Under the pieces are notes generated by a model. That model ran no database searches, was not told where the DNA came from, and worked only from the letters and a program-made list of their open reading frames with translations. Positions 1-64,000 of a DNA stretch of 64,000 nt are shown here, piece after piece. Position 1 is the stretch's first letter; the number at the start of each line of letters is the position of its first letter. The translations under genes and the position numbers were made by a program. The stretch lies in sequence record LC494302.1; one strand, given 5' to 3'.

Positions 1-405
1 ACGCATACACGAAGATATCACAACACTATCAATATCATCTGCACTGACACCGAAATCAGTAAAGTTCTGTGTTATATCAACCCAAACGCCGTTAGTGTTT
101 GAAGATAGTATTGGAATAACAGTACGTCTACCAGTGTACCAAATAGTACCATCTTTCTTTATAGCAATTGTTCCTTGTACCCCACCCCAATATCGTGTAA
201 CATTTGAGTTGACAAGAGTCCATTCAGTTGAAGAGTCCAATGAACCATTACCACTTTGTCCATATGCTGAAGAACCAAACCAATATAGATTGCCATTTGT
301 GTGTAAATAAAATTTGGCATCAGCAGAACATTGTAACCTGTTTTTAGGTAGAATCAGTTCAGGTGCGATATTCCCGTACTTAACCATTCTTGCAAAAGGT
401 AACAT
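1..405 (-). CDS. RCC1/BLIP-II-like repeat protein (partial, runs off window start)
   Basis: Hand-translated from ATG 405: MLPFARMVKYGNIAPELILPKNRLQC...LYWFGSSAYGQSGNGS...; open to base 1; SD AGGAGG; same N-terminal tag as neighbours. Confidence 0.8.
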   Translation of the reverse strand, partial: MLPFARMVKYGNIAPELILPKNRLQCSADAKFYLHTNGNLYWFGSSAYGQSGNGSLDSSTEWTLVNSNVTRYWGGVQGTIAIKKDGTIWYTGRRTVIPILSSNTNGVWVDITQNFTDFGVSADDIDSVVISSCMR

Positions 406-420
406 ATTCCCTCCTTTATT

Positions 421-439
421 TGTTATACTATATTTAATA
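421..439 (-). promoter_or_regulatory. putative late promoter (TAAATA core)
   Basis: Minus strand TATTAAATATAGTATAAC; same block at 2811-2830 and 4061-4077; resembles T4 late TATAAATA. Confidence 0.5.
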
Positions 440-440
440 C

Positions 441-469
441 AAATAAGAAAGCCAGTACTCTGTACTGGC
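441..469 (-). terminator. intrinsic terminator
   Basis: Stem GCCAGTAC/GTACTGGC (451-469) then TTTCTTATTT on minus strand, after stop of 476..1585. Confidence 0.7.
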
Positions 470-475
470 ATTATG

Positions 476-1585
476 TTATTTTGGTAAATCAATTTTAGTA
501 AAGACTGCAACATCCTCGATTGCACCTGGAATGGCGTAATACGATCCAGTACTATACACATCTCCATTTTTGGTTAATATCGATGTCAAACCATCACTAA
601 AAAGAACATCCCTAATCTCACTAACTTCAACGGGTAATTGTAAATTGGTAGCACTATATATAGCACCAGTTTGAGAATTGTTTAATCCCAAACCACGGTT
701 CGCCCCAACACCCTTCTGATATGTACTAGTAATTACCATTTGTGTAGCAGTATTTAAGGCAGGTGAATTCGTCATAAACAACGGAGAACTATTAGGCAAA
801 GTACTTAAAGGAACTGCACGGAATGTAGTCGTACCTGAACTAAGAAAGTTTGGAGTTTGACCACATACGAAATATGATGTACCATTATAGTAATTTAATG
901 CATTACCACCAATGGCTGCATCGATTACACCAGAACTACGCAATCCCCAAGTGTTAATTTGTGTTTGGTTCCCCGTACCATGCTGCCCACTACTATTCCA
1001 TCCAGAACTATATAGCTTATTATCTAATGTAAGATACATACTATCATTCGCATTGGTCATTACTTTACGAACGTTCGTAGCACATTGAGTTAATGTGTAA
1101 ATTGATGATGAACCAATACCCAAAGAACCACGATATCCATTATCTCCTGCACCATAGAGTACTGAATTAGTGCTAAGTACAAATATTAAACCATTTGTAC
1201 ATACAATATTAGCAATTTCACTTACTGGTATAGCATTGGTAAACCAATTAGTTCTTTCAACTAATACAGTACTGTAAGAAGTAGTTGTAGAAGATGAGAA
1301 CCAGTACGTTTGACCTGATGTCCATATCGTATTATCATTTTTAATAATAACAAGTGTACGATCACCCACGAAAAAATTAGAAACATCTGCACTTACTAAT
1401 GTCCACGAAGACACCGTGTTGGTATTACCATTTCCAGATTCACCACCTTGATTTCTACCTATGTAATATAAATCATGTGAATCAGTCAATAAGAATTGGC
1501 CTTGGGTAGAAGCACCAACTTTAATTATTTTTTTAGGACCAGGGACAATATTTCCATACATAATCATTCTTCCAAAAGGTAACAT
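476..1585 (-). CDS. RCC1/BLIP-II-like beta-propeller protein
   Basis: Repeats such as LYYIGRNQGGESGNG, LYGAGDNGYRGSLGIG, LYSSGWNSSGQHGTG; start moved to MLPFGRM at 1585 behind AGGAGG. Confidence 0.8.
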   Translation of the reverse strand: MLPFGRMIMYGNIVPGPKKIIKVGASTQGQFLLTDSHDLYYIGRNQGGESGNGNTNTVSSWTLVSADVSNFFVGDRTLVIIKNDNTIWTSGQTYWFSSSTTTSYSTVLVERTNWFTNAIPVSEIANIVCTNGLIFVLSTNSVLYGAGDNGYRGSLGIGSSSIYTLTQCATNVRKVMTNANDSMYLTLDNKLYSSGWNSSGQHGTGNQTQINTWGLRSSGVIDAAIGGNALNYYNGTSYFVCGQTPNFLSSGTTTFRAVPLSTLPNSSPLFMTNSPALNTATQMVITSTYQKGVGANRGLGLNNSQTGAIYSATNLQLPVEVSEIRDVLFSDGLTSILTKNGDVYSTGSYYAIPGAIEDVAVFTKIDLPK

Positions 1586-1593
1586 ATTCCCTC

Positions 1594-2796
1594 CTATTGT
1601 TGCCATAACTGCGATGGCATTAATGTTAGTGTAGTAATACTATAAGTGCCATCTGGCAATCTACCACCATTTCCATTCCAGCCACCACATGCATATAATT
1701 TATAATCTTTAGTAATTATTATGGTTCTGCTCCAATCTTTAGATGCCATAAGAACATTGTCATAACCACTACTTATTGCACTAAGATTAAAAATATTCCA
1801 AGTTCTAACTAATGTATTAGTTCCATTACCTTCTTGACCATATGAGTTAGCACCACTACTTCTAACATATGGTGCGTATTGTGCCATAGGTGCACCAATT
1901 GATGCATTTCCCATATTACTTGGACAAATAAAAGTACTGTACTTACTTACATCAACCGTGACCGATGTGTTCCTAATTGGTGTTAGCTGATTTACCGATG
2001 TAGTCGTACCATTACCAGCTTGTCCAGAACTGTTAGCCCCGCTATAATATACAGACCCACCAGTAGTAAACCACCAAGTAACATCGTATGTAGTACTAAT
2101 ATGTTCTACATTACTAATCACGAATTTGTTCAAATATACAACAGAACTACCACCACATCCACTTTCACCAAAGTTATCCTTACCACAAAACCATGCATCT
2201 TTATTTGATTTGATATAGTGCGTTCCTTGTAATGAACATGCCATATGTGTAACTTCACCCATATTAGTCATAACTGTGAGTGTAGGGATGGAATTTTTAT
2301 TCCCAGAGCCACATTCACCATTAGTATTTCTTCCACACGCAATTACTCTACCATCGGTTAATAATATTCTAGTACTTTCACCTATATATACACTCTTGAT
2401 CATATTAGCCATAACACCTATTTTATTAAATGCAACAGTAACATCAGTCCATGTTGTCAAATAACCATTAACAGGTGTTGCATCTCCATAATCAGAAAAT
2501 GCACCAACCGACCCAGTGTAGTATATTTTATTATCCAAATCAATCATCAATGAACCTTGAACACCAAGCCAAAAGGCTGCACAGTTCCTTGCAAGTACTG
2601 TAAATGACGAAACTGCTGCTGAATTCCCAAGACCAAATTGATAAAAGTTATTACTACCATAACCATATAAAGTATTAGTTGGGTTATGGAGATACATACA
2701 GTTTGTATAATGTTGTTGTAAAACATCTGAGAACTCTACAGGTTCTGGACCTGGTGCAATATTTGCGTACTTAACCATTCTTCCAAAAGGTAACAT
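1594..2796 (-). CDS. RCC1/BLIP-II-like beta-propeller protein
   Basis: Repeats LYGYGSNNFYQFGLG, IACGRNTNGECGSG, YYSGANSSGQAGNG, SSGANSYGQEGNG. Confidence 0.85.
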   Translation of the reverse strand: MLPFGRMVKYANIAPGPEPVEFSDVLQQHYTNCMYLHNPTNTLYGYGSNNFYQFGLGNSAAVSSFTVLARNCAAFWLGVQGSLMIDLDNKIYYTGSVGAFSDYGDATPVNGYLTTWTDVTVAFNKIGVMANMIKSVYIGESTRILLTDGRVIACGRNTNGECGSGNKNSIPTLTVMTNMGEVTHMACSLQGTHYIKSNKDAWFCGKDNFGESGCGGSSVVYLNKFVISNVEHISTTYDVTWWFTTGGSVYYSGANSSGQAGNGTTTSVNQLTPIRNTSVTVDVSKYSTFICPSNMGNASIGAPMAQYAPYVRSSGANSYGQEGNGTNTLVRTWNIFNLSAISSGYDNVLMASKDWSRTIIITKDYKLYACGGWNGNGGRLPDGTYSITTLTLMPSQLWQQ

Positions 2797-2810
2797 ATTT
2801 CCCTCCTTTA

Positions 2811-2830
2811 TTCATTATACTATATTTAAT
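2811..2830 (-). promoter_or_regulatory. putative late promoter (TAAATA core)
   Basis: Minus strand TTAAATATAGTATAATGAA upstream of 1594..2796. Confidence 0.5.
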
Positions 2831-2832
2831 AC

Positions 2833-2863
2833 AAAAAGAAATGCCAGTATCAAGTACTGGCAT
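2833..2863 (-). terminator. intrinsic terminator
   Basis: Stem ATGCCAGTA/TACTGGCAT (2841-2863) then TTCTTTTT on minus strand. Confidence 0.7.
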
Positions 2864-2867
2864 AATA

Positions 2868-4046
2868 TTATCGGTTAAATTTAAAATCTGTTATGTGTGT
2901 CCATGTATGATTTAATGGGGTACTCATTGGTGTAAAGCCAGCAGGGTCTGACAAAGCTGTACCACGTGCGTACATAAATTGATTGCCAGTACAATCCATT
3001 ATAGCATAAGAACGTGTTGCTGTGCCACATTTGAACCCAACTGCACTACTTGGGGTCGGTAATACTTCAAATGTAGGTGCATTTGAACTACCACCCCCAT
3101 CTTTTGTTCCAGCTATGTACAGAACTCCATTAGTATCAATGATTAAGTTAGTCCAATATGCTTGTTCTCGACCAGCATAAAAATATGTTAAATCACCGGG
3201 TACAAATGGTAACGTTCCTTTATATATTGTGGTATTAACATTCACTGGTGCACCAGCTACACCCCATGAACTCATATAGTTTCTCCCACTTGCGTAGAAT
3301 GTAGTTCCTTTACCGTAAAGTATTAATGTTGCTTGACTTGTTCGCATTGCATTATATTCAAACTCAGGATCATCAGTAGCGTCCTTAAAAATCTGTGTCC
3401 ATGTTGTTATATTGCCAGTAGTTGTAACACCCATTTGATAATAATAATTATCACCAGTAGCATAGAATTCTTTAGGGCCAGTTTGTACAATTGCATTCCC
3501 ATTAGTTAACCAAAAATCTAATGTATTAGTCTTGATCTTGGTTGGTGTGTAATTCGCCACGGTATTTCCTTTTCCGAAATAACCATTAGCGTTATTTCCA
3601 TGACCCCATAAATCACCATTAGTTGTGCGTAGGAATAATGTACCAGTATTGAATCCAACTTTTTCTATAGTACTTATGTCAATACCAACAGTCGTGTACT
3701 TCGTTGTAAAATCTTGAAAAGTACTCCAATAATTAGATGAACCATTAAACATGGTTTGTCTACCAGTGTACTTCACTTTATTATCGTTAGTGATAAGTAA
3801 TGTCCCCCACACTGACGCGAACATTAACTTAACATTTTCCATAACAAAGTATGGCTTACCGTATGCTGACGCGGTAGTGTTTAAACCTAATAGTTGTCCA
3901 TCATTACTACAACCCCATACTTCGCCGTTATCCAAAAGCATCAACATAGTAGGTTTGCCGGATGATACATCCAAAAAGAAATCTTTTGGTGTTGGTACAC
4001 CAGGTACAATATTTCCGTACTTAACCATTCTTGTAAAAGGTAACAT
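2868..4046 (-). CDS. RCC1/BLIP-II-like beta-propeller protein
   Basis: Repeats VWGCSNDGQLLG, LWGHGNNANGYFGKG, FYATGDNYYYQMG; start moved to MLPFTRM at 4046. Confidence 0.8.
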   Translation of the reverse strand: MLPFTRMVKYGNIVPGVPTPKDFFLDVSSGKPTMLMLLDNGEVWGCSNDGQLLGLNTTASAYGKPYFVMENVKLMFASVWGTLLITNDNKVKYTGRQTMFNGSSNYWSTFQDFTTKYTTVGIDISTIEKVGFNTGTLFLRTTNGDLWGHGNNANGYFGKGNTVANYTPTKIKTNTLDFWLTNGNAIVQTGPKEFYATGDNYYYQMGVTTTGNITTWTQIFKDATDDPEFEYNAMRTSQATLILYGKGTTFYASGRNYMSSWGVAGAPVNVNTTIYKGTLPFVPGDLTYFYAGREQAYWTNLIIDTNGVLYIAGTKDGGGSSNAPTFEVLPTPSSAVGFKCGTATRSYAIMDCTGNQFMYARGTALSDPAGFTPMSTPLNHTWTHITDFKFNR

Positions 4047-4060
4047 AAATCCCTCCTTAT

Positions 4061-4077
4061 TCATTATATCATATTTA
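4061..4077 (-). promoter_or_regulatory. putative late promoter (TAAATA core)
   Basis: Minus strand TAAATATGATATAATGA upstream of 2868..4046. Confidence 0.45.
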
Positions 4078-4094
4078 CCCCATAAAGAAAACCC

Positions 4095-4123
4095 TTGACA
4101 TCCTTTCAGTACTGGTGTACTAT
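4095..4123 (+). promoter_or_regulatory. sigma70-type promoter for family A array
   Basis: TTGACA-N17-TACTAT, AGTACT in spacer. Confidence 0.7.
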
Positions 4124-4148
4124 AGAAGGAATATAAGGAGAACTACAC

Positions 4149-4376
4149 ATGACAAATACTCTTAAGTACTACCTCAATACTCTAAATGAACTAGAGTACG
4201 GGGAATTTCTCGCGGATAGTTCGTGGCTAATTGAGCTAAAAAATTATAATAGTCCAGGATGCACCCTTATGATGAACAATGCAATTGATACCCTCATTGT
4301 GAGTATTTTACACAGCAACATCTGCGGGGATAGCAATAAACAATTATCAAAAATCTTAGTACTGCTATCTATATGA
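4149..4376 (+). CDS. small hypothetical protein (family A, divergent)
   Basis: 75 aa; SD AAGGAG; YYLNTL...MNNAI...LVLLSI pattern. Confidence 0.7.
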   Translation: MTNTLKYYLNTLNELEYGEFLADSSWLIELKNYNSPGCTLMMNNAIDTLIVSILHSNICGDSNKQLSKILVLLSI

Positions 4377-4576
4377 ATATCGAACAGTACTACATCGATG
4401 CACTACCAACAAAAGGTCTACGTGAAAGCCTACTGCATACACAAACTAATTTCAAACACCTCAAACGTAGCCCTAAACTCCTGAACTCGTACAGGAATAA
4501 TAACATAAGAAATGCTTTACAAGGGGTAGAATGTATGCAATACTATTACATCCTTACCCTATTAATTGAGTACTAA
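4373..4576 (+). CDS. small hypothetical protein (family A)
   Basis: MNIEQYYIDALP...YYYILTLLIEY; ATGA overlap. Confidence 0.75.
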   Translation: MNIEQYYIDALPTKGLRESLLHTQTNFKHLKRSPKLLNSYRNNNIRNALQGVECMQYYYILTLLIEY

Positions 4577-4577
4577 T

Positions 4578-4787
4578 ATGAATACTGAACATAAAGAATT
4601 CTACACCAAATACCTTAGCAACGAAGAACAATTGTTTCTAAGGAGTGTATCACCTGTAAGTACCAATACTCAATTCGGTAGAGATTGCTTTAATAATTGT
4701 ATACGTAGTACTCTAGAAGCAATCGAATGCAATAACAAAAATATTATGTACTCAGGTTTAATAGGACTAATATATTTCTATGAATAA
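4578..4787 (+). CDS. small hypothetical protein (family A)
   Basis: MNTEHKEFYTKYL...FNNCIRS. Confidence 0.8.
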   Translation: MNTEHKEFYTKYLSNEEQLFLRSVSPVSTNTQFGRDCFNNCIRSTLEAIECNNKNIMYSGLIGLIYFYE

Positions 4788-4974
4788 TCATAAAGATTTC
4801 TATTGTAGTAAACTACCCAAACAAGAACAGCTATCATTCTCTTTAGCACCACCTATGAGAAAGGATAATCTGTATTATAATTACGATTTCAGGATGGTGA
4901 CACGTTATGCAATAGAACATCAGTTCCCTGAAACTAAGTACCGCTCTATCCTGAACCTCATCTTTAAGTTCTAA
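4780..4974 (+). CDS. small hypothetical protein (family A)
   Basis: MNNHKDFYCSKLP...YRSILNLIFKF. Confidence 0.8.
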   Translation: MNNHKDFYCSKLPKQEQLSFSLAPPMRKDNLYYNYDFRMVTRYAIEHQFPETKYRSILNLIFKF

Positions 4975-5026
4975 AAGGTACACCAGGGACCGAGTACTTT
5001 AATATAGTAAGGCTAATTACATTATA

Positions 5027-5212
5027 ATGAATCATATAAGCTACTACTACCAACAACTATCCGACAGAGACAAGTACAGTCACAACTCCCATGTGTGGTA
5101 CTACAAACGCGGCAGTATAAGAGACAAACAACATTACTTCTGTATTTCTATTAAAGAAGCACTGACAACTAAGTACACGTACCGAGCAGTACTTAAACTT
5201 ATTGAAATGTAA
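5027..5212 (+). CDS. small hypothetical protein (family A2)
   Basis: ...KYTYRAVLKLIEM. Confidence 0.8.
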   Translation: MNHISYYYQQLSDRDKYSHNSHVWYYKRGSIRDKQHYFCISIKEALTTKYTYRAVLKLIEM

Positions 5213-5222
5213 AGAGAATACT

Positions 5223-5405
5223 ATGAACATTGAATTGTACTTAAGTAAATTACAGCCTGGCGATAGATTCATCTACAATAAGTTCGAATTCAACTACAAG
5301 AACGGGAGCAACAAATATCGTCGAGGATACCTATATACAAGCACAAGAGATGCACAAAACGAAAAGTACACATACAGAGAAGTACTTAAACTAATCTCTA
5401 TTTGA
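5223..5405 (+). CDS. small hypothetical protein (family A2)
   Basis: MNIELYLSKL...KYTYREVLKLISI. Confidence 0.8.
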   Translation: MNIELYLSKLQPGDRFIYNKFEFNYKNGSNKYRRGYLYTSTRDAQNEKYTYREVLKLISI

Positions 5406-5413
5406 GGTAATAT

Positions 5414-5599
5414 ATGAATACATTTGAGTACTATACCAATAAACTATCTATGCCTGAAAGATCTCATCTCTATGTGTGGAGAAATGCGTATAAAAGCGGC
5501 AATAAACTTATACAAAGAAATTCCCTTACAGTGTGTACAAATTTAATTAAAGCAGAGTACCGCACATATATTGAAGTACTCAAACTGATAGCAATATAA
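5414..5599 (+). CDS. small hypothetical protein (family A2)
   Basis: MNTFEYYTNKL...YIEVLKLIAI. Confidence 0.8.
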   Translation: MNTFEYYTNKLSMPERSHLYVWRNAYKSGNKLIQRNSLTVCTNLIKAEYRTYIEVLKLIAI

Positions 5600-5607
5600 G
5601 GTACTCT

Positions 5608-5787
5608 ATGCAAGAATTCTATATCTATAACCTCCAGCACAAAGATAGATACAACTATAATAAATTCCAAAGGTACTACACAGTCGGGAACAAAAGAGAT
5701 AAAAAACGTTATCTACTCTCGTGTACAGTAGAAGCACAAAACGAAAAGTACACGTACAGAGAAGTACTTAAACTAATCTCAATCTAA
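5608..5787 (+). CDS. small hypothetical protein (family A2)
   Basis: Not in ORF track; hand-translated 59 aa MQEFYIYNL...KYTYREVLKLISI. Confidence 0.8.
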   Translation: MQEFYIYNLQHKDRYNYNKFQRYYTVGNKRDKKRYLLSCTVEAQNEKYTYREVLKLISI

Positions 5788-5794
5788 GGTAGAC

Positions 5795-5983
5795 ATGAAC
5801 ACTTTTGAGTACTACTTCAATAAACTAAACCACATAGAACAAAGTATGCACAACTCATTTATTCAGCACCATCAATCATCTGCACATGGAATTAAAAATA
5901 TATCGATTGAGATTATCACTACCCGTGTACAGTCATCTGAACGTTATATGTATATTGATGTACTGAAACTCATCTCTATGTAA
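5795..5983 (+). CDS. small hypothetical protein (family A2)
   Basis: MNTFEYYFNKL...YIDVLKLISM. Confidence 0.8.
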   Translation: MNTFEYYFNKLNHIEQSMHNSFIQHHQSSAHGIKNISIEIITTRVQSSERYMYIDVLKLISM

Positions 5984-5991
5984 GGAATAAT

Positions 5992-6171
5992 ATGCAAGAA
6001 TACTATATAGAACACATAAGCATTAAAGACCGTTTCATGTACGACACCTTCGTGAAGTACTACAACCTGGCAACTAACAGTACTAAAAATATTAATCTCA
6101 ATAGCTGCATTCATCACGCACTAACAAAAGATAATCCCTTCAGGGAAATCCTCGCACTAGCATCTGTATAA
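5992..6171 (+). CDS. small hypothetical protein (family A2)
   Basis: Hand-translated 59 aa MQEYYIEHI...FREILALASV; SD AAGGA. Confidence 0.75.
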   Translation: MQEYYIEHISIKDRFMYDTFVKYYNLATNSTKNINLNSCIHHALTKDNPFREILALASV

Positions 6172-6181
6172 AGGAAACCAA

Positions 6182-6841
6182 ATGAAACTTAATGCACACA
6201 GCAAACAATACCTTAAGCACTTTAAGTACCTCAACAGTATTCAAGCAGAATCTATTACATCTGCATATACGTATCACCCAAATGTACTAAAGAAACGAAA
6301 TAAAAAGAAAAAATCCAGAAATGTTCTCGTATCTAAGAACCTCAAATCGTACTTGAAGAAAAATAATATAGCTCTTGCTTTTATTAATATCTATAATACT
6401 GATTTAAAAGTATTGAGTACTAATACCAGCACAAAAGCACTAAAGAATGCATCTATCTATATACACATGGATAATATCCCGTGCACTATAATTCTATCTT
6501 TCGGGAATGTATACTTCTTCGGGAATTGTAATAGCACCCATGATATCAGTACTGCACAATTCCAAATCGGCGATATGTACTGCATGGGTTCAGAAAAAAT
6601 ACACGATAACATGCACTTCTTCCAAAAGCAACGTACTAACGAAACTGATACAGTACTGCAATTCCTCAAAGAATTACAAGGCAAAGAATTATCAGAAGAA
6701 GATCTATTCATGTACAGTACTGTAATCGATAATCCAGAACTCTATAAAAACGCGTACAATCTAACAAAACATGTACAGGAACTTATCAGTACTGATAAGA
6801 AATTTCATCACCTCATTACGTATATTTCAAACTATGTATAA
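6182..6841 (+). CDS. hypothetical protein with family C-like motif
   Basis: 219 aa; LSEEDLFMYSTVID near C-terminus; SD AAGGA. Confidence 0.8.
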   Translation: MKLNAHSKQYLKHFKYLNSIQAESITSAYTYHPNVLKKRNKKKKSRNVLVSKNLKSYLKKNNIALAFINIYNTDLKVLSTNTSTKALKNASIYIHMDNIPCTIILSFGNVYFFGNCNSTHDISTAQFQIGDMYCMGSEKIHDNMHFFQKQRTNETDTVLQFLKELQGKELSEEDLFMYSTVIDNPELYKNAYNLTKHVQELISTDKKFHHLITYISNYV

Positions 6842-7016
6842 AGAATACTACAAAGATAAAATCCCAATGCATCTACAACACCATATACCAAACGTTGCAT
6901 TGGGTATCAAAGATCACGCAAAGATAATGTTCCAACAATGTACTAAGTACACGCTCATATACGATGATAATCCATATATGCTGTACTACGTAGTAATGCT
7001 AACATTCAGGTACTAA
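6834..7016 (+). CDS. small hypothetical protein (family A1)
   Basis: MYKEYYKDKIP...FQQCTK...LTFRY. Confidence 0.8.
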   Translation: MYKEYYKDKIPMHLQHHIPNVALGIKDHAKIMFQQCTKYTLIYDDNPYMLYYVVMLTFRY

Positions 7017-7017
7017 T

Positions 7018-7197
7018 ATGAATACTTATAAAGAATTCTACCTCTCGTACCTTAATTCCGATATAGTAACATCCAATACATTCAGTACTAAAATTATCTA
7101 TAATGAATTAATGAAAGAATGTATTAAAGGTGCTATTAACCCTAAAGATACGTATGACTTGTACTATGCAGTACTAACCCTTGTTTTCACGAAATAA
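7018..7197 (+). CDS. small hypothetical protein (family A1)
   Basis: Hand-translated 59 aa MNTYKEFYLSYL...MKECIK...YYAVLTLVFTK. Confidence 0.8.
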   Translation: MNTYKEFYLSYLNSDIVTSNTFSTKIIYNELMKECIKGAINPKDTYDLYYAVLTLVFTK

Positions 7198-7205
7198 CAC
7201 ATAAT

Positions 7206-7397
7206 ATGAATAACCACAAAGAATACTACATAGAGAAACTCCCAATGTATCTCCAACACCTTGTACCAACAGAACCATTGGGTATAGAAAAAAACTACGA
7301 AAAAGACTACTTCATTCAGTGCACTAAATCCTCGATATATATTGAAGACTATAATCGAGTACTGTATCACATCCTTTTACTAATATATAGGTACTAA
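7206..7397 (+). CDS. small hypothetical protein (family A1)
   Basis: MNNHKEYYIEKLP...FIQCTK...LLIYRY. Confidence 0.8.
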   Translation: MNNHKEYYIEKLPMYLQHLVPTEPLGIEKNYEKDYFIQCTKSSIYIEDYNRVLYHILLLIYRY

Positions 7398-7398
7398 T

Positions 7399-7581
7399 AT
7401 GCACAAAGAATACTACACACAATTTCTCCCCAGCATTTTTGAACACTACGCCAGATACAAAGTCCCTATGGATAACGATTTGGCAGTACTGGGATTCAAT
7501 AACTGCATAGAACGAAGTATAGAAAATAGTAGTAGTTATGACCAGCTATATAACACTATCCTACTTATATTCAGGTACTAA
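7399..7581 (+). CDS. small hypothetical protein (family A1)
   Basis: MHKEYYTQFLP...FNNCIE...LLIFRY. Confidence 0.8.
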   Translation: MHKEYYTQFLPSIFEHYARYKVPMDNDLAVLGFNNCIERSIENSSSYDQLYNTILLIFRY

Positions 7582-7582
7582 C

Positions 7583-7771
7583 ATGCATAAAGAATACTAC
7601 ACAAAATATTTCCCAATGTACCTCAGAACTAATCTATTAGATAAACCTCGCGGTATCAATGCACAAAATGATAAAGTGTATTTTACTATGTGCACTAAAG
7701 CATGTATACTAGATTTTGACAGCTACCATCGAGTACTGTATCATACCCTGTACCTAGCTTTCGTATTCTAA
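7583..7771 (+). CDS. small hypothetical protein (family A1)
   Basis: MHKEYYTKYFP...FTMCTK. Confidence 0.8.
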   Translation: MHKEYYTKYFPMYLRTNLLDKPRGINAQNDKVYFTMCTKACILDFDSYHRVLYHTLYLAFVF

Positions 7772-7780
7772 GAGAACAAT

Positions 7781-7966
7781 ATGCATAAAGAATTCTACTT
7801 AAGCCATCTGGATCTAAACTCCCAAATGCTTATACCACTAATCCCAATAGATATCAAGGATAAGAAAAATACCGAACAATTCATTTACCATACACAGTGT
7901 GCGATCACCCCAAATTACATTCCATATGAATTGTACTACATTATCGCCCTAATATATAGGTACTAA
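7781..7966 (+). CDS. small hypothetical protein (family A1)
   Basis: MHKEFYLSHL...ALIYRY. Confidence 0.8.
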   Translation: MHKEFYLSHLDLNSQMLIPLIPIDIKDKKNTEQFIYHTQCAITPNYIPYELYYIIALIYRY

Positions 7967-7967
7967 T

Positions 7968-8153
7968 ATGCATAGAGAATACTACACACAATTTGTTAAA
8001 GGGAACTACAAACATGCCGTACCCAGAACCCCTTTAAATTCTCATGACCCAAGTACTATATTCTTGTTTAATGACGCAATACGTACAGTACTCAATACTA
8101 AAGATGAAGATGTGCAGTACGTATTCTTACTATTACTTATATACAGACACTAA
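7968..8153 (+). CDS. small hypothetical protein (family A1)
   Basis: MHREYYTQF...FNDAI...LLIYRH. Confidence 0.8.
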   Translation: MHREYYTQFVKGNYKHAVPRTPLNSHDPSTIFLFNDAIRTVLNTKDEDVQYVFLLLLIYRH

Positions 8154-8158
8154 CTAAT

Positions 8159-8341
8159 ATGAATAAAGAACATAAAGAATTCTATATACGAAAACTAACA
8201 TTCGTCCCCGTAAGAATATATAAAGAATGCGACCCAAGATTATACCTATGGCACTTCAATGAGTGCATAAAAGATTCTATATACCATAAGAACTATAAAG
8301 AACAATTGTGCTCAGTACTAACACTAGTACTATCATATTAA
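8159..8341 (+). CDS. small hypothetical protein (family A1)
   Basis: MNKEHKEFYIRKL...FNECIK. Confidence 0.8.
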   Translation: MNKEHKEFYIRKLTFVPVRIYKECDPRLYLWHFNECIKDSIYHKNYKEQLCSVLTLVLSY

Positions 8342-8356
8342 TTAATAGAGAATACT

Positions 8357-8548
8357 ATGTATAAAAACTTCTATATAAGTAAACTAAAAGAAAATGAACA
8401 AGTATGGATTAGATCTATAATTCCACTGGCATTTAATAGATATGCATTTAACAGATGTACCGAGATTGCTATAGACCCTTATAATATTAAAGAGAATGTA
8501 CAGTATAATCAGTACTACTATATCTTAATGCTTATATATAGAAAGTAA
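8357..8548 (+). CDS. small hypothetical protein (family A1)
   Basis: MYKNFYISKL...FNRCTE...MLIYRK. Confidence 0.8.
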   Translation: MYKNFYISKLKENEQVWIRSIIPLAFNRYAFNRCTEIAIDPYNIKENVQYNQYYYILMLIYRK

Positions 8549-8565
8549 TTAAACACATAGAGACA

Positions 8566-8650
8566 GGGGAAGCTCCTAGTGAACAACCTTTATGTACAGG
8601 CGAATTGTTAAAATTCAGCCTGGACAAATGCGATCACTAGGATTCTCCCC
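8566..8650 (+). other. long nested inverted repeat (structured RNA or DNA hairpin)
   Basis: GGGGA..TCCTAGTGA (8566-8582) pairs with TCACTAGGA..TCCCC (8634-8650); inner CAGGCGAATT/AATTCAGCCTG. Confidence 0.55.
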
Positions 8651-8947
8651 AGGCTAAACCCCGTAATCATAGGTAGTCATAAGTAATCATATATAAACAT
8701 TTATATGAGCACCGTAGAATCACAGAATGATTATATATGATTCAGTACTGATTAGTATAGACAAGAATGCTCAAGAATGCACGGGAAGGATTCAGAATGA
8801 TTCAGTACTGATATGCCACTAAGTAGGCAGAGGAAGTCTGCCGTACTTTGTAGTTTCCAAGCTCCTTTTCCATTTTGCAAATTACATCAAATGTAATCAA
8901 AAGTAATCACGCAATGATTAGTACTGAATTATTACTTTCACCTTAAT

Positions 8948-8991
8948 TTCAATTACCCCTTTACCCTTCGGGGTAAAATTCAATTACCCCT
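8948..8991. repeat. 13-bp direct repeat flanking a UUCG hairpin
   Basis: TTCAATTACCCCT at 8948-8960 and 8979-8991 around TTTACCC-TTCG-GGGTAAA (8960-8977). Confidence 0.7.
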
Positions 8992-9185
8992 TGAGGCTCC
9001 AGCAAAAAGTTGGTTAGTACTCCATCCTAAATCTGGATCGTAAAAAATTTGGAGTACCTATGAAATAAAAGTTGGATCTTCGAAAGTTGAAATTTACGTT
9101 GGGACATATAGGATTTGTGGGATATAATGAGTTTTGTAGCGATACAGATTATACGATTTCAGTACTGAATAATGAAAGAAAGCTA

Positions 9186-9213
9186 TTGACATTATGATTC
9201 AGTACTGTATAAT
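9186..9213 (+). promoter_or_regulatory. consensus sigma70 promoter with no downstream ORF
   Basis: TTGACA-N16-TATAAT, AGTACT in spacer. Confidence 0.8.
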
Positions 9214-9219
9214 GTTCTA

Positions 9220-9510
9220 CATAGGGTGATGAGTTGCTGCGAACAATTCATTTACTCTACCTCCTGTCGTGAGACAGTACAGAAAAGATAGTTCCTCCTG
9301 TGGTGGTACATCTTTTTGAACCTCATATGAAAATCGTAATAACAGTACTGATATTAACAGAATGGTGTCAGTACTGATTTTAATCTAAAGCATTATGCCA
9401 CCAGCACAAGTTGGTGGATTCCCTCTAACAGTATTCAGTACTACATGATAGTCTTCATCCTCCTAGGGTAACATAGTGAGGGCTATGATGGCAGTACTGA
9501 ATACTCCCTT
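9220..9510 (+). ncRNA. putative structured non-coding RNA
   Basis: Six consecutive hairpins (9222-9259, 9264-9277 with GUGA loop, 9283-9316, 9343-9376, 9398-9417, 9431-9504) after promoter 9186; no ORF. Confidence 0.45.
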
Positions 9511-9567
9511 TCAAAAGATAGATCTATGGTATAGTACTGACGGATTTTGGGTGTAGTTACCCTGGAT

Positions 9568-9727
9568 GGATTTTGGACGTAGATATGTCTAGCCCTCCAG
9601 AAGTCTGGAAGTAAAGATGGCTATCCATCTAGACGGCTAAACGGATAGATTTCTGGATGGCTGGATGGCTAGACGTTTGGACGGCTAAACGGCTAGATGG
9701 TTACACGTCTGGAAGTATAGACGGCTA
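9568..9727. repeat. degenerate 8-bp tandem array (GAYGGCTA-like)
   Basis: In-phase units GATGGCTA, GACGGCTA, AACGGCTA, GATGGTTA, GAAGTCTG; ~20 units. Confidence 0.7.
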
Positions 9728-9898
9728 AATCAAAATTTTATTTTGTTTTTTCCAATAGTTCCCCTACCGCGTGGGGATAGTTTCCCCGCAGTATCTGGAG
9801 TTAGATTTTTCTGAATCTGGAATCATTATCTTATAAACTGGGGGCAATGTCAACGGCCTGGACGGATATTTTTAAAAATTTTTTCAGTACTGAATTTT

Positions 9899-9945
9899 GG
9901 GCGTAACTATGCACCCGGTGGGCTTGAGTCTTTCTCGACTTGATG
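9899..9945 (-). ncRNA. putative small RNA, RCCCANNGGGTGC family
   Basis: Minus-strand TTGCTT-N16-TATAAT (9978-9951) then ...AGCCCACCGGGTGCATAGTTACGCCC; no ORF. Confidence 0.45.
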
Positions 9946-10067
9946 GAACTATTATACAGTACTGAAAAAATAAAGCAATACCCTGGAAGCAAAAAAGTTT
10001 TAATTAATTTGCTTGCTATCCTGGGCCGGACTATGGTACTATATTTCAGTACTGAGAAAGTGCGTTT

Positions 10068-10092
10068 ACCTGCTAGGGTGCGGGAGTGTATC
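10068..10092 (+). ncRNA. putative small RNA, RCCCANNGGGTGC family (variant)
   Basis: ACCTGCTAGGGTGCGGGAGTGTATC; weak promoter TTGCTT-N17-TATGGT at 10009. Confidence 0.35.
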
Positions 10093-10114
10093 CTTTTTTT
10101 ATATCTTGAATTTT

Positions 10115-10160
10115 GGGCGTAATTCCGCACCCTCTGGGGTTTCCGCTTTCTCGCGTCTAT
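10115..10160 (-). ncRNA. putative small RNA, RCCCANNGGGTGC family
   Basis: Minus-strand TTGACT-N16-TATAAT (10194-10167) then ...CCCCAGAGGGTGCGGAATTACGCCC. Confidence 0.45.
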
Positions 10161-10352
10161 GTAGTAATTATACGCTTTTTCAGGATCAAGTCAATACCTA
10201 AAAACAAAATAATTGAAAATAATTTAACGCGTTTAAACGGCCCGTAACGCCCTGGAATGATTAGAATGGTGCAAATGTATAGCTTAGGTGTATTAATGCG
10301 TTAGAATGCGTCTGAGGCCGTTTTATGGGGTGTAGTAGTGATTTGGTTGATT

Positions 10353-10439
10353 CAGTACTGAATAATAGTACTCCTATATAGAAAGATAGTTCCCCTGGAT
10401 GGTTGCAGTACTGAATAATAGTACTCCTATATAGAAAGA
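10353..10439. repeat. 34-bp direct repeat
   Basis: CAGTACTGAATAATAGTACTCCTATATAGAAAGA at 10353-10386 and 10406-10439. Confidence 0.85.
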
Positions 10440-10553
10440 AAACTATTTTAAAAGTATTTGTAGAAAGTACTTGCACCGTACTGATAAAAGCGTATAATGT
10501 TTTACATCGAGAGCGGGAACACTTCCCGCTACACATTAAGAGAGATTAAAACG

Positions 10554-10916
10554 ATGGCGACTCAAATCAATAAAATCATGCTTAACCTGGTAAACTTCCG
10601 CGATGAGATGAAAGGTCTTCCGGCTGAAACTGTAAAAATTCACATTGCAGCTTATCGGGAACTTATTGCAATGTTGCCGCTTAAGCGTGAACAATACGCC
10701 GCTACTTTGATGCTGGATTCAATGATCCATATAATGATCTCAAATGATTTAACGATGGTTTATCAGTACATGGGCGAAAATTTCGCGGTGTGTAGTAAGC
10801 CAGTACCAGGGATGGCAACAACTGAGGAATTGCACGGCTTAAACTTAAAACAAGATGCATGGGATAATATGCCTCGTTTCCTGGTATGGGCTGACAGTGG
10901 CAAAATTTACAAATAA
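10554..10916 (+). CDS. hypothetical early protein
   Basis: ATG 10554 after promoter/hairpin cassette. Confidence 0.8.
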   Translation: MATQINKIMLNLVNFRDEMKGLPAETVKIHIAAYRELIAMLPLKREQYAATLMLDSMIHIMISNDLTMVYQYMGENFAVCSKPVPGMATTEELHGLNLKQDAWDNMPRFLVWADSGKIYK

Positions 10917-11008
10917 GTTTAATAAAGTACTTGCAAACTATGTTTAATGGCGTATAATGTTTTACATCAGGTGGGGAATAGTTCCCCACTATATAAGAGG
11001 ATTAAAAA

Positions 11009-11248
11009 ATGGCTAAATCAAAAATGTTCTTAGGTCACAAAAACAAAACTCATTGGAATGTAAGCCTGTGGATTAATAACGATGAGGGATTGTATCGGTT
11101 GGCCCTGGACTTTATTGCCGCCAATACTAATCGCAATGATGCGGCCCGTCATATGATGTTATTTTTAGAACAGACTGGACAAGATAAAACACCGGACGGA
11201 TTCAAATATAGCACTACTGCGATCCGTGCGGCGATGGTTGGAATGTAA
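11009..11248 (+). CDS. hypothetical early protein (GHKNKTHWNVSLWINN family)
   Basis: SD GAGGA; paralog of 13050..13289. Confidence 0.85.
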   Translation: MAKSKMFLGHKNKTHWNVSLWINNDEGLYRLALDFIAANTNRNDAARHMMLFLEQTGQDKTPDGFKYSTTAIRAAMVGM

Positions 11249-11334
11249 TAGAATTTATTTAAAGTACTATCATTTTTTTGCGATAGTACTTTATAATAGT
11301 GTTTTATTCATACACCAACGATAAGGGCAACAGC

Positions 11335-11601
11335 ATGAATATTAAGTATTTTGCGACGCGTGAACAAGCTCGGATCGCCGCACGCCAGGACGGGGCAACG
11401 TTTAAAGATATGGGAGCGGGATCGGCAAGTGGTGAACGTTGGGCCATTGTAAAGCGTAGTACGGCCAGATCTTTACAGTACTGGTTAGCGGCCTTAAAAA
11501 GTCCCGATAGTGTATCGCGTCGAGTGGTAGAAATAAAGCTCGACCGAAAGGGCAACCGCGTGACCGTGTACCGTACTAAAAAGATTGCAGTACTTGAATA
11601 A
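11335..11601 (+). CDS. hypothetical early protein
   Basis: MNIKYFATREQAR...DRKGNRVTVY; paralog of 24367..24771. Confidence 0.8.
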   Translation: MNIKYFATREQARIAARQDGATFKDMGAGSASGERWAIVKRSTARSLQYWLAALKSPDSVSRRVVEIKLDRKGNRVTVYRTKKIAVLE

Positions 11602-11688
11602 AAAGTACTTGCAAACTATGTTTAATGGCGTATAATGTTTTACATCGAGAGCGGGAACACTTCCCGCCTATAACCTGGAGTAATAAAA

Positions 11689-11919
11689 ATGACTAATATG
11701 TATATGACTGAAGTTAAAACCGTAAAAGATACTACCACGAATAAAACTACTTACTTACAGCGGATCTGTGGTGTATGGCAACGTATCAGCAAATCAAAGT
11801 ACTTTAAATTAACATCATATGCAAATCGTTCGGATTCATTCAGTACTGAAATAAAAGGTAATAAAGTACACCAATACGGCACTTATTATTATTATAGCCT
11901 GGACGCGATTGCAGTATAA
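11689..11919 (+). CDS. hypothetical early protein
   Basis: SD GGAG; own promoter cassette. Confidence 0.8.
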   Translation: MTNMYMTEVKTVKDTTTNKTTYLQRICGVWQRISKSKYFKLTSYANRSDSFSTEIKGNKVHQYGTYYYYSLDAIAV

Positions 11920-11984
11920 GCAGTTTACAAATCTTTACAATTGCCGGTATTGACTTATTTTGTCAGTACTGGCATAATGTATTC

Positions 11985-12030
11985 ATTGGCAGATAAGCCG
12001 TAGCCCATAGGGTGCGGGAGTGTATCTATA
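11985..12030 (+). ncRNA. putative small RNA, RCCCANNGGGTGC family
   Basis: TTGACT-N17-CATAAT (11950) then GGCAGATAAGCC hairpin and GCCCATAGGGTGCGGGAGTGTATC (12003-12026). Confidence 0.5.
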
Positions 12031-12049
12031 GAAAAAGTAGTTTAGTATA

Positions 12050-12087
12050 GTTACAATTGTGCACCCGGTGGGTTAGCTGTTGTCATG
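12050..12087 (-). ncRNA. putative small RNA, RCCCANNGGGTGC family
   Basis: Minus-strand TTGACA-N17-CATAAT (12122-12094) then ACCCACCGGGTGCACAATTGTAAC. Confidence 0.5.
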
Positions 12088-12204
12088 GGGTATATTATGC
12101 CAGTACTTGATAATGCTGTCAATACTTTTTTTTTAATATTCAGTACTGAAAACTATTTTTAAAAAGTACTTGCAAACTATGTTTAAAGGCGTATAATGTT
12201 TTAC

Positions 12205-12279
12205 ATCAGGACGGGGAACGAAATAAGTAACTTCCCGTTAAGTAGCCCAGGAGTAAGGCACACGAAAAACTCCCCTGAT
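12205..12279 (+). ncRNA. putative three-way-junction RNA (TAAG-N4-ACGAAAAA loop family)
   Basis: ATCAGG/CCTGAT closing stem, ACGGG/CCCGT and GGAG/CTCC hairpins; directly after promoter 12170. Confidence 0.5.
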
Positions 12280-12347
12280 AAAATAGTTTGACAATTGTTT
12301 TTAAAAGCGTATAATACTTACATCAACTACTGAATGAGGGTTACAAA

Positions 12348-12959
12348 ATGAAAACTATCACTACTACTACTTATGTTATGGCTTTTTCTGAATTGAACGC
12401 AGAACAACAAACGTCAGCTATCGAACTGGTTCGGGAACGTGAAAAAAACTTAAACGATGATTATTTTTCTGAAAGTGAAATTGAATACTATAAAGAAACA
12501 GTACTACCGGAATATGGCATTAATGACGCTGAAATACAATTCAGTGGCTTTTGGTCCCAGGGTGACGGTGCATCAATCAGTACTGACCACGTTGACGCAG
12601 TGAAGTTTTTACGCAAGGTAAGAGCATTAACTAAGTATCGCTCAATCCGTCACTTGCTGAATGAAGATGATTTGGCGATGAGTGTAAAGCGTTCGCACTC
12701 CCACTACTCGCATGAGAATACTGTAAGCGGGTACATTGAATCGGCTTACACTGATTTAACCGCAAAACAAGAAACGTTAGTTAATGAGCTTGAGGAACTA
12801 CTCACTGAAACTATTCGTGAATTATCCCGCAAGTTGTACCGTGATTTAGAGAATGCATATGAGGATCAATTCACTACTGAAAACATTACGGCACTGATTG
12901 AGGGTAACGAATATCAATTCAATGTTATTGATGGAGTAGTAGAATCAATCGAATATTAA
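12348..12959 (+). CDS. conserved phage hypothetical protein (FSGFWSQGDGAS motif)
   Basis: 203 aa acidic; SD GAGG; motif recurs in phage proteins of unknown function. Confidence 0.85.
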   Translation: MKTITTTTYVMAFSELNAEQQTSAIELVREREKNLNDDYFSESEIEYYKETVLPEYGINDAEIQFSGFWSQGDGASISTDHVDAVKFLRKVRALTKYRSIRHLLNEDDLAMSVKRSHSHYSHENTVSGYIESAYTDLTAKQETLVNELEELLTETIRELSRKLYRDLENAYEDQFTTENITALIEGNEYQFNVIDGVVESIEY

Positions 12960-13049
12960 TTTAAAAAGTACTTGCAAACTAAGTTTAAAAGCGTATAATA
13001 CTTTATATCGAGGCGGGGAGTGGTTCCCCGCTCAAACGAGGATTTAAAA

Positions 13050-13289
13050 ATGGCTAGTACTAAAACTTACAACGGACACAAAAACAAAACTCATTGGAAT
13101 GTAAGCCTTTGGATTAATAACGGTGAGTCATTGTATCGGCTTGCTCAAAGTTGCATCGCACAAAGTAGAACTAAAGATATTGCTGCGGAATGTATGTACC
13201 GCAGATTAAAAGCCAACGGTACTACTACAACGCCGGACGGCTTTAAGTATAGCACTACTGCGATCCGTGCTGCAATGGTTGGAATGTAA
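13050..13289 (+). CDS. hypothetical early protein (GHKNKTHWNVSLWINN family)
   Basis: SD GAGGA; paralog of 11009..11248. Confidence 0.85.
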   Translation: MASTKTYNGHKNKTHWNVSLWINNGESLYRLAQSCIAQSRTKDIAAECMYRRLKANGTTTTPDGFKYSTTAIRAAMVGM

Positions 13290-13346
13290 TATTCAGTACT
13301 GAGATAATGGCGGGAACTATTACCCGCCTTTACTGAGGGTTATCTA

Positions 13347-13634
13347 ATGAGTAAAGTAATAAAGTACAATGTGTTAAGCAAATCATTGTCTATCAGTGAA
13401 TGCACCGATGGTTTTTGGATGTACGATGAAACGCGTGGCATGAATTTAGCTATGCGTGCAAAAACTGCTGAGGCGGCGTATATTCAAGCACTGGAATACT
13501 ACCAGGAACGTTTGAAGGAAGTAGAAGAAGATTATAAAAGCCTCAAAGCGAAAGTAGATCATTTCGTCGGTCAATTCGTGGAAGACAACGACGAGGACGG
13601 GCACTACTGCGACCGTTGCGGATCTTACAGTTAA
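13347..13634 (+). CDS. hypothetical protein, coiled coil with C-terminal CDRC
   Basis: SD GAGG. Confidence 0.8.
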   Translation: MSKVIKYNVLSKSLSISECTDGFWMYDETRGMNLAMRAKTAEAAYIQALEYYQERLKEVEEDYKSLKAKVDHFVGQFVEDNDEDGHYCDRCGSYS

Positions 13635-13651
13635 GTACTAAGGATTATATA

Positions 13652-13864
13652 ATGAGTGATTTAATTGAACGTATCAAAGAGCTTGAAGAAAAAGAATTGC
13701 AGTTGATCGGGTTACGGAATAAAGTATTCCATGATTTAGGTGGCTTTATTAATGCCTGGGATAGTGGCGATCCTGATGCGTTACCTGCTAACCGCCAGGC
13801 GATGATCAATGATGTGCGTGGTGTCTTTGATTATGTTTTAAAAGTACTAGACACTAAGCAATAA
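13652..13864 (+). CDS. hypothetical protein
   Basis: ATG 13652 after AAGGA. Confidence 0.75.
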   Translation: MSDLIERIKELEEKELQLIGLRNKVFHDLGGFINAWDSGDPDALPANRQAMINDVRGVFDYVLKVLDTKQ

Positions 13865-13925
13865 AGGCGTATAATACTTTATATTGGTACTGACAAACAT
13901 TATAAGCGATGCAGGAGCTTTAATC

Positions 13926-14111
13926 ATGACAACATTATCTGAGGTTATCCGCGATCAAGCTGCAAAGGCTGGAATGACTGTTATCAATGTAGGGATCAAG
14001 ATTGAGATCTCCCCTAACGAGTTGCAAGGGATTCCCGATCCTACTAGCTGGGATCGTGCTGGGCGAATGATGAGTAATGCTTCATTACTGGACGGTACAA
14101 AATTTAATTAA
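13926..14111 (+). CDS. hypothetical protein
   Basis: ATG 13926 after CAGGAG. Confidence 0.75.
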   Translation: MTTLSEVIRDQAAKAGMTVINVGIKIEISPNELQGIPDPTSWDRAGRMMSNASLLDGTKFN

Positions 14112-14196
14112 AAAGTACTTGCAATTAGTTTTCAGTACTGTATAATGGTTTACATCAAAGGGAGAAATGGTTCTCCCTGGTAATGAGGAAAATACA

Positions 14197-14418
14197 ATGG
14201 CTAATATCACTACTCTTTCCCAACTGGAAGCACTGGTTAAATCTATGCGGGAACATGCCGACAAAATCGGCGTACAAGATCCAGCCGTTTGCTTCTGCGA
14301 CGAATTGAATGATGATACACTGGTAATAGCAGAAGTCCAGGACGTTTCTAACTATTCCTCGCGTTACACTGGCGGCGTAGCAAATAAAGGTGACTTCTGT
14401 TTATACCTTACAAAATAA
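14197..14418 (+). CDS. hypothetical early protein
   Basis: ATG 14197 after GAGGA; own cassette. Confidence 0.8.
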   Translation: MANITTLSQLEALVKSMREHADKIGVQDPAVCFCDELNDDTLVIAEVQDVSNYSSRYTGGVANKGDFCLYLTK

Positions 14419-14423
14419 CAACG

Positions 14424-14453
14424 CGGGGAGATAATAACTCCCCGTTACTTTTT
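14424..14453 (+). terminator. intrinsic terminator
   Basis: CGGGGAG/CTCCCCG then TTACTTTTT. Confidence 0.6.
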
Positions 14454-14473
14454 CAGTACTGAATCATTTAATA

Positions 14474-14518
14474 GACGGATCTCGGCACCCGGTGGGTTAG
14501 TGACTGTTTCGTCTTGAT
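14474..14518 (-). ncRNA. putative small RNA, RCCCANNGGGTGC family
   Basis: Minus-strand TTGACA-N17-CATAAT (14553-14525) then ...CACTAACCCACCGGGTGCC. Confidence 0.45.
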
Positions 14519-14661
14519 GTAGTAATTATGCCAGTACTGGATGCACTTGTCAACAACTATTTTTCAAATACTTTTTATTAAAATACTTGCAATTAGTTTT
14601 TAAACGCGTATAATGTTTTGCATAGGGGGAGCGGTTCCCCTGGTAACTAAGGAATAATAAA

Positions 14662-14898
14662 ATGCTTGAACAAATCAAATCAACGTCTGCGAATGTAACG
14701 GGAACGGTTGTACACTTTACTAGTGATGAATCGCGGGGCGTTCCCTATTGTGCTGTACATGTAAACACTGATGGCAACTACTGGTTTACGGTTTACGGAT
14801 CATATTCATTTGGACGGCCAGGGCATCAAAAAATTCTGGATAAAGTACAACCAACGGGTAAAAATATCACTGCCGAAATGTTTTATAAAAAATCATAA
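14662..14898 (+). CDS. hypothetical early protein
   Basis: SD AAGGA; own cassette. Confidence 0.8.
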   Translation: MLEQIKSTSANVTGTVVHFTSDESRGVPYCAVHVNTDGNYWFTVYGSYSFGRPGHQKILDKVQPTGKNITAEMFYKKS

Positions 14899-14982
14899 AG
14901 TACTTGCAATTAGTTTTTAGTACTGTATAATATTTTACATCGCAAGGGGAAACGGTTTCCCCTGGTAACTAAGGATAATCAA

Positions 14983-15282
14983 ATGAAAATTGCAATCATC
15001 GCCCTGGCTTTATCTGTTTCCTCTTTCGCTGTTAATGCGTCGTTAGATGTAAGTAGTGAAAAATTCATTCAGTGCACTGTTGCAATGACCGATGAAAGAA
15101 CTGGCGAGATTGTATTAAAGGATTTAGAGATCCAGCCGGAAGCATTTAAAAACGGCCCGTTCCATGAAGAAGACGAAAACGGTAGCACGACAATTTATTA
15201 TGATGCCAGTTCCAAGCGTGGATCGGTCACTGTAATGGATACTGAGAAAGTAACACACACAGGCGTTATTAATTGCCGTTGA
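14983..15282 (+). CDS. putative exported protein
   Basis: Signal peptide-like MKIAIIALALSVSSFAVNA. Confidence 0.75.
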   Translation: MKIAIIALALSVSSFAVNASLDVSSEKFIQCTVAMTDERTGEIVLKDLEIQPEAFKNGPFHEEDENGSTTIYYDASSKRGSVTVMDTEKVTHTGVINCR

Positions 15283-15303
15283 TAGATACTACGGGGTAAC
15301 ATC

Positions 15304-15534
15304 ATGACTAAGCGAATTGTTTTACTTAACGAAAGCAGTACTACACAACTACTTAACGCCGTGCATTATGATATTGAAACGAGCGTTAATCTTATCAGTA
15401 CTGTAGTACTGTTGGACACTGGAAAGGTCGCCAATGATAAAGCGATTGCAGGTATATTAACGGATCTTGAGCCTGGTAGCAGTGCACCCATAACGTTAAA
15501 TGGTAAAGTGTTTAATATTTTACTCACTGATTAA
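15304..15534 (+). CDS. hypothetical protein
   Basis: ORF track; SD GGGG. Confidence 0.75.
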   Translation: MTKRIVLLNESSTTQLLNAVHYDIETSVNLISTVVLLDTGKVANDKAIAGILTDLEPGSSAPITLNGKVFNILLTD

Positions 15535-15540
15535 GTACAT

Positions 15541-15562
15541 AGCCCACCAGGTGGGCTTTTTT
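15541..15562 (+). terminator. intrinsic terminator
   Basis: AGCCCAC-CAG-GTGGGCT then T run. Confidence 0.8.
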
Positions 15563-15651
15563 GTTTTTATAGTATCGTAGTACTGAGATACTTTGAAAAT
15601 AGTTTTAAGAAAGTAGTTGACATTACCACAGAAAAGCGTAGAATGTATTAC

Positions 15652-15724
15652 ATCAAGACGGGGAGCACTAAGTAGACCGCCAGTAAGTCGAACGAAAAAC
15701 TGGACACGTCGAGAAAACTTTGAT
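15652..15724 (+). ncRNA. structured leader, TAAG-N4-ACGAAAAA loop family (third copy)
   Basis: CCAG-TAAGTCGAACGAAAAA-CTGG (15680-15703); GACG/CGTC and ATCAA/TTGAT stems. Confidence 0.45.
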
Positions 15725-15767
15725 ACACTAATAAACGTAAACTAAACTTTAATTGAGGATTTATAAA

Positions 15768-16250
15768 ATGGCTAATGTAAAATCATTCATCAAAGCACTG
15801 GTAGCAAATGAAACTAACGTCGCGGCTGAGATCCTGGCTGAACTGGATAACGATACCATGAAAGCGGTACGCAATAATTTTAACATCGCGTACAGTACTG
15901 CGAAAGAACTACAAGCAAATAAAGCGGCAGAAATTGAAGCGGCAAAGGCGGCCCGTGAAGCAGAACTACAAGCAACAATCGAAAGTATCCAGGCGGCGGT
16001 GTCTGGATTGGATCTGGAAGTGGTTGTGGAAATGGCACATAAAGCCCTGGCGGTTAAGTATGGTGAAGATAAGCCAGAATCTAAACCTAAAAAATGGATT
16101 CAAGAACGTGTTACTGTAGTACTTGATAACGGGGAAGAACATATGATTCCTGTACGCGGTAACTGCATTGCGGTAGTACTGGACGCTATCAAAGAAAGCG
16201 GTATGACTCGCGAGGAATGGATCGAAGCTCATCGCAAAGTTGAAGCATAA
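15768..16250 (+). CDS. H-NS-like protein (coiled coil plus H-NS-like C-terminal domain)
   Basis: VLDNGEEHMIPVRGNCIAVVLDAIKESGMTREEW aligns by eye with the H-NS C-terminus [35 protein letters not shown]; Ala/Glu/Lys coiled coil upstream. Confidence 0.5.
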   Translation: MANVKSFIKALVANETNVAAEILAELDNDTMKAVRNNFNIAYSTAKELQANKAAEIEAAKAAREAELQATIESIQAAVSGLDLEVVVEMAHKALAVKYGEDKPESKPKKWIQERVTVVLDNGEEHMIPVRGNCIAVVLDAIKESGMTREEWIEAHRKVEA

Positions 16251-16271
16251 CAATTAAAGTACTGAATCACT

Positions 16272-16298
16272 AGCCCACCTTAAACAGTGGGCTTTTTT
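16272..16298 (+). terminator. intrinsic terminator
   Basis: AGCCCAC/GTGGGCT then TTTTT. Confidence 0.8.
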
Positions 16299-16535
16299 GT
16301 GTCTGTAGTATTCCAGTCCACCAGCACCGCCTAGAATCGATTCTAACGCATTAAACTGATTATCTGATGCATTGCCCTAGCTGGTGGCGTGAAGGTCGTT
16401 AGAATGCGATTGAGAGCGTTTAAAGTATTTTGCAAAAAGTAATAAAAAGTACTTGCACGATTAAGAGATTAGCGTATAATGTTTTACATCGAGAGGGGGA
16501 AACGGTTCTCCTTCCAAATCAAAGGAATCAAAACA

Positions 16536-16763
16536 ATGGCTATTATCATTACTCGCGTATCTGGTACTACTGGCAACGAACAAGTAGTTGCAGTCATTAC
16601 CAACAAGGAAGGTGCGGAATTGCAAAATGCAATGAATACCTGGGCCGTTAATGAGTTCGGTCAGTGGGCAAGTGTAGCATACATTGAAACCTATCAAGTG
16701 CCGTCGATTAGTTTAACTGATTTGGGCGTTGAGCGTATCCTTTGCCTGGATGAATTAAATTAA
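16536..16763 (+). CDS. hypothetical early protein
   Basis: ATG 16536 after AAGGA. Confidence 0.8.
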   Translation: MAIIITRVSGTTGNEQVVAVITNKEGAELQNAMNTWAVNEFGQWASVAYIETYQVPSISLTDLGVERILCLDELN

Positions 16764-16848
16764 AAAAGTACTTGCAAAGTAAATCGAATAAAGTATAATA
16801 CATTACATCAAGGGGAGAAATGGTTCTCCCCACTACAAGGAAACTAAA

Positions 16849-16992
16849 ATGAAAACTTGTCAATGTGGTCAGAAATCTATTACGGGTTTAAAGCGGGGCG
16901 TTGCTCTTTGCCAGTACCATTATAATTTACAAGTATGGGGTAAAGAATGGGCCGACCAGGTGGAAGCAGCAAAGAAAGCAAAAAGTAAGTAA
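16849..16992 (+). CDS. small Cys/His (zinc-binding-like) protein
   Basis: Hand-translated 47 aa MKTCQCGQK...LCQYHY; SD AAGGA; own cassette. Confidence 0.7.
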   Translation: MKTCQCGQKSITGLKRGVALCQYHYNLQVWGKEWADQVEAAKKAKSK

Positions 16993-17073
16993 AAATATTA
17001 TCACAGTACTATTGACATAGTTTGATAGTACTGGCATAATAGATTTTATCAAGACAACTAAGAGGAAATTAAA

Positions 17074-17418
17074 ATGGCTAACATCAATACTATAGCAGCA
17101 CAAAATATCAACCTGTCTTCTGTTGAAGTTGTACACATTGCCGCCCGGCGTTGGTTCCAGGCGTCTTATGGTAATACTTATTTCTCTTTAACGGTAGATG
17201 TTGAAATCAATGGCGAATTTATTGAAGTAGTAAACGTGCCGTTCCAATATGGCTACGGGGATCATTTTGACACTGTAGCAATGGAAGAATTTAGCAAGGT
17301 TATTAATATGGAAGGTAAAGAGTTTTTACGCGGTTCTTATCTTTCCCGTTTTTGCCGTGATAATAATATCACTGTTTATAGTTCGGTAACTGATGTTAAA
17401 CGCAAAAAAGATCTTTAA
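17074..17418 (+). CDS. hypothetical early protein (GNTY...YGYG...DVKRKKD family)
   Basis: Paralog of 23957..24280; SD GAGGA. Confidence 0.85.
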   Translation: MANINTIAAQNINLSSVEVVHIAARRWFQASYGNTYFSLTVDVEINGEFIEVVNVPFQYGYGDHFDTVAMEEFSKVINMEGKEFLRGSYLSRFCRDNNITVYSSVTDVKRKKDL

Positions 17419-17498
17419 TTAGCTTTACTTTATGCAGATACTTTGATATAGTGTCTGCATAGGGGAAAGAAATTAAATTAACTTAAGAGGATAGTATA

Positions 17499-17768
17499 AT
17501 GAAAAATATCAGTACTTTAATCGATGCAGGTACACATGTTCGGCGGTCTATGGTTGCAACCAGTACTACAAAACAAGTAGCGAGCGGTTATCTTGTATTT
17601 GTGCACGATGGAAAACTCCTGGAACGTTCAATCAATTTTGATGTTAAAAACAATTGCCGTTTTATTATCTTTAAGCGTGAGCAATATAAAATTGATTTAC
17701 CAGCAAAGCCCATTAGTGGGGCGTACAACGTGCAATCAATGTTTGAACGTCAACCATACACCTATTAA
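17499..17768 (+). CDS. hypothetical protein
   Basis: SD GAGGA. Confidence 0.8.
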   Translation: MKNISTLIDAGTHVRRSMVATSTTKQVASGYLVFVHDGKLLERSINFDVKNNCRFIIFKREQYKIDLPAKPISGAYNVQSMFERQPYTY

Positions 17769-17819
17769 TCAAAACATCGTTAGCGGTCGATTCAGGCCGC
17801 TTATATTGGGGATTATACC

Positions 17820-18092
17820 ATGAACGTTAATCAAGTACTGAATGAGATCGAAAGCATCATTAAACCGATGAAGCGTACTGATGCTATGTTAACACCGGAA
17901 GAATGCCGCCTTTATGAGCGTTACAGCGTCGAACAAGTCCAGGCAATGGCTATGGCTACCCCAGCCGTTAAACCGCCTGAGAATGCGTTACAGGACGTTA
18001 CAGGGGATTATATCATCAATCCAGTACTAGGGAAGATGGCTGCAATCACCGAAGATCAACAAGACTACTTAAGCCAGTACTTAAAAGGTTAA
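17820..18092 (+). CDS. hypothetical protein
   Basis: SD GGGGA. Confidence 0.75.
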   Translation: MNVNQVLNEIESIIKPMKRTDAMLTPEECRLYERYSVEQVQAMAMATPAVKPPENALQDVTGDYIINPVLGKMAAITEDQQDYLSQYLKG

Positions 18093-18097
18093 TTAAT

Positions 18098-18307
18098 ATG
18101 CTTACTGTACAGGATAAGATCGACATCTTAAAGGTTAATATGTATGTGATTGATGCAGTACCTGGTAAAGTATTTGCATACGATGATAGTACTGTAAGCG
18201 ATTTCTACTATAGCCAGGCCGTGGGGGATCTTTCTGTACAGTCGGTTATTGAAAACGTAGTTAATGCAGCGTATGAGCATTTACTTTCAAATAGTACTTG
18301 CAATTAG
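18098..18307 (+). CDS. hypothetical protein
   Basis: SD AAGGT. Confidence 0.75.
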   Translation: MLTVQDKIDILKVNMYVIDAVPGKVFAYDDSTVSDFYYSQAVGDLSVQSVIENVVNAAYEHLLSNSTCN

Positions 18308-18376
18308 TTTTTAAACGCGTATAATGTTTTACATGAAGGGGAGAAATGATTCTCCCCACTAATTAAGGAATATGAA

Positions 18377-18523
18377 ATGAAAGCATCAAAAAAGAGTACT
18401 AACAAGAAAGCACGTTCAACCTTAGATGGGGTATTCCCTTTACGTTTCGTTGATGAAGTGGTTTCCTACCCGCCTGGCCTTACTCCTGAGATGGTAGAAA
18501 GTTTGCGTAAATCTAAAAAATAG
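18377..18523 (+). CDS. small basic hypothetical protein
   Basis: Hand-translated 48 aa MKASKKSTNKK...; own cassette. Confidence 0.65.
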   Translation: MKASKKSTNKKARSTLDGVFPLRFVDEVVSYPPGLTPEMVESLRKSKK

Positions 18524-18604
18524 TACTTGCAATTAGTTTTTAGTACTGTATAATGTTTTACATAGAGGGGGGAAATGGTTCTCCCCAATAACAGGAGAAA
18601 CAAA

Positions 18605-18757
18605 ATGAAACAATACAACGCTCGGTTTGATGTTACTATCGGCAACGGTAAAGGTCAATTCTCTTTCAGTACTCGACGCAGTTATACAGAAAACTTCCTG
18701 CGTAATTGTGCACTGACCGCCGCACAAATTAAACATTACTTTCAGGCTAAAAAATGA
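18605..18757 (+). CDS. small hypothetical protein
   Basis: ATG 18605 after AGGAG. Confidence 0.75.
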   Translation: MKQYNARFDVTIGNGKGQFSFSTRRSYTENFLRNCALTAAQIKHYFQAKK

Positions 18758-18843
18758 GATCATTAGCTTATTACAGTTCGGCCCTGGTCGGTGCATTGAT
18801 CGCGGCGTTGTTAGTAACCTATCTATTCTTTATGGTGATTTAA
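18754..18843 (+). CDS. small membrane peptide
   Basis: 29 aa MRSLAYYSSALVGALIAALLVTYLFFMVI; ATGA overlap. Confidence 0.55.
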   Translation: MRSLAYYSSALVGALIAALLVTYLFFMVI

Positions 18844-18981
18844 ATGAATCCTAACGGTATAATTTACAGTACTCCTAAAACGAAAGCAGACAAGGTAAAC
18901 GCTAAAAAAGCGAAAGTAAAGGAGTACATCAAGCAAGGCATGACGCGAAAGGCGGCGATTCTAAAAGCTAAAAATAAATGA
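18844..18981 (+). CDS. small basic protein
   Basis: 45 aa Lys-rich MNPNGII...; abuts upstream stop. Confidence 0.6.
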   Translation: MNPNGIIYSTPKTKADKVNAKKAKVKEYIKQGMTRKAAILKAKNK

Positions 18982-18984
18982 AAA

Positions 18985-19019
18985 AAGTGGTTGACTTCGG
19001 TCAGCCATTTTGCTATTAT
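18985..19019 (+). terminator. terminator-like hairpin overlapping a promoter
   Basis: AAAGTGGTTGAC-TTCG-GTCAGCCATTTT contains -35 TTGACT (18991), N17, TATTAT. Confidence 0.65.
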
Positions 19020-19025
19020 ATATTC

Positions 19026-19070
19026 ATTGAGAGATAGCTCACTAGCCCACAGGGTGCAGGAGTGTATCTA
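19026..19070 (+). ncRNA. putative small RNA, RCCCANNGGGTGC family
   Basis: GAGAGATAGCTC hairpin then GCCCACAGGGTGCAGGAGTGTATC (19045-19068). Confidence 0.5.
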
Positions 19071-19192
19071 TTGTATAATGTTTGAGTACTTAAAACTATT
19101 TTTAAAAAAGTACTTGCAAACTATCTCAATAAGCGTATAATGTTTTACATCGCAAGGGGAAACGGTTTCCCCTAGTAATAAGGAAACAAATC

Positions 19193-19534
19193 ATGACTAT
19201 CTCAATTGCTCAATCTAACTTTGAAAACGAAATCATCGCCCAGGCACTGCGTTTAAATGATGGTCGGGCCGAAATCAATTACGGTTTCAATTCAGGCGGT
19301 TGTGAAAAATATCAGTACTTTATAACTGCTGATGGCTGTGTCCTGGGCATCAATACAGTTATTGTAAACATCCAAAAAATTAATTTCAATGATCCAGACG
19401 ATAGCCAGTTTTACATCACTGGCGTAGACGTGAACTATGAGGATGACTCACTAACTGATGATCACACTGGCGAGCGGTTAGAAAGTGCATACGGTGAAGA
19501 TGATTATCAGTCCGGTCCAGAAGATTTCGAATAA
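19193..19534 (+). CDS. conserved phage hypothetical protein (DVNYED...DDHTGERLESAYGE)
   Basis: SD AAGGA; own cassette. Confidence 0.85.
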   Translation: MTISIAQSNFENEIIAQALRLNDGRAEINYGFNSGGCEKYQYFITADGCVLGINTVIVNIQKINFNDPDDSQFYITGVDVNYEDDSLTDDHTGERLESAYGEDDYQSGPEDFE

Positions 19535-19627
19535 TATAAAAAAATAGTTTGACAATAGATTATAGTACTGTATAATGTTTTACATGAAGGGGAGAATAGT
19601 TCTCCCCACTAACAGAGAGAAAACAAA

Positions 19628-19840
19628 ATGGCTAATATCCGGTCGAAATTAAAAAATGCAAAACAAGTTTTATTTTCAGATCATGAATACTTTAATAAAG
19701 ATATTACAGGAGTTACAAGTATCAAGGAAGTAAAAGAAAAAACCGGCGTTTTGTGTGATGTGCGATTAGTTGGAACATTTGGGAATAACGTGCTATATCG
19801 CTGCGGTGATTACAATTTTACACTGACTATCATTAACTAA
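19628..19840 (+). CDS. hypothetical early protein
   Basis: Own cassette. Confidence 0.8.
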   Translation: MANIRSKLKNAKQVLFSDHEYFNKDITGVTSIKEVKEKTGVLCDVRLVGTFGNNVLYRCGDYNFTLTIIN

Positions 19841-19932
19841 AAATATTATCACAGTACTATCAAAGCTATTGACAATGATTGATAGTACTGGCATAATAAC
19901 TTTTATCAACTACACTACTAAGGAATTAAAAA

Positions 19933-20112
19933 ATGGCTATCATCGCAAAAACTGAAATCGTTGGTCTGGATTCTATCATCATGACGTTTGAAGATCAAAA
20001 AGGTATGTATGTAGTTTCCTATGGTGATTATGTTCGGGAGTATGAAACGGTAGACGAAGCCTTTGAAAGTTATATTCGCCAGGTGAATAAAGCATACGAC
20101 GACTACCGCTAA
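19933..20112 (+). CDS. hypothetical early protein
   Basis: Hand-translated 59 aa MAIIAKTEIVG...; SD AAGGA. Confidence 0.75.
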   Translation: MAIIAKTEIVGLDSIIMTFEDQKGMYVVSYGDYVREYETVDEAFESYIRQVNKAYDDYR

Positions 20113-20211
20113 AATATATTACCAGTACTATTAAATCTATTGACAATGTTTGATAGTACTGTATAATAAGTTTTATAAACAGTAGTTAACTTAACCTAAG
20201 AGAGAAATAAA

Positions 20212-20355
20212 ATGATCGCACTGGATTCATTCATCGACGCAGTACTGGCAAAAACTGGCGAGGATCTGACCGCAGAACAATACGCGATGATCGAACAATG
20301 TCAACAGGACGGTAAATCGGTGAAAGATACTGTTAAGATTATCCGCAAGATGTAA
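20212..20355 (+). CDS. small hypothetical protein
   Basis: Hand-translated 47 aa MIALDSFIDAVLAK... Confidence 0.7.
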   Translation: MIALDSFIDAVLAKTGEDLTAEQYAMIEQCQQDGKSVKDTVKIIRKM

Positions 20356-20361
20356 GATTAT

Positions 20362-20389
20362 AGCCCACTGGTTAACGCTGGTGGGCTTT
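20362..20389 (+). terminator. intrinsic terminator
   Basis: AGCCCAC...GTGGGCT then TT. Confidence 0.6.
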
Positions 20390-20460
20390 AATTCATCACC
20401 CTATACAATGCCAGTACTCAACCGTTTATCTCGTTAGAATGCGTTACAGGACGTTTAACA

Positions 20461-20658
20461 ATGATTAGCATGAAATCAGTACAAAAACAAATAGAAACAT
20501 TATCAAAAATTAAACGTAAACAGTACTCCTTAGAATATACAATCAATGGTAACTATCATCTAATGAAAGAGAATAATTTTATAGTCATTGATGAATCATT
20601 GCAAATCATTAGTATAGTACTGAAAGCATTAATCAATGACAGAAAAAAATTAAAATAA
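20461..20658 (+). CDS. hypothetical protein
   Basis: ORF track; weak SD. Confidence 0.55.
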   Translation: MISMKSVQKQIETLSKIKRKQYSLEYTINGNYHLMKENNFIVIDESLQIISIVLKALINDRKKLK

Positions 20659-20697
20659 TCTATTGACAATATCATCCAGTACTGGCATAATACTTAC

Positions 20698-20744
20698 ACC
20701 AAGACGAGAACGTCACTAACCCATAGGGTGCACAAATGTAACTG
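20698..20744 (+). ncRNA. putative small RNA, RCCCANNGGGTGC family
   Basis: TTGACA-N17-CATAAT (20663) then GACGAGAACGTC hairpin and ACCCATAGGGTGCACAAATGTAAC (20719-20742). Confidence 0.5.
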
Positions 20745-20989
20745 TATAATATTGATCAAAAAATGATCTGATCAATACTTGATCAATTTGCGTAAAGTAG
20801 TATAATTCTATGCAGTTGGTTAGACGAAAGGTTATGATTAGTAGTGCAAGTGTATAAAAATTTTCATGGTGTATCGTTCCGCACATATGGGGATGAATAT
20901 GTGGTATCATGTGGATTGGAAAAAGTAAGAACAAGTAATATTATTGTCGCATTACAGTACTATAGTATTTTTATAATGAGGTTAAAATA

Positions 20990-21247
20990 ATGGCTGTAGG
21001 ATTCGCGAAAGATGGGGCCGAACAAGACGAGATTAACGCAGTGATTCAGGCTGCCGTTAACCACGCTAGAAAGCAAATTAACGCACAAATAGAATCACTG
21101 ATACATTGCCTCGACTGCGGCGATATAATCCCTGAGAAACGACGCCAGGCCGTTAAGGGATGTAAGTACTGCATAACTTGCCAGGAGGATCATGATAGTA
21201 CTTTTAAACGTCCCCCGCGTAATTGTTGGCATAGATCTATGAGATAA
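20990..21247 (+). CDS. DksA/TraR-family C4 zinc-finger protein (YbiI-like)
   Basis: CLDCGDIIPEKRRQAVKGCKYCITCQE zinc finger; N-terminus MAVGFAKDGAEQDEIN resembles YbiI-type proteins. Confidence 0.85.
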   Translation: MAVGFAKDGAEQDEINAVIQAAVNHARKQINAQIESLIHCLDCGDIIPEKRRQAVKGCKYCITCQEDHDSTFKRPPRNCWHRSMR

Positions 21248-21310
21248 AAAGTATTGACAGTACTGAAAGATAGTTTATAATATTTTATATCTTAACTGAG
21301 GATTGAAATC

Positions 21311-21667
21311 ATGGGAATACAACATATCACGCGTACTACTGACAATGGCGAGATCACTGGCTATCAAGTACAGGGCAAAGTAGCACAATTGCAGTACTGG
21401 TTTGTTAAACGTGGAATCATTGCACCGGATCTTGATTATGACCGTGTAGCGTTTATTGATTCTCTTTATGTTGATCCTGATAGTCGGGGCAATGGTGAAG
21501 GTAACGAATTAATGAATGCCTTTATTGATGCCGCCGATGATTCAGATTGTATCATCTTAGAATGCGATACGGGAGAAGATAACGCCTTTAATCTTAAAGA
21601 ATGGTACGAAGGTTTCGGATTCGAGGTATTGATAGATAGTGAATATCCTATCATGATTTTATCATAG
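21311..21667 (+). CDS. GNAT-family acetyltransferase
   Basis: IDSLYVDPDSRGNGEGNELM (acetyl-CoA motif A) and LKEWYEGFGF. Confidence 0.85.
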   Translation: MGIQHITRTTDNGEITGYQVQGKVAQLQYWFVKRGIIAPDLDYDRVAFIDSLYVDPDSRGNGEGNELMNAFIDAADDSDCIILECDTGEDNAFNLKEWYEGFGFEVLIDSEYPIMILS

Positions 21668-21739
21668 TACTTGCATTTAGTTTTCAGTACTGTTATAGTA
21701 CTTACATCAAGGGGAAACATCTTCCCCTACTAAGAGGAA

Positions 21740-21934
21740 ATGAAAATGGAAAACTTATCAAGTATTTTAGTACAAGATGATTTCGGTAATCCTGGAAGTG
21801 CTATCATTGTTCGGGGCAATAAAGCAACGTTTGTTATTGCTGGTGGACCCGTACAGCGTAGCATTAAAAATAATGCTGTTACCATTAATAATGTACGCTA
21901 TCGCTTAGATAAAGAATTAATTCATAAACTGTAA
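21740..21934 (+). CDS. hypothetical early protein
   Basis: SD GAGGA; own cassette. Confidence 0.8.
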   Translation: MKMENLSSILVQDDFGNPGSAIIVRGNKATFVIAGGPVQRSIKNNAVTINNVRYRLDKELIHKL

Positions 21935-21961
21935 TATTAATTTAATAGAGGATAACAATAA

Positions 21962-22285
21962 ATGTACATTCATACTACTATCACAAAGGAAGTCCGTTGC
22001 CAGTTCGAAAGTATTCCGGGCGTATGTTTCATCACTGGTACGTTTTCCCCTGGTGATCGTGATAATCCAGTACTGTTACAATTACGCCATCCATCATGGG
22101 ATAAAGCATTTGATCTACCGTTGAATGAATTCGCAACTACTGCTGAAAAGTACATTAAAAATATTCGCGAGAATGATCGACTATTCATTAATGCTTTTAG
22201 TGATTCCGCGTTAAGCGAGATCCACGGCGTATTGGTTGCAATCATGGAATCAATGCAGAAAACTAAATTCAAACAAGGTGAATAA
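21962..22285 (+). CDS. hypothetical protein
   Basis: SD GAGGA. Confidence 0.8.
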   Translation: MYIHTTITKEVRCQFESIPGVCFITGTFSPGDRDNPVLLQLRHPSWDKAFDLPLNEFATTAEKYIKNIRENDRLFINAFSDSALSEIHGVLVAIMESMQKTKFKQGE

Positions 22286-22368
22286 AAACTATTGACAATA
22301 GATTATAGTACTGTATAATAAGTTACATGAAGGGGAGAAATGATTCTCCCCACTGAGAGGAAAGAAAA

Positions 22369-22581
22369 ATGCAAGGTCAACTAATCGTTCGTAAATGGTC
22401 TGATACTAACGAAAAACCGTGGGATGTACAATACATCGGACCGGATGGGGTATCACGTTATCAGCCTGGCGTAACGCATAGTACTGAGCAATATGCCGCC
22501 GCTCACCGCGAACGCCTGTTAGAATCCATGAAACAGGGATTCTGTGAAAAATTCATTCAAGATCATTGGCTGAAAGATTAA
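22369..22581 (+). CDS. hypothetical early protein
   Basis: SD GAGGA; own cassette. Confidence 0.8.
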   Translation: MQGQLIVRKWSDTNEKPWDVQYIGPDGVSRYQPGVTHSTEQYAAAHRERLLESMKQGFCEKFIQDHWLKD

Positions 22582-22598
22582 TAGAAGGAGTACAGCTT

Positions 22599-22691
22599 AT
22601 GCAAATGAATCCGATGATTATTGTTTTAGCTGTACTTATGATCATTCATGCAATTGTAGAAGTATTAACGCAATCAGGAGTAATAAAATGA
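22599..22691 (+). CDS. small membrane peptide
   Basis: 30 aa MQMNPMIIVLAVLMIIHAIVEVL...; SD AAGGAG. Confidence 0.6.
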   Translation: MQMNPMIIVLAVLMIIHAIVEVLTQSGVIK

Positions 22692-22861
22692 TTCAAGTAG
22701 AATTATCAGTACTGAAAGATCTGTTTTATCGGTTAGGTACTACTGGAGAGTATCCTAAAAGTGATACCGCAAAACTTTTTGTATCACTCGATTTATGGCA
22801 ACGCGAACAATTAGTAATGTCCTGGCGTAAAGGTAAAGCAGATAGCGAGGTGAAAGCATGA
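22688..22861 (+). CDS. small hypothetical protein
   Basis: 57 aa MIQVELSVLKDLFYRL...; SD AGGAG; ATGA overlap. Confidence 0.7.
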   Translation: MIQVELSVLKDLFYRLGTTGEYPKSDTAKLFVSLDLWQREQLVMSWRKGKADSEVKA

Positions 22862-23007
22862 AAGAATTCTTATTCGAAGTAGTGTTTCAAGGTGTCGGTA
22901 GTAATCAATTGATTCGCTCAAGTGGTTACAATGTTAACCAGGCATGGAATAACATTAAACAAATGTACCCGAACGCTATCACATATCGCAACCCAAAAGA
23001 AGTTTAA
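22858..23007 (+). CDS. small hypothetical protein
   Basis: 49 aa MKEFLFEVVFQG...; SD GAGGTG. Confidence 0.7.
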   Translation: MKEFLFEVVFQGVGSNQLIRSSGYNVNQAWNNIKQMYPNAITYRNPKEV

Positions 23008-23016
23008 AAATAATTG

Positions 23017-23057
23017 AAAAAGGGATTGACTCCGGTCAGTCCCTTTGCTATTATATA
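23017..23057 (+). repeat. 41-bp terminator/promoter module (copy 1 of 3)
   Basis: AAAAAGGGATTGACTCCGGTCAGTCCCTTTGCTATTATATA identical at 23017, 26009, 28265. Confidence 0.9.
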
Positions 23058-23060
23058 CGC

Positions 23061-23100
23061 ATAGAAACAAATCAGCCCACCGGGTGCATAAATGTATCTA
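23061..23100 (+). ncRNA. putative small RNA, RCCCANNGGGTGC family
   Basis: GCCCACCGGGTGCATAAATGTATC (23075-23098) after TTGACT-N17-TATTAT. Confidence 0.5.
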
Positions 23101-23180
23101 TTGTTTGCTGGTGGCTAGTACTGAAAACTATTTTTAAAAAAGTACTTGCATTGTACTTAGAATCAAGTATAATGTTTTAC

Positions 23181-23253
23181 ATCAGGACGGGGAACGAAAC
23201 AAGTAACCCCGTTAAGTAGTCCAGGAGTAAGACATACGAAAAACTCCCCTGAT
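23181..23253 (+). ncRNA. putative three-way-junction RNA (TAAG-N4-ACGAAAAA loop family)
   Basis: Near copy of 12205-12279; ACGGGG/CCCCGT and GGAG/CTCC stems. Confidence 0.5.
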
Positions 23254-23322
23254 AAAATAGTTTGACAATAGAAAGTAAACGAGTATAATACTTACATCAA
23301 CCACTGATAAGGAAACATAAAA

Positions 23323-23598
23323 ATGCGGATTCTACTGACAGCTAACGAAATCGAACAAGTACTGACTACTAACCTGGAAGACTGGAAACGTGAAGCAGAT
23401 ATCCAGGCGGTTCAATGGTTAAATGATAAGTTAACGCCGGATGACTTAAGCAAGATTGTAGATCCTCAATTCTACGAAGATATCCACGACACCGCGTTAA
23501 GCGTCGAGGATGTACTAGATAAGCACTTTATTGATACTGATTTGCAGGTTTACGGTCGTAAAAACTTTATCACTATTCACGACATTTACAATAATTAA
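23323..23598 (+). CDS. hypothetical early protein
   Basis: SD AAGGA. Confidence 0.8.
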   Translation: MRILLTANEIEQVLTTNLEDWKREADIQAVQWLNDKLTPDDLSKIVDPQFYEDIHDTALSVEDVLDKHFIDTDLQVYGRKNFITIHDIYNN

Positions 23599-23686
23599 GT
23601 ATTGACAAAGTATCTTAGTACTGTATAATAGTTTACATCGAGTGAGGGGAAACGGTTCCCCTCCTAACAAAGAGAGAGAAATAAAA

Positions 23687-23869
23687 ATGGCTAAGTGCAC
23701 TATCTGCAAGAAAGAAATAGTATTAGTTCCAAGTGCCCGTGAACGTGCCGCTCGGTTCGGTGGCAAAGCGTCAGACTATACAAAAATGTTTACTGCCCAT
23801 ACAGCTTGCCAGGTAGCAAAACGTTCACAAGAAAGCGTAGAATTAATGCGTAAACTTTCCAAAAAATAA
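23687..23869 (+). CDS. small zinc-binding-like protein
   Basis: MAKCTICKK...HTAC; own cassette. Confidence 0.75.
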   Translation: MAKCTICKKEIVLVPSARERAARFGGKASDYTKMFTAHTACQVAKRSQESVELMRKLSKK

Positions 23870-23956
23870 GTATTGACAAAGTATCTTAGTACTGTATAAT
23901 AGTTTACATCAAGTGAGGGGAATGGTTCCCCTCCTAACTAAAAGAGAGAAATAAAA

Positions 23957-24280
23957 ATGGCTATGATCCTTGCCCAGAAAGTAGAATTGAAAATTGTAAC
24001 CTCCTTTGACATTAACGTTAATCGGTGGACTGATTCACACGGCAATACTTACCACTCTTGCTACGTGTCTGCGTTAATTGGCGACCGCTGGGAAGACCTG
24101 GGACACGAAACCTTTACATACGGTTACGGTACACAAGGCGAATACACGGGCTTGGAGATCATTAAAGAAACCGTTATAGGTTTCAACCCGAAAGAAAAAG
24201 TTATTCACCGCATCGAGGAAGAGATCAACAAAGAAATAACAGTTCGCTACCACGATGTAAAACGTAAGAAAGACATGTAA
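23957..24280 (+). CDS. hypothetical early protein (GNTY...YGYG...DVKRKKD family)
   Basis: Paralog of 17074..17418. Confidence 0.85.
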   Translation: MAMILAQKVELKIVTSFDINVNRWTDSHGNTYHSCYVSALIGDRWEDLGHETFTYGYGTQGEYTGLEIIKETVIGFNPKEKVIHRIEEEINKEITVRYHDVKRKKDM

Positions 24281-24366
24281 TAGAATCCATTTAAAGTACT
24301 ATTTGACATTGCCCAGATAGTACTTTATAATAGACTCTAACTTGTAGTACTAACTCAACTAATAGG

Positions 24367-24771
24367 ATGTATACCATGATTACTAAATTCTACGCTACCC
24401 GTGAAGCTGCCCGTATTGTTGCACGCGAGGAAGGCGAAACATTTAAAGACATGGGCAAAGATGCACCGAAAGGTCAACGCTGGGCCGTACAGTTCAAAGA
24501 GATCTCTGATATTGTGAATTCACCGGAGCCAGTACTAACAGCAGCAGAACTAAAACGAGCGGATTTACTGGCGTCAATACTTGATGCACAAGATGAGTTT
24601 ATCGCTGATTCTGATATCAAAGTACAGACAAACCACACCGCTTGGACTCACGCGGATCACCTGGCAAACCTTAAGCGTCCAAGTGAACTGATTCGCAACC
24701 AGAAAGAGATCCGACACGACCGTAAGGGTAATCGTGTAACAGTATACAGTAAACGCCGCCAGGTTATCTAA
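24367..24771 (+). CDS. hypothetical early protein
   Basis: Paralog of 11335..11601 with internal insertion. Confidence 0.8.
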   Translation: MYTMITKFYATREAARIVAREEGETFKDMGKDAPKGQRWAVQFKEISDIVNSPEPVLTAAELKRADLLASILDAQDEFIADSDIKVQTNHTAWTHADHLANLKRPSELIRNQKEIRHDRKGNRVTVYSKRRQVI

Positions 24772-24793
24772 TAACTTGCAGTACTAACAACAC

Positions 24794-24818
24794 GGCGGGA
24801 TCAGTTCCCGCCTTTTTT
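24794..24818 (+). terminator. intrinsic terminator
   Basis: GGCGGGA/TCCCGCC then TTTTTT. Confidence 0.75.
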
Positions 24819-24832
24819 ATAGGACAAACAAA

Positions 24833-25087
24833 ATGATTAAGGTTCAACTATATAAAGATAACATCTTACGGGTACACTATAAAGCACCTCAGAGAATCAT
24901 CACAAAGGCCGTACAGCTTGCAAATGAGTTTATTAATGGTAACCTATTACCTAGGAAGTTAAGCAACGGGAAACTGCGTGTAATCGACGTGGACACTAAC
25001 AACAGGATAGTAATCGAGAACACAGGAAAGATAAACCTTTATGAGCATCAACAATACAATAAGAAAATAAAACTAATATCACGTTGA
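24833..25087 (+). CDS. possible ParE/RelE-like fold protein
   Basis: KAVQL...PRKL.NGKL..IDV...RIV...LYEHQQYN pattern recalled from ParE-like domain proteins; by-eye only. Confidence 0.45.
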   Translation: MIKVQLYKDNILRVHYKAPQRIITKAVQLANEFINGNLLPRKLSNGKLRVIDVDTNNRIVIENTGKINLYEHQQYNKKIKLISR

Positions 25088-25140
25088 CAGTACTCAAATG
25101 TTTTAGTACTATATGTACATACCAACACGGGGGAAACAAA

Positions 25141-25383
25141 ATGATTACTTTAGAAAAACGTATCAAAGAAACTACATCGCTGGTGGAACTGTTAACAGTA
25201 CTCAAATGTAAAACAACACCATTCAGCACGCCGGACTTTATTAATATGGTTGATGTTAATGGTCGCTATCGTATCACGGTCGAACAAGGAGCGGCGAAAG
25301 TATTCAGTACTAAAAACACGAAGGAAGTGATCCACGCCGTTAATGTTAAAAAAGTAGTTGCCATTGATAGTAAAGTACTGTAA
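25141..25383 (+). CDS. hypothetical protein
   Basis: ATG 25141 after GGGGGA. Confidence 0.75.
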   Translation: MITLEKRIKETTSLVELLTVLKCKTTPFSTPDFINMVDVNGRYRITVEQGAAKVFSTKNTKEVIHAVNVKKVVAIDSKVL

Positions 25384-25414
25384 GATAGTTACATTAACTC
25401 AAGGAGAACATGCA

Positions 25415-25999
25415 ATGCGTAATTATACTAAATTCATCCGTACACTGTCAGAAATGGAAACCAACAAAGAGATCCTTTCAGCTTGTCGGTTAGCTGGCCT
25501 GGAGATCATCGGTGCTGGTTCTTCCCGTATAGTTTTCGCTTTAAATGATCGGTTAGTGATTAAGGTCGCGAATTGTGATGCGGGTGTAGAACAAAATGAA
25601 ACTGAATGTAAGGTATGGAATTTTTTAGACTATGACCGCCCTCAGTTGAAACAGTACTTTGCAAAGGTGCATATGCATTTATGCGATCCTGATAATATGT
25701 TTATCGTTATGGATCGGTTGAGTACTGCAAGTAAAGGCAGTGTGAAGCACGTAAACGCGTGCAATGAATTAAAGTACAATATTAAACGTAATGCAATCGA
25801 CCGCCAGCACCGCTTTGCTGATGCACTACAACACGTTGATGATACATTATCAACACTAACGATAAGAGATATCAGAAAACAGAATATCGGCCAGGATCGT
25901 AATGGACTTATTAAAGTACTTGATTACGGTTTAACCAGCAATATCTGGAATCAGTACTATAAAAAGCGTGATGTGGCAGCAAGTAAGGTAACACGATAA
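25415..25999 (+). CDS. protein kinase-like protein
   Basis: GAGSSRIVF Gly loop, VIKVA lysine, EQNETE helix-C Glu, DIRKQNIG catalytic loop, DYG; SD AAGGAG. Confidence 0.8.
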   Translation: MRNYTKFIRTLSEMETNKEILSACRLAGLEIIGAGSSRIVFALNDRLVIKVANCDAGVEQNETECKVWNFLDYDRPQLKQYFAKVHMHLCDPDNMFIVMDRLSTASKGSVKHVNACNELKYNIKRNAIDRQHRFADALQHVDDTLSTLTIRDIRKQNIGQDRNGLIKVLDYGLTSNIWNQYYKKRDVAASKVTR

Positions 26000-26008
26000 A
26001 AAAGATTA

Positions 26009-26049
26009 AAAAAGGGATTGACTCCGGTCAGTCCCTTTGCTATTATATA
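26009..26049 (+). repeat. 41-bp terminator/promoter module (copy 2)
   Basis: Identical to 23017-23057. Confidence 0.9.
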
Positions 26050-26052
26050 TCC

Positions 26053-26097
26053 ATTGAGAGATAACTCACTGACCCATAGGGTGCGGAAGTGTATCTA
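26053..26097 (+). ncRNA. putative small RNA, RCCCANNGGGTGC family
   Basis: GAGAGATAACTC hairpin then ACCCATAGGGTGCGGAAGTGTATC (26072-26095). Confidence 0.5.
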
Positions 26098-26219
26098 TTA
26101 TATAAGTATTCAGTACTGAAAACTATTTTTAAAAAAGTACTTGCATTGTACTTAGAATCAAGTATAATGTTTTATATCGAGAGGGGAAATGGTTCTCCCT
26201 GGCAATAAGGAATAAAATC

Positions 26220-26441
26220 ATGACTACAATGACTTGCATTTACGCTTCCAATCTACTGAATGATGCGGCCTTTAATGTTGATTCAGAATATCAATGTTAT
26301 CGGGATGAAAATAAAAAAGTTTTTGTAGTTGATAATAATGGTTTCCATATTGAATTACAATCCGGCTTCACTGGTGTTGATGGTAAATCAGTATGGGGCG
26401 TACAGGATGATAAAGGCACATATCATTTTAAACGTAATTAA
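26220..26441 (+). CDS. hypothetical early protein
   Basis: SD AAGGA; own cassette. Confidence 0.8.
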   Translation: MTTMTCIYASNLLNDAAFNVDSEYQCYRDENKKVFVVDNNGFHIELQSGFTGVDGKSVWGVQDDKGTYHFKRN

Positions 26442-26525
26442 GTATTGACAAAGTATACCAGTACTGTATAATAGTTTACATCAAGGGGAGAATAGTTCTC
26501 CCCGATACTAAAAGGAAACAAAATT

Positions 26526-26798
26526 ATGTCCAGCTACTCCGCTACTATGATCATTAAAGATATGAACGGTAATCCTACTTCTGCTGGTGGATCATTTGGA
26601 AACATTAATTTAGATGGTCGGTTATCCATGCAATCAGCAATCGATGCAGCGAAAGAAGTTTTTAAGAATGAATGTACTGTTAGTAAGCTGGATTATATGG
26701 GATTTGCTATCGAAAAAACTAATCGTTTTGTGGACTACAAAAAACCACTGATGATTGATACTAACCTGAAAGCAAACGAAGTGGAGTACTTATTATGA
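26526..26798 (+). CDS. hypothetical early protein
   Basis: SD AAGGA; own cassette. Confidence 0.8.
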   Translation: MSSYSATMIIKDMNGNPTSAGGSFGNINLDGRLSMQSAIDAAKEVFKNECTVSKLDYMGFAIEKTNRFVDYKKPLMIDTNLKANEVEYLL

Positions 26799-26986
26799 CA
26801 GTTGAAGAAGTTAAAAAAGTACTGGCAGTACTACGCTATCATAATCATTGTAAGGTGAAGAATGATCCTGATTATCTTGATTCATCCCTGGAAGAGGATA
26901 CACTACAAGCAATAAGCCATATGCAAACATTAGCAAAGCGTATGACCGAAAAGAATAGACCGGACTATATCGGAAATAAAATTTAA
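26795..26986 (+). CDS. hypothetical protein
   Basis: SD GGAG; ATGA overlap. Confidence 0.75.
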   Translation: MTVEEVKKVLAVLRYHNHCKVKNDPDYLDSSLEEDTLQAISHMQTLAKRMTEKNRPDYIGNKI

Positions 26987-27072
26987 AAAGTACTTGCATT
27001 GTAGTTAGATTAACGTATAATGTTTTACATAGAGCGGGGGAATAGTTCTCCCGCCAGTCCAGGAGATACACC

Positions 27073-27336
27073 ATGAACACTATCGAAATCACTATCAATG
27101 CACACGTATACGACAACGTAATCATGCAAACTACTATGACCGCTAATGATACCAGTACTTTGCGGAATACTGTTATTAGTGCCGTATGTGCCGCTATCGG
27201 TGATGTCGCCCTGGAAAATGCAGAACATATCAACAACGGTTTCACTATGTGCAAGCGTGATAACGCAAAACATATCATCGTAGAAGGTTACGGCGGTGTA
27301 GAATTTAATGTTTATATGAAAAAAGTACTTGCATAA
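27073..27336 (+). CDS. hypothetical early protein
   Basis: SD AGGAG; own cassette. Confidence 0.8.
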   Translation: MNTIEITINAHVYDNVIMQTTMTANDTSTLRNTVISAVCAAIGDVALENAEHINNGFTMCKRDNAKHIIVEGYGGVEFNVYMKKVLA

Positions 27337-27403
27337 TAACTAAAACAAAGTATAATGTTTTGCATAGGGGGAGATATCCTCCCCCACTAAAAGGAGTAAT
27401 AAA

Positions 27404-27628
27404 ATGGCTAACTTTGATGAACTGATGCGGGAAGTAGCTAACCTGGCAGAAGAGAAGAAATCATTCGATTCTATCTATAACACCGCTCATCGTGATTCAG
27501 TACTGGCATGTACTCAGGATCAAAAAGATGAACTAATCGCCACCTATCATGAAGCATGGAAGTACTACCGACAATGGGAGAAAGAAGAAAGAGAGTCTAC
27601 CATTGACGGCCTCAACAATCTAATCTAA
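27404..27628 (+). CDS. hypothetical early protein
   Basis: SD AAGGAG; own cassette. Confidence 0.8.
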   Translation: MANFDELMREVANLAEEKKSFDSIYNTAHRDSVLACTQDQKDELIATYHEAWKYYRQWEKEERESTIDGLNNLI

Positions 27629-27704
27629 AAGTTTTATTTCAGTACTATTGACATAGCTTGATAGTACTGATGTAATAACTTTACTAACTACAAGGGGAAA
27701 CATA

Positions 27705-27962
27705 ATGGAACAGTTCACACAATATCGGGTAAATCCTCAAGCTATGGCCTACGTAGAAGACCATAAAACATTACCAGTACTAACACCAATTAAAGGCCAT
27801 ATCTATCGTGCAATGTCATGGAATACCGCCCAGGATGGATATACTACCGCTGGCGTGGGTATGTATTGCGGGAATGGTGAATGGTTTGATCCAAATAATC
27901 CGGTAGCCATTGACAGTACTGAAAAAATGAAATGGGCCGACTACATCGAAGATATTTCATAA
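27705..27962 (+). CDS. hypothetical early protein
   Basis: SD AGGGG. Confidence 0.8.
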   Translation: MEQFTQYRVNPQAMAYVEDHKTLPVLTPIKGHIYRAMSWNTAQDGYTTAGVGMYCGNGEWFDPNNPVAIDSTEKMKWADYIEDIS

Positions 27963-28051
27963 AACTATTTGACAGTACTAACCAGTAATGTATAATGTTT
28001 TACATAGAGCGGGGGAATAGTTCTCCCGCCAATAGTTTGGAGTAAAACATT

Positions 28052-28252
28052 ATGTCTATCGCTATCGCCCTGGTTGAAGTACTGAAAGAAGCTAAAGCCA
28101 ACCAGATCGACGTAAAGATCCAGGAACTACAAAACGGCGTAATCGGCTGTACTTGTACCGCTGGTGGAGCGGCAGACTATCGAGAACACGAATCACTCGA
28201 ATCACTGGTTCGGTATCTTACCATGATCGTTGATGATTGGAGAATCATCTAA
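28052..28252 (+). CDS. hypothetical early protein
   Basis: SD GGAG; own cassette. Confidence 0.8.
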   Translation: MSIAIALVEVLKEAKANQIDVKIQELQNGVIGCTCTAGGAADYREHESLESLVRYLTMIVDDWRII

Positions 28253-28264
28253 CAAAAAAGAATA

Positions 28265-28305
28265 AAAAAGGGATTGACTCCGGTCAGTCCCTTTGCTATT
28301 ATATA
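28265..28305 (+). repeat. 41-bp terminator/promoter module (copy 3)
   Basis: Identical to 23017-23057. Confidence 0.9.
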
Positions 28306-28308
28306 CGC

Positions 28309-28348
28309 ATAGACAAAAACTAGCCCACAGGGTGCATAGGTGTATCTA
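28309..28348 (+). ncRNA. putative small RNA, RCCCANNGGGTGC family
   Basis: GCCCACAGGGTGCATAGGTGTATC (28323-28346). Confidence 0.5.
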
Positions 28349-28496
28349 AAATATATGGTTAATAACGGTGAGTAACTATCTGCTGGTGGAGTGAAAACTA
28401 TTAATAAAAAAGTATTGACAAAGTATATCAGTACTGCGATAATGTATCTCGTAGGGCGGCAATGGTGCGACGGCCCACAAAGTTAGGAGATTCAAA

Positions 28497-28829
28497 ATGA
28501 GTACTTCAATCGCTATCGTTAAAGCTTTCATCCGTACCAATGTTTCATCTGTATTCATCGACGGTATGGATCGGGAAGTAGAATACTCAATCATTATCGC
28601 ACAGACTGCAAACGGTGCTCGGTATATCCTCAATGATAGTGAAGCAAATCACTACTACTTCACTAAAGCTACTGGCTTTAAACGCATCGATGCCGATGTA
28701 GTATACGCTAAGATGAATAAGCTGGTAGACAAGATTAACGCTAAAGGCACTATTGATTTACAGTACTGGACCGAAACCGATCCAGAATATGGATCTCACC
28801 GCTACCTGAATCCAGGTATTAAAATGTAA
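28497..28829 (+). CDS. hypothetical early protein
   Basis: SD AGGAG. Confidence 0.8.
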   Translation: MSTSIAIVKAFIRTNVSSVFIDGMDREVEYSIIIAQTANGARYILNDSEANHYYFTKATGFKRIDADVVYAKMNKLVDKINAKGTIDLQYWTETDPEYGSHRYLNPGIKM

Positions 28830-28918
28830 AAAGTACTTGCATAGTACTTAGATTCATGTATAATGTTTTACATAGAGAGGGGGAAATGGTTCTCCCTCCT
28901 AAATTAAGGAGTTTTATC

Positions 28919-29320
28919 ATGACCTTCTCAATCACTTCCTTCGCTGACGTTTTAGTACTGGCTCGGACTTTTGGTAAAGATGCACTGGAGTACGCTGTAA
29001 GTAATGGCACTATCCAACCGGAACAGTGCCGCATCATTGGAAACTGCAAACGTTGGGCGGTATCCAATACTATTGCACTGGAAAACTTCCACGATGGCAA
29101 CAATGAATATTCTGTTGATGTAGTATTCGAAGCCGTTGATCTCGGCGGTATCTATAATACTAACCTGAATGATGTGCGTATCGTTCGCACGGGGTTCGGT
29201 GCTTATGATGTATCTATCCGTGAAGCTATGAACACCGGATACATTAGCAAGGACTTACTTGCTCACATCATGCAGCTGTGTACGGAACGTAACGAAGCAC
29301 GTACTATCTTAGGGCTGTAA
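28919..29320 (+). CDS. hypothetical early protein
   Basis: ATG 28919 after AAGGAG; own cassette. Confidence 0.8.
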   Translation: MTFSITSFADVLVLARTFGKDALEYAVSNGTIQPEQCRIIGNCKRWAVSNTIALENFHDGNNEYSVDVVFEAVDLGGIYNTNLNDVRIVRTGFGAYDVSIREAMNTGYISKDLLAHIMQLCTERNEARTILGL

Positions 29321-29344
29321 GCAATACACATCACCAAACATCAT

Positions 29345-29364
29345 AGGCCGCTCTCTAGCGGCCT
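29345..29364. terminator. GC-rich hairpin, possible terminator
   Basis: AGGCCGCT/AGCGGCCT; short T tail only. Confidence 0.45.
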
Positions 29365-29388
29365 TAACTATATCAGGAGTACATACAC

Positions 29389-29598
29389 ATGATCTATACA
29401 GTATACAGCGTCCTAGGCACTATTGCAGGCGTACATGATAACGTCGATAGTGCTATGCGTACAGTACTGCAACAGGTTCCACTAAAGCCTAAGACCATTA
29501 AGCAGATGACAGCACGACTAACCAGGGCGACCGATGGCGTGGAAGTATGGCAGGACTACGGGGATACACAGATAATCGTTAGCGTAACGAAGGATTAA
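29389..29598 (+). CDS. hypothetical protein
   Basis: SD AGGAG. Confidence 0.75.
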   Translation: MIYTVYSVLGTIAGVHDNVDSAMRTVLQQVPLKPKTIKQMTARLTRATDGVEVWQDYGDTQIIVSVTKD

Positions 29599-29626
29599 TG
29601 CGTAAAGGGATCTAGTACTGATTCAG

Positions 29627-29706
29627 AAAAAAGTCAAGGCGTTTTTAAAATTATGCGTTAAAAAAATGCATAGGTAATCCCTTGACTTTTTTGAAATAAA
29701 AGGGAT
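29627..29706. repeat. inverted repeats at boundary of early island
   Basis: AAAAAAGTCAAGG (29627-29639)/CCTTGACTTTTTT (29680-29692); AATCCCTT/AAGGGATT (29676-29706). Confidence 0.7.
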
Positions 29707-29847
29707 TGGACTATGGCAAAATGCGTAGGGGGCTAAAGGGCGGGTAACCTTAGCGACTTCGATAAAGGGGTATTACGAATAAAATGTTATTGATTTTTTA
29801 TACGAATCGTATATTATAGGATTGATATTATTTTTAATGGAGTCCCT

Positions 29848-30045
29848 ATGCGTATTTTAACTAAAGAACAGCACCACGAAAGACTTATCAATAACATGGC
29901 TATGATAATGTATAAGTCCCATGACCGTGGTATTGCCTATAAGCGTGAATTAATTATGGCACTATTCATTGGAACTAACTTTCAGGAAAGGTATGTCAAC
30001 GATTGGATTTGGTATTTAATTGAAGATATAACGAGTAAACTATGA
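29848..30045 (+). CDS. family B small protein
   Basis: IGTNFQE motif; SD GGAG. Confidence 0.85.
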   Translation: MRILTKEQHHERLINNMAMIMYKSHDRGIAYKRELIMALFIGTNFQERYVNDWIWYLIEDITSKL

Positions 30046-30242
30046 AAATGCGTATTTTAAATAAAGAAGAATATCAATCACTGTTACGTAAAAACTTCAC
30101 AAAGATTTATAATACAGACACACACGTAGAACGAATGGAGTTATACCTTTTGATTACTTTGGGAACTAACTATCAGGAAAGATGGGTGATTCAATATATG
30201 GATACATTGAAAAATAAAATATTGTCCACGAGGAAACAATGA
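30042..30242 (+). CDS. family B small protein
   Basis: LGTNYQE. Confidence 0.85.
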   Translation: MKMRILNKEEYQSLLRKNFTKIYNTDTHVERMELYLLITLGTNYQERWVIQYMDTLKNKILSTRKQ

Positions 30243-30448
30243 AAACTATAACACGAACCCAATCATACGGTCTTATCTTGAAATACATGGACTTAATGGT
30301 GGATATCAGCAAAGACCTTCCTAAAACTGAAATTGAAGTTGCAAGAGCAGAGATCCGCATGTTGGCTGTACTGAACACAAACCATCAGGAAGATTATGTT
30401 GAAGAATGGATTCGATTTTTAATTCAAGATATAAAGAGTAAATTATGA
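30239..30448 (+). CDS. family B small protein
   Basis: LNTNHQE. Confidence 0.85.
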   Translation: MKTITRTQSYGLILKYMDLMVDISKDLPKTEIEVARAEIRMLAVLNTNHQEDYVEEWIRFLIQDIKSKL

Positions 30449-30657
30449 TTTTTTTAACACCAGAAGAATATAAGAAACGTTTCAATTCCGCACAGGGTGA
30501 AATCTTACTTATATACCTTTCAAATGCAGACCTTAACTTATCAAGGGTATTAGAAAAAGATTTACTTATGGGTGCATTCCTTGATACAGACTTTCAGGTG
30601 TATTATGTAGGGGAATACTTAATTGCACTCCAGAATTACATTAAGAGTAAACTATGA
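30445..30657 (+). CDS. family B small protein
   Basis: LDTDFQV. Confidence 0.85.
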   Translation: MIFLTPEEYKKRFNSAQGEILLIYLSNADLNLSRVLEKDLLMGAFLDTDFQVYYVGEYLIALQNYIKSKL

Positions 30658-30866
30658 ATAGCATTAACTCAAATCTATATACCGAACGCGTCGCGGCCAG
30701 ACAACTTGAAATTCTCATAGTATATGAAGAGACTGATGATTTAAACTTAGCATTAGTATTGGAAAATGATATACTATTGGGTGCATTCCTCGGCACAGAC
30801 TATCAGGAGCACTTCTTGAATGAGTATATAATTGCACTCCAGAAATACATTAAGAGCAAACTATGA
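30654..30866 (+). CDS. family B small protein
   Basis: LGTDYQE; close duplicate of previous gene. Confidence 0.85.
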   Translation: MNSINSNLYTERVAARQLEILIVYEETDDLNLALVLENDILLGAFLGTDYQEHFLNEYIIALQKYIKSKL

Positions 30867-31081
30867 AACATTTAAGTAATTACGAGAAGAATAAAATTAT
30901 CGTTGCTGCAATAAACAAATATTTTACACTTCCTCACACAGAAGGTTTATGTGTAAGGGAACACAGGATAAACACCACCGATATACGCATGATGGCTGTA
31001 CTGGGGACGAACTTTCAGGAAGAGTATGTTGTTGCACACATAGTTGCCCTCACTGATCTAATAAGGGACAAATGTAAATGA
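30863..31081 (+). CDS. family B small protein
   Basis: LGTNFQE. Confidence 0.85.
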   Translation: MKHLSNYEKNKIIVAAINKYFTLPHTEGLCVREHRINTTDIRMMAVLGTNFQEEYVVAHIVALTDLIRDKCK

Positions 31082-31335
31082 AACACTTAACTGATGATGA
31101 ATTTGAAACTATAATTCGTAAACTAACCCCCATCACAAGGATAGTCTACGGTGACCCCAGCCTTACATGGAACCAAATGCGAGCTAAAGTTAATGAGCTA
31201 TGGTTGCTGTACTTTATGGGGACTCAATATCAAGATAAGTTTTGCACAGAATATATCGAACAATTAACGAATGTTATACAGGATAAACTAGATGATTATT
31301 TGCTCACAAAACATGAAGACTTTATCAGGAGTTGA
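31078..31335 (+). CDS. family B small protein
   Basis: MGTQYQD. Confidence 0.85.
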   Translation: MKHLTDDEFETIIRKLTPITRIVYGDPSLTWNQMRAKVNELWLLYFMGTQYQDKFCTEYIEQLTNVIQDKLDDYLLTKHEDFIRS

Positions 31336-31564
31336 GTATCAAACTGCCCTATTCTCTTTAATCCATGCCCTTAGAAAAAACAATGCCTTATATGGTGCAC
31401 CTGAAGTGGATGTTATCAACGGTGAACTTTATCTTATGAAATTCATTGGAACAAACTATCAAGATCTGTTCATTCAACGATACTTATCAGCATTAAGAAA
31501 CCAAATCCAATATAAAACCATCAAGGCCAAAAAAGAATGGAATAAACAATGCGACACAGACTAA
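31313..31564 (+). CDS. family B small protein
   Basis: IGTNYQD; start MKTLS at 31313. Confidence 0.8.
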   Translation: MKTLSGVEYQTALFSLIHALRKNNALYGAPEVDVINGELYLMKFIGTNYQDLFIQRYLSALRNQIQYKTIKAKKEWNKQCDTD

Positions 31565-31797
31565 ATCACAAAATGTATTGTAAACTATTGCAGACATTGG
31601 CACAGAAACACTATGACACGGTATCTGGAATATTACCCTATGATATCATGCGTTTACTTCACTGTGAGGCCGAGATGCTTGTACTGATGACAGGCACTGA
31701 TAAAAACGCAATTGCCAAATCAATAGATATGTTCATCGAAGCACACTGCCAACACATGAGAACCGAAATCTGGAGGAAAGAGAATGATAATCCTTAA
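31549..31797 (+). CDS. family B small protein (divergent)
   Basis: EAEMLVLMTGTDKNA. Confidence 0.75.
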   Translation: MRHRLNHKMYCKLLQTLAQKHYDTVSGILPYDIMRLLHCEAEMLVLMTGTDKNAIAKSIDMFIEAHCQHMRTEIWRKENDNP

Positions 31798-31999
31798 TGA
31801 GTATCAGTATCATTGGAGGTTACAAACTATCAAATCAAAAGTGTATAGTATTGTGTTAAACAAATCTATTGCACAAGAGGACAAATGTGTTATAATAGCT
31901 GAAATGAAGTTGGGTGTATTCGTAGGGACAAACTATCAAAACATCTACACTGACGTATTGTTAAGTGCCTTACGTAACAAGGTGGTATCCAAAATATGA
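31784..31999 (+). CDS. family B small protein
   Basis: VGTNYQN. Confidence 0.85.
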   Translation: MIILNEYQYHWRLQTIKSKVYSIVLNKSIAQEDKCVIIAEMKLGVFVGTNYQNIYTDVLLSALRNKVVSKI

Positions 32000-32214
32000 G
32001 AAATTTACAAGGCTTTGAATACATCAGACTCCTGAAAACATGTGGAAGCAGAAGGAGAATGATATCAAGCGATAAGAGCATCCAAGCTAACCTTAAGCAC
32101 GCACTAGTAACTGAACTCTATGTAGGTGCACTCTTAGGCACAAACTATCAACAAATGTATGTAGATCTATGGATTGACGCTCTACAGAAAGAGGTTAAAA
32201 GTAAATGCAAATGA
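31996..32214 (+). CDS. family B small protein
   Basis: LGTNYQQ. Confidence 0.85.
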   Translation: MRNLQGFEYIRLLKTCGSRRRMISSDKSIQANLKHALVTELYVGALLGTNYQQMYVDLWIDALQKEVKSKCK

Positions 32215-32423
32215 TTAATTTAAGTAAAGACGAATTTTATGTTATACTGGCGAAAACTTATCCAGCACGTAAGGCCGTTTATGATAGTCACATTATTGAA
32301 CCCTCAAAGAAGTTGATTTTAGTAAATGAGATAAAGATGCTTTCAGTCTTAGGAACAAACTATCAAGAGAATGCTGTACTGATGTTAATTGATGCCCTCC
32401 AGAGAGAGGTTAAACGTAAATGA
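32205..32423 (+). CDS. family B small protein
   Basis: LGTNYQE. Confidence 0.85.
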   Translation: MQMINLSKDEFYVILAKTYPARKAVYDSHIIEPSKKLILVNEIKMLSVLGTNYQENAVLMLIDALQREVKRK

Positions 32424-32650
32424 AAATGATTAATTTAACTTACCATGAATATCAAAAACGTTTAAATGCATCCAGAGATATAAGGATTCAAATATTCAAT
32501 AACAAAAAATTGAAACCTGATACCAGAAGAATCAAAATCATAGAAGCCGTGTTGTGTAACTTCCTAGGGACTAACTATCAGGAAGGTAAGGTAGAAAACT
32601 ATCTTATAGAACTCATGAATAGTATTGAAAATAAATGTAAGGGTAATTAA
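32420..32650 (+). CDS. family B small protein
   Basis: LGTNYQE. Confidence 0.85.
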   Translation: MKMINLTYHEYQKRLNASRDIRIQIFNNKKLKPDTRRIKIIEAVLCNFLGTNYQEGKVENYLIELMNSIENKCKGN

Positions 32651-32651
32651 C

Positions 32652-32891
32652 ATGAAAATGATTAAATTATCTCAAGCAAAATATAAAGAACGCCTGGTAA
32701 AAATTGCACCTGGACTTAATGAAATCCATCACGGAGAAGTCATTAAACACGGAAATAAGATGATTATGAAACTTGAGTTAAAGGTGGGTGCATTCATAGG
32801 AACAAACTATCAGGAGTATTATGTAGATGAATACATAATCGCACTTAAGAGATACATTGGAAGAAAACTATATCTACAAACTAAAGAATAG
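32652..32891 (+). CDS. family B small protein
   Basis: IGTNYQE; ATG 32652. Confidence 0.85.
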   Translation: MKMIKLSQAKYKERLVKIAPGLNEIHHGEVIKHGNKMIMKLELKVGAFIGTNYQEYYVDEYIIALKRYIGRKLYLQTKE

Positions 32892-32920
32892 TATTGAAAA
32901 TAAATGTAAGGGTAATTAAC

Positions 32921-33184
32921 ATGCAAATGATCAATTTAAGTAAAGATGAATATACCGAGCGTATGACAAAAATTACGCACAAACGTAATACAATCTATCA
33001 CAACCCAGAAATTCAACACAGTAAGAAAATGATTATGATGCGTGAGTTAAAGATGGGTGTATTCTTAGGAACAAACTATCAAGATACAGAAGTAAATCGC
33101 TTAATCGCGGAGTTACTACTGGAAATCAGAGGTAAGCTGTACTTTCATCAAATGACCCAACCACTGAGGTGTACTGATCGATGA
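32921..33184 (+). CDS. family B small protein
   Basis: LGTNYQD; ATG 32921. Confidence 0.85.
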   Translation: MQMINLSKDEYTERMTKITHKRNTIYHNPEIQHSKKMIMMRELKMGVFLGTNYQDTEVNRLIAELLLEIRGKLYFHQMTQPLRCTDR

Positions 33185-33432
33185 ATGCGATGAATATTGT
33201 GAATAACATCAGATTAGCAGAAAGATTTGATAGAATTGGGGAAGCACTGAGAAGATACGATAAAGAATATGGTCATTTGAGCTTTTCTATAGAAAAGAGA
33301 TATGAACTTGAAGCAGAGTTTAAAATGCAGAGTCTCTTAGGCACACAGTATCAAAACCAATATATTCAAACTTGGATTGATTGTTTAATCCAGACAATTT
33401 ACGTAAGAAACATTAAATGCAAAATGAAATGA
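33181..33432 (+). CDS. family B small protein
   Basis: LGTQYQN. Confidence 0.85.
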   Translation: MNAMNIVNNIRLAERFDRIGEALRRYDKEYGHLSFSIEKRYELEAEFKMQSLLGTQYQNQYIQTWIDCLIQTIYVRNIKCKMK

Positions 33433-33671
33433 TATACTTAACACATGATGAGTTAACAGAAAGACTAGATAAATCCAAAAGACTTACAAATAAACTTCCT
33501 CACAACACAAATCAAACCCCAGCAGAAAGGAGTGCAGAAGTTTTATTCCAAAGATTACCATACCTTCTTGGAACTGATAGGCAAGAGTATCACATTGAAC
33601 GTATAATTAAATATCTCAAAATTACTATTAAGGAAAAAGTAAATGCAAATGAAATACTTAACAGACGATGA
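33429..33671 (+). CDS. family B small protein
   Basis: LGTDRQE. Confidence 0.85.
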   Translation: MIYLTHDELTERLDKSKRLTNKLPHNTNQTPAERSAEVLFQRLPYLLGTDRQEYHIERIIKYLKITIKEKVNANEILNRR

Positions 33672-33894
33672 GTTAAAAGAACGACTAATTAAATCCAGAA
33701 AACTTACAAATCAACTTCCAAACGACACAAACAAGTCACATGCCGAAAGGAGTGCAGAAGTTTTATACATTCAACTCATGTACTTTCTTGGCACTGACAG
33801 ACAAGAGTATTACATTGAAAGTATGCTTCGATATCTTAAATTCTCTATAAAGGAAAAGATACATGCTCAAGAATTTAAAAATCCTAACAGTTAA
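33643..33894 (+). CDS. family B small protein
   Basis: LGTDRQE; close duplicate of previous gene. Confidence 0.85.
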   Translation: MQMKYLTDDELKERLIKSRKLTNQLPNDTNKSHAERSAEVLYIQLMYFLGTDRQEYYIESMLRYLKFSIKEKIHAQEFKNPNS

Positions 33895-34105
33895 TGAATA
33901 TCATACGATTGTAATGAAAACTAATAGTGCAATTTCTAAAAAATCAAACCCCAAGTACATACTGGAACACACATTTGAAGAACGTCAATTAGCTTTAGTT
34001 GAAGCAAAACTTCTTGCACTCCTAGGGACTAACTATCAAGAAGAATACATCAGAAAACTAATATACCTTTTAACTAAACATATAAGAAAAAGAAAAAATG
34101 CATGA
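33863..34105 (+). CDS. family B small protein
   Basis: LGTNYQE. Confidence 0.85.
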   Translation: MLKNLKILTVNEYHTIVMKTNSAISKKSNPKYILEHTFEERQLALVEAKLLALLGTNYQEEYIRKLIYLLTKHIRKRKNA

Positions 34106-34332
34106 AACACTTGACAGATGATGAACATGGGCTTATAGTAATGGATGTAATCAACATCGAATACAAAAAGTTGATACGCTACCGTTGTTATGAAGATAAG
34201 CAACTCGTTCTAGCAGAACAGAAGTTGTTTCGACTCTTAAACACAAACTTCCAAGCACAATACGAAGAATCGTATATGTACCTTTTGGCGAGGAAAGCAA
34301 AAAGAGATTATGAAAATTTTAAGCAAAGGTGA
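34102..34332 (+). CDS. family B small protein
   Basis: LNTNFQA. Confidence 0.85.
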   Translation: MKHLTDDEHGLIVMDVINIEYKKLIRYRCYEDKQLVLAEQKLFRLLNTNFQAQYEESYMYLLARKAKRDYENFKQR

Positions 34333-34525
34333 TTCAGTAATATTACTTATAGAGAGTTCAAGTAAATTCTTAAACATAACACTGTCTGATATAGATGAAG
34401 ATGACAAAGAAGTACTGAGAGCAGATTTAAGAGTACTGTTACATATCGGAACAAACCTACAAGAAGAATATGTAGAATGCTACATCAATGAACTTAAAGA
34501 ATCAGTACTGAGAAAATGCAAATGA
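34310..34525 (+). CDS. family B small protein
   Basis: IGTNLQE. Confidence 0.85.
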   Translation: MKILSKGDSVILLIESSSKFLNITLSDIDEDDKEVLRADLRVLLHIGTNLQEEYVECYINELKESVLRKCK

Positions 34526-34743
34526 AAATCATTACCGATGCAGAATACCTAACAATCATAAATGGACTGTTTTTGAAGCTCTTCGTCATTAACACATCAG
34601 ATATACCAGATATGGATAAAATTATTAAGAGAAATGAAGTCTATGTTCTAGCTACCCTTGGAACGAACTATCAAGAACACGACATTAAAGATTATATTAA
34701 TACACTTAAACGAGCGATTGAACTAAAATGCCAAAACCACTAG
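34516..34743 (+). CDS. family B small protein
   Basis: LGTNYQE. Confidence 0.85.
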   Translation: MQMKIITDAEYLTIINGLFLKLFVINTSDIPDMDKIIKRNEVYVLATLGTNYQEHDIKDYINTLKRAIELKCQNH

Positions 34744-34943
34744 GAACAGCAGAATACATTGAACTAATGGCATTACACTTCTCATCCTTTCAGAAACTTA
34801 GGCGAGAATCAAAGAATGATTTAGAATATACCATCAGAGGTTCCGATTTAAGAATGCTTCTCACCCTAGACACAGATTCCCAAGAGCGATTTGTCAATGA
34901 GCATATTAGAGCACTTTTAATGGAAATTCAAAGTAAACTATGA
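34728..34943 (+). CDS. family B small protein
   Basis: LDTDSQE. Confidence 0.85.
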   Translation: MPKPLGTAEYIELMALHFSSFQKLRRESKNDLEYTIRGSDLRMLLTLDTDSQERFVNEHIRALLMEIQSKL

Positions 34944-35155
34944 AGATAATATCAAACCAAGAGTACTTGGCACTATTCAGGAAGAATAATCACAAATATA
35001 TGGCACTTGATTCAAGAACTGATATAAGTGAACTTGAAAAAAATCTTTTGCGTTCAGAGATGATAGTACTGACACTCTTAGGAACACAGCATCAAGAGAG
35101 AACTGTTAATTCACACATAGGTATTCTTATACAGATTGTACTGGAAAAGATATGA
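34940..35155 (+). CDS. family B small protein
   Basis: LGTQHQE. Confidence 0.85.
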   Translation: MKIISNQEYLALFRKNNHKYMALDSRTDISELEKNLLRSEMIVLTLLGTQHQERTVNSHIGILIQIVLEKI

Positions 35156-35373
35156 GAATCATAACACAACAAGATATTCTTAAGTTCACAAGGGTTCATG
35201 CATCTGAATTTGATGCTATATTATCAAAAAGTTACAACAACCCTTATACAGAAGATGTACATTACAGTGAATTATGGATGTATATACTTTTAGGTACAAA
35301 TAAACAAGAGCAAGCAGTACAGAAGTATTTGACAGCTTTACGTGATGCTACTGCTAATGGAGTATGTGTTTAA
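35152..35373 (+). CDS. family B small protein
   Basis: LGTNKQE. Confidence 0.85.
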   Translation: MRIITQQDILKFTRVHASEFDAILSKSYNNPYTEDVHYSELWMYILLGTNKQEQAVQKYLTALRDATANGVCV

Positions 35374-35374
35374 T

Positions 35375-35617
35375 ATGAAAGTACTGACAGAACTAGAAAT
35401 GTATCATAGATTTAATAAGTACTATCATTTACTTAAGCCTATACAGAGGATTAAATGTCCATTTGAAGAGAAACAGGTTTTAATCTATGAGCACAAGTTC
35501 TTTGTATCATTAGGTACAGATCAACAAGAGTACTATTTGACGTTGTACTTGATTACATTAATAGATTTAATTCACTATAAAACAAAACAAGCTAATAAAG
35601 AGAAATATGAAAACTAA
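35375..35617 (+). CDS. family B small protein
   Basis: LGTDQQE; ATG 35375. Confidence 0.85.
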   Translation: MKVLTELEMYHRFNKYYHLLKPIQRIKCPFEEKQVLIYEHKFFVSLGTDQQEYYLTLYLITLIDLIHYKTKQANKEKYEN

Positions 35618-35951
35618 TATACAACTCAAGGTATATAAATCATTTGAACATACATATATCAAAAGTAGTCTATGTAGAGATGTAATGGATTACAAGGGTA
35701 AGCCATTCACAATTACCTATGATTCTTATGTTAGTGATTTATATATATCATTTGTTAATTACGAAAATAAAATATACAAGCACGTTGATATTAAAGATTT
35801 AAGTACTTTATCTGAAGAGGAATACTTTCAGGAATCATTAGTATGGGATTTAGAGTTTCCTATGCCATTAGTACATAAGATGATAGTACTAATGAAAGAA
35901 TCTAAACAGGAGCCTAATGGTGATTATGAAGAACACACAGTTGAGTATTAA
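35607..35951 (+). CDS. family C protein (short type)
   Basis: LSTLSEEEYFQESLVWD. Confidence 0.85.
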   Translation: MKTNIQLKVYKSFEHTYIKSSLCRDVMDYKGKPFTITYDSYVSDLYISFVNYENKIYKHVDIKDLSTLSEEEYFQESLVWDLEFPMPLVHKMIVLMKESKQEPNGDYEEHTVEY

Positions 35952-36321
35952 AAGTACTGATAATATTAAGAGTTATACAAGCTCAAGTACTGTGACAATC
36001 GAAGTGAATTCTCTTAATGCTGGTAATACAGTAGATAAGTTCTTTATTGCTCAAGGGTACAGGAAAGATATTCATCAATATTGTTCAGTATATGGGGAGT
36101 ACAATAGTACTGAAGATATAATTTATTGGTCAACACATCAAGATTATCTAACTAAAATTGGCGTTCCAGATGTTAGTACTTTATCTGAAGAAGAATACTT
36201 TCAGTACAGCTTAGTACATGATTTACATATACCTTTAGGGTTAATCAAGGGTATGCAGGAAGAGGTTCATAAGCTTAAATCCATGAGTAAAGGTACTTTC
36301 ATTAGAACAGTGCAATACTAG
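35917..36321 (+). CDS. family C protein (short type)
   Basis: VSTLSEEEYFQYSLVHD. Confidence 0.85.
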   Translation: MVIMKNTQLSIKSTDNIKSYTSSSTVTIEVNSLNAGNTVDKFFIAQGYRKDIHQYCSVYGEYNSTEDIIYWSTHQDYLTKIGVPDVSTLSEEEYFQYSLVHDLHIPLGLIKGMQEEVHKLKSMSKGTFIRTVQY

Positions 36322-36322
36322 C

Positions 36323-36351
36323 TTGACAGTACTTTTCTTTAGTGCTATAGT
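36323..36351 (+). promoter_or_regulatory. sigma70-type promoter
   Basis: TTGACA-N17-TATAGT. Confidence 0.7.
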
Positions 36352-36380
36352 ACCTGTACGTTAATCATAGGGTAGAAATT

Positions 36381-36626
36381 ATGTTAAATTTTTTAAATTT
36401 TCTTATCGTCTTGTGTATTGTTCTTGGGATTGCACCATTTGTATTGTATTTCATGGATTCAGATGAAATGCAGAAGATGAATTGCACAAGGACAGGACAG
36501 AGTAGAGTAGAGACGATTCTTATGCCTGTTACGGTTATTGTTAACAACATGCCCATTACGAACATGGTCCCTACCCTAACGACAACGTACCAGTACTCTT
36601 GTACAGACGGAGAGAGGTGGAGATGA
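36381..36626 (+). CDS. small membrane-anchored protein
   Basis: N-terminal hydrophobic helix; CTRTG...YQYSC. Confidence 0.8.
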   Translation: MLNFLNFLIVLCIVLGIAPFVLYFMDSDEMQKMNCTRTGQSRVETILMPVTVIVNNMPITNMVPTLTTTYQYSCTDGERWR

Positions 36627-36943
36627 AATTTAATATAGCAAAAACATCGAGTATATGTATTTTTGGTTATGCAGAAGAGTTAGGTGATATTGACATTCTT
36701 TTGTACAAAAAGGATGGTGTTATGCATTTCAAGTACCAGGATGAAGAGGCAGACAATTATCTTTTACCTAATTTAGTACAAATGCAGGAAGAGGAATTAT
36801 TCCAGTACAGCTTAATATACGACATTGTTATTTGCACGATGCCAGTACTAATTAGTATTCAAAAAGTGATGCTCGATATGTATGATAAGCTAATACAAGG
36901 TACATCAGGGAGAATCATTGAAATCGATATACAAGACAATTAA
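36623..36943 (+). CDS. family C protein (short type)
   Basis: EEELFQYSLIYD; SD GAGGTG. Confidence 0.85.
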   Translation: MKFNIAKTSSICIFGYAEELGDIDILLYKKDGVMHFKYQDEEADNYLLPNLVQMQEEELFQYSLIYDIVICTMPVLISIQKVMLDMYDKLIQGTSGRIIEIDIQDN

Positions 36944-37136
36944 TCAAGAATGGAAGACCCAAAAGTACAGGGAATTCAACAGGAATTTTACAAAAGATGC
37001 ATTGAATTTAAAAACAACAGAGTTTGATATGTTTATTTTTCTTGGAACACGTTCACAAGAACAATTTGTTCATTATTATATAAATTCGTTGCGAACGGAG
37101 ATAGTATGCAAAACACAGGGTATTATAAAAAGGTAA
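36918..37136 (+). CDS. family B small protein (dispersed copy)
   Basis: LGTRSQE; TTG start. Confidence 0.7.
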   Translation: MKSIYKTINQEWKTQKYREFNRNFTKDALNLKTTEFDMFIFLGTRSQEQFVHYYINSLRTEIVCKTQGIIKR

Positions 37137-37372
37137 ACCAATATTTGTACGCTACAAAGTACAGGGATTTTTGTTTAAAGGGTGGTGATGAAGATTTTTC
37201 TTTGCGATTATCAGAATTTAATCTGTTATTTTATCTTGGTACAAAAGAACAAGAAGAAATGGCACAGAAATTTATCAAGCACCTTTTACAAAAAATTAAT
37301 ATGCAAATTTTGATGCTTAAGTTACAGAATGAGATAAATGAATATGAATCCAGAAATAGTTCAGGATCTTAA
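37106..37372 (+). CDS. family B small protein (dispersed copy)
   Basis: LGTKEQE; SD GGAG. Confidence 0.8.
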   Translation: MQNTGYYKKVNQYLYATKYRDFCLKGGDEDFSLRLSEFNLLFYLGTKEQEEMAQKFIKHLLQKINMQILMLKLQNEINEYESRNSSGS

Positions 37373-37730
37373 AAAAGTAATATTTCTTTTGAATACCAGA
37401 AGTGAATTGTATACAGAGTTAAAAGAGATTAATGCATTTTATCAGAATTTTGTAATCCAAGAGATCAGTGATTTAATTACAGATGCATTATTTGAATTCT
37501 CGGAGAAATACAAAGGTTCAGAGTTCAGTGTTAAGAATGTTATTCGTCCAAGTGCAAGGAAAATTATATTATCACATTTTACATTTGACAATAAAGATTT
37601 ATTCAGTCATAATCCAAGTACAGCTTTATATTTTATTCCTGATTCAGACAAAAATCATCCTATTCATTACGGATGGATTTTGTCATATATAGTACAAGGA
37701 AAGGAGTATCCTATTAAATGGAAAGATTAG
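37338..37730 (+). CDS. hypothetical protein
   Basis: ORF track 130 aa. Confidence 0.8.
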   Translation: MNMNPEIVQDLKKVIFLLNTRSELYTELKEINAFYQNFVIQEISDLITDALFEFSEKYKGSEFSVKNVIRPSARKIILSHFTFDNKDLFSHNPSTALYFIPDSDKNHPIHYGWILSYIVQGKEYPIKWKD

Positions 37731-37879
37731 GGCGATTAGATTATTACACAATTAATACAAATTATTTGTTGCGTAATATAAAATCCGATTACAAAATATG
37801 GATAAAGAACAGAGATAGCATGTGTTATGAATTTTATTTAGATTATGCTATCAAACGATTTTTAAGAGAAGAACATTAA
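37718..37879 (+). CDS. small hypothetical protein
   Basis: Hand-translated 53 aa MERLGRLDYY...; SD AAGGAG. Confidence 0.65.
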   Translation: MERLGRLDYYTINTNYLLRNIKSDYKIWIKNRDSMCYEFYLDYAIKRFLREEH

Positions 37880-38082
37880 TGCAAAAGATTAATACGATAA
37901 CATTAAATGCATTACAGGATTCATTATTAGATAGTATTAAGATGTATTACAATATACATTTGAAGGGTGGTATTGATAATTACGATTATTATTTGAGTTT
38001 AATTACATTTGAGCACCTTTCAGTACAGGACAGGATTTTACATCCTACAAATCCTAGGTATCCATCGATAGGTAAATTATGA
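37879..38082 (+). CDS. small hypothetical protein
   Basis: TAATG overlap. Confidence 0.7.
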   Translation: MQKINTITLNALQDSLLDSIKMYYNIHLKGGIDNYDYYLSLITFEHLSVQDRILHPTNPRYPSIGKL

Positions 38083-38627
38083 ATGAGATAAAGTTATTAG
38101 CACACAAGATAAGTACAATAATGCTTATCCTCAATAACAACCATCCTATATCGCATATAGATGGAATCCTGAGTCAGAGGACAGGTGGTAGTTTATATTT
38201 GTCCATAAACGCGGATATCGCAAGGAAATACATTGATATTGATGTTGAAATCGAATATGATACAACGGGGATTGTTGATGTAGGTGCATTAATCAGTTCA
38301 AATCCAGTATCAGCATCCCCATTGACCAAAGATGTTAGTACAGGATTCGAAGGATATTTGTGGTACAATACCAATGATGATTATTTTATATATCAGCATT
38401 CCAATACAAATTATGATGAAGACAAATTTCAGTTCATAGACCCTTATGATGAAGCTGAAGTATTTCAAAAATCATTAATCACAAAACCGCATGAGATGAT
38501 GTATCTAATGTTATTCAGTACAATGCATTTGAATCCATTAATTAAAGGTTTAAAATTTTATATTCAATTAAATTTAGTCCATGTAGTTTATGATTTATTA
38601 ATGCAAGGATATAGTTATGAAGTATAA
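38079..38627 (+). CDS. family C protein
   Basis: DEAEVFQKSLIT. Confidence 0.85.
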   Translation: MNEIKLLAHKISTIMLILNNNHPISHIDGILSQRTGGSLYLSINADIARKYIDIDVEIEYDTTGIVDVGALISSNPVSASPLTKDVSTGFEGYLWYNTNDDYFIYQHSNTNYDEDKFQFIDPYDEAEVFQKSLITKPHEMMYLMLFSTMHLNPLIKGLKFYIQLNLVHVVYDLLMQGYSYEV

Positions 38628-38928
38628 AATGATGTATACCCCAGATATGATTTATGTTGAATTAGAAGATGATGACGATGGGTGGAATTTGATTTATTCA
38701 AGAAGTTCAGGTTGGTACATGGCACATTTAAATGATTCGATAGTTACAGATTATTTTGTAGATTTCAATACATTATCCGATGAAGAATTGTTCCAACAGC
38801 AATTAGTGATTGACACGGGTGGTTATGATGTCTTATTATTAAAAAAGATACAGAAAGCTGTTATTGATTTTAAGCCCATGATATGGCAAAGGAAATATTA
38901 TGACCTCGAAGTACCATACCAGCAATGA
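38617..38928 (+). CDS. family C protein (short type)
   Basis: LSDEELFQQQLVID. Confidence 0.85.
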   Translation: MKYKMMYTPDMIYVELEDDDDGWNLIYSRSSGWYMAHLNDSIVTDYFVDFNTLSDEELFQQQLVIDTGGYDVLLLKKIQKAVIDFKPMIWQRKYYDLEVPYQQ

Positions 38929-39466
38929 AATTCAGTACACCTACGCTAATGCAATCCTTATGGGACAAAAGTTAGCTTGTATTGTTGCAGCCTTATATAA
39001 TGCCCAGAAATATCACAAGCGTCATTTCCACAAATGTATTGGTATTATTCCATCGAAGTACAATACATATATTGCGTGCACGAGTCATTTTGATAAACGA
39101 TTCAATACACCAGATATACCAAATGCCCGTAGTGTTATTGGTCTTTTGGATTTCGCACCTGGTGCTGTTATTGGAAAGAATGATTTAGAGTACGCATGGT
39201 ATAATAAAAATGCCCCGTTAGTAATGGTAACATATGATAAAGAAACGAACAACGCAATAGAGTACAATACATATAAATCAGAGGAAGAATTTTTTCAAGG
39301 TTCAATGCTTGTACCAGTGCGTTTGTTATTTTATAATGTCATAATGAGTACAGTACACAATAGTCCATTACACAAGAATCACAAAATTAATTTCAATTTT
39401 TGTGCTTATGCGATTGATGGTGTGTATGAGTGTTTAATGGAGGTATTGAGTTATGAAGCTGAATAA
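38900..39466 (+). CDS. family C protein
   Basis: SEEEFFQGSMLV. Confidence 0.85.
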   Translation: MTSKYHTSNEIQYTYANAILMGQKLACIVAALYNAQKYHKRHFHKCIGIIPSKYNTYIACTSHFDKRFNTPDIPNARSVIGLLDFAPGAVIGKNDLEYAWYNKNAPLVMVTYDKETNNAIEYNTYKSEEEFFQGSMLVPVRLLFYNVIMSTVHNSPLHKNHKINFNFCAYAIDGVYECLMEVLSYEAE

Positions 39467-39794
39467 TACATTTGATATTAATAAGTTAAGAGAATGGTTT
39501 TATAGTATTGAAATTGAAGCCATCCCGTATCATAGATATGAACAATATAATTTAACCAGTATTGATATCAGTGAGTTGTACGCGTATTATCAAAGTGCAT
39601 TAGAGATGCATAAGTTATTTTTGAGTACAGATTTTGTTCTAAATTACAATTTTGAGGAATTTAAAAATTATAATTTAGTACAGAAATATGTAGTAGCAAA
39701 GTACATGTACCTTCAAGGAATTACAAGTATAGTGGAATTCAATACAGTCCTTGCTTTAGTTGAGGTAATTTTATGCAGTACATGTATGATTTAG
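39453..39794 (+). CDS. hypothetical protein
   Basis: SD GAGGT. Confidence 0.8.
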   Translation: MKLNNTFDINKLREWFYSIEIEAIPYHRYEQYNLTSIDISELYAYYQSALEMHKLFLSTDFVLNYNFEEFKNYNLVQKYVVAKYMYLQGITSIVEFNTVLALVEVILCSTCMI

Positions 39795-40279
39795 AGTTCA
39801 GCTTAGATGCTGCATTTAAATATGTTCACAAGATAGAAACAATATACAGTACATTATGTGCAATAAAATCAGTAACAGAAGAGCTTGATGTTGGTGAAAA
39901 ATATCAGGTATGGAATAATACATTTTTAAATAAAGAACGTTGCTCTACGGGGTTTAATATTTTAACATTTAATCCCAGCAATTGTTACCCAGAGAAGCAT
40001 GAACGTTATCCGAATGACGACATGTGGTTTGAGTACAAAGAAGATTGTGATATGTCGTTCATTGAAGTTCCTGATGATTTTAATGCACAAGATTTAACAG
40101 ACGAGTGGTGGTTCCAGCAGAATTTAGTCCACGATGATATTGATTTATTTTTTTATGTAGTATTTAAAATGCTTTATCACAACAATATAGTACAAGATAG
40201 TGTATTTTTTTCATGTCTATATATTGATGATTTGTACAATGAAATTCAAATCAACATGCCCAGAACGCCTGTATCGTAA
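39773..40279 (+). CDS. family C protein
   Basis: TDEWWFQQNLVHD. Confidence 0.85.
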   Translation: MQYMYDLEFSLDAAFKYVHKIETIYSTLCAIKSVTEELDVGEKYQVWNNTFLNKERCSTGFNILTFNPSNCYPEKHERYPNDDMWFEYKEDCDMSFIEVPDDFNAQDLTDEWWFQQNLVHDDIDLFFYVVFKMLYHNNIVQDSVFFSCLYIDDLYNEIQINMPRTPVS

Positions 40280-40294
40280 GATATGGGCTTTTTT
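40267..40294 (+). terminator. intrinsic terminator
   Basis: GCCTGTATC-GTAA-GATATGGGC then TTTTTT. Confidence 0.7.
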
Positions 40295-40304
40295 CGTTTT
40301 GGTA

Positions 40305-40333
40305 TTGACATAGAAGACCAAAGCTGTTATCAT
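40305..40333 (+). promoter_or_regulatory. sigma70-type promoter
   Basis: TTGACA-N17-TATCAT. Confidence 0.7.
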
Positions 40334-40361
40334 GTGTATTCATTTTAAAGGAGAATATATA

Positions 40362-40874
40362 GTGAGTTTCATAATCCCAAGTACATACGAAGATGCATCA
40401 AGTGCAGTTCATAAGATTCATTATATTTTTAATTTAATTATTAGATCTGCAAAAATTAAAATGTATGCACCTCTTGTGACAAATAATCGAAATGAAGAAA
40501 TTTTTATTAGCACAGACAAAATTATTTTTCCATATTTCAATGAAGATAGATTGTGGTTCATACATTTAGCTGCATTACAAAAATATAAGATGTCAATTCG
40601 TAATAATTTGGTTATACCGTTATATCATCCCGATATTGGAGAGGATGAGTATTTTCAGTACAGCACAGTACACCGCCATGAAGATATCTTTGCTGCTATG
40701 CTTATTGCTAAATTGAACACCGTTGATTTGGAGCAGTACAAATACAATAATAAATCATGTAAGATCATAATCCCTGCATTCATAGCTCTTTATGATTATG
40801 TGGTGCATAACAAAAAAGATGATACATATGCTTTCAATGAAGAGTATTTGGATTTTTTTAAGGATAACATATGA
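40362..40874 (+). CDS. family C protein
   Basis: GEDEYFQYSTVH; GTG start after AAGGAG. Confidence 0.8.
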   Translation: MSFIIPSTYEDASSAVHKIHYIFNLIIRSAKIKMYAPLVTNNRNEEIFISTDKIIFPYFNEDRLWFIHLAALQKYKMSIRNNLVIPLYHPDIGEDEYFQYSTVHRHEDIFAAMLIAKLNTVDLEQYKYNNKSCKIIIPAFIALYDYVVHNKKDDTYAFNEEYLDFFKDNI

Positions 40875-41410
40875 GCAGTACAACAGTATCAAAAGTACAG
40901 AAAGCAATGTCATTCAATGAAATTGGTACATTTAAAGATAAGATCATTGATTGCCTTGAATACATGATTTGTAGTAATATCGAAAGTATCGAGATATTTA
41001 ACAAGACAAATCGCTCTTACCATATGATGTACATTGCAAACAATAATGGTATCATTCCATTTATTTCGGATAGTACAATATGGTACGCATGTGATACGAA
41101 AAAAACCACAATAGGTTTACATTTATTTGAGACACATTATGATCTAATTATTCCTGAGCATTGTATGCAAGAAGAAGAATATTTTCAAATGCAATGTATA
41201 CATTCACCATTAGTGTTGTTTAGTTTATATATTATACCTTATATCACCAAATGTGTTCATGAGAATAAAGCTCCGTGGAATCATGAATTTGTATCGTTGA
41301 AGTTATTGTATAATGTATTAGTAGAATATTATGATTACAGGCACAATGGTACAATCAGTGATGTATGGGATTTTGAATCGCTAAGGGTGAAAACATACAC
41401 AGGTGAATGA
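40871..41410 (+). CDS. family C protein
   Basis: QEEEYFQMQCIH. Confidence 0.85.
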   Translation: MSSTTVSKVQKAMSFNEIGTFKDKIIDCLEYMICSNIESIEIFNKTNRSYHMMYIANNNGIIPFISDSTIWYACDTKKTTIGLHLFETHYDLIIPEHCMQEEEYFQMQCIHSPLVLFSLYIIPYITKCVHENKAPWNHEFVSLKLLYNVLVEYYDYRHNGTISDVWDFESLRVKTYTGE

Positions 41411-42026
41411 TATGACCAGAATTAAAATGTATGATTTGATGCAGTACAGTAAAATTGCCATTCCAGTGCTTAATAAAGTGCTGGATGCATTCATTGCCAA
41501 ATACCCTGAGAATTCAGTGTTATGTATTCCATTTAGTGTTCCAGATAAAGATGATATATTCCAAGTGAATGTCAGTACACGTGGTATTACATTACAGCAG
41601 AAATACATGGATACGGAATATTATGGAATAAAGTTGGATTCAGTACAGGGTTCAAAATCAGCCTATGATTTTTTTGTTCCTAATAATATAGAGTCATGGG
41701 AAACAAACATTTCAAAGAAAGATGAAAATGATGTTCCTATTAGTGGTGTGTTCAACAATAAAGTTTTTTATTATTACGAAACCGACAAATTCCCTGAAGA
41801 GTTATATTACAATTCAGAAATGAATGAAGATGTAGATGCATTCATGTTTCAATTATCTTTAGTACATGATATCATTGATGTTAAAGAGTTAAGAGCAGAA
41901 ATCAATTTAGCTAAAGAGTTATCGGACATGCTGCCACCGTTTAGTATGCTTTTTTGTGAAGGTGGTTATTTTTCAAAAGAAGTGTTTGAACATTTCGTAG
42001 ATGTTGTAAAAGGGTTGGATATATAG
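41403..42026 (+). CDS. family C protein
   Basis: DAFMFQLSLVHD. Confidence 0.85.
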   Translation: MNDMTRIKMYDLMQYSKIAIPVLNKVLDAFIAKYPENSVLCIPFSVPDKDDIFQVNVSTRGITLQQKYMDTEYYGIKLDSVQGSKSAYDFFVPNNIESWETNISKKDENDVPISGVFNNKVFYYYETDKFPEELYYNSEMNEDVDAFMFQLSLVHDIIDVKELRAEINLAKELSDMLPPFSMLFCEGGYFSKEVFEHFVDVVKGLDI

Positions 42027-42027
42027 T

Positions 42028-42222
42028 ATGCTTACAGTTGATGTTAAACAAAAATACCGTAAGTTTGATTGGTTCACCGACAGTTTCCAGCTTGAATTAT
42101 TACATTTGAATATCTGTGAAACATTATGTGCAGAAACACAAGATGAATTTGATGATAGAGTGATGAACATAGTAATGCTTTCTTGCTTTAAACATTTTGG
42201 TTATTTTTTCGGACAGAATTGA
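42028..42222 (+). CDS. small hypothetical protein
   Basis: ORF track. Confidence 0.7.
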   Translation: MLTVDVKQKYRKFDWFTDSFQLELLHLNICETLCAETQDEFDDRVMNIVMLSCFKHFGYFFGQN

Positions 42223-42230
42223 GGTAAAAA

Positions 42231-42749
42231 ATGCATCAACACAAGCATCATTCATATGATTTTGCAATTAACATTATGAAGTTCATTCGAGCGTTGGAGG
42301 ATGGGAAGCTTAGTCATAAGTACAGAAAAGAGGGTAACAATTGGTTCAGAAATGATGATGATGAGTTCAGAAGTCATAAGATTGTTTACAGCAATAATTA
42401 CAGTGCCAATTACCTACAAGATGTAGTGATGTGTTTTGAATACGTGTTGCAGTTCAGGGGTTCAATCCAGGATGAGTTGATGGAGCACATGTACATCAGA
42501 TACCTTCCAATGCTCAAAGATGAAAATGTATTATTAAATTCAATATACCAACGAGTTCGTGAAATTGAGTGCAGGGATATATTAGATACAGAAGAATCGT
42601 ATTTCCAGCAATCCCTGATTTATGCACCTGATTTATTACAGGTACATAATTTGTTTAATACATTACGTCAAAACATCAGTACAGACATATTTTTGTCATT
42701 ATCGGATTATGATACATTTGTCAAAGATTTAGAGGAAATAGGTTTATGA
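42231..42749 (+). CDS. family C protein
   Basis: TEESYFQQSLIY. Confidence 0.85.
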   Translation: MHQHKHHSYDFAINIMKFIRALEDGKLSHKYRKEGNNWFRNDDDEFRSHKIVYSNNYSANYLQDVVMCFEYVLQFRGSIQDELMEHMYIRYLPMLKDENVLLNSIYQRVREIECRDILDTEESYFQQSLIYAPDLLQVHNLFNTLRQNISTDIFLSLSDYDTFVKDLEEIGL

Positions 42750-43090
42750 GTATATTTTCGGTTTATATAGTAAACGTCAGTAAAGATGGTAGTTTAATTG
42801 AATTTGATGTAGTTGATAACAATGATAATTCATATGGTATTAAGGTACAGGACAATGATGTACAGTTCAGTACAAGGACAAATTTTGAGAATCCAGTCCA
42901 AGTTCCGAATTTCATAGAAGATGAAGCTGCACGATTCCAATACGAAACGGCATATGACAATGTACATATGCATATTATTATGCAAACGAGTTTAGTTCAA
43001 TTAGTTCCTTTGTTCAGACAAAATATATATGTACATGAAGTGTCGATTAATGGCATTCAAAGTTCCGTTTTGTTCGGTACAAATATGTAA
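42746..43090 (+). CDS. family C protein (short type)
   Basis: DEAARFQYETAYD. Confidence 0.8.
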   Translation: MSIFSVYIVNVSKDGSLIEFDVVDNNDNSYGIKVQDNDVQFSTRTNFENPVQVPNFIEDEAARFQYETAYDNVHMHIIMQTSLVQLVPLFRQNIYVHEVSINGIQSSVLFGTNM

Positions 43091-43100
43091 GGAAAGTACA

Positions 43101-43652
43101 ATGAGTTCAATGAGTTTATTAGATACATTAGAAAAAGACAGAAGTGCAATTAAGCGTTTAAAAGAGCAAGTACAAAAGATTGTATACAACGTTGATAAGT
43201 TTGAAGTCCCAGGAAGATTTGGTGATATTTCCCATACGGAGATCAAATCCCTTAAGTCAGATTTGTTGATTAAAAATAAAAATGGGTTGATTTTAGTTTT
43301 GAGTTCAGATATGATGGGGGCAACACATAGTTATAATGCAGTATCGGTGCGTTCAGAGTGTGAAGGTATATATCTATCACAGGGTTTCAATAGCGAGACA
43401 CAGGTTTGTTTTTGTGATGCAGTACATGACCCTATGAAGTTCACGAGAAGTGAAGCCCAAGCGTTATTAGAGCTATCAGACGAGAGTTTGTTTCAGTACA
43501 GTACAATGTATGACAATGATAAGCTTCGTTGTATGTACGCTGTAAAGCATTATACACATGAGTTCTCTGGATTTGCATACCTTTTAGTTAGAACCAATAC
43601 CAGATATATTGATATGTTAGAAGATTACATCGATAAAGTTGTTAATGTATGA
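43101..43652 (+). CDS. family C protein
   Basis: SDESLFQYSTMYD; ATG 43101 after AAGGA. Confidence 0.85.
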   Translation: MSSMSLLDTLEKDRSAIKRLKEQVQKIVYNVDKFEVPGRFGDISHTEIKSLKSDLLIKNKNGLILVLSSDMMGATHSYNAVSVRSECEGIYLSQGFNSETQVCFCDAVHDPMKFTRSEAQALLELSDESLFQYSTMYDNDKLRCMYAVKHYTHEFSGFAYLLVRTNTRYIDMLEDYIDKVVNV

Positions 43653-43674
43653 TGTATGATTATGTGATGGGATA

Positions 43675-43842
43675 ATGCTGATGAAAGAGTTATTTGAAGA
43701 TCAGTTCAATGCATATGTGGATAATATTCTTTATTCCAGTCGTGCCAGTCAACGAGGAAATCGTGCTTACAACATAGATTACCTATTAACGGTGCTGAGT
43801 TCACAGTACACCTACGCTGTACAGAGGACATATTATGAATAA
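43675..43842 (+). CDS. small hypothetical protein
   Basis: Hand-translated 55 aa MLMKELFEDQF... Confidence 0.6.
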   Translation: MLMKELFEDQFNAYVDNILYSSRASQRGNRAYNIDYLLTVLSSQYTYAVQRTYYE

Positions 43843-44038
43843 TTTTAGAGATGTTGCTAAGGAGAAGTTCAAGTGCAGTTTAGATTACGGTTTAAATGAT
43901 TTTCTTACATGCACAATGTACAGGAATGATGATTATGAGCAATCCGTAATTTCGTTGCACAGATATTTCGAAATAATTTACGCAAGATATCTTAGAAGGT
44001 TAGATGGGATAGGGGATTGGAATTATGATTACGTTTGA
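43835..44038 (+). CDS. small hypothetical protein
   Basis: SD GAGGA. Confidence 0.75.
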   Translation: MNNFRDVAKEKFKCSLDYGLNDFLTCTMYRNDDYEQSVISLHRYFEIIYARYLRRLDGIGDWNYDYV

Positions 44039-44234
44039 AGAGCCGGAAGTGTTAAGTTCGCATAGTATTAAGGGTTTTGAATACATGATGGATTTGATTT
44101 TGAAGGATACATATTTGGTTCAGAGTGTAGATAATACGGTACACCGAGTATTGAATTTATACGAGATGACGAGTCGAAGGCTTTGTGCTATGAAAAGGAT
44201 TGAAGAAATCAAGCTTTCTAGGCTGAATAAATAG
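44025..44234 (+). CDS. small hypothetical protein
   Basis: ORF track; overlaps previous stop. Confidence 0.7.
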   Translation: MITFEEPEVLSSHSIKGFEYMMDLILKDTYLVQSVDNTVHRVLNLYEMTSRRLCAMKRIEEIKLSRLNK

Positions 44235-44433
44235 AGACGTTTCATTTTTACAGGCCGCTGGGGGGGGTCAAAAAAATTTCCGCTGAAAAACATGCTAAGG
44301 TATATGTTTAATATAAAGTTTTATATTGTGTTTTTCAGAGTACAGTTCATGTTTCCTGAAACAAAAAATACCCCGCCCCCGCAACGTGCTCCTTATATTG
44401 GAGTTTACCTTATTAATTATAGTAGAGATTAAG

Positions 44434-44811
44434 ATGGAAATAAAATATAATGAATTTTGTGCAAGGACATGGATGTACACTGGTGAGTTAGTTACGCACT
44501 CTAACTTATACAAGGGTGATTTAAACTACGCTAGGGACAAGATTTTAAAGTACTGGAATGCTGACTTTTATTTGATGGATTTTAGTACTGGGTTTCATGG
44601 GATATCTATCGAGATGCCGGACTATACAGTACTTGATGATGCTGCACTGTTCCAGGAGGCATTAGTATTTGATAAGAAGTACATCTGTACATTAGAAGAG
44701 ATGATTGAATTACAGCGTAGAATTAAATGTATTCACAGGGAATGTATAGATATCTGGTGCAGTACTGGTGAGGCCGATTTCTGGAAATTTTTTAATCTAG
44801 GAGAAGAGTGA
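44434..44811 (+). CDS. family C protein (short type)
   Basis: DYTVLDDAALFQEALVFD; ATG 44434. Confidence 0.85.
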   Translation: MEIKYNEFCARTWMYTGELVTHSNLYKGDLNYARDKILKYWNADFYLMDFSTGFHGISIEMPDYTVLDDAALFQEALVFDKKYICTLEEMIELQRRIKCIHRECIDIWCSTGEADFWKFFNLGEE

Positions 44812-45167
44812 TGGAATTTGATTTTTTAATATCAGTACATACTTTCAAGCACAGTTATCAGTACTTTTGTAATTTAAACAAAGGTGATTTAATGCACAGT
44901 GCGAATGAGTATATTCATTACACTCAGGGTAAATTTACATTCATTGATTACAGTTCATTACAGTATCCACACCAAGATATGCCGGACTATACATTAATGG
45001 ATACCGCAGAACTATTCCAAGAATCATTAGTATTTGATAAGAAGTACTTGTGTACATTTGAAGAAGTTATTGCAATACAAAATGAAATGAAAGAGTATGC
45101 TGCTTTGCATAAACCCAATTCAAGTATTAATCAAGAATACAAATTCAATTTAGGAATTCAAGAATGA
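44808..45167 (+). CDS. family C protein (short type)
   Basis: DYTLMDTAELFQESLVFD. Confidence 0.85.
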   Translation: MMEFDFLISVHTFKHSYQYFCNLNKGDLMHSANEYIHYTQGKFTFIDYSSLQYPHQDMPDYTLMDTAELFQESLVFDKKYLCTFEEVIAIQNEMKEYAALHKPNSSINQEYKFNLGIQE

Positions 45168-45523
45168 CATATGATTATTCTATGTACTATTATAAGTTAC
45201 CTAAAGGATGGGACTTGTGCTGTAATCTTATTAAGGGCGACTCGGAACATGAGTTGAGTTTATATATGCATTACAAAGATTCTTGTTTTAAATTTATTCA
45301 TGTATCACATGACGACTATGACTATGAATCTGAGAGTCTTATAGATTATACAGTACTGGACGATGGCGAACTATTTCAGGCTGCATTAGTGTTTGATAAG
45401 AATAAGTACTCCTGTACATTTGAAGAAATGGTTTCTTTGCAAAATGAAATGAAGAGATTTGAAAAAGAAAACGTATTTAATCCATCCCCATCAAGAACGA
45501 ATAATTATTATTTCAATATATGA
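45164..45523 (+). CDS. family C protein (short type)
   Basis: DYTVLDDGELFQAALVFD. Confidence 0.85.
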   Translation: MTYDYSMYYYKLPKGWDLCCNLIKGDSEHELSLYMHYKDSCFKFIHVSHDDYDYESESLIDYTVLDDGELFQAALVFDKNKYSCTFEEMVSLQNEMKRFEKENVFNPSPSRTNNYYFNI

Positions 45524-45532
45524 GATTATAAA

Positions 45533-46024
45533 ATGACATTACAGAGTTCATTGGAAAAAGCAAAGAAGATTCATGAGTACATGAATATGGCAAAAGAAGG
45601 TTCAGTTTACGGTGTTTTCAAAGACACAAGTACTCAATATTATGTACCGGATAACCTCCTTTATAATGACTGCTCAGATACAGAAACGTGCGTACTGGAT
45701 ACAGAAACGTGTGTACTGGATACCGACCCTAATGATTATGAATGCTACATTAATATGCATAATGAGTACATGGTCTATATTAATGATACAGATACCATCA
45801 ACAGTACTGACAGCGATTCCAATGACATTATAATTCCGAGTGAAGTACTGGAAGGTCCGTGGGATAGTGAAGAGTATTACTTCCAACAAAGTACTGTATA
45901 TGATAATGAAGTACTTGATGTTATTATAATTATGTGGTACTTTAAAAGTATTGGTTCTGGGAACTTCTATTTCGATTACAAATACGTAAAGAAAACTGTA
46001 GATAACGGTATTAACAGGGGTTGA
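45533..46024 (+). CDS. family C protein (SLQSAL subfamily)
   Basis: GPWDSEEYYFQQSTVYD. Confidence 0.85.
   Translation: MTLQSSLEKAKKIHEYMNMAKEGSVYGVFKDTSTQYYVPDNLLYNDCSDTETCVLDTETCVLDTDPNDYECYINMHNEYMVYINDTDTINSTDSDSNDIIIPSEVLEGPWDSEEYYFQQSTVYDNEVLDVIIIMWYFKSIGSGNFYFDYKYVKKTVDNGINRG
45677..45723 (+). repeat. 21-bp in-frame tandem duplication
   Basis: GATACAGAAACGTG(C/T)GTACTG x2, encodes DTETCVL twice. Confidence 0.9.
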
Positions 46025-46025
46025 A

Positions 46026-46496
46026 ATGAGTTTAGAAAGAGCATTAGAGATTGCGAAGTTAATTGATTTATGCAGCAAAGAAATTGTAGCAAATTGTCTT
46101 AATGGATATCTATTCAAGGAAGGTAAATCTTATTGTCGAATGAGATACGATGACAGTAGTGAGTACATTCACATGTATGAAGAAAACTTAGATTCTTCTG
46201 AAACAACACTCAATGGGTGTGATGTTAATTTGGAAGATAATTACATGTACTTCTGTCGTGATGCTGATATTTTAATACAAGATTCTGACATTATATCTGG
46301 TGCAGCAGAGAAACATCTTCCGTATTCAGTACTGGATAATGACTGGGGAAGTGAAGAGTTCTACTTCCAGCAGAATACTATCTACGAGGAATATGTGCTT
46401 GACAAGCTTGTCATTCTGTGGTACTTTAATAATACCGATTGTCCTAGCTTCTATCTGGACTTGGATCTACTACGAGTTATTAAAGAGGATATATGA
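46026..46496 (+). CDS. family C protein (SLQSAL subfamily)
   Basis: DWGSEEFYFQQNTIYE. Confidence 0.85.
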   Translation: MSLERALEIAKLIDLCSKEIVANCLNGYLFKEGKSYCRMRYDDSSEYIHMYEENLDSSETTLNGCDVNLEDNYMYFCRDADILIQDSDIISGAAEKHLPYSVLDNDWGSEEFYFQQNTIYEEYVLDKLVILWYFNNTDCPSFYLDLDLLRVIKEDI

Positions 46497-46936
46497 GTTT
46501 AGCAAGTGCACTTAAACTGGCACACAAAATACATCACTTCCACGATAACATAAAAAGTGGTTTCTATGGTGATAAAGTAAGTGCATTTGGTAATGAGTAT
46601 TATCTATCAGGTATAAAGACATACTCTGATGATATTTTACTTATGGGCCATGATAAAGACAATACTATACAGTACTCTTCATGTAGTCAATATACTAGTT
46701 TTTTTGTATATATTCCAGGTACTAAGATTACGTTTGACACATCAAATACACCTGTTGACTTCGGGGTACTTGATGGCCCGTGGGGTACTGAAGAGTATTA
46801 CTTCCAACAGAGTCTTATTTTTAACCAAGAAATGCTTGATTCCTTGGTTGTTTTGTGGTACTTTAAGGAATTGAAGTTTGAACCATTTTTTCTTGACTGG
46901 GGAGCATGTGAATATTTAAGTACAGGGGATTTGTAA
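46493..46936 (+). CDS. family C protein (SLQSAL subfamily)
   Basis: GPWGTEEYYFQQSLIFN. Confidence 0.85.
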   Translation: MSLASALKLAHKIHHFHDNIKSGFYGDKVSAFGNEYYLSGIKTYSDDILLMGHDKDNTIQYSSCSQYTSFFVYIPGTKITFDTSNTPVDFGVLDGPWGTEEYYFQQSLIFNQEMLDSLVVLWYFKELKFEPFFLDWGACEYLSTGDL

Positions 46937-47427
46937 TGTCGTTACAAAGTGCATTGAAAGAAGCAAAGAAGATTCATGAGTACATGATTATGGTACAGGA
47001 AGGTTCAGTACCTGGGGTGTATAAAACATCTGATACTGAATTTTTTGTAAAAGACCGTGACGATTATGACGAGTCCGAGATATGTGCAGAAACATTAGTA
47101 CTGCACACTGATACTGGTGACAGTGATAACTGTGAATATCATATGTACAATCAGTACATTAGTTATTGCCGTAATGAAGATATTACCATCTACAACACAG
47201 ATAGTGATGCTGATGACACTATCATTCCTTATTCAGTACTGGAAGGACCGTGGGATAGTGAAGAATATTACTTCCAGAATAGTACGTTGTACAATGAAGA
47301 AGAACTGGATGTTATTGTGATTATGTGGTACTTTAAAAGTATTGGTTCTGATAGTTTCTATTTCGATTATGAATACGTAGAGAATACTGTAGGGGAAGAT
47401 AATGTCATTACAAAGTGCACTGGATAA
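46936..47427 (+). CDS. family C protein (SLQSAL subfamily)
   Basis: GPWDSEEYYFQNSTLYN. Confidence 0.85.
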   Translation: MSLQSALKEAKKIHEYMIMVQEGSVPGVYKTSDTEFFVKDRDDYDESEICAETLVLHTDTGDSDNCEYHMYNQYISYCRNEDITIYNTDSDADDTIIPYSVLEGPWDSEEYYFQNSTLYNEEELDVIVIMWYFKSIGSDSFYFDYEYVENTVGEDNVITKCTG

Positions 47428-47845
47428 AGCAAAAGAACTACAGGTATATATTGAAGATATCAAGGCTGGGAAGTTCGAAGAAGTATACAAAGCCGAGAAT
47501 GGTAACTACTACAAGGATAGTGATTTTACCACAACTACAGTTATTCTTGGGCTGAATTCCAAAAGTCCCGCAGATTTTTCACAATACAATCCAGATGCAG
47601 AATTTATCAGTTATGCTTATGGTGGTGAAATCCGTTTTTATAATCGCAGCAGACCTTTAAAATTGAACTTTGAAGTACTGAAAGGTCCGTGGGATAGTGA
47701 AGAGTATTACTTTCAGAATAGTACTTTGTATGATGATGAAGTACTAGATACTTTAGTTATTATGTGGTACTTTAAAAGTATTGATAGTACAAGATTTTAT
47801 TTGGATTATGAATATGTACGTGAAGCATATAAGGGCAAACGATGA
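47402..47845 (+). CDS. family C protein (SLQSAL subfamily)
   Basis: GPWDSEEYYFQNSTLYD. Confidence 0.85.
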   Translation: MSLQSALDKAKELQVYIEDIKAGKFEEVYKAENGNYYKDSDFTTTTVILGLNSKSPADFSQYNPDAEFISYAYGGEIRFYNRSRPLKLNFEVLKGPWDSEEYYFQNSTLYDDEVLDTLVIMWYFKSIDSTRFYLDYEYVREAYKGKR

Positions 47846-48156
47846 AATTCTTATACAGTATTCAGTACATTCCTGGTACAATTAGTTTAATGTATTTCTT
47901 CGATCATGATAATTTCCAGCACCTTGCCGTTAGAAGATGTAATGAATCTTTAATGATTGAATATCTTCACGATTGTGATTATATTCCTGACTTCCTTGAA
48001 TGTGATTACAGAGATGATCATGAAACATTTCTTTTTCAGGAATCACTTGTATGGGATAAGAGAATTAATTTTTATGCTTTACTTGAGATACAAAAACAAG
48101 TGAAGTACTACTGGGATTACTTAATTACCCAAGAATATATAGAGATTGAAATATAA
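47842..48156 (+). CDS. family C protein (short type)
   Basis: HETFLFQESLVWD. Confidence 0.85.
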   Translation: MKFLYSIQYIPGTISLMYFFDHDNFQHLAVRRCNESLMIEYLHDCDYIPDFLECDYRDDHETFLFQESLVWDKRINFYALLEIQKQVKYYWDYLITQEYIEIEI

Positions 48157-48629
48157 TGTACGAAAGTGATCTTAAGCACGCTGAGGAATTAGTTAATATA
48201 GTAAAGTTCTTTCAAAATAATGTAAAGTACTTAGACGACAAAGGGGCATATATTAGTACTATAAGTGTTGGTACAGATATTCTAGGATTAGGTAATGAAT
48301 ATAAGTACGAGTCCCATGATTATGATTTGGAATTCAAGTACTTCGAATGGAATCCTGGAACTTTCTATTCAATCGATGAAAGTGGGAAATATTTTGAATT
48401 CACCGAAGAAGACGTACTATTCTTAAATTCAGAAGATGCTTACTTCCAGTACAGTACTATATACCCAAATAGTGCATTAAGAGCTTTAGTAGTTTTTAAT
48501 GCATTTCTGAAAGAGAACTTTAATAATTCTATATTCATTGATTTAAATTATGTATATGAACTAAATCAGGTGATATATATGGAGTCCAGAAAAAATGAGT
48601 TACGAAAGTGCAATCAAGAAAGCAAATGA
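48156..48629 (+). CDS. family C protein
   Basis: SEDAYFQYSTIYP. Confidence 0.85.
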   Translation: MYESDLKHAEELVNIVKFFQNNVKYLDDKGAYISTISVGTDILGLGNEYKYESHDYDLEFKYFEWNPGTFYSIDESGKYFEFTEEDVLFLNSEDAYFQYSTIYPNSALRALVVFNAFLKENFNNSIFIDLNYVYELNQVIYMESRKNELRKCNQESK

Positions 48630-49041
48630 TATTCTAAAAGTTGTTAAGTTCTTCAAAGAAAATCCTGAATACGTAGATGATGAACGAAGAGAAGTTTCTA
48701 ATGGCACGAAGATTACAATTGATTCTTTATTTGACACTAGCAACAACAACTGTAGTACTATTGAATTAGCATACGATTATATTTCATTGAACAGAAAATA
48801 TGATGAAGTTACGATAGAGCGTCATGAGAATGAAGAATCTTTTAAAATTTCTGATATTTTATCTCTGAGTACAGAAGAAGGGTACTTCCAGGGAAGTACT
48901 GTTTATAATGAAGGAACACTAGACAATCTATGTACATTTAGTGTACTATATCAGAAGTCAGTACTGGATATATTTTATCTAGACACTGAAAAACTTGATA
49001 GGTTAGTTGATTTCGTTACTATAGAAGAGGCATCCGTTTGA
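48595..49041 (+). CDS. family C protein
   Basis: TEEGYFQGSTVYN. Confidence 0.85.
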   Translation: MSYESAIKKANDILKVVKFFKENPEYVDDERREVSNGTKITIDSLFDTSNNNCSTIELAYDYISLNRKYDEVTIERHENEESFKISDILSLSTEEGYFQGSTVYNEGTLDNLCTFSVLYQKSVLDIFYLDTEKLDRLVDFVTIEEASV

Positions 49042-49574
49042 GAAAAATTAACATTAATGATTATGATGCATTACAAGATTTATCAAAAAAGATTCGCACT
49101 ATCGTACCAGTACTGAAGAAATGCAGTACTGGATTAATCGATCCTAGTACTGTTGTTAATGAGAAGTACAATTTTCATTATGTATTACAGGGTACTGGGG
49201 CATTCCAGAAGTGTGAGGTGCGTGAGAAACACGTAATTGATACATCATTGTTTTCTATTGGTGCACCTATGTCGAATAATACTATTTTCCTGGATGACGC
49301 AGGAAATATTCAACAATTAACATTTAAGAAAAGGAAAAAGAACAATAACATTGGTGTGTACGCGATGAAGTGGGGTCAACCTGATTTGAAGCGTGAAATT
49401 CACATCCCTAAGTACAATTACAATTCATTTGAAGAACAGTGCTTTCAACTATCGTGTACTGACCCTGACTATGCTATCATTCAGTTCTATATGGAATTGC
49501 AGATAGCATTTAACAGTAATTTGTATATTAACTTATTGGCGATTAACATTGATGAAGTATTCAAAAACATTTAA
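49038..49574 (+). CDS. family C protein
   Basis: FEEQCFQLSCTD; TTG start after GAGG. Confidence 0.8.
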   Translation: MRKININDYDALQDLSKKIRTIVPVLKKCSTGLIDPSTVVNEKYNFHYVLQGTGAFQKCEVREKHVIDTSLFSIGAPMSNNTIFLDDAGNIQQLTFKKRKKNNNIGVYAMKWGQPDLKREIHIPKYNYNSFEEQCFQLSCTDPDYAIIQFYMELQIAFNSNLYINLLAINIDEVFKNI

Positions 49575-49770
49575 TCGAATTGAATACATGAGAACTGTGA
49601 GTGCAGTGTGGGACATATGGTTCACTACTAAACCAAAAATGGATTACCATGACTTTAAGCTCTTGTTCTTCGTTGGCTCTAACAAACAGGATGTTGCAAT
49701 GAAGGGTTATATTCAGCACTTACAGGAACTAATCCAGAAGAGAATATATGAAAATAATAGACCAAAATGA
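49549..49770 (+). CDS. family B small protein (dispersed copy)
   Basis: VGSNKQD...YIQHLQELI. Confidence 0.75.
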   Translation: MMKYSKTFNRIEYMRTVSAVWDIWFTTKPKMDYHDFKLLFFVGSNKQDVAMKGYIQHLQELIQKRIYENNRPK

Positions 49771-49939
49771 CATTGCTAAACTATTCAATATATATTCTAC
49801 TAGAATGATGCAAACAGACTCATATAGTACTGAATTCAAAGAGTTGAAAGTACTGATGTACTTAGGAACCCAATACCAAGAACAAGTTATTTTAGAATAT
49901 ATTAATTCGTTGAAGAAGGATATCCGTTATGTACGATGA
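49748..49939 (+). CDS. family B small protein (dispersed copy)
   Basis: LGTQYQE. Confidence 0.8.
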   Translation: MKIIDQNDIAKLFNIYSTRMMQTDSYSTEFKELKVLMYLGTQYQEQVILEYINSLKKDIRYVR

Positions 49940-50489
49940 TTTAGATCTTGCGTTTGAACGTATGGTAATTTTAATGCAATGCAATGAAATGCATGAAACA
50001 ATCCGTCGCACCAAAGGGATTGAATATACAAGTAAACTATTCTCATACGAAAGTCGTCGAGGGATGGATCATTTTTACTGCACTGATTGTTCAAAGTTTT
50101 CAGTACTGAAATATTATCATCCTACTGTTTCCAATAATAGTTTAATATCCACATATGACGGTGATCTGTTTAGTGTAATGTATGACACATTACATCCATC
50201 AATTTCAATCTATAAAGATTGCGATAGTAGTTTATCGTATATAATTGAAGATTACTTATCTCCTAATACTGAAGAGAATATTTTTCAGAACAGTGTGTTG
50301 CATGATGAATTAAGTATAAAATGCATCTATATGTTCAATAAGTTAAAAGAGTACGCCGATAATAATTACTTCATTGATGATTTAGCGGTATTGTCTGTTT
50401 CCGTTTTTAATACAAATGATATTGATATGAAATACTATAATGAGATTTGTAAAGTACATAATATGTATAAGGAACTATTATGCCAATAA
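49929..50489 (+). CDS. family C protein
   Basis: TEENIFQNSVLHD. Confidence 0.85.
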   Translation: MYDDLDLAFERMVILMQCNEMHETIRRTKGIEYTSKLFSYESRRGMDHFYCTDCSKFSVLKYYHPTVSNNSLISTYDGDLFSVMYDTLHPSISIYKDCDSSLSYIIEDYLSPNTEENIFQNSVLHDELSIKCIYMFNKLKEYADNNYFIDDLAVLSVSVFNTNDIDMKYYNEICKVHNMYKELLCQ

Positions 50490-51082
50490 ATGCAAATAAA
50501 TGTTGTAGTGCAGATGTGCATTTGTTTTTTAAGAAATTAGTAAATGATATTATCTATATGCAAGAAATCATTTATCACAAAAGAATGGACTTAGAAAAAG
50601 CATTAGTTCAGTTCTCTTTTATGCTGGATGGGATTATTACTCTAGATGGTGATGGATTGCGTATAGCATTTGACGGTAATTCAAATAGGGTTTTCTATTG
50701 GATGAATAATAAATTATGTTCCTCAATTTGCCGCACTTTTTATAACCCTATTTCGGACTTATATCAATTGGTGTATTCTAAAGGTGCAGTAGAAGCATCA
50801 TATGGTGATAGTTATGCCCTAGGAAAGAGTATTCCATATATGCAATCATTTGATATTGAATTAGTCAGTACTGATGAAGATGCAATGTTCACAAATGATT
50901 TAACGATGGAACGTGAATCTGCAATGAGATATATTACAAATTCTATGCATACATTCTTTCAACGAGTAGAATTTGATAATGTATATATAGCAAATGTAAA
51001 TATTTTTACTGACCTGTGTCAGTACTTGAGAAGTGTTTGTGATTTTGATGAAAGCTATTGTAAGCTTTATACTGAGGTATAA
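50480..51082 (+). CDS. family C-like protein (degenerate motif)
   Basis: DEDAMFTNDLTME. Confidence 0.8.
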   Translation: MPINANKCCSADVHLFFKKLVNDIIYMQEIIYHKRMDLEKALVQFSFMLDGIITLDGDGLRIAFDGNSNRVFYWMNNKLCSSICRTFYNPISDLYQLVYSKGAVEASYGDSYALGKSIPYMQSFDIELVSTDEDAMFTNDLTMERESAMRYITNSMHTFFQRVEFDNVYIANVNIFTDLCQYLRSVCDFDESYCKLYTEV

Positions 51083-51087
51083 AACAA

Positions 51088-51450
51088 ATGAACACATTAA
51101 GTATTACATACTATACAACTAAAAAATTAGTTACTTGTTTAATATCATTGAAGACAAACCATGATGATATGTTTGATATGGCTGCATATGAATTAGAATT
51201 ATCAGAAGATGGCTTCAAGAGCTATGAAGTATATAGCTATGTTCGTGAAGATGTAATTGACACTACACTAATGCAAGAGGATGAGTTATTCCAAGAAAGT
51301 TTAGTATGGGATAATAAGTACGATTGTAACTTTGATTTCTTATGTTTAATCCAGAAAGAAATGAAAAGAATCTTTGATAATTATCCAGTGAAGAGATTGA
51401 GTACTGGACCGGAGCAGTACAGGAGAATTTTATTCCGTTATGAAGACTGA
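51088..51450 (+). CDS. family C protein (short type)
   Basis: QEDELFQESLVWD. Confidence 0.85.
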   Translation: MNTLSITYYTTKKLVTCLISLKTNHDDMFDMAAYELELSEDGFKSYEVYSYVREDVIDTTLMQEDELFQESLVWDNKYDCNFDFLCLIQKEMKRIFDNYPVKRLSTGPEQYRRILFRYED

Positions 51451-51775
51451 ATTAGTGAAAGTAATGTACGCTACTCATATTAAACTACTACTTGTGAAAT
51501 TTGATTATAATAAAAAACATAATGATTTCTATACTTTAATTCGTGATGAAAATACATTCTCCTTGCGATGCAACAATATACCGTTGAAGATAAATGATTT
51601 TACTTCACTTGACGAGGGTGAATTATTTCAAGAATCATTAGTTTTTAATAGTAATATAAAAATTGATATAGAAGTTATTAAAAAATACCAGATTTTATTG
51701 AACAAAATTATGAATTGTTATCCATGTGAAATAGGTGGTCATATGCAGTTCAAATCAAAAATGTATGAATTATGA
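51440..51775 (+). CDS. family C protein (short type)
   Basis: DEGELFQESLVFN. Confidence 0.85.
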   Translation: MKTELVKVMYATHIKLLLVKFDYNKKHNDFYTLIRDENTFSLRCNNIPLKINDFTSLDEGELFQESLVFNSNIKIDIEVIKKYQILLNKIMNCYPCEIGGHMQFKSKMYEL

Positions 51776-52319
51776 GGTTTATATGTTAGATGAAAAAATG
51801 AACAATGGAACACAATATAATCATCTTAAGTTAGATACATTCGAATCAGCTATCAGTACTGCACAAGATATAATTGATATTATCAAGTTCATTAAAGAAA
51901 ATAAGTTCAAATGTTTGAAAATACTAAATCGTTCAATGTACCGTGATAACAATATTCATGTATCAGTACGTAGACCGAAAGATAAAGAAAGTGGGAGAGA
52001 TTTCTATAACAACAGTGAGCAGTTCGAATGTGAATATGATCCAGAATTCAGAGGCGGTTTCATGTGTTACAGTATAAAGGATACCTCACACATTGAGATA
52101 CGTTCATCGAAAGGTGGCATACGTACATTAGAGTTCATTGATATAGTTTTAAATCAGGAATACTACTTTCAACTATCATTATTGTTTCCTGCATACGATT
52201 TAGGAGTTCTATTCATGTATAAGTACTTTTATGAGCACTGGAATGAAGACTTCTATCTGGACTTAGAAGATTACCAATTAGTTTGGAAAGAAATGGTAGA
52301 ACTTCGCAATCCCTCTTGA
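51765..52319 (+). CDS. family C protein
   Basis: NQEYYFQLSLLFP; start uncertain (51765 or 51783). Confidence 0.8.
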   Translation: MNYEVYMLDEKMNNGTQYNHLKLDTFESAISTAQDIIDIIKFIKENKFKCLKILNRSMYRDNNIHVSVRRPKDKESGRDFYNNSEQFECEYDPEFRGGFMCYSIKDTSHIEIRSSKGGIRTLEFIDIVLNQEYYFQLSLLFPAYDLGVLFMYKYFYEHWNEDFYLDLEDYQLVWKEMVELRNPS

Positions 52320-52345
52320 CACCCACCGATTCTTTGTGATATAAT
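52316..52345 (+). promoter_or_regulatory. sigma70-type promoter
   Basis: TTGACA-N18-TATAAT with extended TG. Confidence 0.7.
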
Positions 52346-52378
52346 CCCTTTATATTAATTGTAAAGGGTTATAACACA

Positions 52379-52855
52379 ATGTCCAAAGACCTATCATTTA
52401 GCAATGCACAAAAAATAGCAAAAGACATTATCAGGGTTTATAAATTCCTTGCGAATGTTACTGAAGATTTTTCCGTGGGGGAACATAAAGTTATTAAACG
52501 AAATGGATACCTTTCATTTATGGATGGGTTACTCTATAGTTCAGATGAATCAACTTGTAGCATTAGAGTACTTGATGAAGTACCAAGTGGTGATTTTATT
52601 TCATACCATTTTCCAAGTTCAGATAATTTCAAATACTACAATCATCTTCTTATAAATGAAGCATTTAATACGATTGTAATTAACACTGAAGAAGAGTTCT
52701 TCCAGTACAGTACTGTGTATCCAGAGAGGATTGTTTTCAGTTCAGTGATTTTAACAGCCCTTAAAAATGAACTAAATTCCGATAGTGATCATTTCTACTT
52801 GGACCTGAACAATGTCGATTGTATTATTGAGTACCTGGAGAAAAATGGTTTATGA
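52379..52855 (+). CDS. family C protein
   Basis: TEEEFFQYSTVYP. Confidence 0.85.
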   Translation: MSKDLSFSNAQKIAKDIIRVYKFLANVTEDFSVGEHKVIKRNGYLSFMDGLLYSSDESTCSIRVLDEVPSGDFISYHFPSSDNFKYYNHLLINEAFNTIVINTEEEFFQYSTVYPERIVFSSVILTALKNELNSDSDHFYLDLNNVDCIIEYLEKNGL

Positions 52856-53337
52856 TTACTACAGAATATGATTACTATGGTGTTTTAGAATTTACAGAAA
52901 ATATCTATCGCATTGCAAAGGAGTTCAGAAGTCCTAAGCCTTTTGGTGGAATGCCTTTTGGTGGTATGTTTCAATACGATGAGTTCAGTTCATCTAAAGG
53001 AAGACTAGCATTTACTAATGGTAGAGGTAATCAAATCTACGCGGAGTACTTTGATGATAATGACTTTCATTACAAAGCCGAATACATTTCATATTGCCCT
53101 GGGTCTGATTTGAAGATTAATATTGATACATTTAGAGAAGCAGTATTTGTTCCGTATAATGATTTAGTCTTCATGTCAGAGGAAATGTACTTTCAGGGTT
53201 CTTGTATTCATGATGTAAAAGTACTTAATGCTATGTTATTTTATGGTGCACTACTTAATCATTACAAATACAATCAACGATTCTTTTTAGATTTAGCAGT
53301 CTACTATAAATGCGTGGATTATTTGAATGCAAAATAA
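52852..53337 (+). CDS. family C protein
   Basis: SEEMYFQGSCIHD. Confidence 0.85.
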   Translation: MITTEYDYYGVLEFTENIYRIAKEFRSPKPFGGMPFGGMFQYDEFSSSKGRLAFTNGRGNQIYAEYFDDNDFHYKAEYISYCPGSDLKINIDTFREAVFVPYNDLVFMSEEMYFQGSCIHDVKVLNAMLFYGALLNHYKYNQRFFLDLAVYYKCVDYLNAK

Positions 53338-53689
53338 GAAAACAATTCAGTACATGACGGATGGCAATGAATGCTTTGCTTCAAGATATGAATTCAACAA
53401 GAACCATTTCGTAACCTATATCCCTGAATATAATCAGTTTTATCTACAGATTTACCAAAATGATTCATATATGAATGAGATATATTCTGAAATAAAAATC
53501 CCGGATTATAGTACTTTATCAGAAGAGGAATTGTTTCAGCAGAGCACTATCAGTACTGAAGATGTGTATGAAATAATGGAATACCAGAAGGTACTTAAAT
53601 ATTTCCATGAAGTTCAGGATATACAAATGGATAGTGTTAAAGCGTGGAATTATAACACATACGAGGTAAATTATGTTCGAAATGATTAA
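53327..53689 (+). CDS. family C protein (short type)
   Basis: DYSTLSEEELFQQSTIS. Confidence 0.85.
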   Translation: MQNKKTIQYMTDGNECFASRYEFNKNHFVTYIPEYNQFYLQIYQNDSYMNEIYSEIKIPDYSTLSEEELFQQSTISTEDVYEIMEYQKVLKYFHEVQDIQMDSVKAWNYNTYEVNYVRND

Positions 53690-54086
53690 AATTATGCAAC
53701 GATGTATTGTAGACCAACACGGGATATATGGATATCGTTTAAGTGCTCCTATTGACAAAAATAAAACAACCTATGTAAGCTATAATGCTGTACAAGGATT
53801 TGATATATTCATTGATGCCAACAATAAAATCAAACAAGCTAAGGATGTGTCTATAATGACCCCTGATGAGTTATTTCAGTACAGCTTAGTCTTTCCTACA
53901 TGTATCGATTTACAACGTCTAGGAGCGATACAGAAGGTTTTACGCGAACATAAAGTACAACCCAATAAAGTCACACACATTCCAGAAACAATCTTCAAAA
54001 CCATAGAAGTAGAAACTCCTGATTATATGTTAAGTGATGATGAGTACTACGAGAAACACTTCCCTGGTAAAGTTTGGAGAGACTAA
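53673..54086 (+). CDS. family C protein (short type)
   Basis: TPDELFQYSLVFP. Confidence 0.85.
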   Translation: MFEMIKIMQRCIVDQHGIYGYRLSAPIDKNKTTYVSYNAVQGFDIFIDANNKIKQAKDVSIMTPDELFQYSLVFPTCIDLQRLGAIQKVLREHKVQPNKVTHIPETIFKTIEVETPDYMLSDDEYYEKHFPGKVWRD

Positions 54087-54568
54087 TGAACCGAAAGTAC
54101 AGAGAAACTATGAAGTTCGCTAAGGAGTGTTTAGAGACATTTGATTTCATTTTCGATAACAAAGACTCACTGGGTCATCACTTCGTAATTACAAAGAAAG
54201 AAGATAAGAGATACAAGTGTGAAAGATTAGGATACAGTATTGAGTTCTCCTTAATGATTGATGGAATGATAAACTCCTTATATGAATGTGGTAAGACTGA
54301 TTACCTTTCATTTAGATCATGGAGTGAAGGTATCATGTTCTTGAGAACAAATGGAGTTTTATATCCGTTTCTTGATGATTTATCAGAAGAAAGTTACTTT
54401 CAAAATAGTTTAATTTACACAGAAAAAGAACTCAAGATGCTATTCATTATGTCGTACTTTAAAAAGTACTGCAATTTTAAATCATTATCTTTTGAGATCT
54501 CTGCAATGAAAGTATTCATTAAAAATGTAAAAGAATTAAAGAGGATTTACGATGTACATAGAAAATGA
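54086..54568 (+). CDS. family C protein
   Basis: SEESYFQNSLIYT; ATG 54086 after GGAG. Confidence 0.85.
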   Translation: MNRKYRETMKFAKECLETFDFIFDNKDSLGHHFVITKKEDKRYKCERLGYSIEFSLMIDGMINSLYECGKTDYLSFRSWSEGIMFLRTNGVLYPFLDDLSEESYFQNSLIYTEKELKMLFIMSYFKKYCNFKSLSFEISAMKVFIKNVKELKRIYDVHRK

Positions 54569-55094
54569 TAATGTAAAATGCATTGCCGACATTTGTATAA
54601 AATTAATGAAAATTTTCATTAACCCAAAATACAAGACTCGTTCTTTACGTCATAATATTGATGAGCATTGTACCATTAATATACTAGGTAGTATTCTTGA
54701 TGTAAAATATGATGGTAAAATGTTATTCGGTATAAGAGAAGAGAAGATAGATGATGCATTCTTTTCTTCTAAAGATAAATTTGAACCTTCTGATTATAAA
54801 GTGATTATTCGTGATGATAGCATCTATATTAGTAGTGATTATTCAAATTACTTCGATAAAATATACACTGAAAACGTTGACTACCATTATGAAATGATTG
54901 ATTTACCAGTAACAGACATTGATATGGAGAGAATCAAATTTTCATTATCAGATAATGAGTACTTAGGTATACAAACATATTATTCACTACAAGGAAAGAT
55001 TCCACCTGCTATGTATATAAGGATTGAGATTGGTAATGTATTCAATGATAAGGTTATATCAATTGCTGATAAAATATTGAGGGTTGAATTATGA
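54552..55094 (+). CDS. family C-like protein (degenerate motif)
   Basis: DMERIKFSLSD at the equivalent position. Confidence 0.8.
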   Translation: MYIENDNVKCIADICIKLMKIFINPKYKTRSLRHNIDEHCTINILGSILDVKYDGKMLFGIREEKIDDAFFSSKDKFEPSDYKVIIRDDSIYISSDYSNYFDKIYTENVDYHYEMIDLPVTDIDMERIKFSLSDNEYLGIQTYYSLQGKIPPAMYIRIEIGNVFNDKVISIADKILRVEL

Positions 55095-55654
55095 ATATCA
55101 ATGATTACCAATTTCATAGGCTTGAATTTCGTCATTGTGTTGCATTTGCAAAAACATTGATGTGCATCATTGACACTCTTTCATCCAAACAATTTCGTAA
55201 GGATAATGATTTATTTCTGAAAAAAGGTCGTGTAACATCATCCGATATCAGTGTTGAACTATTTGTTGATATCAGTGTTGATACCGGAGACAGTACAAGG
55301 GTTGGTTGTATAGGTCATATTGGTACACATTGCTTCACATGGAATCCAAATACAAGTCAAGTACGAATTGATTATAGAAATTCACGTTGGGTTGATCTTA
55401 GTACTGAATCCGATTTAGAATCAGCTATGTTCCAGCTAAGTTTAATTCACAATCCTAATGAACTTCTTTACATTATTACTTTCAGTTATCTGTTACAAAA
55501 CTACGATAATCCATCAGGGTTTTTCATAGAATCGGATATAGAAGAAATTATGGAAGAGTTTCCTAGTTTAAAGGATATTCTGGTAGAAAAAGATTTCTAT
55601 GAAGACTTCAGAGATTTATACGACATGCACTTGGAGTTATTTAAGAATGGATAA
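55091..55654 (+). CDS. family C protein
   Basis: LESAMFQLSLIHN. Confidence 0.85.
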   Translation: MNINDYQFHRLEFRHCVAFAKTLMCIIDTLSSKQFRKDNDLFLKKGRVTSSDISVELFVDISVDTGDSTRVGCIGHIGTHCFTWNPNTSQVRIDYRNSRWVDLSTESDLESAMFQLSLIHNPNELLYIITFSYLLQNYDNPSGFFIESDIEEIMEEFPSLKDILVEKDFYEDFRDLYDMHLELFKNG

Positions 55655-56165
55655 AGATGATATTCTAATTAGACTAATTAAGAGTTTAATAAAGTTCTCA
55701 AATAATGATGTCGATACATACAAAGTAGGGGATATTGAATTCAAATCATTTGGTATGTACGGTGAGGACAAAACATATTATGCGTCAATGAAATTTCAAG
55801 ATTTTCACGAGATGTTAATATCGTTATCATATGAAGATGTTGATCCAAGATGGAGTTCCAGTATTTCACTATCGAGAATGGTAATTCGTAGTAAGCATCG
55901 TTACATTTCGTCAAAGAATACTCCTAACTTGATTAATATTGTGTTGAATGAAAATACCAATCCTATATCTAAACTTGATATCGTACCGTTAACCGATGAA
56001 GTACTTTTTCAATTGAGTACCATTTGTGATGAAGATGTGATATCATGTATGAAAATTTATGAGACGGTTGGGAGTGATATTCACATGAACTATTACCTAA
56101 CGATAGATGGAACATACCTCAGAGATGAAGCTCTAGCGTACATTGACAGTGTTTTACCAAAATAA
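55647..56165 (+). CDS. family C protein
   Basis: TDEVLFQLSTICD; ATG 55647 after GGAG. Confidence 0.85.
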   Translation: MDKDDILIRLIKSLIKFSNNDVDTYKVGDIEFKSFGMYGEDKTYYASMKFQDFHEMLISLSYEDVDPRWSSSISLSRMVIRSKHRYISSKNTPNLINIVLNENTNPISKLDIVPLTDEVLFQLSTICDEDVISCMKIYETVGSDIHMNYYLTIDGTYLRDEALAYIDSVLPK

Positions 56166-56185
56166 AGACCCTTATGGGTCTTTTT
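56164..56185 (+). terminator. intrinsic terminator
   Basis: AAAGACCC-TTAT-GGGTCTTTTT. Confidence 0.8.
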
Positions 56186-56196
56186 GTGTTTATGTC

Positions 56197-56225
56197 TTTA
56201 CAGTAGCATTCAGATGTGTTATAAT
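56197..56225 (+). promoter_or_regulatory. sigma70-type promoter
   Basis: TTTACA-N17-TATAAT. Confidence 0.7.
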
Positions 56226-56252
56226 CACTTTTAATAGAGGATAGGAGAAGAT

Positions 56253-56819
56253 ATGAGTACTGAATTAATTAAAGAAGTTACCTTACTTCTGAAGCATTGT
56301 TTTAAGTTCATTCCTGATACTGGTTCACGCCAGTACATTAAAGTTAATGAGAAATATAACATCAATATCCTTGTATCTGAAACTGCGAGCAGTTATGCTA
56401 ACATTGAGTTGGATTCTGAAGAAAAATATACAGTATTACAAATCATAGCAGATGTACAACGTAAACAAGATTACCGTTCTTCATTTTACAACGATTATCT
56501 GTGTGTTTGCTCAAACTTCAGTGAGAATAAAATTGTGTATAAGAATTTATACACACATGAAGTGATTGATACATATAATTATAAAATTTCATCTGATGAA
56601 TACAATGTGCTAATGTTCAACGCAAACCTTTTGTATGATGCCAGTACTGTACGCTGTTTAGAGTTAGCATATAAAATTCCAAAGATCATGGAAAGAAAAG
56701 ATTTGATTCACTTTAAAACTATTTTAAAATACAGTACAAAAGAATTAGAGGATTTAGTACAGGCTCTTAAGAATTTCATTAATGAACATGTACCTGTTAA
56801 ATTCGAGGATGCACAATGA
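56253..56819 (+). CDS. family C-like protein (degenerate motif)
   Basis: YNVLMFNANLLYD; SD AGGAG. Confidence 0.85.
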   Translation: MSTELIKEVTLLLKHCFKFIPDTGSRQYIKVNEKYNINILVSETASSYANIELDSEEKYTVLQIIADVQRKQDYRSSFYNDYLCVCSNFSENKIVYKNLYTHEVIDTYNYKISSDEYNVLMFNANLLYDASTVRCLELAYKIPKIMERKDLIHFKTILKYSTKELEDLVQALKNFINEHVPVKFEDAQ

Positions 56820-57400
56820 ACCATATCAGAACTAAAATTTTGAGACTCATGCATGACATTGCAGAACTTTCAGAGATTCATGACATTACAGAAATTGTTG
56901 AATTTGATGATTATCGACTGAAAATTGAAAACAAATCCAAACATCGTTTTGGATCAGTTCAGTTGGATGTATATAAAACTTATGAATTTTCTAAAAAAAT
57001 TAAAAGTTCATGGGATACGATTACTATGTACATTCGCACATCCAGAAATCGTGAACGTATTGGTTCTATTTCTTCTAATATGGTATTTGCGAATGCATTA
57101 CATGAAAAAATGAATAAAATTGTAGAATCTGATTTCAGTGAAGATGATGGTTTTATTGGGTTGGATGTTCCACCAGAATTAGACCAAAGTGAAGATATTC
57201 GAGATGCATTCATTTTCCAGAAATCATTGTTGGACAATTACAAAGAATTCGAGTACTTAATGCTTTGTTACGATACTGCAAAAGTTCTTGATTGTGGTGA
57301 ACTAGTTATGTACAATGATTTTATCAATTACAAGACTGATGTTCTGAATACACTACTTCAAAATATAGAATCGGTTAAGGAAAAATATGAACGCTTATAG
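56816..57400 (+). CDS. family C protein
   Basis: RDAFIFQKSLLD. Confidence 0.85.
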   Translation: MNHIRTKILRLMHDIAELSEIHDITEIVEFDDYRLKIENKSKHRFGSVQLDVYKTYEFSKKIKSSWDTITMYIRTSRNRERIGSISSNMVFANALHEKMNKIVESDFSEDDGFIGLDVPPELDQSEDIRDAFIFQKSLLDNYKEFEYLMLCYDTAKVLDCGELVMYNDFINYKTDVLNTLLQNIESVKEKYERL

Positions 57401-57965
57401 TTATATGACAGAACGCCATCAGTTATTATATGATATCAGTACAAAAATGTTATCAATTGTTAGTAGTGCAAAAGAAATTGAAAAACAATACCTCATCCGT
57501 GATGTAGCAATTTCATCTAAATGTTGGTCCAATGAATATTACGATCACGGTATTCTTACTATTTCTGGGGCTAGAAATATTTGTATTGTAAAAAATAAAA
57601 ATAAAAGTAATGAAGAGTGTGAGATTATAACCGATATACAAATTAAGGATGATGGAAGTTTTTCACACCACCCATTCCATATTAGTACTATTGGTGTTTT
57701 ATATAATATTAAAGTACTATTCGGTGATGAAGAGTATGTGTTAAAATCTATCAATCCAGAATCAAGTACAGTTGAAGAAGAACTGTTCCAGATGAGCACT
57801 GTTATACCTGAAGAGGTTCTTAGTACTGTTATTTTTTGTAGTTTAATTTATCATGAATACAAAAAGTACCAGTTCGATTTCCACATGTTAGGAACATACA
57901 TCTTCAATAATTTGAATGTAGATCGTTTAACAGCATTAAATGCAGCAATGGATAAGGTGCTATAA
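57387..57965 (+). CDS. family C protein
   Basis: VEEELFQMSTVIP. Confidence 0.85.
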   Translation: MNAYSYMTERHQLLYDISTKMLSIVSSAKEIEKQYLIRDVAISSKCWSNEYYDHGILTISGARNICIVKNKNKSNEECEIITDIQIKDDGSFSHHPFHISTIGVLYNIKVLFGDEEYVLKSINPESSTVEEELFQMSTVIPEEVLSTVIFCSLIYHEYKKYQFDFHMLGTYIFNNLNVDRLTALNAAMDKVL

Positions 57966-58393
57966 TGACAAGAGATGATTGTTTGTACATATGGGATATA
58001 ATTGAAACTACACTTTCAAATCCAGAAAATTATAAAACAAAAAAAAGACAACGACACAAAATATGGATAGATTTGTTCGTTGAGGGCATACACGCAGTGA
58101 CTATTTGGGATTCACCGAGGGCATCATCATCTACTCTGTTGGACAATGAATGCATTGATTGCATTAATTCCACTTTTCATCTCTACGGTACTACAATTTT
58201 TGGTACATTTCTGGATATTGAAAGTAAAGATGATATTGATTCACTTGCGTTACAATACCAAGTACTATATAATACTAAATTAATTTACGATTTAGTACTA
58301 GCTTCTTATGTGTATAAATTAATGATGAAATATAATCATATTTCTGTTTCAGTTTATACTAAGGATATTCTTTCATTAAGAGACAAAACATGA
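57965..58393 (+). CDS. family C-like protein (degenerate motif)
   Basis: IDSLALQYQVLYN. Confidence 0.8.
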   Translation: MTRDDCLYIWDIIETTLSNPENYKTKKRQRHKIWIDLFVEGIHAVTIWDSPRASSSTLLDNECIDCINSTFHLYGTTIFGTFLDIESKDDIDSLALQYQVLYNTKLIYDLVLASYVYKLMMKYNHISVSVYTKDILSLRDKT

Positions 58394-58899
58394 GTTTATT
58401 AAATGCACGCGAATTGGTTGAGATGTATGAGATTTTGTCTTCATATAAAAATTCTCCAAAAGATGTAATTCTAAACAAAAAGTTCCATGTCAGTGTTGAA
58501 CATATAACAAATATAGATATGATTTCTTTGGTGGAAAGTAATAAGTCAGGTCTGGAGCGTGATATCATGCGTTTGATTTATATTCCTAAACCATCATATA
58601 CTAATGATAGTACTATTAGCAATGAGACATTCATGTATAGTCCTGGTACGGATTCTACTATAGTATCGCTGTCCAATAAATCAATGGATACTTTCCAATT
58701 CATCTATACCAGTACTGATAACATTGAAGAAATTGAATTTCAAAACAATACATTAAGTCCATGTAGTAGTGTTATAACCTTTATGTCATATCTATGGTCA
58801 ACTAAAACAAGTGCTGTTGTATATAGTTCAAATTATACACAAGATAGTATTGTTGAATCATATAAAGTTCTAAAGGAATACTATGAAAATAACAAATGA
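58390..58899 (+). CDS. family C protein
   Basis: IEEIEFQNNTLS. Confidence 0.8.
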   Translation: MSLLNARELVEMYEILSSYKNSPKDVILNKKFHVSVEHITNIDMISLVESNKSGLERDIMRLIYIPKPSYTNDSTISNETFMYSPGTDSTIVSLSNKSMDTFQFIYTSTDNIEEIEFQNNTLSPCSSVITFMSYLWSTKTSAVVYSSNYTQDSIVESYKVLKEYYENNK

Positions 58900-59464
58900 T
58901 TTTATTAAAAGTGTAGTACACCCTATGCTTAGTATTATGAAAAAAATACAGAATCTACCGGAAGATAACGATTACAAGTTTAATCGTTTTGATTCAGATG
59001 TGTTTTGTATTGAAATTGAAATTAATAACAATCGTAATTTACATTTAAAATTCAAAGAATCTTCGAGTCCGTACTACAACTTTGATATGAATTTTAAAAT
59101 AGATACTGACATTGAAGAAAACGTAATATCAAATCATACTAGCAAAAATGGTTTTATGCATAGAACTACTATGTACAATAATAAAAATAGTATTATATCT
59201 AAATGGAATCAACAATTCACTAAAATTTGTGAAATTGAATATAATGATTTTGGTAAAGAACATTACTTTCAGTTAAGTACAATTCATGAACTTCCACCAT
59301 ATGATTATGTTAAAACATGGTTTGATATTCATAATATAATTGATGATGCAATCAAACTTCCATTTGGTGTGTCAATATCATATACTGCTCCTAAAACATT
59401 TGTTTTTACTGAAGATATGATTATGAAAAAGATATGGGCAATCATCCCACTTATGATGGATTAA
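58883..59464 (+). CDS. family C protein
   Basis: GKEHYFQLSTIHE. Confidence 0.85.
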   Translation: MKITNDFIKSVVHPMLSIMKKIQNLPEDNDYKFNRFDSDVFCIEIEINNNRNLHLKFKESSSPYYNFDMNFKIDTDIEENVISNHTSKNGFMHRTTMYNNKNSIISKWNQQFTKICEIEYNDFGKEHYFQLSTIHELPPYDYVKTWFDIHNIIDDAIKLPFGVSISYTAPKTFVFTEDMIMKKIWAIIPLMMD

Positions 59465-59470
59465 ATTTGT

Positions 59471-59507
59471 ACCAGGGGTTGACTCTGGTTTTTTTGTATG
59501 ATACATT
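59471..59507 (+). terminator. terminator overlapping a possible promoter
   Basis: ACCAGGG-GTTGA-CTCTGGT then T run; contains TTGACT-N17-TACATT. Confidence 0.6.
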
Positions 59508-59525
59508 GTTCTCAAGGAGAATTTT

Positions 59526-60077
59526 ATGAACTACAATCATGATCTTTTTACATTATGTGCATCCAAATGTGTTGAAGGATGGGCAGATAAAATCAATATC
59601 ATAATTCATCGATATCTCGTCTTTAGTTCCCGTGCACGAAGTGAGGGGGCTATGGATTTCAAATATACACTATCTATTGATGGTGTAACTATCCATGCAG
59701 ACGAAGAACGTCTGAACATTAATTTGTATGATTCCTGTGTATTTGCTATTCACCAAAAGATGGGGAAAGGATGGGGTTGTAATAACATTAACTCCAAAGC
59801 TATCTTTTGGGTTGGTCACCATCAGACAGTACTTGATCCTTCAATCAAATCTAATCTTTTATCCGATAATATGGTTTATGATTTATTGTACTCCGAAGAA
59901 CAACATTTTCAGTTAAGTACATTGCATGTTCTGGCACAGTACGAGGATTGTTACAAAACATTAGAACTATGCCATTCCCTTGAACTTAAAGATAAATTAA
60001 TACAAGTTTACCCTTCATTCTTTCATGAAGAAGTCCAAAGTACACTAGATCATATTTTATATGGATACGATAAATGA
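59526..60077 (+). CDS. family C protein
   Basis: SEEQHFQLSTLHV; SD AAGGAG. Confidence 0.85.
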   Translation: MNYNHDLFTLCASKCVEGWADKINIIIHRYLVFSSRARSEGAMDFKYTLSIDGVTIHADEERLNINLYDSCVFAIHQKMGKGWGCNNINSKAIFWVGHHQTVLDPSIKSNLLSDNMVYDLLYSEEQHFQLSTLHVLAQYEDCYKTLELCHSLELKDKLIQVYPSFFHEEVQSTLDHILYGYDK

Positions 60078-60676
60078 GAAAAAGTTATCAAGAAGCTATT
60101 GACTTAATTCGTGAAGTTATCAAGGTGGCTCCTGCTGCTATTGAGTTCAAGAAGTCCATATACAAGAAGTATGGGTCAATGTCGAGTATGTGCTTTCAAA
60201 AGAAACGTAGAGCATTCACTACCCAGTACTGGAATGATTCTATCATCCTGAGCAATGAGACTCAGCGTATTTTAACACTAGAATCTGAACCTAATGAGTA
60301 CGGGGAAGGAAACATTTGTGTACCTGATTATGATGAAATTAACTTCAACTGCGGTGATTTTGAAACAACATTATTACTTCATGAGGGTTATCCAGAAGGT
60401 GATGTATTAGCTGAATACAATCCAAAAACTAAAATTCTCAAAAGAGGAATTCAGTTCACTATTAATAACAAAGATGATGTTGAAGCAGCACTGATGCAAC
60501 TGAGTACAAGTGAACCTATCACTATTAGTGTAGAAGAGTTATGGGGAATTATTTCAGTACTCAATGAGTGCTATAAAGTAAAATCATTGCGTAATCACAC
60601 CCTTATATTGCATACTAATATGGCAAATATAAAATGTAAGCACATTCAAGAAATGGTGGTTCCAGATGGACTTTAA
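60074..60676 (+). CDS. family C protein
   Basis: VEAALMQLSTSE. Confidence 0.8.
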   Translation: MRKSYQEAIDLIREVIKVAPAAIEFKKSIYKKYGSMSSMCFQKKRRAFTTQYWNDSIILSNETQRILTLESEPNEYGEGNICVPDYDEINFNCGDFETTLLLHEGYPEGDVLAEYNPKTKILKRGIQFTINNKDDVEAALMQLSTSEPITISVEELWGIISVLNECYKVKSLRNHTLILHTNMANIKCKHIQEMVVPDGL

Positions 60677-61250
60677 AGAAATTGAAAGTAAATTAAAGTA
60701 CTTCAAAGATATCAAACTTCTTTGGGAAAAGTATAAAATTGATTACAATTTCAGTGATGATGAGACAATAAAATACATTGAGATTAATATCAAAATCAAG
60801 TTCAAGAATAATAATTATGGTGAAGTAAGCTTAAATCATGCTGGTATATCACTCAAGGACTATGATGGTTCAACACTCGCATATTTCGACTTCACACCAG
60901 AACCAGGTGAAACACTACTTAGTGAGATAAATTCCTATGACATGGAAGTGTTCGGCGGGAATCCGTTACTGTTCCGACTTTCTGAAGAGTGGAGTGAAGA
61001 ATACTACACTTACAAAGATGGTGTAGTACTTGACATTCATGGAGAAGTTGTGAATGACTTGGAAGAACGTTTGTTCCAAGAATTGTGTGTTTCAAATACT
61101 TCATATGCATACAATCATATCCTTGACATGTTTGATTTATATAGTAAAATAGATGCTGAAATGAATGCACATGGTATTCATTACCTTACAATTAACGACT
61201 ATGCTCAACTCGAAACCGCTGTGAAAGCATTGACTAAAGTACTGAAATAG
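60666..61250 (+). CDS. family C protein
   Basis: LEERLFQELCVS. Confidence 0.8.
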   Translation: MDFKEIESKLKYFKDIKLLWEKYKIDYNFSDDETIKYIEINIKIKFKNNNYGEVSLNHAGISLKDYDGSTLAYFDFTPEPGETLLSEINSYDMEVFGGNPLLFRLSEEWSEEYYTYKDGVVLDIHGEVVNDLEERLFQELCVSNTSYAYNHILDMFDLYSKIDAEMNAHGIHYLTINDYAQLETAVKALTKVLK

Positions 61251-61259
61251 GAATGAAAT

Positions 61260-61673
61260 ATGAAACTGTATCATGCGAGTACTGTAAAAATTGATAACTT
61301 TTATATCCCGTATGGTGGCCTTCATATGGGAGGTAAACACAGTGCTTTAGAAGCTGCCTTACGCAAGCTGAGAAGCCCACTAAACGTTGTTGACGCATGT
61401 ACAGTATACTTGCATACCTTAGAAGTTGATGTTGATAACGTGCTTCTGTGTGAAGATTTAGGCAGTGATGATGAGTGGCGTTCACTTATTGAGAATTGCA
61501 CGGCTCAAGGTTATGATGCTGTTCAGTACAAAAATGATTACGAGCCAGACAATGTTCCTAGCTTTATGATTTGGGATACATCTAAAATTCGTATTATTGA
61601 AGTTGATGCGATGCATATGGATGAAGCTGAAATGATCATCGAAGATTTCCTTGATGAATATGAAGGTGTATAA
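61260..61673 (+). CDS. ADP-ribosyltransferase-like fold protein
   Basis: KLYHAS...GLHMG...SALEAA...GYDAVQYKNDYE...SFMIWDTSKI; layout of small phage/polyvalent ART-like domains (by eye). Confidence 0.55.
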   Translation: MKLYHASTVKIDNFYIPYGGLHMGGKHSALEAALRKLRSPLNVVDACTVYLHTLEVDVDNVLLCEDLGSDDEWRSLIENCTAQGYDAVQYKNDYEPDNVPSFMIWDTSKIRIIEVDAMHMDEAEMIIEDFLDEYEGV

Positions 61674-62191
61674 TGATTGAACCTATGACAGTACTAGCAC
61701 GTACTAAATTATTATTGAAGATTGCTGAAATATTCACTGTTCTTATGTACAATAATCAAGACATAACTGACTTAGGTATTAAGCAACCGTGGCAAATTAC
61801 AAAGTTCACGGCGTTCCACCGATTGTCATATAATGGTGAAACTGTTCTTGATTTTAATCCAAAAGCCACGTTCGTGAATTACGCTGCATTATATGGATGT
61901 AATGGTGGATTAACAAATGACTTCACTGAAATAAAAGTACAATCAGAATCATTAGAATTTAATGACTTAATATATCCAGAATTTAAGTTAACAGAAGAAA
62001 CACTATTTCAGTACTCACTAATTATAAAAGATGTATATGATCTTGAGTACTACAAAGAGTTAGTAGATATTTTTAAGAATACTCGACTTTCAAAAGATAT
62101 TGTGATATTCTGGTATGTTGAGTATGTTACAGAGGAATTGCTAGAAGAATTTCTTCTAAATATGACAGCTATAAAGGAGAAGTTATGTTAG
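61673..62191 (+). CDS. family C protein
   Basis: TEETLFQYSLII. Confidence 0.85.
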   Translation: MIEPMTVLARTKLLLKIAEIFTVLMYNNQDITDLGIKQPWQITKFTAFHRLSYNGETVLDFNPKATFVNYAALYGCNGGLTNDFTEIKVQSESLEFNDLIYPEFKLTEETLFQYSLIIKDVYDLEYYKELVDIFKNTRLSKDIVIFWYVEYVTEELLEEFLLNMTAIKEKLC

Positions 62192-62658
62192 ATATTTTAG
62201 GAAACATCGACACTGCAAATTATTTTATTCAAGATGCATTGTTTAATACAGTACAACAAGGTTTAGAAGTTCACCACAATGTTTATCAGGGTGATGGATA
62301 TTTTGTTGATATTATCGAGACACGTAAAAATACATTTAATGTTAACATTACGACGCTTGGAAGACAGAACATTGCACGAATTTTAGTAAGTAAAGATGAA
62401 ATAGTACTGAGATACAGTGCTAAGTTTATGTTGACTTATAAGAAAAAAACTGATATGTTCAGTACTAATTTATTTGATGAGCCATTTGACCTTGAAGATA
62501 TTGAAGCTACTTTCTTTACTCAAAGTACTATGGTAAAATACACTGATGTTCAATTTTCTGCTGATGTAATGTCAGAAACATTACAAATGATCAAGGTATT
62601 ATTTTATGCATTTGAGCAATTTAGAGAAGAAAGAAACAAGGTTAACAACCACAGATGA
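62185..62658 (+). CDS. family C protein
   Basis: IEATFFTQSTMV. Confidence 0.8.
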   Translation: MLDILGNIDTANYFIQDALFNTVQQGLEVHHNVYQGDGYFVDIIETRKNTFNVNITTLGRQNIARILVSKDEIVLRYSAKFMLTYKKKTDMFSTNLFDEPFDLEDIEATFFTQSTMVKYTDVQFSADVMSETLQMIKVLFYAFEQFREERNKVNNHR

Positions 62659-63019
62659 ACTAATAGAGGCGATCACTAAGGAGTCAAAATACCATAAAGG
62701 GATTCGTCTATACTTTATAGATACTGGTTCGATGGAAGGTACATACATTTATGGTTCACAATCGTTGTCTTATGATGCAATGCCAAATAAACATGTTAAA
62801 ATCTTTTTAGGTTCAAGTAATAAAACTTTCTTGACAATTAATGATAAAAACGTTATTATGAATTCGTTGGGTCATGATAAGGTGGAAATTGATCTAAACA
62901 CGCTGGAGGATATTGATTTTTTTCAATACGAGTGTTTAGGTGTTGACTTACATGGCATTAGTAGCGATATGATAAAATCATTAATCAAATATTTCGAAGG
63001 TGTTCATAAATGTATCTAA
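62606..63019 (+). CDS. family C protein (start uncertain)
   Basis: LEDIDFFQYECL. Confidence 0.75.
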   Translation: MHLSNLEKKETRLTTTDELIEAITKESKYHKGIRLYFIDTGSMEGTYIYGSQSLSYDAMPNKHVKIFLGSSNKTFLTINDKNVIMNSLGHDKVEIDLNTLEDIDFFQYECLGVDLHGISSDMIKSLIKYFEGVHKCI

Positions 63020-63507
63020 CTAAATCAATGAAAAATTCATTTGATAAAATTAAGAGTTGTCTTGATGGAGAAAATATTACAAGTGTTACACAAACTGCTG
63101 ACCAAATTCAAAGCAGTTCAAGTGATTGCACTGTTATTTTTGGTTTACATAGTCTGCGTTTATCAATAGTAAATAATATTGACAACACTGCTATTGTAAT
63201 CACACCATGCAATATTCAAAATGAGAATGGTGTATATCTTCATCACATGGGAACAGTATTTCACATTTTCAATTCAAACGAAAACATTGTTAAGGAATAC
63301 AATACTCTTAATATTGATTCAGGTGAATTATTTCAAATGAGTACTTTGTACTCATGTAATTTTACAGATACTTCATGTATTTTGCCATTTTTCTTGGAAA
63401 TTATTAAGAAAATGGAAAATTTAAAACGTGAATACAATAAAGAAATGGTTCCTGAAGCTATATTAAATATTACTAATGCTATAGAGAAGTATAATGCAGT
63501 GACTTAA
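63010..63507 (+). CDS. family C protein
   Basis: DSGELFQMSTLYS. Confidence 0.85.
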   Translation: MYLTKSMKNSFDKIKSCLDGENITSVTQTADQIQSSSSDCTVIFGLHSLRLSIVNNIDNTAIVITPCNIQNENGVYLHHMGTVFHIFNSNENIVKEYNTLNIDSGELFQMSTLYSCNFTDTSCILPFFLEIIKKMENLKREYNKEMVPEAILNITNAIEKYNAVT

Positions 63508-63549
63508 TAAAAACGCACATGGAGTGCATTAGAAGATCAAGGATAGATC

Positions 63550-64000
63550 ATGGAGATTAAAACTGTTGAAAATGGGAAAATTGATGACATTTTAGAGTTG
63601 GACGCATTCAAAGTTCATGATATAATGTTTAATGTGAAGGACATTATTCAATGTCTATTTTTGTGTAGCAAGACAATGCATGATTTTTTTCACAACCCAA
63701 ATACTAACGTTTTTATACTAACAATCAGTACTGAAAACTCGTTTATCATGGGTATGCCTATGAGTACAAATGAACAATATATTGATTGTGTTATTCGTAA
63801 TAACGATAGTATTACGCCACAATCTGAAGTACGTAAAAAGAAAAACACCTACACAATCAAAGATGATAAAATTATGATGTGCTGTAGTAAAGGGTTTATA
63901 TTAGATAATTTTATCGTAAAAGACAGTTATCACGACTTTAAAGTATCTGAAAATCAATCCAATGTAGTTCTTTATGCGAGTGACATAGAAAGTCTAACAG
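63550..64000 (+). CDS. hypothetical protein (partial, runs off window end)
   Basis: Hand-translated MEIKTVENGKIDDILELD...; no stop before 64000; SD AAGGA. Confidence 0.75.
   Translation, partial: MEIKTVENGKIDDILELDAFKVHDIMFNVKDIIQCLFLCSKTMHDFFHNPNTNVFILTISTENSFIMGMPMSTNEQYIDCVIRNNDSITPQSEVRKKKNTYTIKDDKIMMCCSKGFILDNFIVKDSYHDFKVSENQSNVVLYASDIESLT

Follow-up and report, generated by a model that had tools for sequence, protein, structure and literature searches.

HIP1 (GCGATCGC) of cyanobacteria is a short palindrome that occurs many-fold above Markov expectation, is found within genes in all reading frames and is conserved above background; it has been linked to orphan methyltransferases, and its function is reported to be still unknown (PMC5861425, PMC4390886). 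In bacterial chromosomes, Chi and KOPS (the latter orienting FtsK) are polar, skewed words that exceed expectation, occur in genes of every class and are recognised by a translocating helicase-nuclease or pump; their orientation reverses at a defined point, an origin or terminus. Operators of dimeric repressors in phages and bacteria have a palindromic core with symmetric, graded flanks, and lie either across the -35 edge or in the spacer adjoining the -10 element. The terminal repeats of phages SPO1 and T5 are host-takeover modules, where a long direct repeat carries many tiny early genes that all have a terminator and a strong promoter of host type.

The window analysed here is a stretch of 64,000 nucleotides (positions 124001–188000 of record LC494302.1) from Escherichia phage SP27 (Asteriusvirus, 347 kb), in which the palindrome AGTACT is over-represented (coordinates are those of the window, and features lie on the plus strand unless stated otherwise). 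AGTACT is comparable to HIP1 in its many-fold excess, its codon-controlled excess in genes and its above-background conservation, but it is six rather than eight bases long and belongs to a virulent phage rather than to a cellular genome; it differs further in peaking in a terminal repeat, in occupying fixed promoter positions, in having strand-specific one-base variants in defined blocks and in residing in a genome purged of most other palindromes. Unlike Chi and KOPS words, AGTACT is a palindrome and so has no polarity. Asymmetry is confined to its variants AGTACA and TGTACT, and these switch orientation locally, with a polarity extending over only ~12–50 kb and no cognate translocase or nuclease known. 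Like a repressor operator, AGTACT is a palindrome overlapping core promoter elements, with paired sites two helical turns apart; unlike operators, which are confined to regulatory regions, it is present in hundreds of in-gene copies over 347 kb (179 of the 271 copies in the window) and is accompanied by blocks of one-sided variants. The comparison of the SP27 repeat with the SPO1 and T5 modules is one of setting, and a palindromic signature of this kind is not known to have been described for those modules.

Abundance and distribution of AGTACT

The window contains 271 copies of AGTACT. Base composition predicts 21.5, and Markov models predict 18.8 (dinucleotide), 110 (order 3) and 227 (order 4). 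The whole SP27 genome contains 912 copies, against 118 (mononucleotide), 100 (dinucleotide), 183 (order 2), 350 (order 3) and 738 (order 4). That the order-4 expectation lies near the observed number is due solely to its 5-mer inputs, AGTAC and GTACT, whose own frequencies are raised by the word; this model is thus circular. The over-representation claimed in the initial annotation, which had correctly put the expectation at about one copy per 3 kb, is borne out by the counts in both window (271 vs ~21) and genome (912 vs 118), and its clusters of six copies in 11761–12180 and four in 45801–45920 are present. Its statement that copies occur throughout all blocks does not hold, as AGTACT is absent from 29751–34400 and 36901–44500, two blocks totalling 12.3 kb (probability 8e-15 at genome-wide density).

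The 271 sites (1–64000) are found across all gene classes; 179 of them (about two thirds) fall within annotated genes, 89 between genes and 3 at gene edges. All three reading frames are used (72/39/68), and the intergenic density (9.1 per kb) is above that in genes. As a separate observation, the E. coli Chi octamer is also ~12-fold enriched in SP27.

Phage genomes are known to avoid short palindromes, and the RaK2-like clade does so to an extreme degree. The SP27 genome is without 23 of the 64 palindromic hexamers, and AGTACT is therefore retained contrary to the general trend of the genome, which also has zero copies of GCGC; the runner-up among enriched palindromic hexamers in the window reaches only 3.3x. 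That one palindrome persists at 8- to 20-fold excess amid such avoidance, although protein sequences are altered as a result, marks a DNA-protein interaction of evident importance in a widespread group of enterobacterial jumbo phages. The question can be tested directly, given that the densest block coincides with the terminal repeat, that the promoter positions are fixed and that the one-sided blocks are mirrored.

Selection on the word

Codon usage, dipeptide frequencies or lower-order words might produce the excess artefactually, as AGT, ACT, GTA and TAC are common codons in SP27 and the order-4 model accounts for 738 of the 912 copies, albeit by the circular route described above. The codon-shuffled control proposed in the initial annotation leaves the excess in place, however: the 178 in-gene sites compare with 52.9 ± 5.7 after synonymous shuffling within each gene (z = 22) and with 22.6 ± 5.0 after shuffling of codon order (z = 31). 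Ser-Thr and Val-Leu dipeptide counts are raised by AGTACT, which encodes 71 of the 134 Ser-Thr pairs where ~18 would be expected by arithmetic from codon counts. With the shuffles, the Ser-Thr usage and an intergenic density exceeding that in genes all against it, a compositional or coding artefact is rejected, its probability being negligible.

Between SP27 and fEgEco12, 171 of 191 AGTACT sites (89.5%) are conserved, compared with 70.2% of all 6-mers (z ~5.9; 2.7–3.2 per block), and the changes comprise 20 losses and 12 gains, a small sample; across genera, 26–47% of sites are conserved against a background of 15–18%. The excess is common to six other RaK2-like lineages (5–7x) and absent in relatives with 43–45% TerL identity. 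Positive selection on the DNA word, as initially proposed, is upheld, since the excess survives codon and dipeptide controls, extends to all frames and intergenic DNA, distorts dipeptides, recurs across genera and comes with conserved sites. AGTACT is the signature word of RaK2-like jumbo phages, a positively selected signal that would be read on duplex DNA. No report of this phenomenon was found in the literature searched. The word provides a simple sequence signature for recognising the clade, and can be used to locate the terminal repeat in assemblies deposited as circular.

Biased mutation or repair that converts near-matches, like the very-short-patch repair of E. coli, could also produce such an excess as a functionless by-product; drives of this type are known to inflate methylase target words, and one has reportedly been discussed for HIP1. 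However, no one-mismatch neighbour of AGTACT is drained (AATACT/AGTATT at 1.07x, most neighbours at 1.0–2.0x), the word occupies fixed promoter positions, and block-specific one-sided variants are unexpected from a genome-wide process, so that a drive of this type is very improbable.

Terminal repeat and early promoters

The block densest in AGTACT coincides with a predicted ~21-kb direct terminal repeat (8822–29750; 20.9 kb), both boundaries of which were mapped by homology to phage fEgEco12; this coincidence is a new finding. The repeat contains 135 AGTACT (6.45 per kb), of which 57 lie in genes and 78 between them. It also carries ~55 small genes of early type, every one with a separate sigma-70 promoter. 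The density in the terminal repeat of fEgEco12 is 4–10 per kb, and the terminal repeat of fENko-Kae01, a phage of another genus, contains 122 copies against 6.4 expected. The block to the left of the SP27 repeat (4101–8821) has 32 AGTACT, with 10 TGTACT vs 5 AGTACA, and its GC skew is negative despite plus-strand annotated genes.

Promoters are represented here by the 41 exact intergenic TATAAT boxes within 4.1–29.7 kb of the window. AGTACT starts at -27 from TATAAT in 18 of the 41 (AAAAGTACTTGCA type), where it touches the 5' edge of the -35 element, and at -7 in 12; where both sites are present they are 20 bp apart (two helical turns), with site centres at ~-36.5 and ~-16.5 when the TATAAT hexamer is counted as -12 to -7. 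This agrees with the geometry described in the initial annotation, in which the word overlaps the -35 element or ends 1 nt before the -10 element, and the copies listed there one base before TATAAT (9201, 14134, 19564, 22307, 23617 and 26460) were all verified. The promoter at 9161–9213 has a TTGACA-type -35 element, AGTACT at 9201–9206, one base before TATAAT (9208–9213), and a second site at 9161. In the promoter at 10466–10498, AGTACT lies at -27 (10466–10471) and its last T is the first base of a TTGCA -35-like element, with TATAAT at 10493–10498, while the promoter at 14114–14146 contains both sites (14114 and 14134, 20 bp apart) and TATAAT at 14141–14146. These fixed positions, likewise a new finding, recur in fENko-Kae01, whose promoters contain AGTACT at -7 in 9 cases and at -27/-28 in 13. 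Terminator stems formed by the word, which had also been noted, exist as hairpins on the minus strand: that of the RCC1-repeat gene (451–469) contains the stem CCAGTAC/GTACTGG followed by a U-rich tail (-14.4 kcal/mol), and a second one of the same type, with a U-rich tail, lies at 2841–2863.

The flanks of AGTACT are mirror-symmetric and graded rather than strict: of the 912 genomic sites, 393 have C at -1 and 427 have G at +6. Intergenic sites show this preference, as do those in frames 0 and 2. The commonest 12-mer around the word is TTCAGTACTGAA, and the left and right flanks are nearly independent (CAGTACTG is observed 200 times vs 184 expected from the marginals).

SlmA, a nucleoid-occlusion protein of the host, binds a 12-bp palindrome whose central six bases are AGTACT; on either side of this core, G and T are required at positions 1–2 and a purine at position 3 (PMC3020112). 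Phage Sharanji is reported to cause filamentation (PMC13282480), which is consistent with AGTACT sites hijacking SlmA and thereby blocking cell division. The flanks required by SlmA are absent or avoided in the phage, however, as the genome contains no full match to the SlmA site, GTG precedes AGTACT in 1 of 912 sites and is among the rarest triplets there, and position 3 is most often C. Hijacking of SlmA was rejected on this sequence requirement and is hardly credible.

Recognition of AGTACT by a clade-specific DNA-binding protein, for which the word would also be an early-promoter operator, is the reading we prefer, with a probability of roughly 40%. We infer a sequence-specific reader, probably phage-encoded and dimeric, with one half-site contacted per subunit. 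Bound at the two promoter positions, this protein would occlude host RNA polymerase, and AGTACT would therefore be an operator for the shut-off or timing of early host-takeover genes; the ~800 further in-gene copies may offer binding sites throughout the genome, a grid by which the phage DNA would be coated, compacted or marked as self.

Of the mechanisms suggested in the initial annotation, the one in best agreement with the promoter positions is a binding grid or regulatory site. The palindrome with its mirror-symmetric, graded flanks is closer to an operator than to a type II enzyme site, its promoter positions are fixed in both SP27 and fENko-Kae01, and its density peaks in the terminal repeat carrying the early genes in SP27, fEgEco12 and fENko-Kae01. 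Selection on individual sites is measurable, both against fEgEco12 and across genera, and the word is kept where 23 of 64 palindromic hexamers are removed. Beyond the repeat, the promoter-like site of the first operon (29790–29817) lacks AGTACT and the next 4.6 kb are site-free, which fits genes exempt from the control. Against a binding protein, two thirds of the sites lie in genes, where promoter control has no need of them, and a symmetric dimer leaves the opposite orientations of the one-sided variants in the site-free blocks unexplained. The near-independence of the two flanks also argues against it, as does the spacing of AGTACT, in which helical periodicity was looked for and none was seen. 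Pfam and PHROG scans of ~45 proteins out of 590 genes gave no DNA-binding candidate. The fixed positions may in part have been inherited by promoter cassettes that arose through duplication, or may be the sole unconstrained positions in a compact promoter.

AGTACT-free blocks and one-sided variants

The two AGTACT-free blocks contain reverse-complement variants of the word, TGTACT in one and AGTACA in the other, which is a new finding. The first block (29751–34400) starts exactly at the right boundary of the repeat, consists of a tandem array of ~20 overlapping genes of one 70-aa paralog family, and contains 8 TGTACT (1.0 expected) and 1 AGTACA. It is followed by a switch block (34401–36900) with 17 AGTACT, 7 AGTACA and 2 TGTACT, where the AT skew falls and the GC skew rises at ~35.5–36.5 kb. 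The second AGTACT-free block (36901–44500) contains 41 AGTACA on the plus strand (2.7 expected; frames 15/14/11) and neither TGTACT nor GTACT (0 vs 7.1 expected for the latter); the base after AGTAC is A in 41 of 43 cases, and the unit is therefore not a plain 5-mer. Tightly packed genes of 140–200 aa occupy the remainder (44501–64000), with 75 AGTACT, all in genes and none intergenic, and 36 AGTACA vs 9 TGTACT.

The same layout is found in the independently sequenced phAPEC6 and Sharanji and in fEgEco12, where one tested gene of the variant block is only 39% identical in protein, and a weaker form is found in fENko-Kae01. Within a 27-member paralog family, the variant type tracks genomic position rather than the gene. 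In SP27 the flip between variants coincides with a step in both GC and AT skew, and in fENko-Kae01 with one in GC skew; the plus-strand bias extends ~40 kb to the right of the flip.

These blocks lend unexpected support to a directional form of the Chi-like signal that had been listed initially as one possibility. The functional unit may be the polar word AGTAC + A/T, read on one strand by a DNA-tracking machine, with a helicase-primase on the lagging-strand template, or a helicase-nuclease for which the word is a Chi-like stop signal, as candidates; we regard this as possible but rather doubtful. AGTACT would be the economical two-way version, used where the machine may arrive from either side, and the one-sided versions would lie next to a fixed start (origin or entry site) just inside the left terminal repeat. 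A polar word is consistent with the prevalence of TGTACT to the left of 34.4–36.9 kb and of AGTACA to the right, with the opposite orientation excluded, and with the preservation of this layout among relatives, its dependence on genomic position, the skew steps and the extended plus-strand bias. It is also consistent with the independence of the half-site flanks and with the occurrence of AGTACT across all gene classes and frames, as for Chi-type words. However, the sixth base is constrained, there is no genome-scale strand switch, and no iterons or other origin-like repeats were found in the switch block. The terminal-repeat peak and the promoter phasing would require a separate reason, the skew steps might also arise from differing gene families, and the RecD/Dda-like helicase and PD-(D/E)XK nuclease encoded by the phage have no shown link to AGTACT.

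Extended to the whole genome, AGTAC + A/T would be, with the same reserve, an architecture code of RaK2-like phages read by the phage replication or recombination machine. The code would be two-way over most of the genome and densest in the terminal repeat, where entry would come from one side at one end of the virion DNA and from the other side at the other end, and one-way, mirrored around the fixed start, just inside the left repeat. If true, no virus would have been described before with an orientation system of the Chi or KOPS kind.

Possible DNA modification

Dam-family methyltransferases usually act on GATC. A Dam-family (PF05869) adenine methyltransferase and a neighbouring nucleotidyltransferase gene are conserved through the enriched clade, with outgroup homologs of the methyltransferase at 40–46% identity; the initial proposal to look for a methyltransferase or a DNA-binding protein has thus yielded the former, and no candidate for the latter among the ~45 proteins scanned. 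Because this enzyme is conserved in the clade, AGTACT may be the target of a phage DNA methyltransferase and the methylated word a self-mark, in analogy to HIP1 and the orphan methyltransferases; we consider this unlikely, one point against it being the usual GATC preference of the family. As most other restriction-type palindromes are purged, AGTACT must be harmless to the phage, which a protective modification would explain; protection alone, however, makes a site neutral and not favoured, and a reader is therefore still needed. For RaK2, two putative DNA methyltransferases and resistance of the DNA to many restriction enzymes have been reported (PMC3622015), whereas fEgEco12 DNA is cut as predicted by ten enzymes (ScaI not among them) and therefore has no global modification. 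By sequence logic, AGTACA and TGTACT keep the first A of the word on one strand only, and under methylation they would be sites able to carry the mark on a single strand.

Abundance of AGTACT in the SP27 genome

The window is identical to positions 124001–188000, plus strand, of Escherichia phage SP27 (LC494302.1, 347,152 bp, Asteriusvirus PBECO4), a RaK2/121Q-like jumbo myovirus, and nearly all of its approximately 160 genes are annotated as hypothetical. The window contains 271 copies of the palindromic hexamer AGTACT, whereas base composition predicts 21.5 and a dinucleotide model 18.8. The whole SP27 record, which was read piecewise for genome-wide counts, contains 912 copies where 118 are expected, with enrichment in every 5-kb bin, and the octamer CAGTACTG is present in 200 copies genome-wide (3.4 expected). 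Low-order Markov structure is ruled out as an explanation, as only an order-4 model comes near the observed count and that model is circular.

The codon-shuffled control proposed in the initial annotation leaves the excess standing: the 178 in-gene copies in the window compare with 52.9 ± 5.7 after synonymous codon shuffling within genes and with 22.6 ± 5.0 after shuffling of codon order, which rules out a codon or dipeptide artefact. In-gene copies use all three reading frames (72/39/68), and the density in the window is higher between genes (9.1 per kb) than within them (3.3 per kb). The word marks the encoded proteins through a dipeptide excess, with 134 Ser-Thr pairs (74 expected) and 160 Val-Leu pairs (90 expected); Thr-Ser and Leu-Val show no enrichment. 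A drive by very-short-patch-type repair is also ruled out, as no neighbouring word is drained. AGTACT is, with high confidence, a selected signal at the DNA level.

Palindrome avoidance and distribution among related phages

Of the 64 palindromic hexamers, 23 have no copy in the SP27 genome (8.5–31.6 expected for each), and the tetramer GCGC is likewise missing where 292 copies are expected (or 183 under a dinucleotide model). The genome thus avoids palindromes to an extreme degree, with AGTACT as the one large exception. None of the other four-base palindromes counted in SP27 is removed to the degree of GCGC, whose loss suggests a specific pressure, either from a host enzyme or from a phage nuclease sparing its own DNA.

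The AGTACT excess is a trait of the phage lineage. Around the terminase gene it amounts to 6.6-fold in RaK2, 6.5-fold in GAP32, 5.1-fold in Salmonella phage Munch, 5.1-fold in an IMG/VR contig (73% TerL identity), 6.6-fold in Xanthomonas phage XbC2 and 5.4-fold in Yersinia phage fHe-Yen9-04, and all six contain no GCGC, as is also the case for phages fEgEco12 and fENko-Kae01. PA5oct-like contigs, with terminases 43–45% identical, show AGTACT at only 0.5–1.9-fold, and GCGC is normal in the three longest of them, pooled.

Site anatomy, promoters and conservation

The flanks of AGTACT are graded and mirror-symmetric, with C preceding 393 and G following 427 of the 912 sites, T-rich sequence further to the left and A-rich sequence further to the right. 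The C/G preference is seen between genes as well as in frames 0 and 2, and the two flanks are nearly independent of each other (200 sites with both, 184 expected). The spacing of AGTACT has no helical periodicity; the 20-bp promoter spacing alone stands out. Search patterns designed for clustered copies would match SP27 itself only 0–4 times. Promoters were scanned with the standard sigma-70 consensus hexamers, and among the 41 intergenic TATAAT promoters at window 4.1–29.7 kb, 18 carry an AGTACT beginning at position −27 (counted from TATAAT), where it touches the −35 element at its 5′ edge, and 12 carry one beginning at −7, where it occupies the spacer beside the −10; the two sites lie 20 bp apart in promoters having both. 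Klebsiella phage fENko-Kae01, which belongs to another genus, has the identical two promoter positions. CCAGTAC/GTACTGG forms the stem of some terminators. On recount, the AGTACT positions, promoter geometry and terminator hairpins quoted in the initial annotation all proved correct.

Of 191 AGTACT sites that align between SP27 and fEgEco12, 171 are conserved, whereas the rate for six-base words in general is 70.2%; the corresponding values are 93.9% versus 83.6% within the terminal repeat and 71% versus 53% at window 44.5–57.2 kb, a region where the one-sided variant AGTACA is kept in 88% of cases (versus 53%). In cross-genus comparisons (approximately 71–73% nucleotide identity), 26–47% of sites are kept, against 15–18% of all words.

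Terminal repeat

The direct terminal repeat of fEgEco12 is 20,993 bp long, and its termini have been confirmed by PhageTerm and restriction digests (PMC13070987). As aligned with this genome, whose first base corresponds to window 8,822 and whose repeat ends at window 29,750, SP27, deposited as a circular record, is predicted by homology to have a terminal repeat of about 20.9 kb at window 8,822–29,750. Exactly this interval is the AGTACT-densest block (135 sites, 6.45 per kb). In fEgEco12, the density is 4–10 per kb over the first 21 kb and falls to zero directly past the repeat boundary, while the annotated repeat of fENko-Kae01 (1–19,736) contains 122 copies (6.4 expected), with 7–9-fold enrichment in the DNA outside. 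The right boundary falls between CCT and TAGC in both phages, which are of different genera. The repeat carries genes typical of takeover, which include those for a DksA/TraR-type zinc-finger protein (window 20990–21247), a ParE-like toxin domain protein (window 24833–25087) and a weak kinase-like match below the Pfam threshold (window 25415–25999), all three conserved in fENko-Kae01.

The reading ranked first, with a probability of roughly 0.4, is that AGTACT is recognised by a clade-specific DNA-binding protein, for which it would be an operator in early promoters and part of a binding grid in the remaining DNA. This reading best suits a palindromic site whose flanks are symmetric and graded, which recurs at the same promoter positions in different genera and which peaks in the repeat with the early genes. 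The absence of AGTACT from the first operon that follows the repeat fits as well. Pfam and PHROGs scans of approximately 45 of the approximately 590 SP27 proteins gave nothing convincing as the reader protein. Hijacking of SlmA is ruled out, as the flanks that SlmA requires in its published 12-base site are absent around AGTACT.

A 2-kb stretch without annotated genes (window 8549–10553) extends across the left repeat boundary. It has AGTACT in many copies and contains a cassette, present in duplicate at window 10354–10430, with two of the sites 13 bp apart. At window 4101–8821, GC skew takes strongly negative values (−0.13 to −0.23) despite plus-strand small genes, and TGTACT is enriched (10 copies). 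The 207 matches listed by megablast for window 9000–19000 include seven Campylobacter phage records and a few from Acinetobacter and Erwinia. The record of the related phage Sharanji begins inside a gene at window 44,923, its positions 1–26000 matching the sequence from there downward. This start conflicts with the termini confirmed by experiment in fEgEco12, so the repeat position reported for Sharanji may be offset; a model that took the record start as its basis and had Chi-like sites face the two ends of the genome was dropped for the same reason.

One-sided blocks

The most unexpected result of the analysis is the presence of blocks carrying only one-sided variants of the word. The initial annotation placed AGTACT in all blocks of the window, which is incorrect, as window 29,751–34,400 and window 36,901–44,500 contain no copy. 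The first block has eight TGTACT (1.0 expected) and one AGTACA, while the second has 41 AGTACA (2.7 expected), distributed over all three frames with varied flanks, and neither TGTACT nor GTACT (7.1 expected for the latter). All genes of both blocks are on the plus strand, yet the variants are reverse-complementary, which favours a cause at the level of DNA over one at the level of RNA. In the second block, the base after AGTAC is A in 41 of 43 cases; AGTACA is therefore a defined hexamer rather than the remnant of a decayed site. Only half of its positions there are common to SP27 and fEgEco12 at equal density, which indicates site turnover under selection for density.

The one-sided layout is repeated in phAPEC6, Sharanji and fEgEco12, the last of which shares only 39% protein identity in one second-block gene that was tested; fENko-Kae01 has a weaker one-sided pattern after its repeat. 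A sequencing artefact is ruled out by the identical pattern in three independently sequenced relatives. A single paralog family, arranged in tandem, makes up the first block; it encodes proteins of approximately 70 amino acids from genes whose starts and stops overlap. Its 27 members (window 29848–35373, 36918–37372 and 49748–49939) are divided into 20 in the first block, four in the switch block between the two (window 34,401–36,900), two in the second block and one further on. Whether a paralog carries TGTACT, AGTACT or AGTACA is set by its location, and the words lie mostly at non-homologous positions. The variants are thus not relics of gene duplication, as they occupy non-homologous columns and their type tracks position.

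Where the orientation flips, both GC and AT skew change stepwise in SP27, as does GC skew in fENko-Kae01, and the plus-strand bias of the non-palindromic form continues for approximately 40 kb rightward of the flip. A polar strand-tracking signal, with the palindrome as its two-way form, is the sole reading that covers both the mirrored blocks and the skew step; the non-palindromic form has no genome-scale strand pattern in SP27 and the switch block has no origin-like repeats, and this reading, ranked second, is considered rather unlikely. At 280–290 kb of the SP27 record, which includes the long tail fibre gene, non-palindromic AGTAC occurs 23 times on the plus and 4 times on the minus strand, opposite to the genes, which are on the minus strand.

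Possible methylation and comparison with known systems

A Dam-family methyltransferase gene followed by a putative nucleotidyltransferase gene is located at positions 192297–193348 of the SP27 record, and the pair is kept in Asteriusvirus, in Klebsiella and Salmonella relatives and in fENko-Kae01. The nucleotidyltransferase label is taken from the annotation of relatives, the SP27 protein having sub-threshold Pfam matches only. AGTACT as a methylation mark placed by this conserved putative Dam-family enzyme is ranked third and is improbable. The binding-protein, polar-signal and methyl-mark readings are compatible and not mutually exclusive.

The nearest described phenomenon is the HIP1 palindrome of cyanobacteria, of which AGTACT shares three of the four defining features tested. 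However, the host type differs, and AGTACT is tied to a terminal repeat and promoters and has polar variants. Full-text literature searches found no paper linking AGTACT with RaK2-like phages. AGTACT has a fair chance of being more distinct than a HIP1-like variant. The E. coli Chi octamer is present in 14 copies on one strand of SP27 and in 12 on the other (approximately 1 expected on each), and Chi-related six-base words, CTGGTG and CCACCA for example, rank with the most enriched of the genome.

Follow-up and report, generated by a model that had tools for sequence, protein, structure and literature searches.

The region described here raises the question of what a short motif, repeated eleven times behind promoters, does in a giant phage, and whether it does so as RNA or as DNA. 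The window, i.e., the 64-kb stretch of LC494302.1 that was analyzed as a whole, belongs to Escherichia phage SP27, a Rak2-like jumbo phage of the genus Asteriusvirus. All eleven units fall within the region that corresponds to the direct terminal repeat (DTR, about 21 kb) of Asteriusvirus phages, an unstranded feature at approximately 8822–29750. Its left edge is set by the alignment of position 8822 with base 1 of the fEgEco12 and vB_Ec-M-J records, and its right edge, accurate to about 10 bp, by the annotated DTR end of vB_Ec-M-J (position 21525 of that record), which maps to about 29750. The DTR also holds 10 copies of a Chi-like octamer, which point to both ends. The answer that we tentatively prefer, at somewhat below an even chance, is that the motif forms a 5' leader of immediate-early DTR transcripts and operates at the RNA level as a two-state switch, either in the manner of an attenuator or by being read by a protein.

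Copies of the element and their promoters

The motif family reported in the initial annotation is real. CCCNNNGGGTGC occurs 10 times without mismatch in the window, where 0.07 occurrences would be expected, and GGGTGC-N5-TGTAWC eight times against 0.25. Moreover, the covariance model R1, built from 52 copies and run with filters off over all 64 kb, returns exactly the eleven copies of that annotation, namely nine strong matches (38–57 bits) and two weak variants (10109–10162 on the minus strand, 20 bits, and 10046–10099 on the plus strand, 17 bits). These are confined to 9.9–28.4 kb, and no further copy rises above background in the 64 kb. The copies are dispersed over both strands, from 60 nt to several kb apart, and are not arranged in tandem.

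Unit 1 (9899–9978, minus strand, R1 score 37.8 bits) is directed at the left genome end and combines the promoter TTGCTT-16-TATAAT and a 5' hairpin with a core at 9923–9899, whose 3' arm is of the ACGCCC type; this copy is kept in fEgEco12 and vB_Ec-M-J, about 1.1 kb from the left end. The two convergent pairs that had been claimed are present as 10068/10140 and 12003/12073. In the former, the variant unit 2 (10009–10101, plus strand, 17.2 bits, core 10068–10092) faces the variant unit 3 (10115–10194, minus strand, 20.3 bits, core from 10140), which has the promoter TTGACT-16-TATAAT, a 5' hairpin, and a 4-nt loop in its core. The promoter of unit 2 had been called weak, in agreement with its sequence TTGCTT-17-TATGGT. 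In this unit, the first of the two helices described below (helix A) is weakened (CCU/AGG) and the second (helix B) is extended and followed by a run of seven T, which gives a terminator-like end (site 10075–10094 plus the T-run). The latter pair consists of unit 4 (11950–12027, plus strand, 51.8 bits, core 12003–12027), with the promoter TTGACT-17-CATAAT with TG and a 5' hairpin, and unit 5 (12049–12122, minus strand, 46.2 bits, core 12073–12049), with the promoter TTGACA-17-CATAAT with TG and without a 5' hairpin. Unit 6 (14415–14553, minus strand, 48.1 bits) has the same promoter as unit 5, a 5' hairpin, and a core at 14497–14473, followed by an AGTACT site and a bidirectional terminator hairpin (14444–14424, called on both strands); its predicted RNA of about 100 nt carries no ORF.

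The remaining five units are on the plus strand. Unit 7 (18991–19069, 55.6 bits, core 19045–19069) has a 5' hairpin and the promoter TTGACT-17-TATTAT, whose −35 hexamer lies within a terminator-like hairpin (18984–19011), and it is followed by a second promoter (19114–19141) and a gene (19193–19534). Unit 8 (20663–20743, 47.5 bits, core 20719–20743), with the promoter TTGACA-17-CATAAT with TG and a 5' hairpin, lies upstream of a TraR/DksA zinc-finger gene (20990–21247). The promoters of the last three units are each located within a hairpin: unit 9 (23026–23099, 53.8 bits, core 23075–23099; hairpin 23019–23046) has no 5' hairpin and precedes a second promoter (23262–23289) and a gene (23323–23598); unit 10 (26018–26096, 56.7 bits, core 26072–26096; hairpin 26011–26038) has a 5' hairpin and precedes a gene (26220–26441); and unit 11 (28274–28347, 57.4 bits, core 28323–28347; hairpin 28267–28294) has no 5' hairpin and precedes a second promoter (28415–28443) and a gene (28497–28829).

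Every window copy is preceded by a TTGxxx-N16-17 promoter in the same orientation, the core beginning 20–28 nt past the −10 hexamer. Two promoter types recur among the units, namely TTGACT-17-TATTAT within a hairpin and a TTGACA-17-CATAAT type whose spacer contains AGTACT. Among the 67 distinct copies collected from Rak2-like phages of Enterobacterales, a sigma70-type promoter in the same orientation is found 19–28 nt upstream in 66, against 6 of 67 in the control. The distance from the −10 hexamer to the core is variable in this set (19–21 or 24–28 nt), so that the element does not stand in a fixed geometry to promoter-bound RNA polymerase. A DNA site had been named as the alternative to an RNA, recognizable by conservation in relatives regardless of orientation; since such conservation is not seen, a plain double-stranded DNA site is disfavored.

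The element is confined to Rak2-like phages of Enterobacterales and, within them, to the DTR. BLAST matches fall in annotated terminal repeats and are doubled in records that contain both repeats; in eight jumbo contigs scanned whole, the strict matches are all gathered within 20 kb or less, and the 10 copies of phage Munch are all in its first 20.4 kb. A motif scan of one genome per species gave 27 matches against an estimated 17 or so expected by chance, none of them in Enterobacterales genomes. Rfam 15 yields no match at gathering score in the whole window, and at E ≤ 10 over 9700–14700, which includes six units, five matches, none overlapping a unit; one of these weak matches, to CRISPR-DR36, is at 14021–14044, outside the units. 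The element thus recurs in related giant phages without a counterpart among the catalogued RNA families.

Alternative pairings in the element

The element contains three complementary segments, S1 (RCCC), S2 (GGGUGCR), and S3 (UGYRUCU). The 5' hairpins, the RCCC/GGGU hairpin, and the alternative GGUGC:GUAUC pairing noted at the outset are all present, and the latter is conserved throughout the family and extends to 7 bp. Helix A (RCCC:GGGU) is 99.6% paired across the family copies and includes two independent double changes from C-G to U-A. It is closed by A-U and by G-U in 33 copies each, so that G stands at this position in half of the copies and a pyrimidine in none, and its loop of 3 or 4 nt is variable in sequence. 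Helix B (GGGUGCR:UGYRUCU, 7 bp and G-U-rich) is 90.4% paired, against 29–57% in slid registers; wherever its 3' arm varies, Y faces G or R faces U, and the tetraloop varies freely (25 variants). The mean energy of helix B is −4.54 kcal/mol against −2.03 ± 0.20 kcal/mol in shuffles, and it is slightly more stable on average than helix A (−3.84 kcal/mol). Since GGGU is common to both, the two helices are mutually exclusive, as are those of attenuators, which likewise have a segment in common. Moreover, both helices use G-U pairs and, therefore, exist only on the sense strand.

Two-sided changes are found in one of the four pairs of helix A and in two of the seven of helix B; true covariation is thin because most stem positions are invariant. 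Column shuffles give a nearly equal percentage of paired positions for both helices, and transition bias alone could account for the Y/R pattern in helix B. Of 44 distinct leaders, 30 carry a 5' hairpin; its stem takes 16–17 different forms that display compensatory variety, and its energy is −1.54 against −0.37 ± 0.13 kcal/mol. The spacers of the promoters, the 5' hairpins, the flanks, and both loops differ between genera, while S1–S3 are either constant or altered only in a manner that keeps pairing possible. Judged from sequence, the element behaves like an RNA structure that is strand-specific and linked to its promoter, and not like a fixed double-stranded DNA site. The conserved exclusive pairings, together with the promoter-linked orientation, therefore favor an RNA-level two-state leader over such a site.

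Transcript fate and rival explanations

The initial annotation had stated that no ORF follows the copies and had proposed ORF-less decoy RNAs of about 45 nt. The latter is borne out only in part, and the former holds for the immediate flank; further downstream, the five plus-strand copies at 19045, 20719, 23075, 26072, and 28323 have an annotated gene within about 120–270 nt, with a second promoter and no terminator between. In the family, a second promoter and then a gene come after about 20 of 52 copies with no intervening terminator, and one or two copies run directly into SD-ATG; the downstream genes belong to unrelated families. Other copies have a convergent partner or a terminator about 50 nt past the element (RNA of about 100 nt), and the layout of own promoter plus terminator, about 27 nt past the element, applies to about 10 of 52. 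ORF-less copies thus exist, but gene-leading copies exist as well and no uniform size emerges: the only window copy with a terminator at about 45–55 nt is that at 10075–10101, where a hairpin and then a T-run directly follow the element, and a few relatives have the same. A/T-rich tracts come after the element, but U-tracts of the attenuator kind are not the rule: the 8 nt that follow helix B contain 3.26 T on average, and only 7 of 54 copies reach 5 T or more there. Classical intrinsic termination is therefore unlikely in general.

In the mechanism that we propose, the host sigma70 RNA polymerase would transcribe a subclass of immediate-early RNAs from the DTR, with the element as their 5' leader and the optional 5'-terminal hairpin as a putative stabilizer of the 5' end. 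As the RNA emerges, S1 and S2 could pair first (helix A), and subsequent pairing of S2 with S3 would form the longer, G-U-rich helix B and exclude helix A. We infer that this constitutes a co-transcriptional switch of the attenuator or RAT type, which would set the fate of the transcript about 45–50 nt from its start, i.e., release, pausing, or cleavage at the A/U-rich tract after helix B, or read-through. A trans-acting factor, most likely a protein, probably reads or biases the switch via the invariant segments. The element would serve as a leader where a gene follows; upstream of a terminator or a convergent partner, the same module would be a source of short RNAs that are non-coding or antisense. 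The observed basis is the copies, their restriction to the DTR, the promoter linkage, and both conserved pairings; the switch behavior, the existence of a factor, and the outcome are what we infer. A switch that acts in cis does not readily account for the convergent units without an ORF.

The reading of the initial annotation is a family of trans-acting small RNAs, in which the units would be RNA genes whose abundant early products titrate or guide a host or phage factor (a defense nuclease, an RNA chaperone, or a regulator), the copies upstream of genes being incidental. This is unlikely, albeit worth serious consideration. In its favor, some copies are truly ORF-less and have a promoter of their own and a terminator some 50 nt past the element, among them 14415–14553 in the window and several copies in relatives from Klebsiella, Salmonella, and metagenomes. 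Subfamilies defined by particular 5' hairpins persist from genus to genus, the presence of this hairpin hints at a role for RNA stability, and copy number is high, with the DTR present twice per genome. However, the gene-leading copies and the lack of a uniform 45-nt product argue against it, and so does the dispersed arrangement. The decoy or sponge idea in particular finds no positive evidence: no ToxI, CRISPR-repeat, retron msr, or CsrB-type family of Rfam matches a unit, either at gathering score in the window or at E ≤ 10 over the six units of 9700–14700, 24 of 67 copies contain GGA and none of them more than once, and no Enterobacterales genome offers the motif as a template for mimicry.

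The promoter-proximal position and fixed orientation would also be expected of a DNA-level element that acts on elongating RNA polymerase, as a hairpin in the exposed non-template strand or an ops/qut-like consensus pause that loads a phage or host elongation factor, or of an operator or roadblock for a DNA-binding protein. The CCC-N3-GGG part is palindromic, and three columns hardly vary (G at 11, Y at 20, and R at 21), which we take to fit the G(−10) Y(−1) G(+1) pattern of elemental pauses, with helix A ending 10 nt upstream. Nevertheless, the Y/R positions are exactly those accounted for by helix B pairing, the CCC-GGG spacing shifts from 3 to 4 nt and the loop sequence with it, the closing position tolerates G but never a pyrimidine, promoter distance varies by up to 9 nt, and there is neither a JUMPstart/ops match in Rfam nor a copy in Enterobacterales genomes, all of which makes this reading distinctly improbable. 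Very unlikely is that the transcripts serve the DNA, with short G-rich RNAs from strong promoters and the A/T-rich DNA behind them forming R-loops that prime replication or promote terminal-repeat recombination, as in T4 R-loop origins. The restriction to a DTR with Chi-like octamers facing both ends, the promoters without a gene, the A/T-rich tracts, and the distant relationship of Rak2-like phages to T4 (PMC5259590) are in its favor, but a repeat with 10–11 copies, distributed over both strands and in many cases close in front of genes, is unlike known origins, and R-loops have no need of conserved exclusive RNA hairpins. Hardly to be expected at all is a leader without a function of its own, copied along with a duplicated promoter cassette and kept by common descent: the units do have promoter types in common, but the same types occur without the element at 17012 and 19869, and S1–S3 are maintained across genera amid diverging surroundings.

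Comparison with known systems

Of the known elements considered, four were set aside. A ToxI-like type III antitoxin or its mimic does not agree with the non-tandem copies, the lack of an Rfam match, and the absence from Enterobacterales genomes; no Rfam CRISPR-DR family matches a unit, as a solitary-repeat RNA anti-CRISPR would; and the sparse GGA does not suit a CsrA sponge. The ops/RfaH site resembles the element in being a short conserved leader element with an enterobacterial host range, a possible small hairpin, and a pause-like pattern, but it is rejected for want of an Rfam match or of the motif in Enterobacterales genomes, and the variation of the phage element fits RNA wobble pairing over a DNA site.

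Lambda nut and HK022 put are promoter-proximal RNA elements of early phage transcripts that modify RNA polymerase, with a small variable hairpin followed by a conserved segment. Like the phage element, they are small, structured, sense-oriented RNA modules just downstream of early promoters. However, Pfam reveals no RNA-binding domain, including that of an N-like protein, in the 40 DTR ORFs, and convergent or immediately terminated copies make no sense for processive antitermination. Hfq-type sRNAs resemble the subset of copies that combine, over about 100 nt, a promoter of their own, a conserved 5' portion, A/U-rich sequence in the middle, and a Rho-independent terminator, but this layout is limited to about 10 of 52 copies, and the conserved part is structured instead of a single-stranded seed.

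In the Pseudomonas jumbo phage PA5oct, the ORF-free ncRNA001 and ncRNA002 (236–451 nt, no promoters recognized) lie in the terminal repeat and account for 2–5% of phage RNA-seq reads (PMC7318152). The similarity is that a distant jumbo relative also transcribes ORF-free parts of its long terminal repeat at a high level; the covariance model finds no copy of the motif there (best score 12.6 bits, E 1.2). Finally, BglG/LicT-type RAT/terminator leaders and classical attenuators differ from the element in having no sequence similarity or Rfam match to it, in the U-tract that most phage copies lack after the downstream helix, in the gene to regulate that many copies lack, and in a cognate antiterminator protein, of which Pfam detects none among the 40 DTR ORFs. 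The likeness lies in the architecture, i.e., a promoter-proximal leader in which a central segment pairs either upstream, more weakly and first, or downstream, more strongly, and in which, in one window copy and a few relatives, a T-run follows the downstream helix.

Distribution of the element and organization of the terminal repeat

The terminal repeat of Escherichia phage SP27 and its relatives carries a conserved, promoter-linked element that is restricted to this repeat, lies on the sense strand and has two alternative pairings. The 5 kb of the window between 9800 and 14800 agree with SP27 (LC494302.1; 347 kb) at 100% identity. SP27 is an Asteriusvirus, one of the Rak2-like jumbo myoviruses of the PBECO4/121Q group. 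Its record, of which the window covers positions 124001-188000, was assembled as a permuted "circular" sequence in which the repeat is collapsed. In the alignment, window 8822 corresponds to base 1 of the fEgEco12 and vB_Ec-M-J records, both with determined termini, those of fEgEco12 having been established with PhageTerm and restriction digests (PMC13070987). The direct terminal repeat (DTR) annotated in vB_Ec-M-J comprises 21,525 bp, and its end maps to approximately window 29750.

The initial annotation had described eleven copies of the element. In the window, CCCNNNGGGTGC occurs 10 times versus 0.07 expected, and GGGTGC-N5-TGTAWC 8 times versus 0.25 expected. Moreover, a covariance model (R1), built on an alignment (A1) of 52 distinct copies and applied without filters to the full 64 kb, recovers exactly these eleven copies and nothing else above background, namely nine matches of 38-57 bits and two weak variants (10109-10162, minus strand, and 10046-10099, plus strand). 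Since each window copy is also preceded by a sigma70-type promoter in the same orientation, as had been claimed for most of them, these counts and matches confirm the original observation. Given the positions of base 1 of the relatives and of the DTR end, all eleven copies (9899-28347) lie within the DTR equivalent, and R1 finds no copy in the 43 kb of the window outside it.

A query with the 36-nt core matches solely Rak2-like phages, whose hosts are Escherichia, Klebsiella, Salmonella, Erwinia, Yersinia, Pectobacterium, Serratia and Cronobacter; these matches are located in annotated terminal repeats, and at doubled places in records holding both repeats. Strict matches in eight fully scanned jumbo contigs are confined to one region of at most 20 kb, those of a CBB-sized contig being found in both terminal copies, and the ten copies of Salmonella phage Munch are all intergenic and all in the first 20.4 kb. 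In bacterial genomes, sampled at one per species, the motif was matched 27 times, close to the approximately 17 that we estimate for chance, and none of these matches is in Enterobacterales; therefore, the motif was not borrowed from a host leader, and a host-derived element was rejected. About ten of the 27 lie in Sulfurovum and other Campylobacterota and probably represent one conserved locus unrelated to the phage element.

The terminal repeat, of about 21 kb, contains some 60 tiny genes, almost every small gene having its own promoter, and beyond approximately 29.8 kb the genes are overlapping and tightly packed. Pfam searches of 40 DTR ORFs recognized a TraR/DksA-type zinc finger (20990-21247), a GNAT acetyltransferase (21311-21667), a ParE-like toxin-domain protein (24833-25087), and a weak protein-kinase match (25415-25999), a small set that fits a host-takeover module, as well as DUFs. 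In none of the 40 ORFs did Pfam recognize an RNA-binding domain, and no candidate binding protein encoded in the repeat emerged. Neither tRNA genes nor matches to Rfam families at gathering score were found in the 64-kb window. No ORFs are annotated in 8822-10553, the leftmost 1.7 kb of the repeat; this segment includes three motif units, further promoters on the plus (9186-9213) and minus (9853-9825) strands and a direct repeat of 34 bp (~10352-10385 and 10408-10441); a half-motif (AUAGGGUGA) begins the transcript predicted from the 9186 promoter.

Promoters, leaders and alternative pairings

In an alignment (A2) of 67 distinct copies, a same-orientation sigma70-like promoter is found upstream of 66, versus 6 of 67 in the control, and in 45 the -10 box is extended by a TG. 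Either 19-21 nt or 24-28 nt separate the -10 box from the core, and a small 5' hairpin belongs to the longer spacing class. Of 44 distinct leaders, 30 have this hairpin, which occurs with 16-17 different stems and purine-rich loops of 6-8 nt, ends 2-4 nt 5' of the core and shows a mean energy of -1.54 kcal/mol versus -0.37 +/- 0.13 kcal/mol in shuffles, while leaders devoid of it contain an A-rich stretch in its place. Terminator-like hairpins with 12-bp stems (18984-19011, 23019-23046, 26011-26038 and 28267-28294) hold the -35 hexamer of the next motif promoter and, thus, the end of one transcription unit overlaps the start of the next. Promoters of a second class (TTGCAA-16-TATAAT with AGTAC before it; 10931-10990, 11609-11670 and 12170-12230, among others) have a conserved leader hairpin of their own, of the GCGGGAA...TTCCCGC type, directly 5' of small genes. 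It seems that early transcripts of SP27 generally carry a hairpin at the 5' end.

Three segments of the core, S1, S2 and S3, form two helices. Helix A joins S1 (RCCC) to the first four bases of S2 (GGGU) and is 99.6% paired in the 67 copies, with a closing pair that is A-U in 33 and G-U in another 33. A C-G pair has undergone a double change to U-A in two independent lineages, represented by a CBB copy and a Yersinia-phage copy, and its loop of 3 or 4 nt differs in sequence between copies. Helix B joins S2 (GGGUGCR) to S3 (UGYRUCU) around a tetraloop that varies freely (25 variants), and is 90.4% paired, compared with 29-57% in registers shifted by 1-3 columns; the GGUGC:GUAUC pairing that had been put forward as an alternative is, indeed, conserved and extends to 7 bp. 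In the 3' arm of helix B, bases that face G vary only among pyrimidines and those that face U only among purines, and 3' boxes of the AUCC or CGCCC type still provide pyrimidines for GGGU(G) to pair with when the register is shifted. When S1 is kept unpaired, the best downstream fold, corresponding to helix B, has a mean energy of -4.54 kcal/mol versus -2.03 +/- 0.20 kcal/mol in shuffled 3' parts, and the mean for helix A is -3.84 kcal/mol. Since GGGU is common to both helices, these are mutually exclusive. Stem positions of both helices are mostly invariant, so that formal covariation is thin, column shuffles give a percentage paired almost equal to that of the real alignment, and the pyrimidine/purine pattern could be partly due to transition bias.

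Other features of the core were also considered. Pairing of the 5' leader (AGA...) with the 3' box (UCU) in a long-range helix was ruled out, as cognate and non-cognate combinations yield -4.67 and -4.53 kcal/mol, respectively. Columns 17-19 read ATG, GTG or TTG in 37 of 67 copies and not in TCC- or TCT-type boxes; because they are not kept in these other box types, the start-codon-like triplets are probably a by-product of helix B. A coding mini-ORF was likewise rejected, the ORFs ranging from 1 to more than 25 codons with no conserved peptide. The copy at 20719 presents an ATG followed directly by TAA, a start-stop (20735-20740).

Downstream context and competing explanations

It is quite likely that the element works as an RNA structure. 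A more specific reading, which we favor only tentatively, is that of an RNA leader switch that would set the fate of the transcript soon after initiation and would probably be read by a trans-acting factor. The initial annotation had instead proposed ORF-less units giving rise to trans-acting small RNAs or decoys, which we consider unlikely, albeit by no means negligible. The downstream context was classified for 52 copies. A hairpin and T-run lie about 27 nt past some ten of them, often as the bidirectional terminator of the preceding gene, and the predicted RNA of these copies is about 95-105 nt long (in the window, 14415-14553). A further 13-14 copies form convergent pairs, in which the antisense core of the partner begins 33, 44 or 51 nt past the 3' box; this arrangement is kept across genera, and one of the pairs so conserved is found some 1.2 kb from the left end of the genome. 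Around twenty copies are followed by another promoter and then a gene, and one or two directly by an SD-ATG. The description as ORF-less holds only in part, since it fails for five plus-strand copies (19045-28323): past each of them come another promoter and then an annotated gene, and no terminator intervenes. The genes 3' of plus-strand copies belong to unrelated PHROG families, which rules out a cis-regulator of a single gene family. T-runs right after helix B are rare (mean of 3.3 T in 8 nt; at least 5 T in 7 of 54 copies), and the only window copy that has one, at 10068, combines a weakened helix A with an extended helix B and then T7. In some Salmonella and metagenomic relatives (L002 8084, L047 6095 and L085 7438), an A/T-rich palindrome (ATGATAATCAT), absent from the window, lies midway between convergent units.

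That the element acts as DNA, either as a pause or loading site on the non-template strand or as an operator, appears rather improbable. The dependence on G-U pairs, the change of the helix A spacing from 3 to 4 nt and the free loops argue for pairing within a single-stranded sense strand over a fixed double-stranded site. A separate feature is the palindrome AGTACT, to which a dimeric regulator may bind. It occurs 271 times in the whole window versus approximately 21 expected from base composition, 135 of these in the repeat (8822-29750; 6.5 per kb), the densest part of the window, and is found in promoter spacers (CCAGTACTGG), adjoining TTGCAA -35 boxes and 0-27 nt past many motif copies. 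We attach very little probability to a role in R-loop priming or in recombination within the repeat. An octamer that we take to be the E. coli Chi sequence (23107-23114) has 10 occurrences versus 0.43 expected, all within the terminal repeat, on the minus strand at 9398 and 16318 and on the plus strand at 16380, 20377, 21839, 23107, 25179, 26583, 28160 and 28382. The 9398 copy, on the minus strand, is 576 bp away from the left end, and those on the plus strand reach up to 1.4 kb from the right end; in these orientations they would face RecBCD entering from either genome end. Hitch-hiking of a leader devoid of function is the explanation to which we give least credence.

Relation to known RNA systems

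Literature searches on Asteriusvirus and Rak2-like phages found no promoter, leader, transcript or RNA study beyond the RpoD-like promoters of CBB, predicted only with MEME (PMC5259590). In PA5oct, a distant relative, terminal-repeat ncRNAs are known from RNA-seq (PMC7318152); the covariance model finds no match in them, and they were discarded as homologues. In a search of 5 kb with six units, no Rfam family matched any unit even at E<=10, which leaves the suggested mimicry of ToxI or anti-CRISPR RNAs unsupported. Titration of CsrA fares no better, since GGA appears in 24 of 67 copies and at most once per copy.

A broader and distinctly improbable reading is that the Rak2-like DTR encodes a dedicated immediate-early riboregulator family, in which a two-state module, placed in stand-alone RNAs of ~50-110 nt and in mRNA leaders, would act within minutes of infection by capturing or sensing a factor conserved in enterobacteria. 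This factor might be a ribonuclease, an RNA chaperone, a defence that targets RNA, or else RNA polymerase or an elongation factor. If so, host takeover would include an RNA-based arm, formed by the element. Rak2-like jumbo phages are frequently isolated on E. coli, Klebsiella, Salmonella and plant-associated Enterobacterales, and a conserved, multi-copy, promoter-linked module with two folds would offer a handle on the expression and control of the first DNA entering the cell. The element would also join the few known phage leader or antitermination RNAs as a new family and, should a partner be found, a new principle of takeover or counter-defence could emerge.

Follow-up and report, generated by a model that had tools for sequence, protein, structure and literature searches.

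Three similar units, each set closely behind a promoter, raise the question of what kind of signal is repeated within the window analysed here (the whole 64,000-nt stretch of LC494302.1), which corresponds to the early region of a jumbo coliphage resembling Asteriusvirus (121Q/PBECO4/SP27). Our analysis shows that these units are copies of a conserved, compact pseudoknotted RNA fold located within the first ~100 nt of phage early transcripts (Table 1). A preliminary description, made from the sequence alone, had reported three stem-loop strings here, and reading the sequence confirmed all three at their positions, together with the TAAGTAG linker that stands immediately 5' of each of them. The 64-kb window contains exactly three copies of the motif; the pattern TAAG-N4-ACGAAAAA occurs three times against 0.03 expected, a number that 0 of 100 shuffles reached, and a covariance model of the core matched the three sites (47-56 bits, E 1e-16 to 1e-19) with no further match above 9 bits in the rest of the window. 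The 4-bp stem reads GGAG/CUCC in copies 1 and 2 and CCAG/CUGG in copy 3, each time with a loop of 16 nt, a change that amounts to one two-state contrast within the window and draws its statistical support from other phages.

The core is 35 nt long and has ~19 invariant positions, most of them unpaired. Directly 3' of the invariant UAAGUA, a G-N-C triplet pairs with a G-N'-C directly 3' of the loop UAA (Pk), and this helix and the covarying 4-bp stem (Pb) together form a predicted H-type pseudoknot, in which S1 is G-N-C with G-N'-C, S2 is the 4-bp stem and loop 3 is the A-rich NN-ACGAA-NAN. The loop that had been described as an invariant 16-nt stretch therefore keeps its length in all three copies but is not a simple loop, as three of its bases (G-N-C after UAA) are paired in the pseudoknot. 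A further helix (P1), which differs in sequence in each lineage (CCUGAU, GCCG, CGUC, UUUCGG, UUGAC, ACCGAC, GAUGAC, CUAAUC and GUGAC), encloses the core and has a mean length of 5.5 bp versus 3.0 for shuffled flanks. A three-way junction with AUCAGG/CCUGAU as its closing helix, as had been proposed, can be folded for copies 1 and 2 (MFE -19.4 and -21.0 kcal/mol, z -1.9 and -3.2, respectively), but that model was incomplete in that it missed the pseudoknot, and the junction shows no covariation of its own within the copy-1/2 subgroup because these sequences are too alike.

Covariation in a wider alignment, which had been put forward as a check on the structured leader, is present and strongly supports an RNA structure that is far more general than the three copies. 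In the T7-like set (33 sequences), 92% of cells were paired, 10 of 17 pairs had double changes and none of 500 shuffles equalled the score, while across all groups (35 sequences) Pk and Pb were paired in 100% of cells versus at most 38% in slid controls. Pk is unbroken in 35 of 35 distinct sequences, its middle pair being A:U in 23, U:A in 8 and C:G in 4, and in the all-group set Pb has double changes at three pairs. Compensatory changes are present in four helices, and G.U pairs also occur, which are possible only on the transcribed strand (they are C.A mismatches on the other).

Table 1. Coordinates of the three leader RNA copies and of neighbouring features in the LC494302.1 window.
Feature	Position	Strand	Remark or basis
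Promoter of copy 1	12170..12197	+	TTGCAA-16-TATAAT; predicted +1 ~12203-12205
Copy 1, leader RNA	12205..12279	+	Covariance model, folding and pairing analysis
Copy 1, P1	12205-12210 with 12274-12279	+	
Copy 1, hairpin Pa	12211-12238	+	
Copy 1, invariant UAAGUA	12239-12244	+	
Copy 1, pseudoknot Pk	12245-12247 with 12257-12259	+	
Copy 1, stem Pb	12250-12253 with 12270-12273	+	
Copy 1, A-rich loop	12260-12269	+	
Second promoter after copy 1	12288..12315	+	12/12 consensus match
Gene driven by second promoter after copy 1	12348-12959		phrog_5162, function not assigned
Intrinsic terminator just 5' of copy-3 promoter	15541-15557		
Promoter of copy 3	15617..15644	+	TTGACA-16-TAGAAT
Copy 3, minimal form without Pa hairpin	15652..15724	+	Covariance model and pairing analysis
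Copy 3, outer pairing	15652-15657 with 15718-15724	+	AUCAAG with CUUUGAU
Copy 3, P1	15657-15660 with 15707-15710	+	
Copy 3, UAAGUA	15669-15674	+	
Copy 3, Pk	15675-15677 with 15687-15689	+	
Copy 3, Pb	15680-15683 with 15700-15703	+	
Gene led by copy 3	15768..16250	+	160 aa, phrog_27871
Strong terminator 3' of copy-3 gene	16272-16293		
Promoter of copy 2	23146..23173	+	
Copy 2, leader RNA	23181..23253	+	Covariance model, folding and pairing analysis
Copy 2, P1	23181-23186 with 23248-23253	+	
Copy 2, Pa	23187-23212	+	
Copy 2, UAAGUA	23213-23218	+	
Copy 2, Pk	23219-23221 with 23231-23233	+	
Copy 2, Pb	23224-23227 with 23244-23247	+	
Second promoter after copy 2	23262..23289	+	12/12 consensus match
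Gene driven by second promoter after copy 2	23323-23598		91 aa, phrog_14947

All three copies follow a consensus-like sigma-70 promoter that ends 24-41 nt 5' of TAAGTAG and, judging from these promoters, the leader RNA is predicted to be made by the host sigma-70 RNA polymerase. The suggested start at the predicted +1 was borne out with an offset of 2-3 nt in each of the three copies, P1 running from nt ~3 of the transcript. Only 3 of the ~33 promoters in the region have the element; transcripts from ~25 other early promoters in the window begin with a simple 5'-terminal GC hairpin. The second promoter that had been placed right after copies 1 and 2 is indeed there in both cases, and no terminator or defined 3' end was found in the window directly after the leader units. 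The transcript data covered were wastewater or metagenome contigs, in which RNA is not distinguished from phage DNA and transcript ends are not resolved. Copy 3 leads into a single-gene unit closed by a strong terminator. The H-NS-like identity previously given to its gene received no support from Pfam or PDB sequence searches; homologues of this gene (phrog_27871) are preceded by the same element in Erwinia and Salmonella jumbo phages.

The 35-nt core is also found once per genome in 487 GenBank records of Enterobacterales phages (T7-, T3-, K1F- and KP32-like), where it is located between promoters A1 and A2, as well as in SP6-like contigs, in phi92-like and rV5-like myoviruses and in Salmonella and Erwinia jumbo phages, with three copies in Asteriusviruses. 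Its position in these relatives is always just 3' of an early promoter. In T7, the +1 of A1 is at 498, the core at 551-586 (+54 to +89 of A1) and the +1 of A2 at 626; only A1 transcripts carry the element, the A2 and A3 transcripts of the same genes being without it, and in the leaders of T7-like phages a separate hairpin at the 5' terminus precedes the pseudoknot. An independent promoter is located 3' of the element in T7, T3, copies 1 and 2, Munch and Hallingskeid; no strong second promoter was found in the SP6-like contigs or after copy 3. Element and promoter move as a cassette ahead of unrelated genes, with transfer between phage families. No copy was found in 5,426 E. coli genomes or in the plasmids searched, a scan of genome contigs returned chance matches and one T3-like contig among the matches listed, and relaxed variants of the first UAAG gave chance matches only, with the exception of one GAAGUAG variant.

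The RNA element is apparently undescribed. A literature search that included the exact core strings found no description, only template or primer listings, the curated T7 and T3 records have no feature annotated between A1 and A2, and Rfam 15 returned no family at gathering thresholds; at E up to 10 the best matches (14.6 and 12.6 bits) were to unrelated sRNAs, with no riboswitch model. A tRNA or tmRNA was rejected, as ARAGORN finds 0 genes in the window, and so was a hammerhead or other three-way-junction ribozyme, for which there is neither an Rfam match nor the CUGANGA/GAAA junction strands (by inspection, two of the junction strands of copies 1 and 2 are 0 nt long and the third is UAAGUAG-N4). 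A1 transcripts, used in vitro for decades, are also not known to self-cleave, which argues against a ribozyme.

Pausing and termination are suppressed by the put RNA of phage HK022, which binds the beta' zinc-binding domain. HK022 putL is a ~70-nt structured RNA starting from +2/+3 of an early promoter that acts on RNA polymerase without a phage protein, conserved unpaired bases of put RNAs touch the host polymerase, and the put fold has a minor-groove triplex and two long stems that form a V (PMC9378689). Our element is similarly a structured RNA right after an early sigma-70 promoter of enterobacterial phages, but its predicted fold is a 3-bp plus 4-bp H-type pseudoknot within a closing helix rather than V-stems and a triplex, and it is carried by virulent phages whereas put is carried by temperate lambdoid phages. 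Homology to put was rejected, the HK022 putL region having no UAAGUAG or ACGAA core and an unrelated fold. The nut and rrn leaders (boxB plus boxA) are also leader RNA signals on early transcripts and recruit host Nus factors; in contrast, the element is not a GNRA-like pentaloop hairpin and does not imply an N-like protein. A boxA (GCUCUUUAACAAUCUGG) occurs in podovirus relatives only, located 54-409 nt 3' of the element in T7-, T3-, K1F- and SP6-like contigs, with no match above chance in the window and none found in the phi92/rV5-like cassettes; a small ACGA-loop hairpin just 5' of boxA in T7 and T3 proved not to be general. The PeSL cassettes of T4-type phages are comparable as repeated early promoter and stem-loop units that precede small early genes and are exchanged between genomes, but they combine a promoter with a simple hairpin, whereas the element has a specific conserved tertiary core.

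We tentatively favour the interpretation that the leader is an aptamer-like RNA whose partner, bound within seconds of the start of infection, would be a host macromolecule; the top candidate is the RNA polymerase that transcribes it. Counted in its favour are the covariation, the position after early promoters, the host-restricted spread and the putL precedent. Many invariant unpaired bases on freely varying helices would be the signature of an aptamer-like surface, and the partner is probably a host rather than a phage factor, because an enterobacterial host is all that the unrelated virulent phages carrying the element have in common. The first candidate would be the transcription elongation complex from which the leader RNA has just emerged; in a put-like mode, the nascent RNA may dock on RNA polymerase and alter pausing or termination for that polymerase only, and the frequent promoter-element-promoter layout would then produce two polymerase classes, one modified and one plain. 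Counted against the polymerase as partner are the lack of relation to put in both fold and sequence and the position of copy 3 ahead of a single gene and its strong terminator. In vitro, transcripts that start at A1 show normal termination at the T7 early terminator, an argument against general antitermination. As the A2 and A3 transcripts lack the element and the genes after copies 1 and 2 have their own promoters, a cis effect on downstream expression cannot be essential; a trans-acting product would agree with this no less well, and the same fold serving as a decoy for another host RNA-binding protein would be nearly as likely.

A trans-acting 'first-strike' decoy, whereby the RNA itself is the product and ties up or inhibits an RNA-binding protein, a nuclease or part of a defence system of the host, is possible but on the unlikely side. 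The strongest early promoters would yield this RNA in bulk ahead of the first phage protein, the downstream mRNA being incidental, and this agrees with the independent promoters (a downstream gene that has one does not need the element), with the cassette preceding unrelated genes, with the absence from host chromosomes and with the three copies in Asteriusviruses, but a terminator or known processing site defining the 3' end was not found and there is no candidate target. That a free-standing aptamer is the first product of many virulent enterobacterial phages, T7 included, and would neutralise, prior to translation of any phage protein, some factor or defence of the host, whether a protein or a sponged signalling nucleotide, we consider rather unlikely. 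An aptamer for a small molecule, whether it senses its ligand like a riboswitch or soaks up a nucleotide of the host or of a defence system, seems distinctly unlikely: invariant unpaired bases round a small H-type pseudoknot closed by P1 are typical of ligand pockets, and short S1 and S2 with an A-rich loop 3 are the architecture of the preQ1-I and SAM-II class, but no Rfam riboswitch model matches, no ligand is assigned and there is no expression platform, P1 having no following terminator or RBS-sequestering alternative and often being followed by another promoter.

A passive structural module, in which a stable 5' fold counters 5'-end-dependent decay or keeps the polymerase from backtracking as it passes the promoter-bound polymerase downstream, would accord with 5' structure as a general theme of the early promoters described above and with P1 of copies 1 and 2 starting from transcript nt 3. 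Neither a stabiliser nor an anti-backtracking device needs 19 invariant, mostly unpaired bases across phage families, and T7-like leaders already have their separate 5'-terminal hairpin; this explanation, too, is distinctly unlikely. A DNA-level signal without RNA function, such as an UP element for the next promoter, a site bound by a protein or a hotspot at which a mobile promoter cassette recombines, could instead be read from three features: in T7 and in copies 1 and 2, ACGAAAAA precedes the next -35; the 3' strand of T7 P1 is the A2 -35 hexamer itself; and the cassette has moved between phage families. This is very improbable given the compensatory changes in four helices, the strand-specific G.U pairs, a spacing from element to next -35 that ranges from 0 to ~48 nt, and the SP6-like contigs and copy 3, which lack a strong second promoter.

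Few viruses have been studied as thoroughly as T7, whose A1 promoter and leader serve as standard reagents in transcription biochemistry; the presence of the element in T7 makes its function directly testable with existing genetics and in vitro systems. That podoviruses, myoviruses and jumbo phages with little in common apart from their host keep a near-invariant 35-nt core points to a shared early function directed at the host. Should RNA polymerase be its target, the element would represent a second, structurally unrelated class of put-like RNA, and should it be a decoy, a novel type of early counter-measure; were the free-standing aptamer true, an RNA-only early counter-measure would be common to unrelated phage families.

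The three stem-loop strings of the preliminary description were read back from the sequence where it had placed them, each with the shared TAAGTAG on its 5' side. The window has three instances of TAAG-N4-ACGAAAAA (0.03 expected), and a covariance model built from relatives scored just these sites at 47-56 bits and the next-best site at 9 bits. The -10 hexamer of a near-consensus sigma-70 promoter lies 24-41 nt upstream of every copy. Copies 1 and 2 are predicted by folding to form the proposed three-way junction closed by AUCAGG/CCUGAU, and the second promoter noted behind them is a perfect TTGACA-16-TATAAT, 9 nt on, which serves the next gene. Copy 3, a minimal form lacking the upstream hairpin, is the leader of a single-gene unit with terminators on both sides, which insulate it as a transcription unit. 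The H-NS-like label given to its gene (phrog_27871) was not borne out, as Pfam and PDB sequence searches returned nothing and the C-terminal likeness to the H-NS DNA-binding motif is by eye only. The only sequencing runs containing this DNA were wastewater or metagenome libraries stored as contigs; the contigs span the units, but do not distinguish RNA from phage DNA and give no transcript ends.

The window shares 94-99% identity with the early region, close to the terminal repeat, of Asteriusvirus jumbo coliphages (SP27, PBECO4, 121Q and others), and consists of closely packed small plus-strand genes with a consensus promoter for almost each. About 25 of the ~33 promoters (window 10471-28864) give transcripts that open with ACAUC and a simple GC hairpin at the 5' end, of the GGGGAGAA-loop-UUCUCCCC type, followed by the RBS, an arrangement that amounts to a generic early cassette; the element stands behind only three. 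A very similar AUCGAGAG-GGGA hairpin opens both the T7 A1 transcript and that from the second promoter of phage outra, and given these likenesses different phage families seem to have promoter and leader modules in common. Two promoter units without an obvious ORF have CCCATAGGGTGC in common in their transcribed parts and may be a separate small-RNA family.

A BLAST query with copy 3 matched Yersinia phage phiA1122 and further T7 relatives, and in the loci read the same core (UAAGUAG-N4-stem-UAAG-N4-ACGAA-N3-stem) lies between the early E. coli RNA polymerase promoters A1 and A2, in a region that carries no annotation in the T7 reference record, nor in that of T3. A 63-nt T7 query retrieved 487 GenBank phage records with one copy each, their hosts being Enterobacterales throughout, bar one record that is probably mislabelled. 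Pattern scans of IMG/VR also located the element in SP6-like contigs of ~43 kb, where the order is single promoter, element, boxA and first gene. Myoviruses of the phi92-like (outra, muut) and rV5-like (A73, A7_1) kinds have the copy-1/2 form with both promoters, ahead of unrelated small genes except in muut, where the 91-aa gene of copy 2 follows, indicating that cassette and gene have been exchanged between phage families. Short deletions affect the junction and stem of the copy in CMSTMSU, a record flagged unverified. Salmonella phage Munch and Erwinia phage Hallingskeid have the copy-3 form, followed by a homologue of the copy-3-led gene (30-34% identity). Phage 121Q has three copies, as does the window, and the other genomes tested have one. 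Neither the 5,426 complete E. coli genomes searched nor the PLSDB plasmids yielded a copy, and a scan covering each prokaryote species with one genome produced, among the matches listed, chance matches and one T3-like contig.

Locations of the element, its neighbouring features and related loci
Feature	Location	Description
Copy 1	window 12205-12279 (+)	
Copy 2	window 23181-23253 (+)	
Copy 3	window 15652-15724 (+)	minimal form
Copy-3-led gene	window 15768-16250	160 aa, phrog_27871; conserved behind the same element in Erwinia and Salmonella jumbo phages
Intrinsic terminators	window 15541-15557 and 16272-16293	two, near-identical and strong; AGCCCAC...GTGGGCT then T run; flank copy-3 unit
Promoter units without obvious ORF	window 11950-12100 and 20663-20800	
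T7 promoters and core	A1 start 498; core 551-586; A2 start 626	T7 reference record
Copy-2 cassette and start of same 91-aa gene	L168 1500-1660	phage muut, phi92-like Justusliebigvirus
CMSTMSU copy	L171 400-560	
boxA, podovirus loci	L001 712-763; L027 4166-4185; L192 929-948; others	

Four helices emerge from comparison between lineages, namely the 4-bp stem already described (Pb), a pseudoknot pairing (Pk), the closing helix (P1) and the upstream hairpin (Pa). The compensatory variation claimed for Pb holds across lineages (33 T7-like and 35 all-group sequences), with CCUG/CAGG, CCAG/CUGG, GGAG/CUCC and CUUG/CAAG, and one U.G besides. The 16-nt loop described as invariant is so in its UAA and ACGAA, but it is not wholly a loop, since the G-N'-C after UAA pairs as Pk with the G-N-C that follows the invariant UAAGUA. 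Among 35 distinct sequences the middle pair of Pk is A:U in 23, U:A in 8 and C:G in 4, is never unpaired, and differs between close relatives in at least three cases (copies 1 and 2, two SP6-like contigs, two K1F-like subgroups). Pk and Pb combine into an H-type pseudoknot (S1, 3 bp; loop 1, 2 nt; S2, 4 bp; loop 2, (A)UAA) with an A-rich loop 3 of 10 nt (NN-ACGAA-NAN). The 3' strand of P1 begins 0-3 nt past Pb, and its sequence is unlike in every lineage; in T7-like phages the 5' strand lies inside the loop of Pa, giving a second pseudoknot, and P1 covaries (GUCAA/UUGAC, GUCGGU/ACCGAC, GUCAUC/GAUGAC, AUUAG/CUAAU, GUCAC/GUGAC).

Counted over alignment cells, which overstates independent events because the aligned sequences are related, pairing reaches 92% in the 33 T7-like sequences (slid controls, 14-37%) and, for Pk and Pb, 100% in the all-group alignment of 35 sequences versus 20-38% in slid controls, the Pb value being partly by construction since extraction demanded 4/4 Pb pairing, with no filter applied to Pk. 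The Pb filter excluded no motif instance that lay in a phage-leader context. Both sides change in 10 of the 17 T7-like pairs, and none of 500 shuffles matched the covariation score. The G.U pairs are compatible only with the transcribed strand. The copy-1/2 subgroup holds no covariation at all, so its P1 and Pa rest on thermodynamics and analogy with other lineages. We consider it highly probable that the element is a real RNA structure under selection.

The element matched no Rfam family, even at E up to 10. No tRNA or tmRNA was detected, a hammerhead-type junction was rejected on inspection, and a relationship to HK022 putL, a structured RNA, was rejected after putL had been located and read. 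The compensatory changes speak against a role at the DNA level, as does the variable gap to the next promoter, which ranges from overlapping to about 48 nt, and a riboswitch is disfavoured by the lack of an expression platform of any sort.

The element always lies within ~100 nt of the transcript start, behind a strong early promoter of the host polymerase, which in T7-like phages is the promoter that enters the cell first. A further promoter usually comes after it, as in T7, T3, Munch, Hallingskeid and copies 1 and 2, so the downstream gene is also expressed without the element; this suggests either that some of the polymerases are modified or that the product is the RNA as such. T7-, T3-, K1F- and SP6-like contigs have a boxA 54-409 nt downstream of the element, the same in all over ~17 nt (GCUCUUUAACAAUCUGG), which suggests that podovirus early leaders may recruit Nus factors; none was found in the window. 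Immediately 5' of boxA, T7 and T3 have a small hairpin whose loop is UAACGAAAC.

To the established fold, conservation and position of the element we add a tentative reading of its function. The early leader position under host polymerase, and carriers that have host order in common rather than genes, suggest a host partner, and the invariant unpaired bases (UAAGUA, UAA, ACGAA) could form the binding surface for a host macromolecule. Elongating RNA polymerase would be the leading candidate by analogy with put (PMC9378689), a trans-acting decoy comes close behind, and a small-molecule aptamer and a passive stabiliser or anti-backtracking role rank below both.

Literature searches, including exact core strings, returned the T7 left end only as a template or cloned fragment, older T7 papers being thinly covered. 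On present evidence the element is an undescribed RNA family, and an earlier description is possible. HK022 put and the element differ entirely in fold; if the element acts like put, the same action would be achieved through an unrelated structure.
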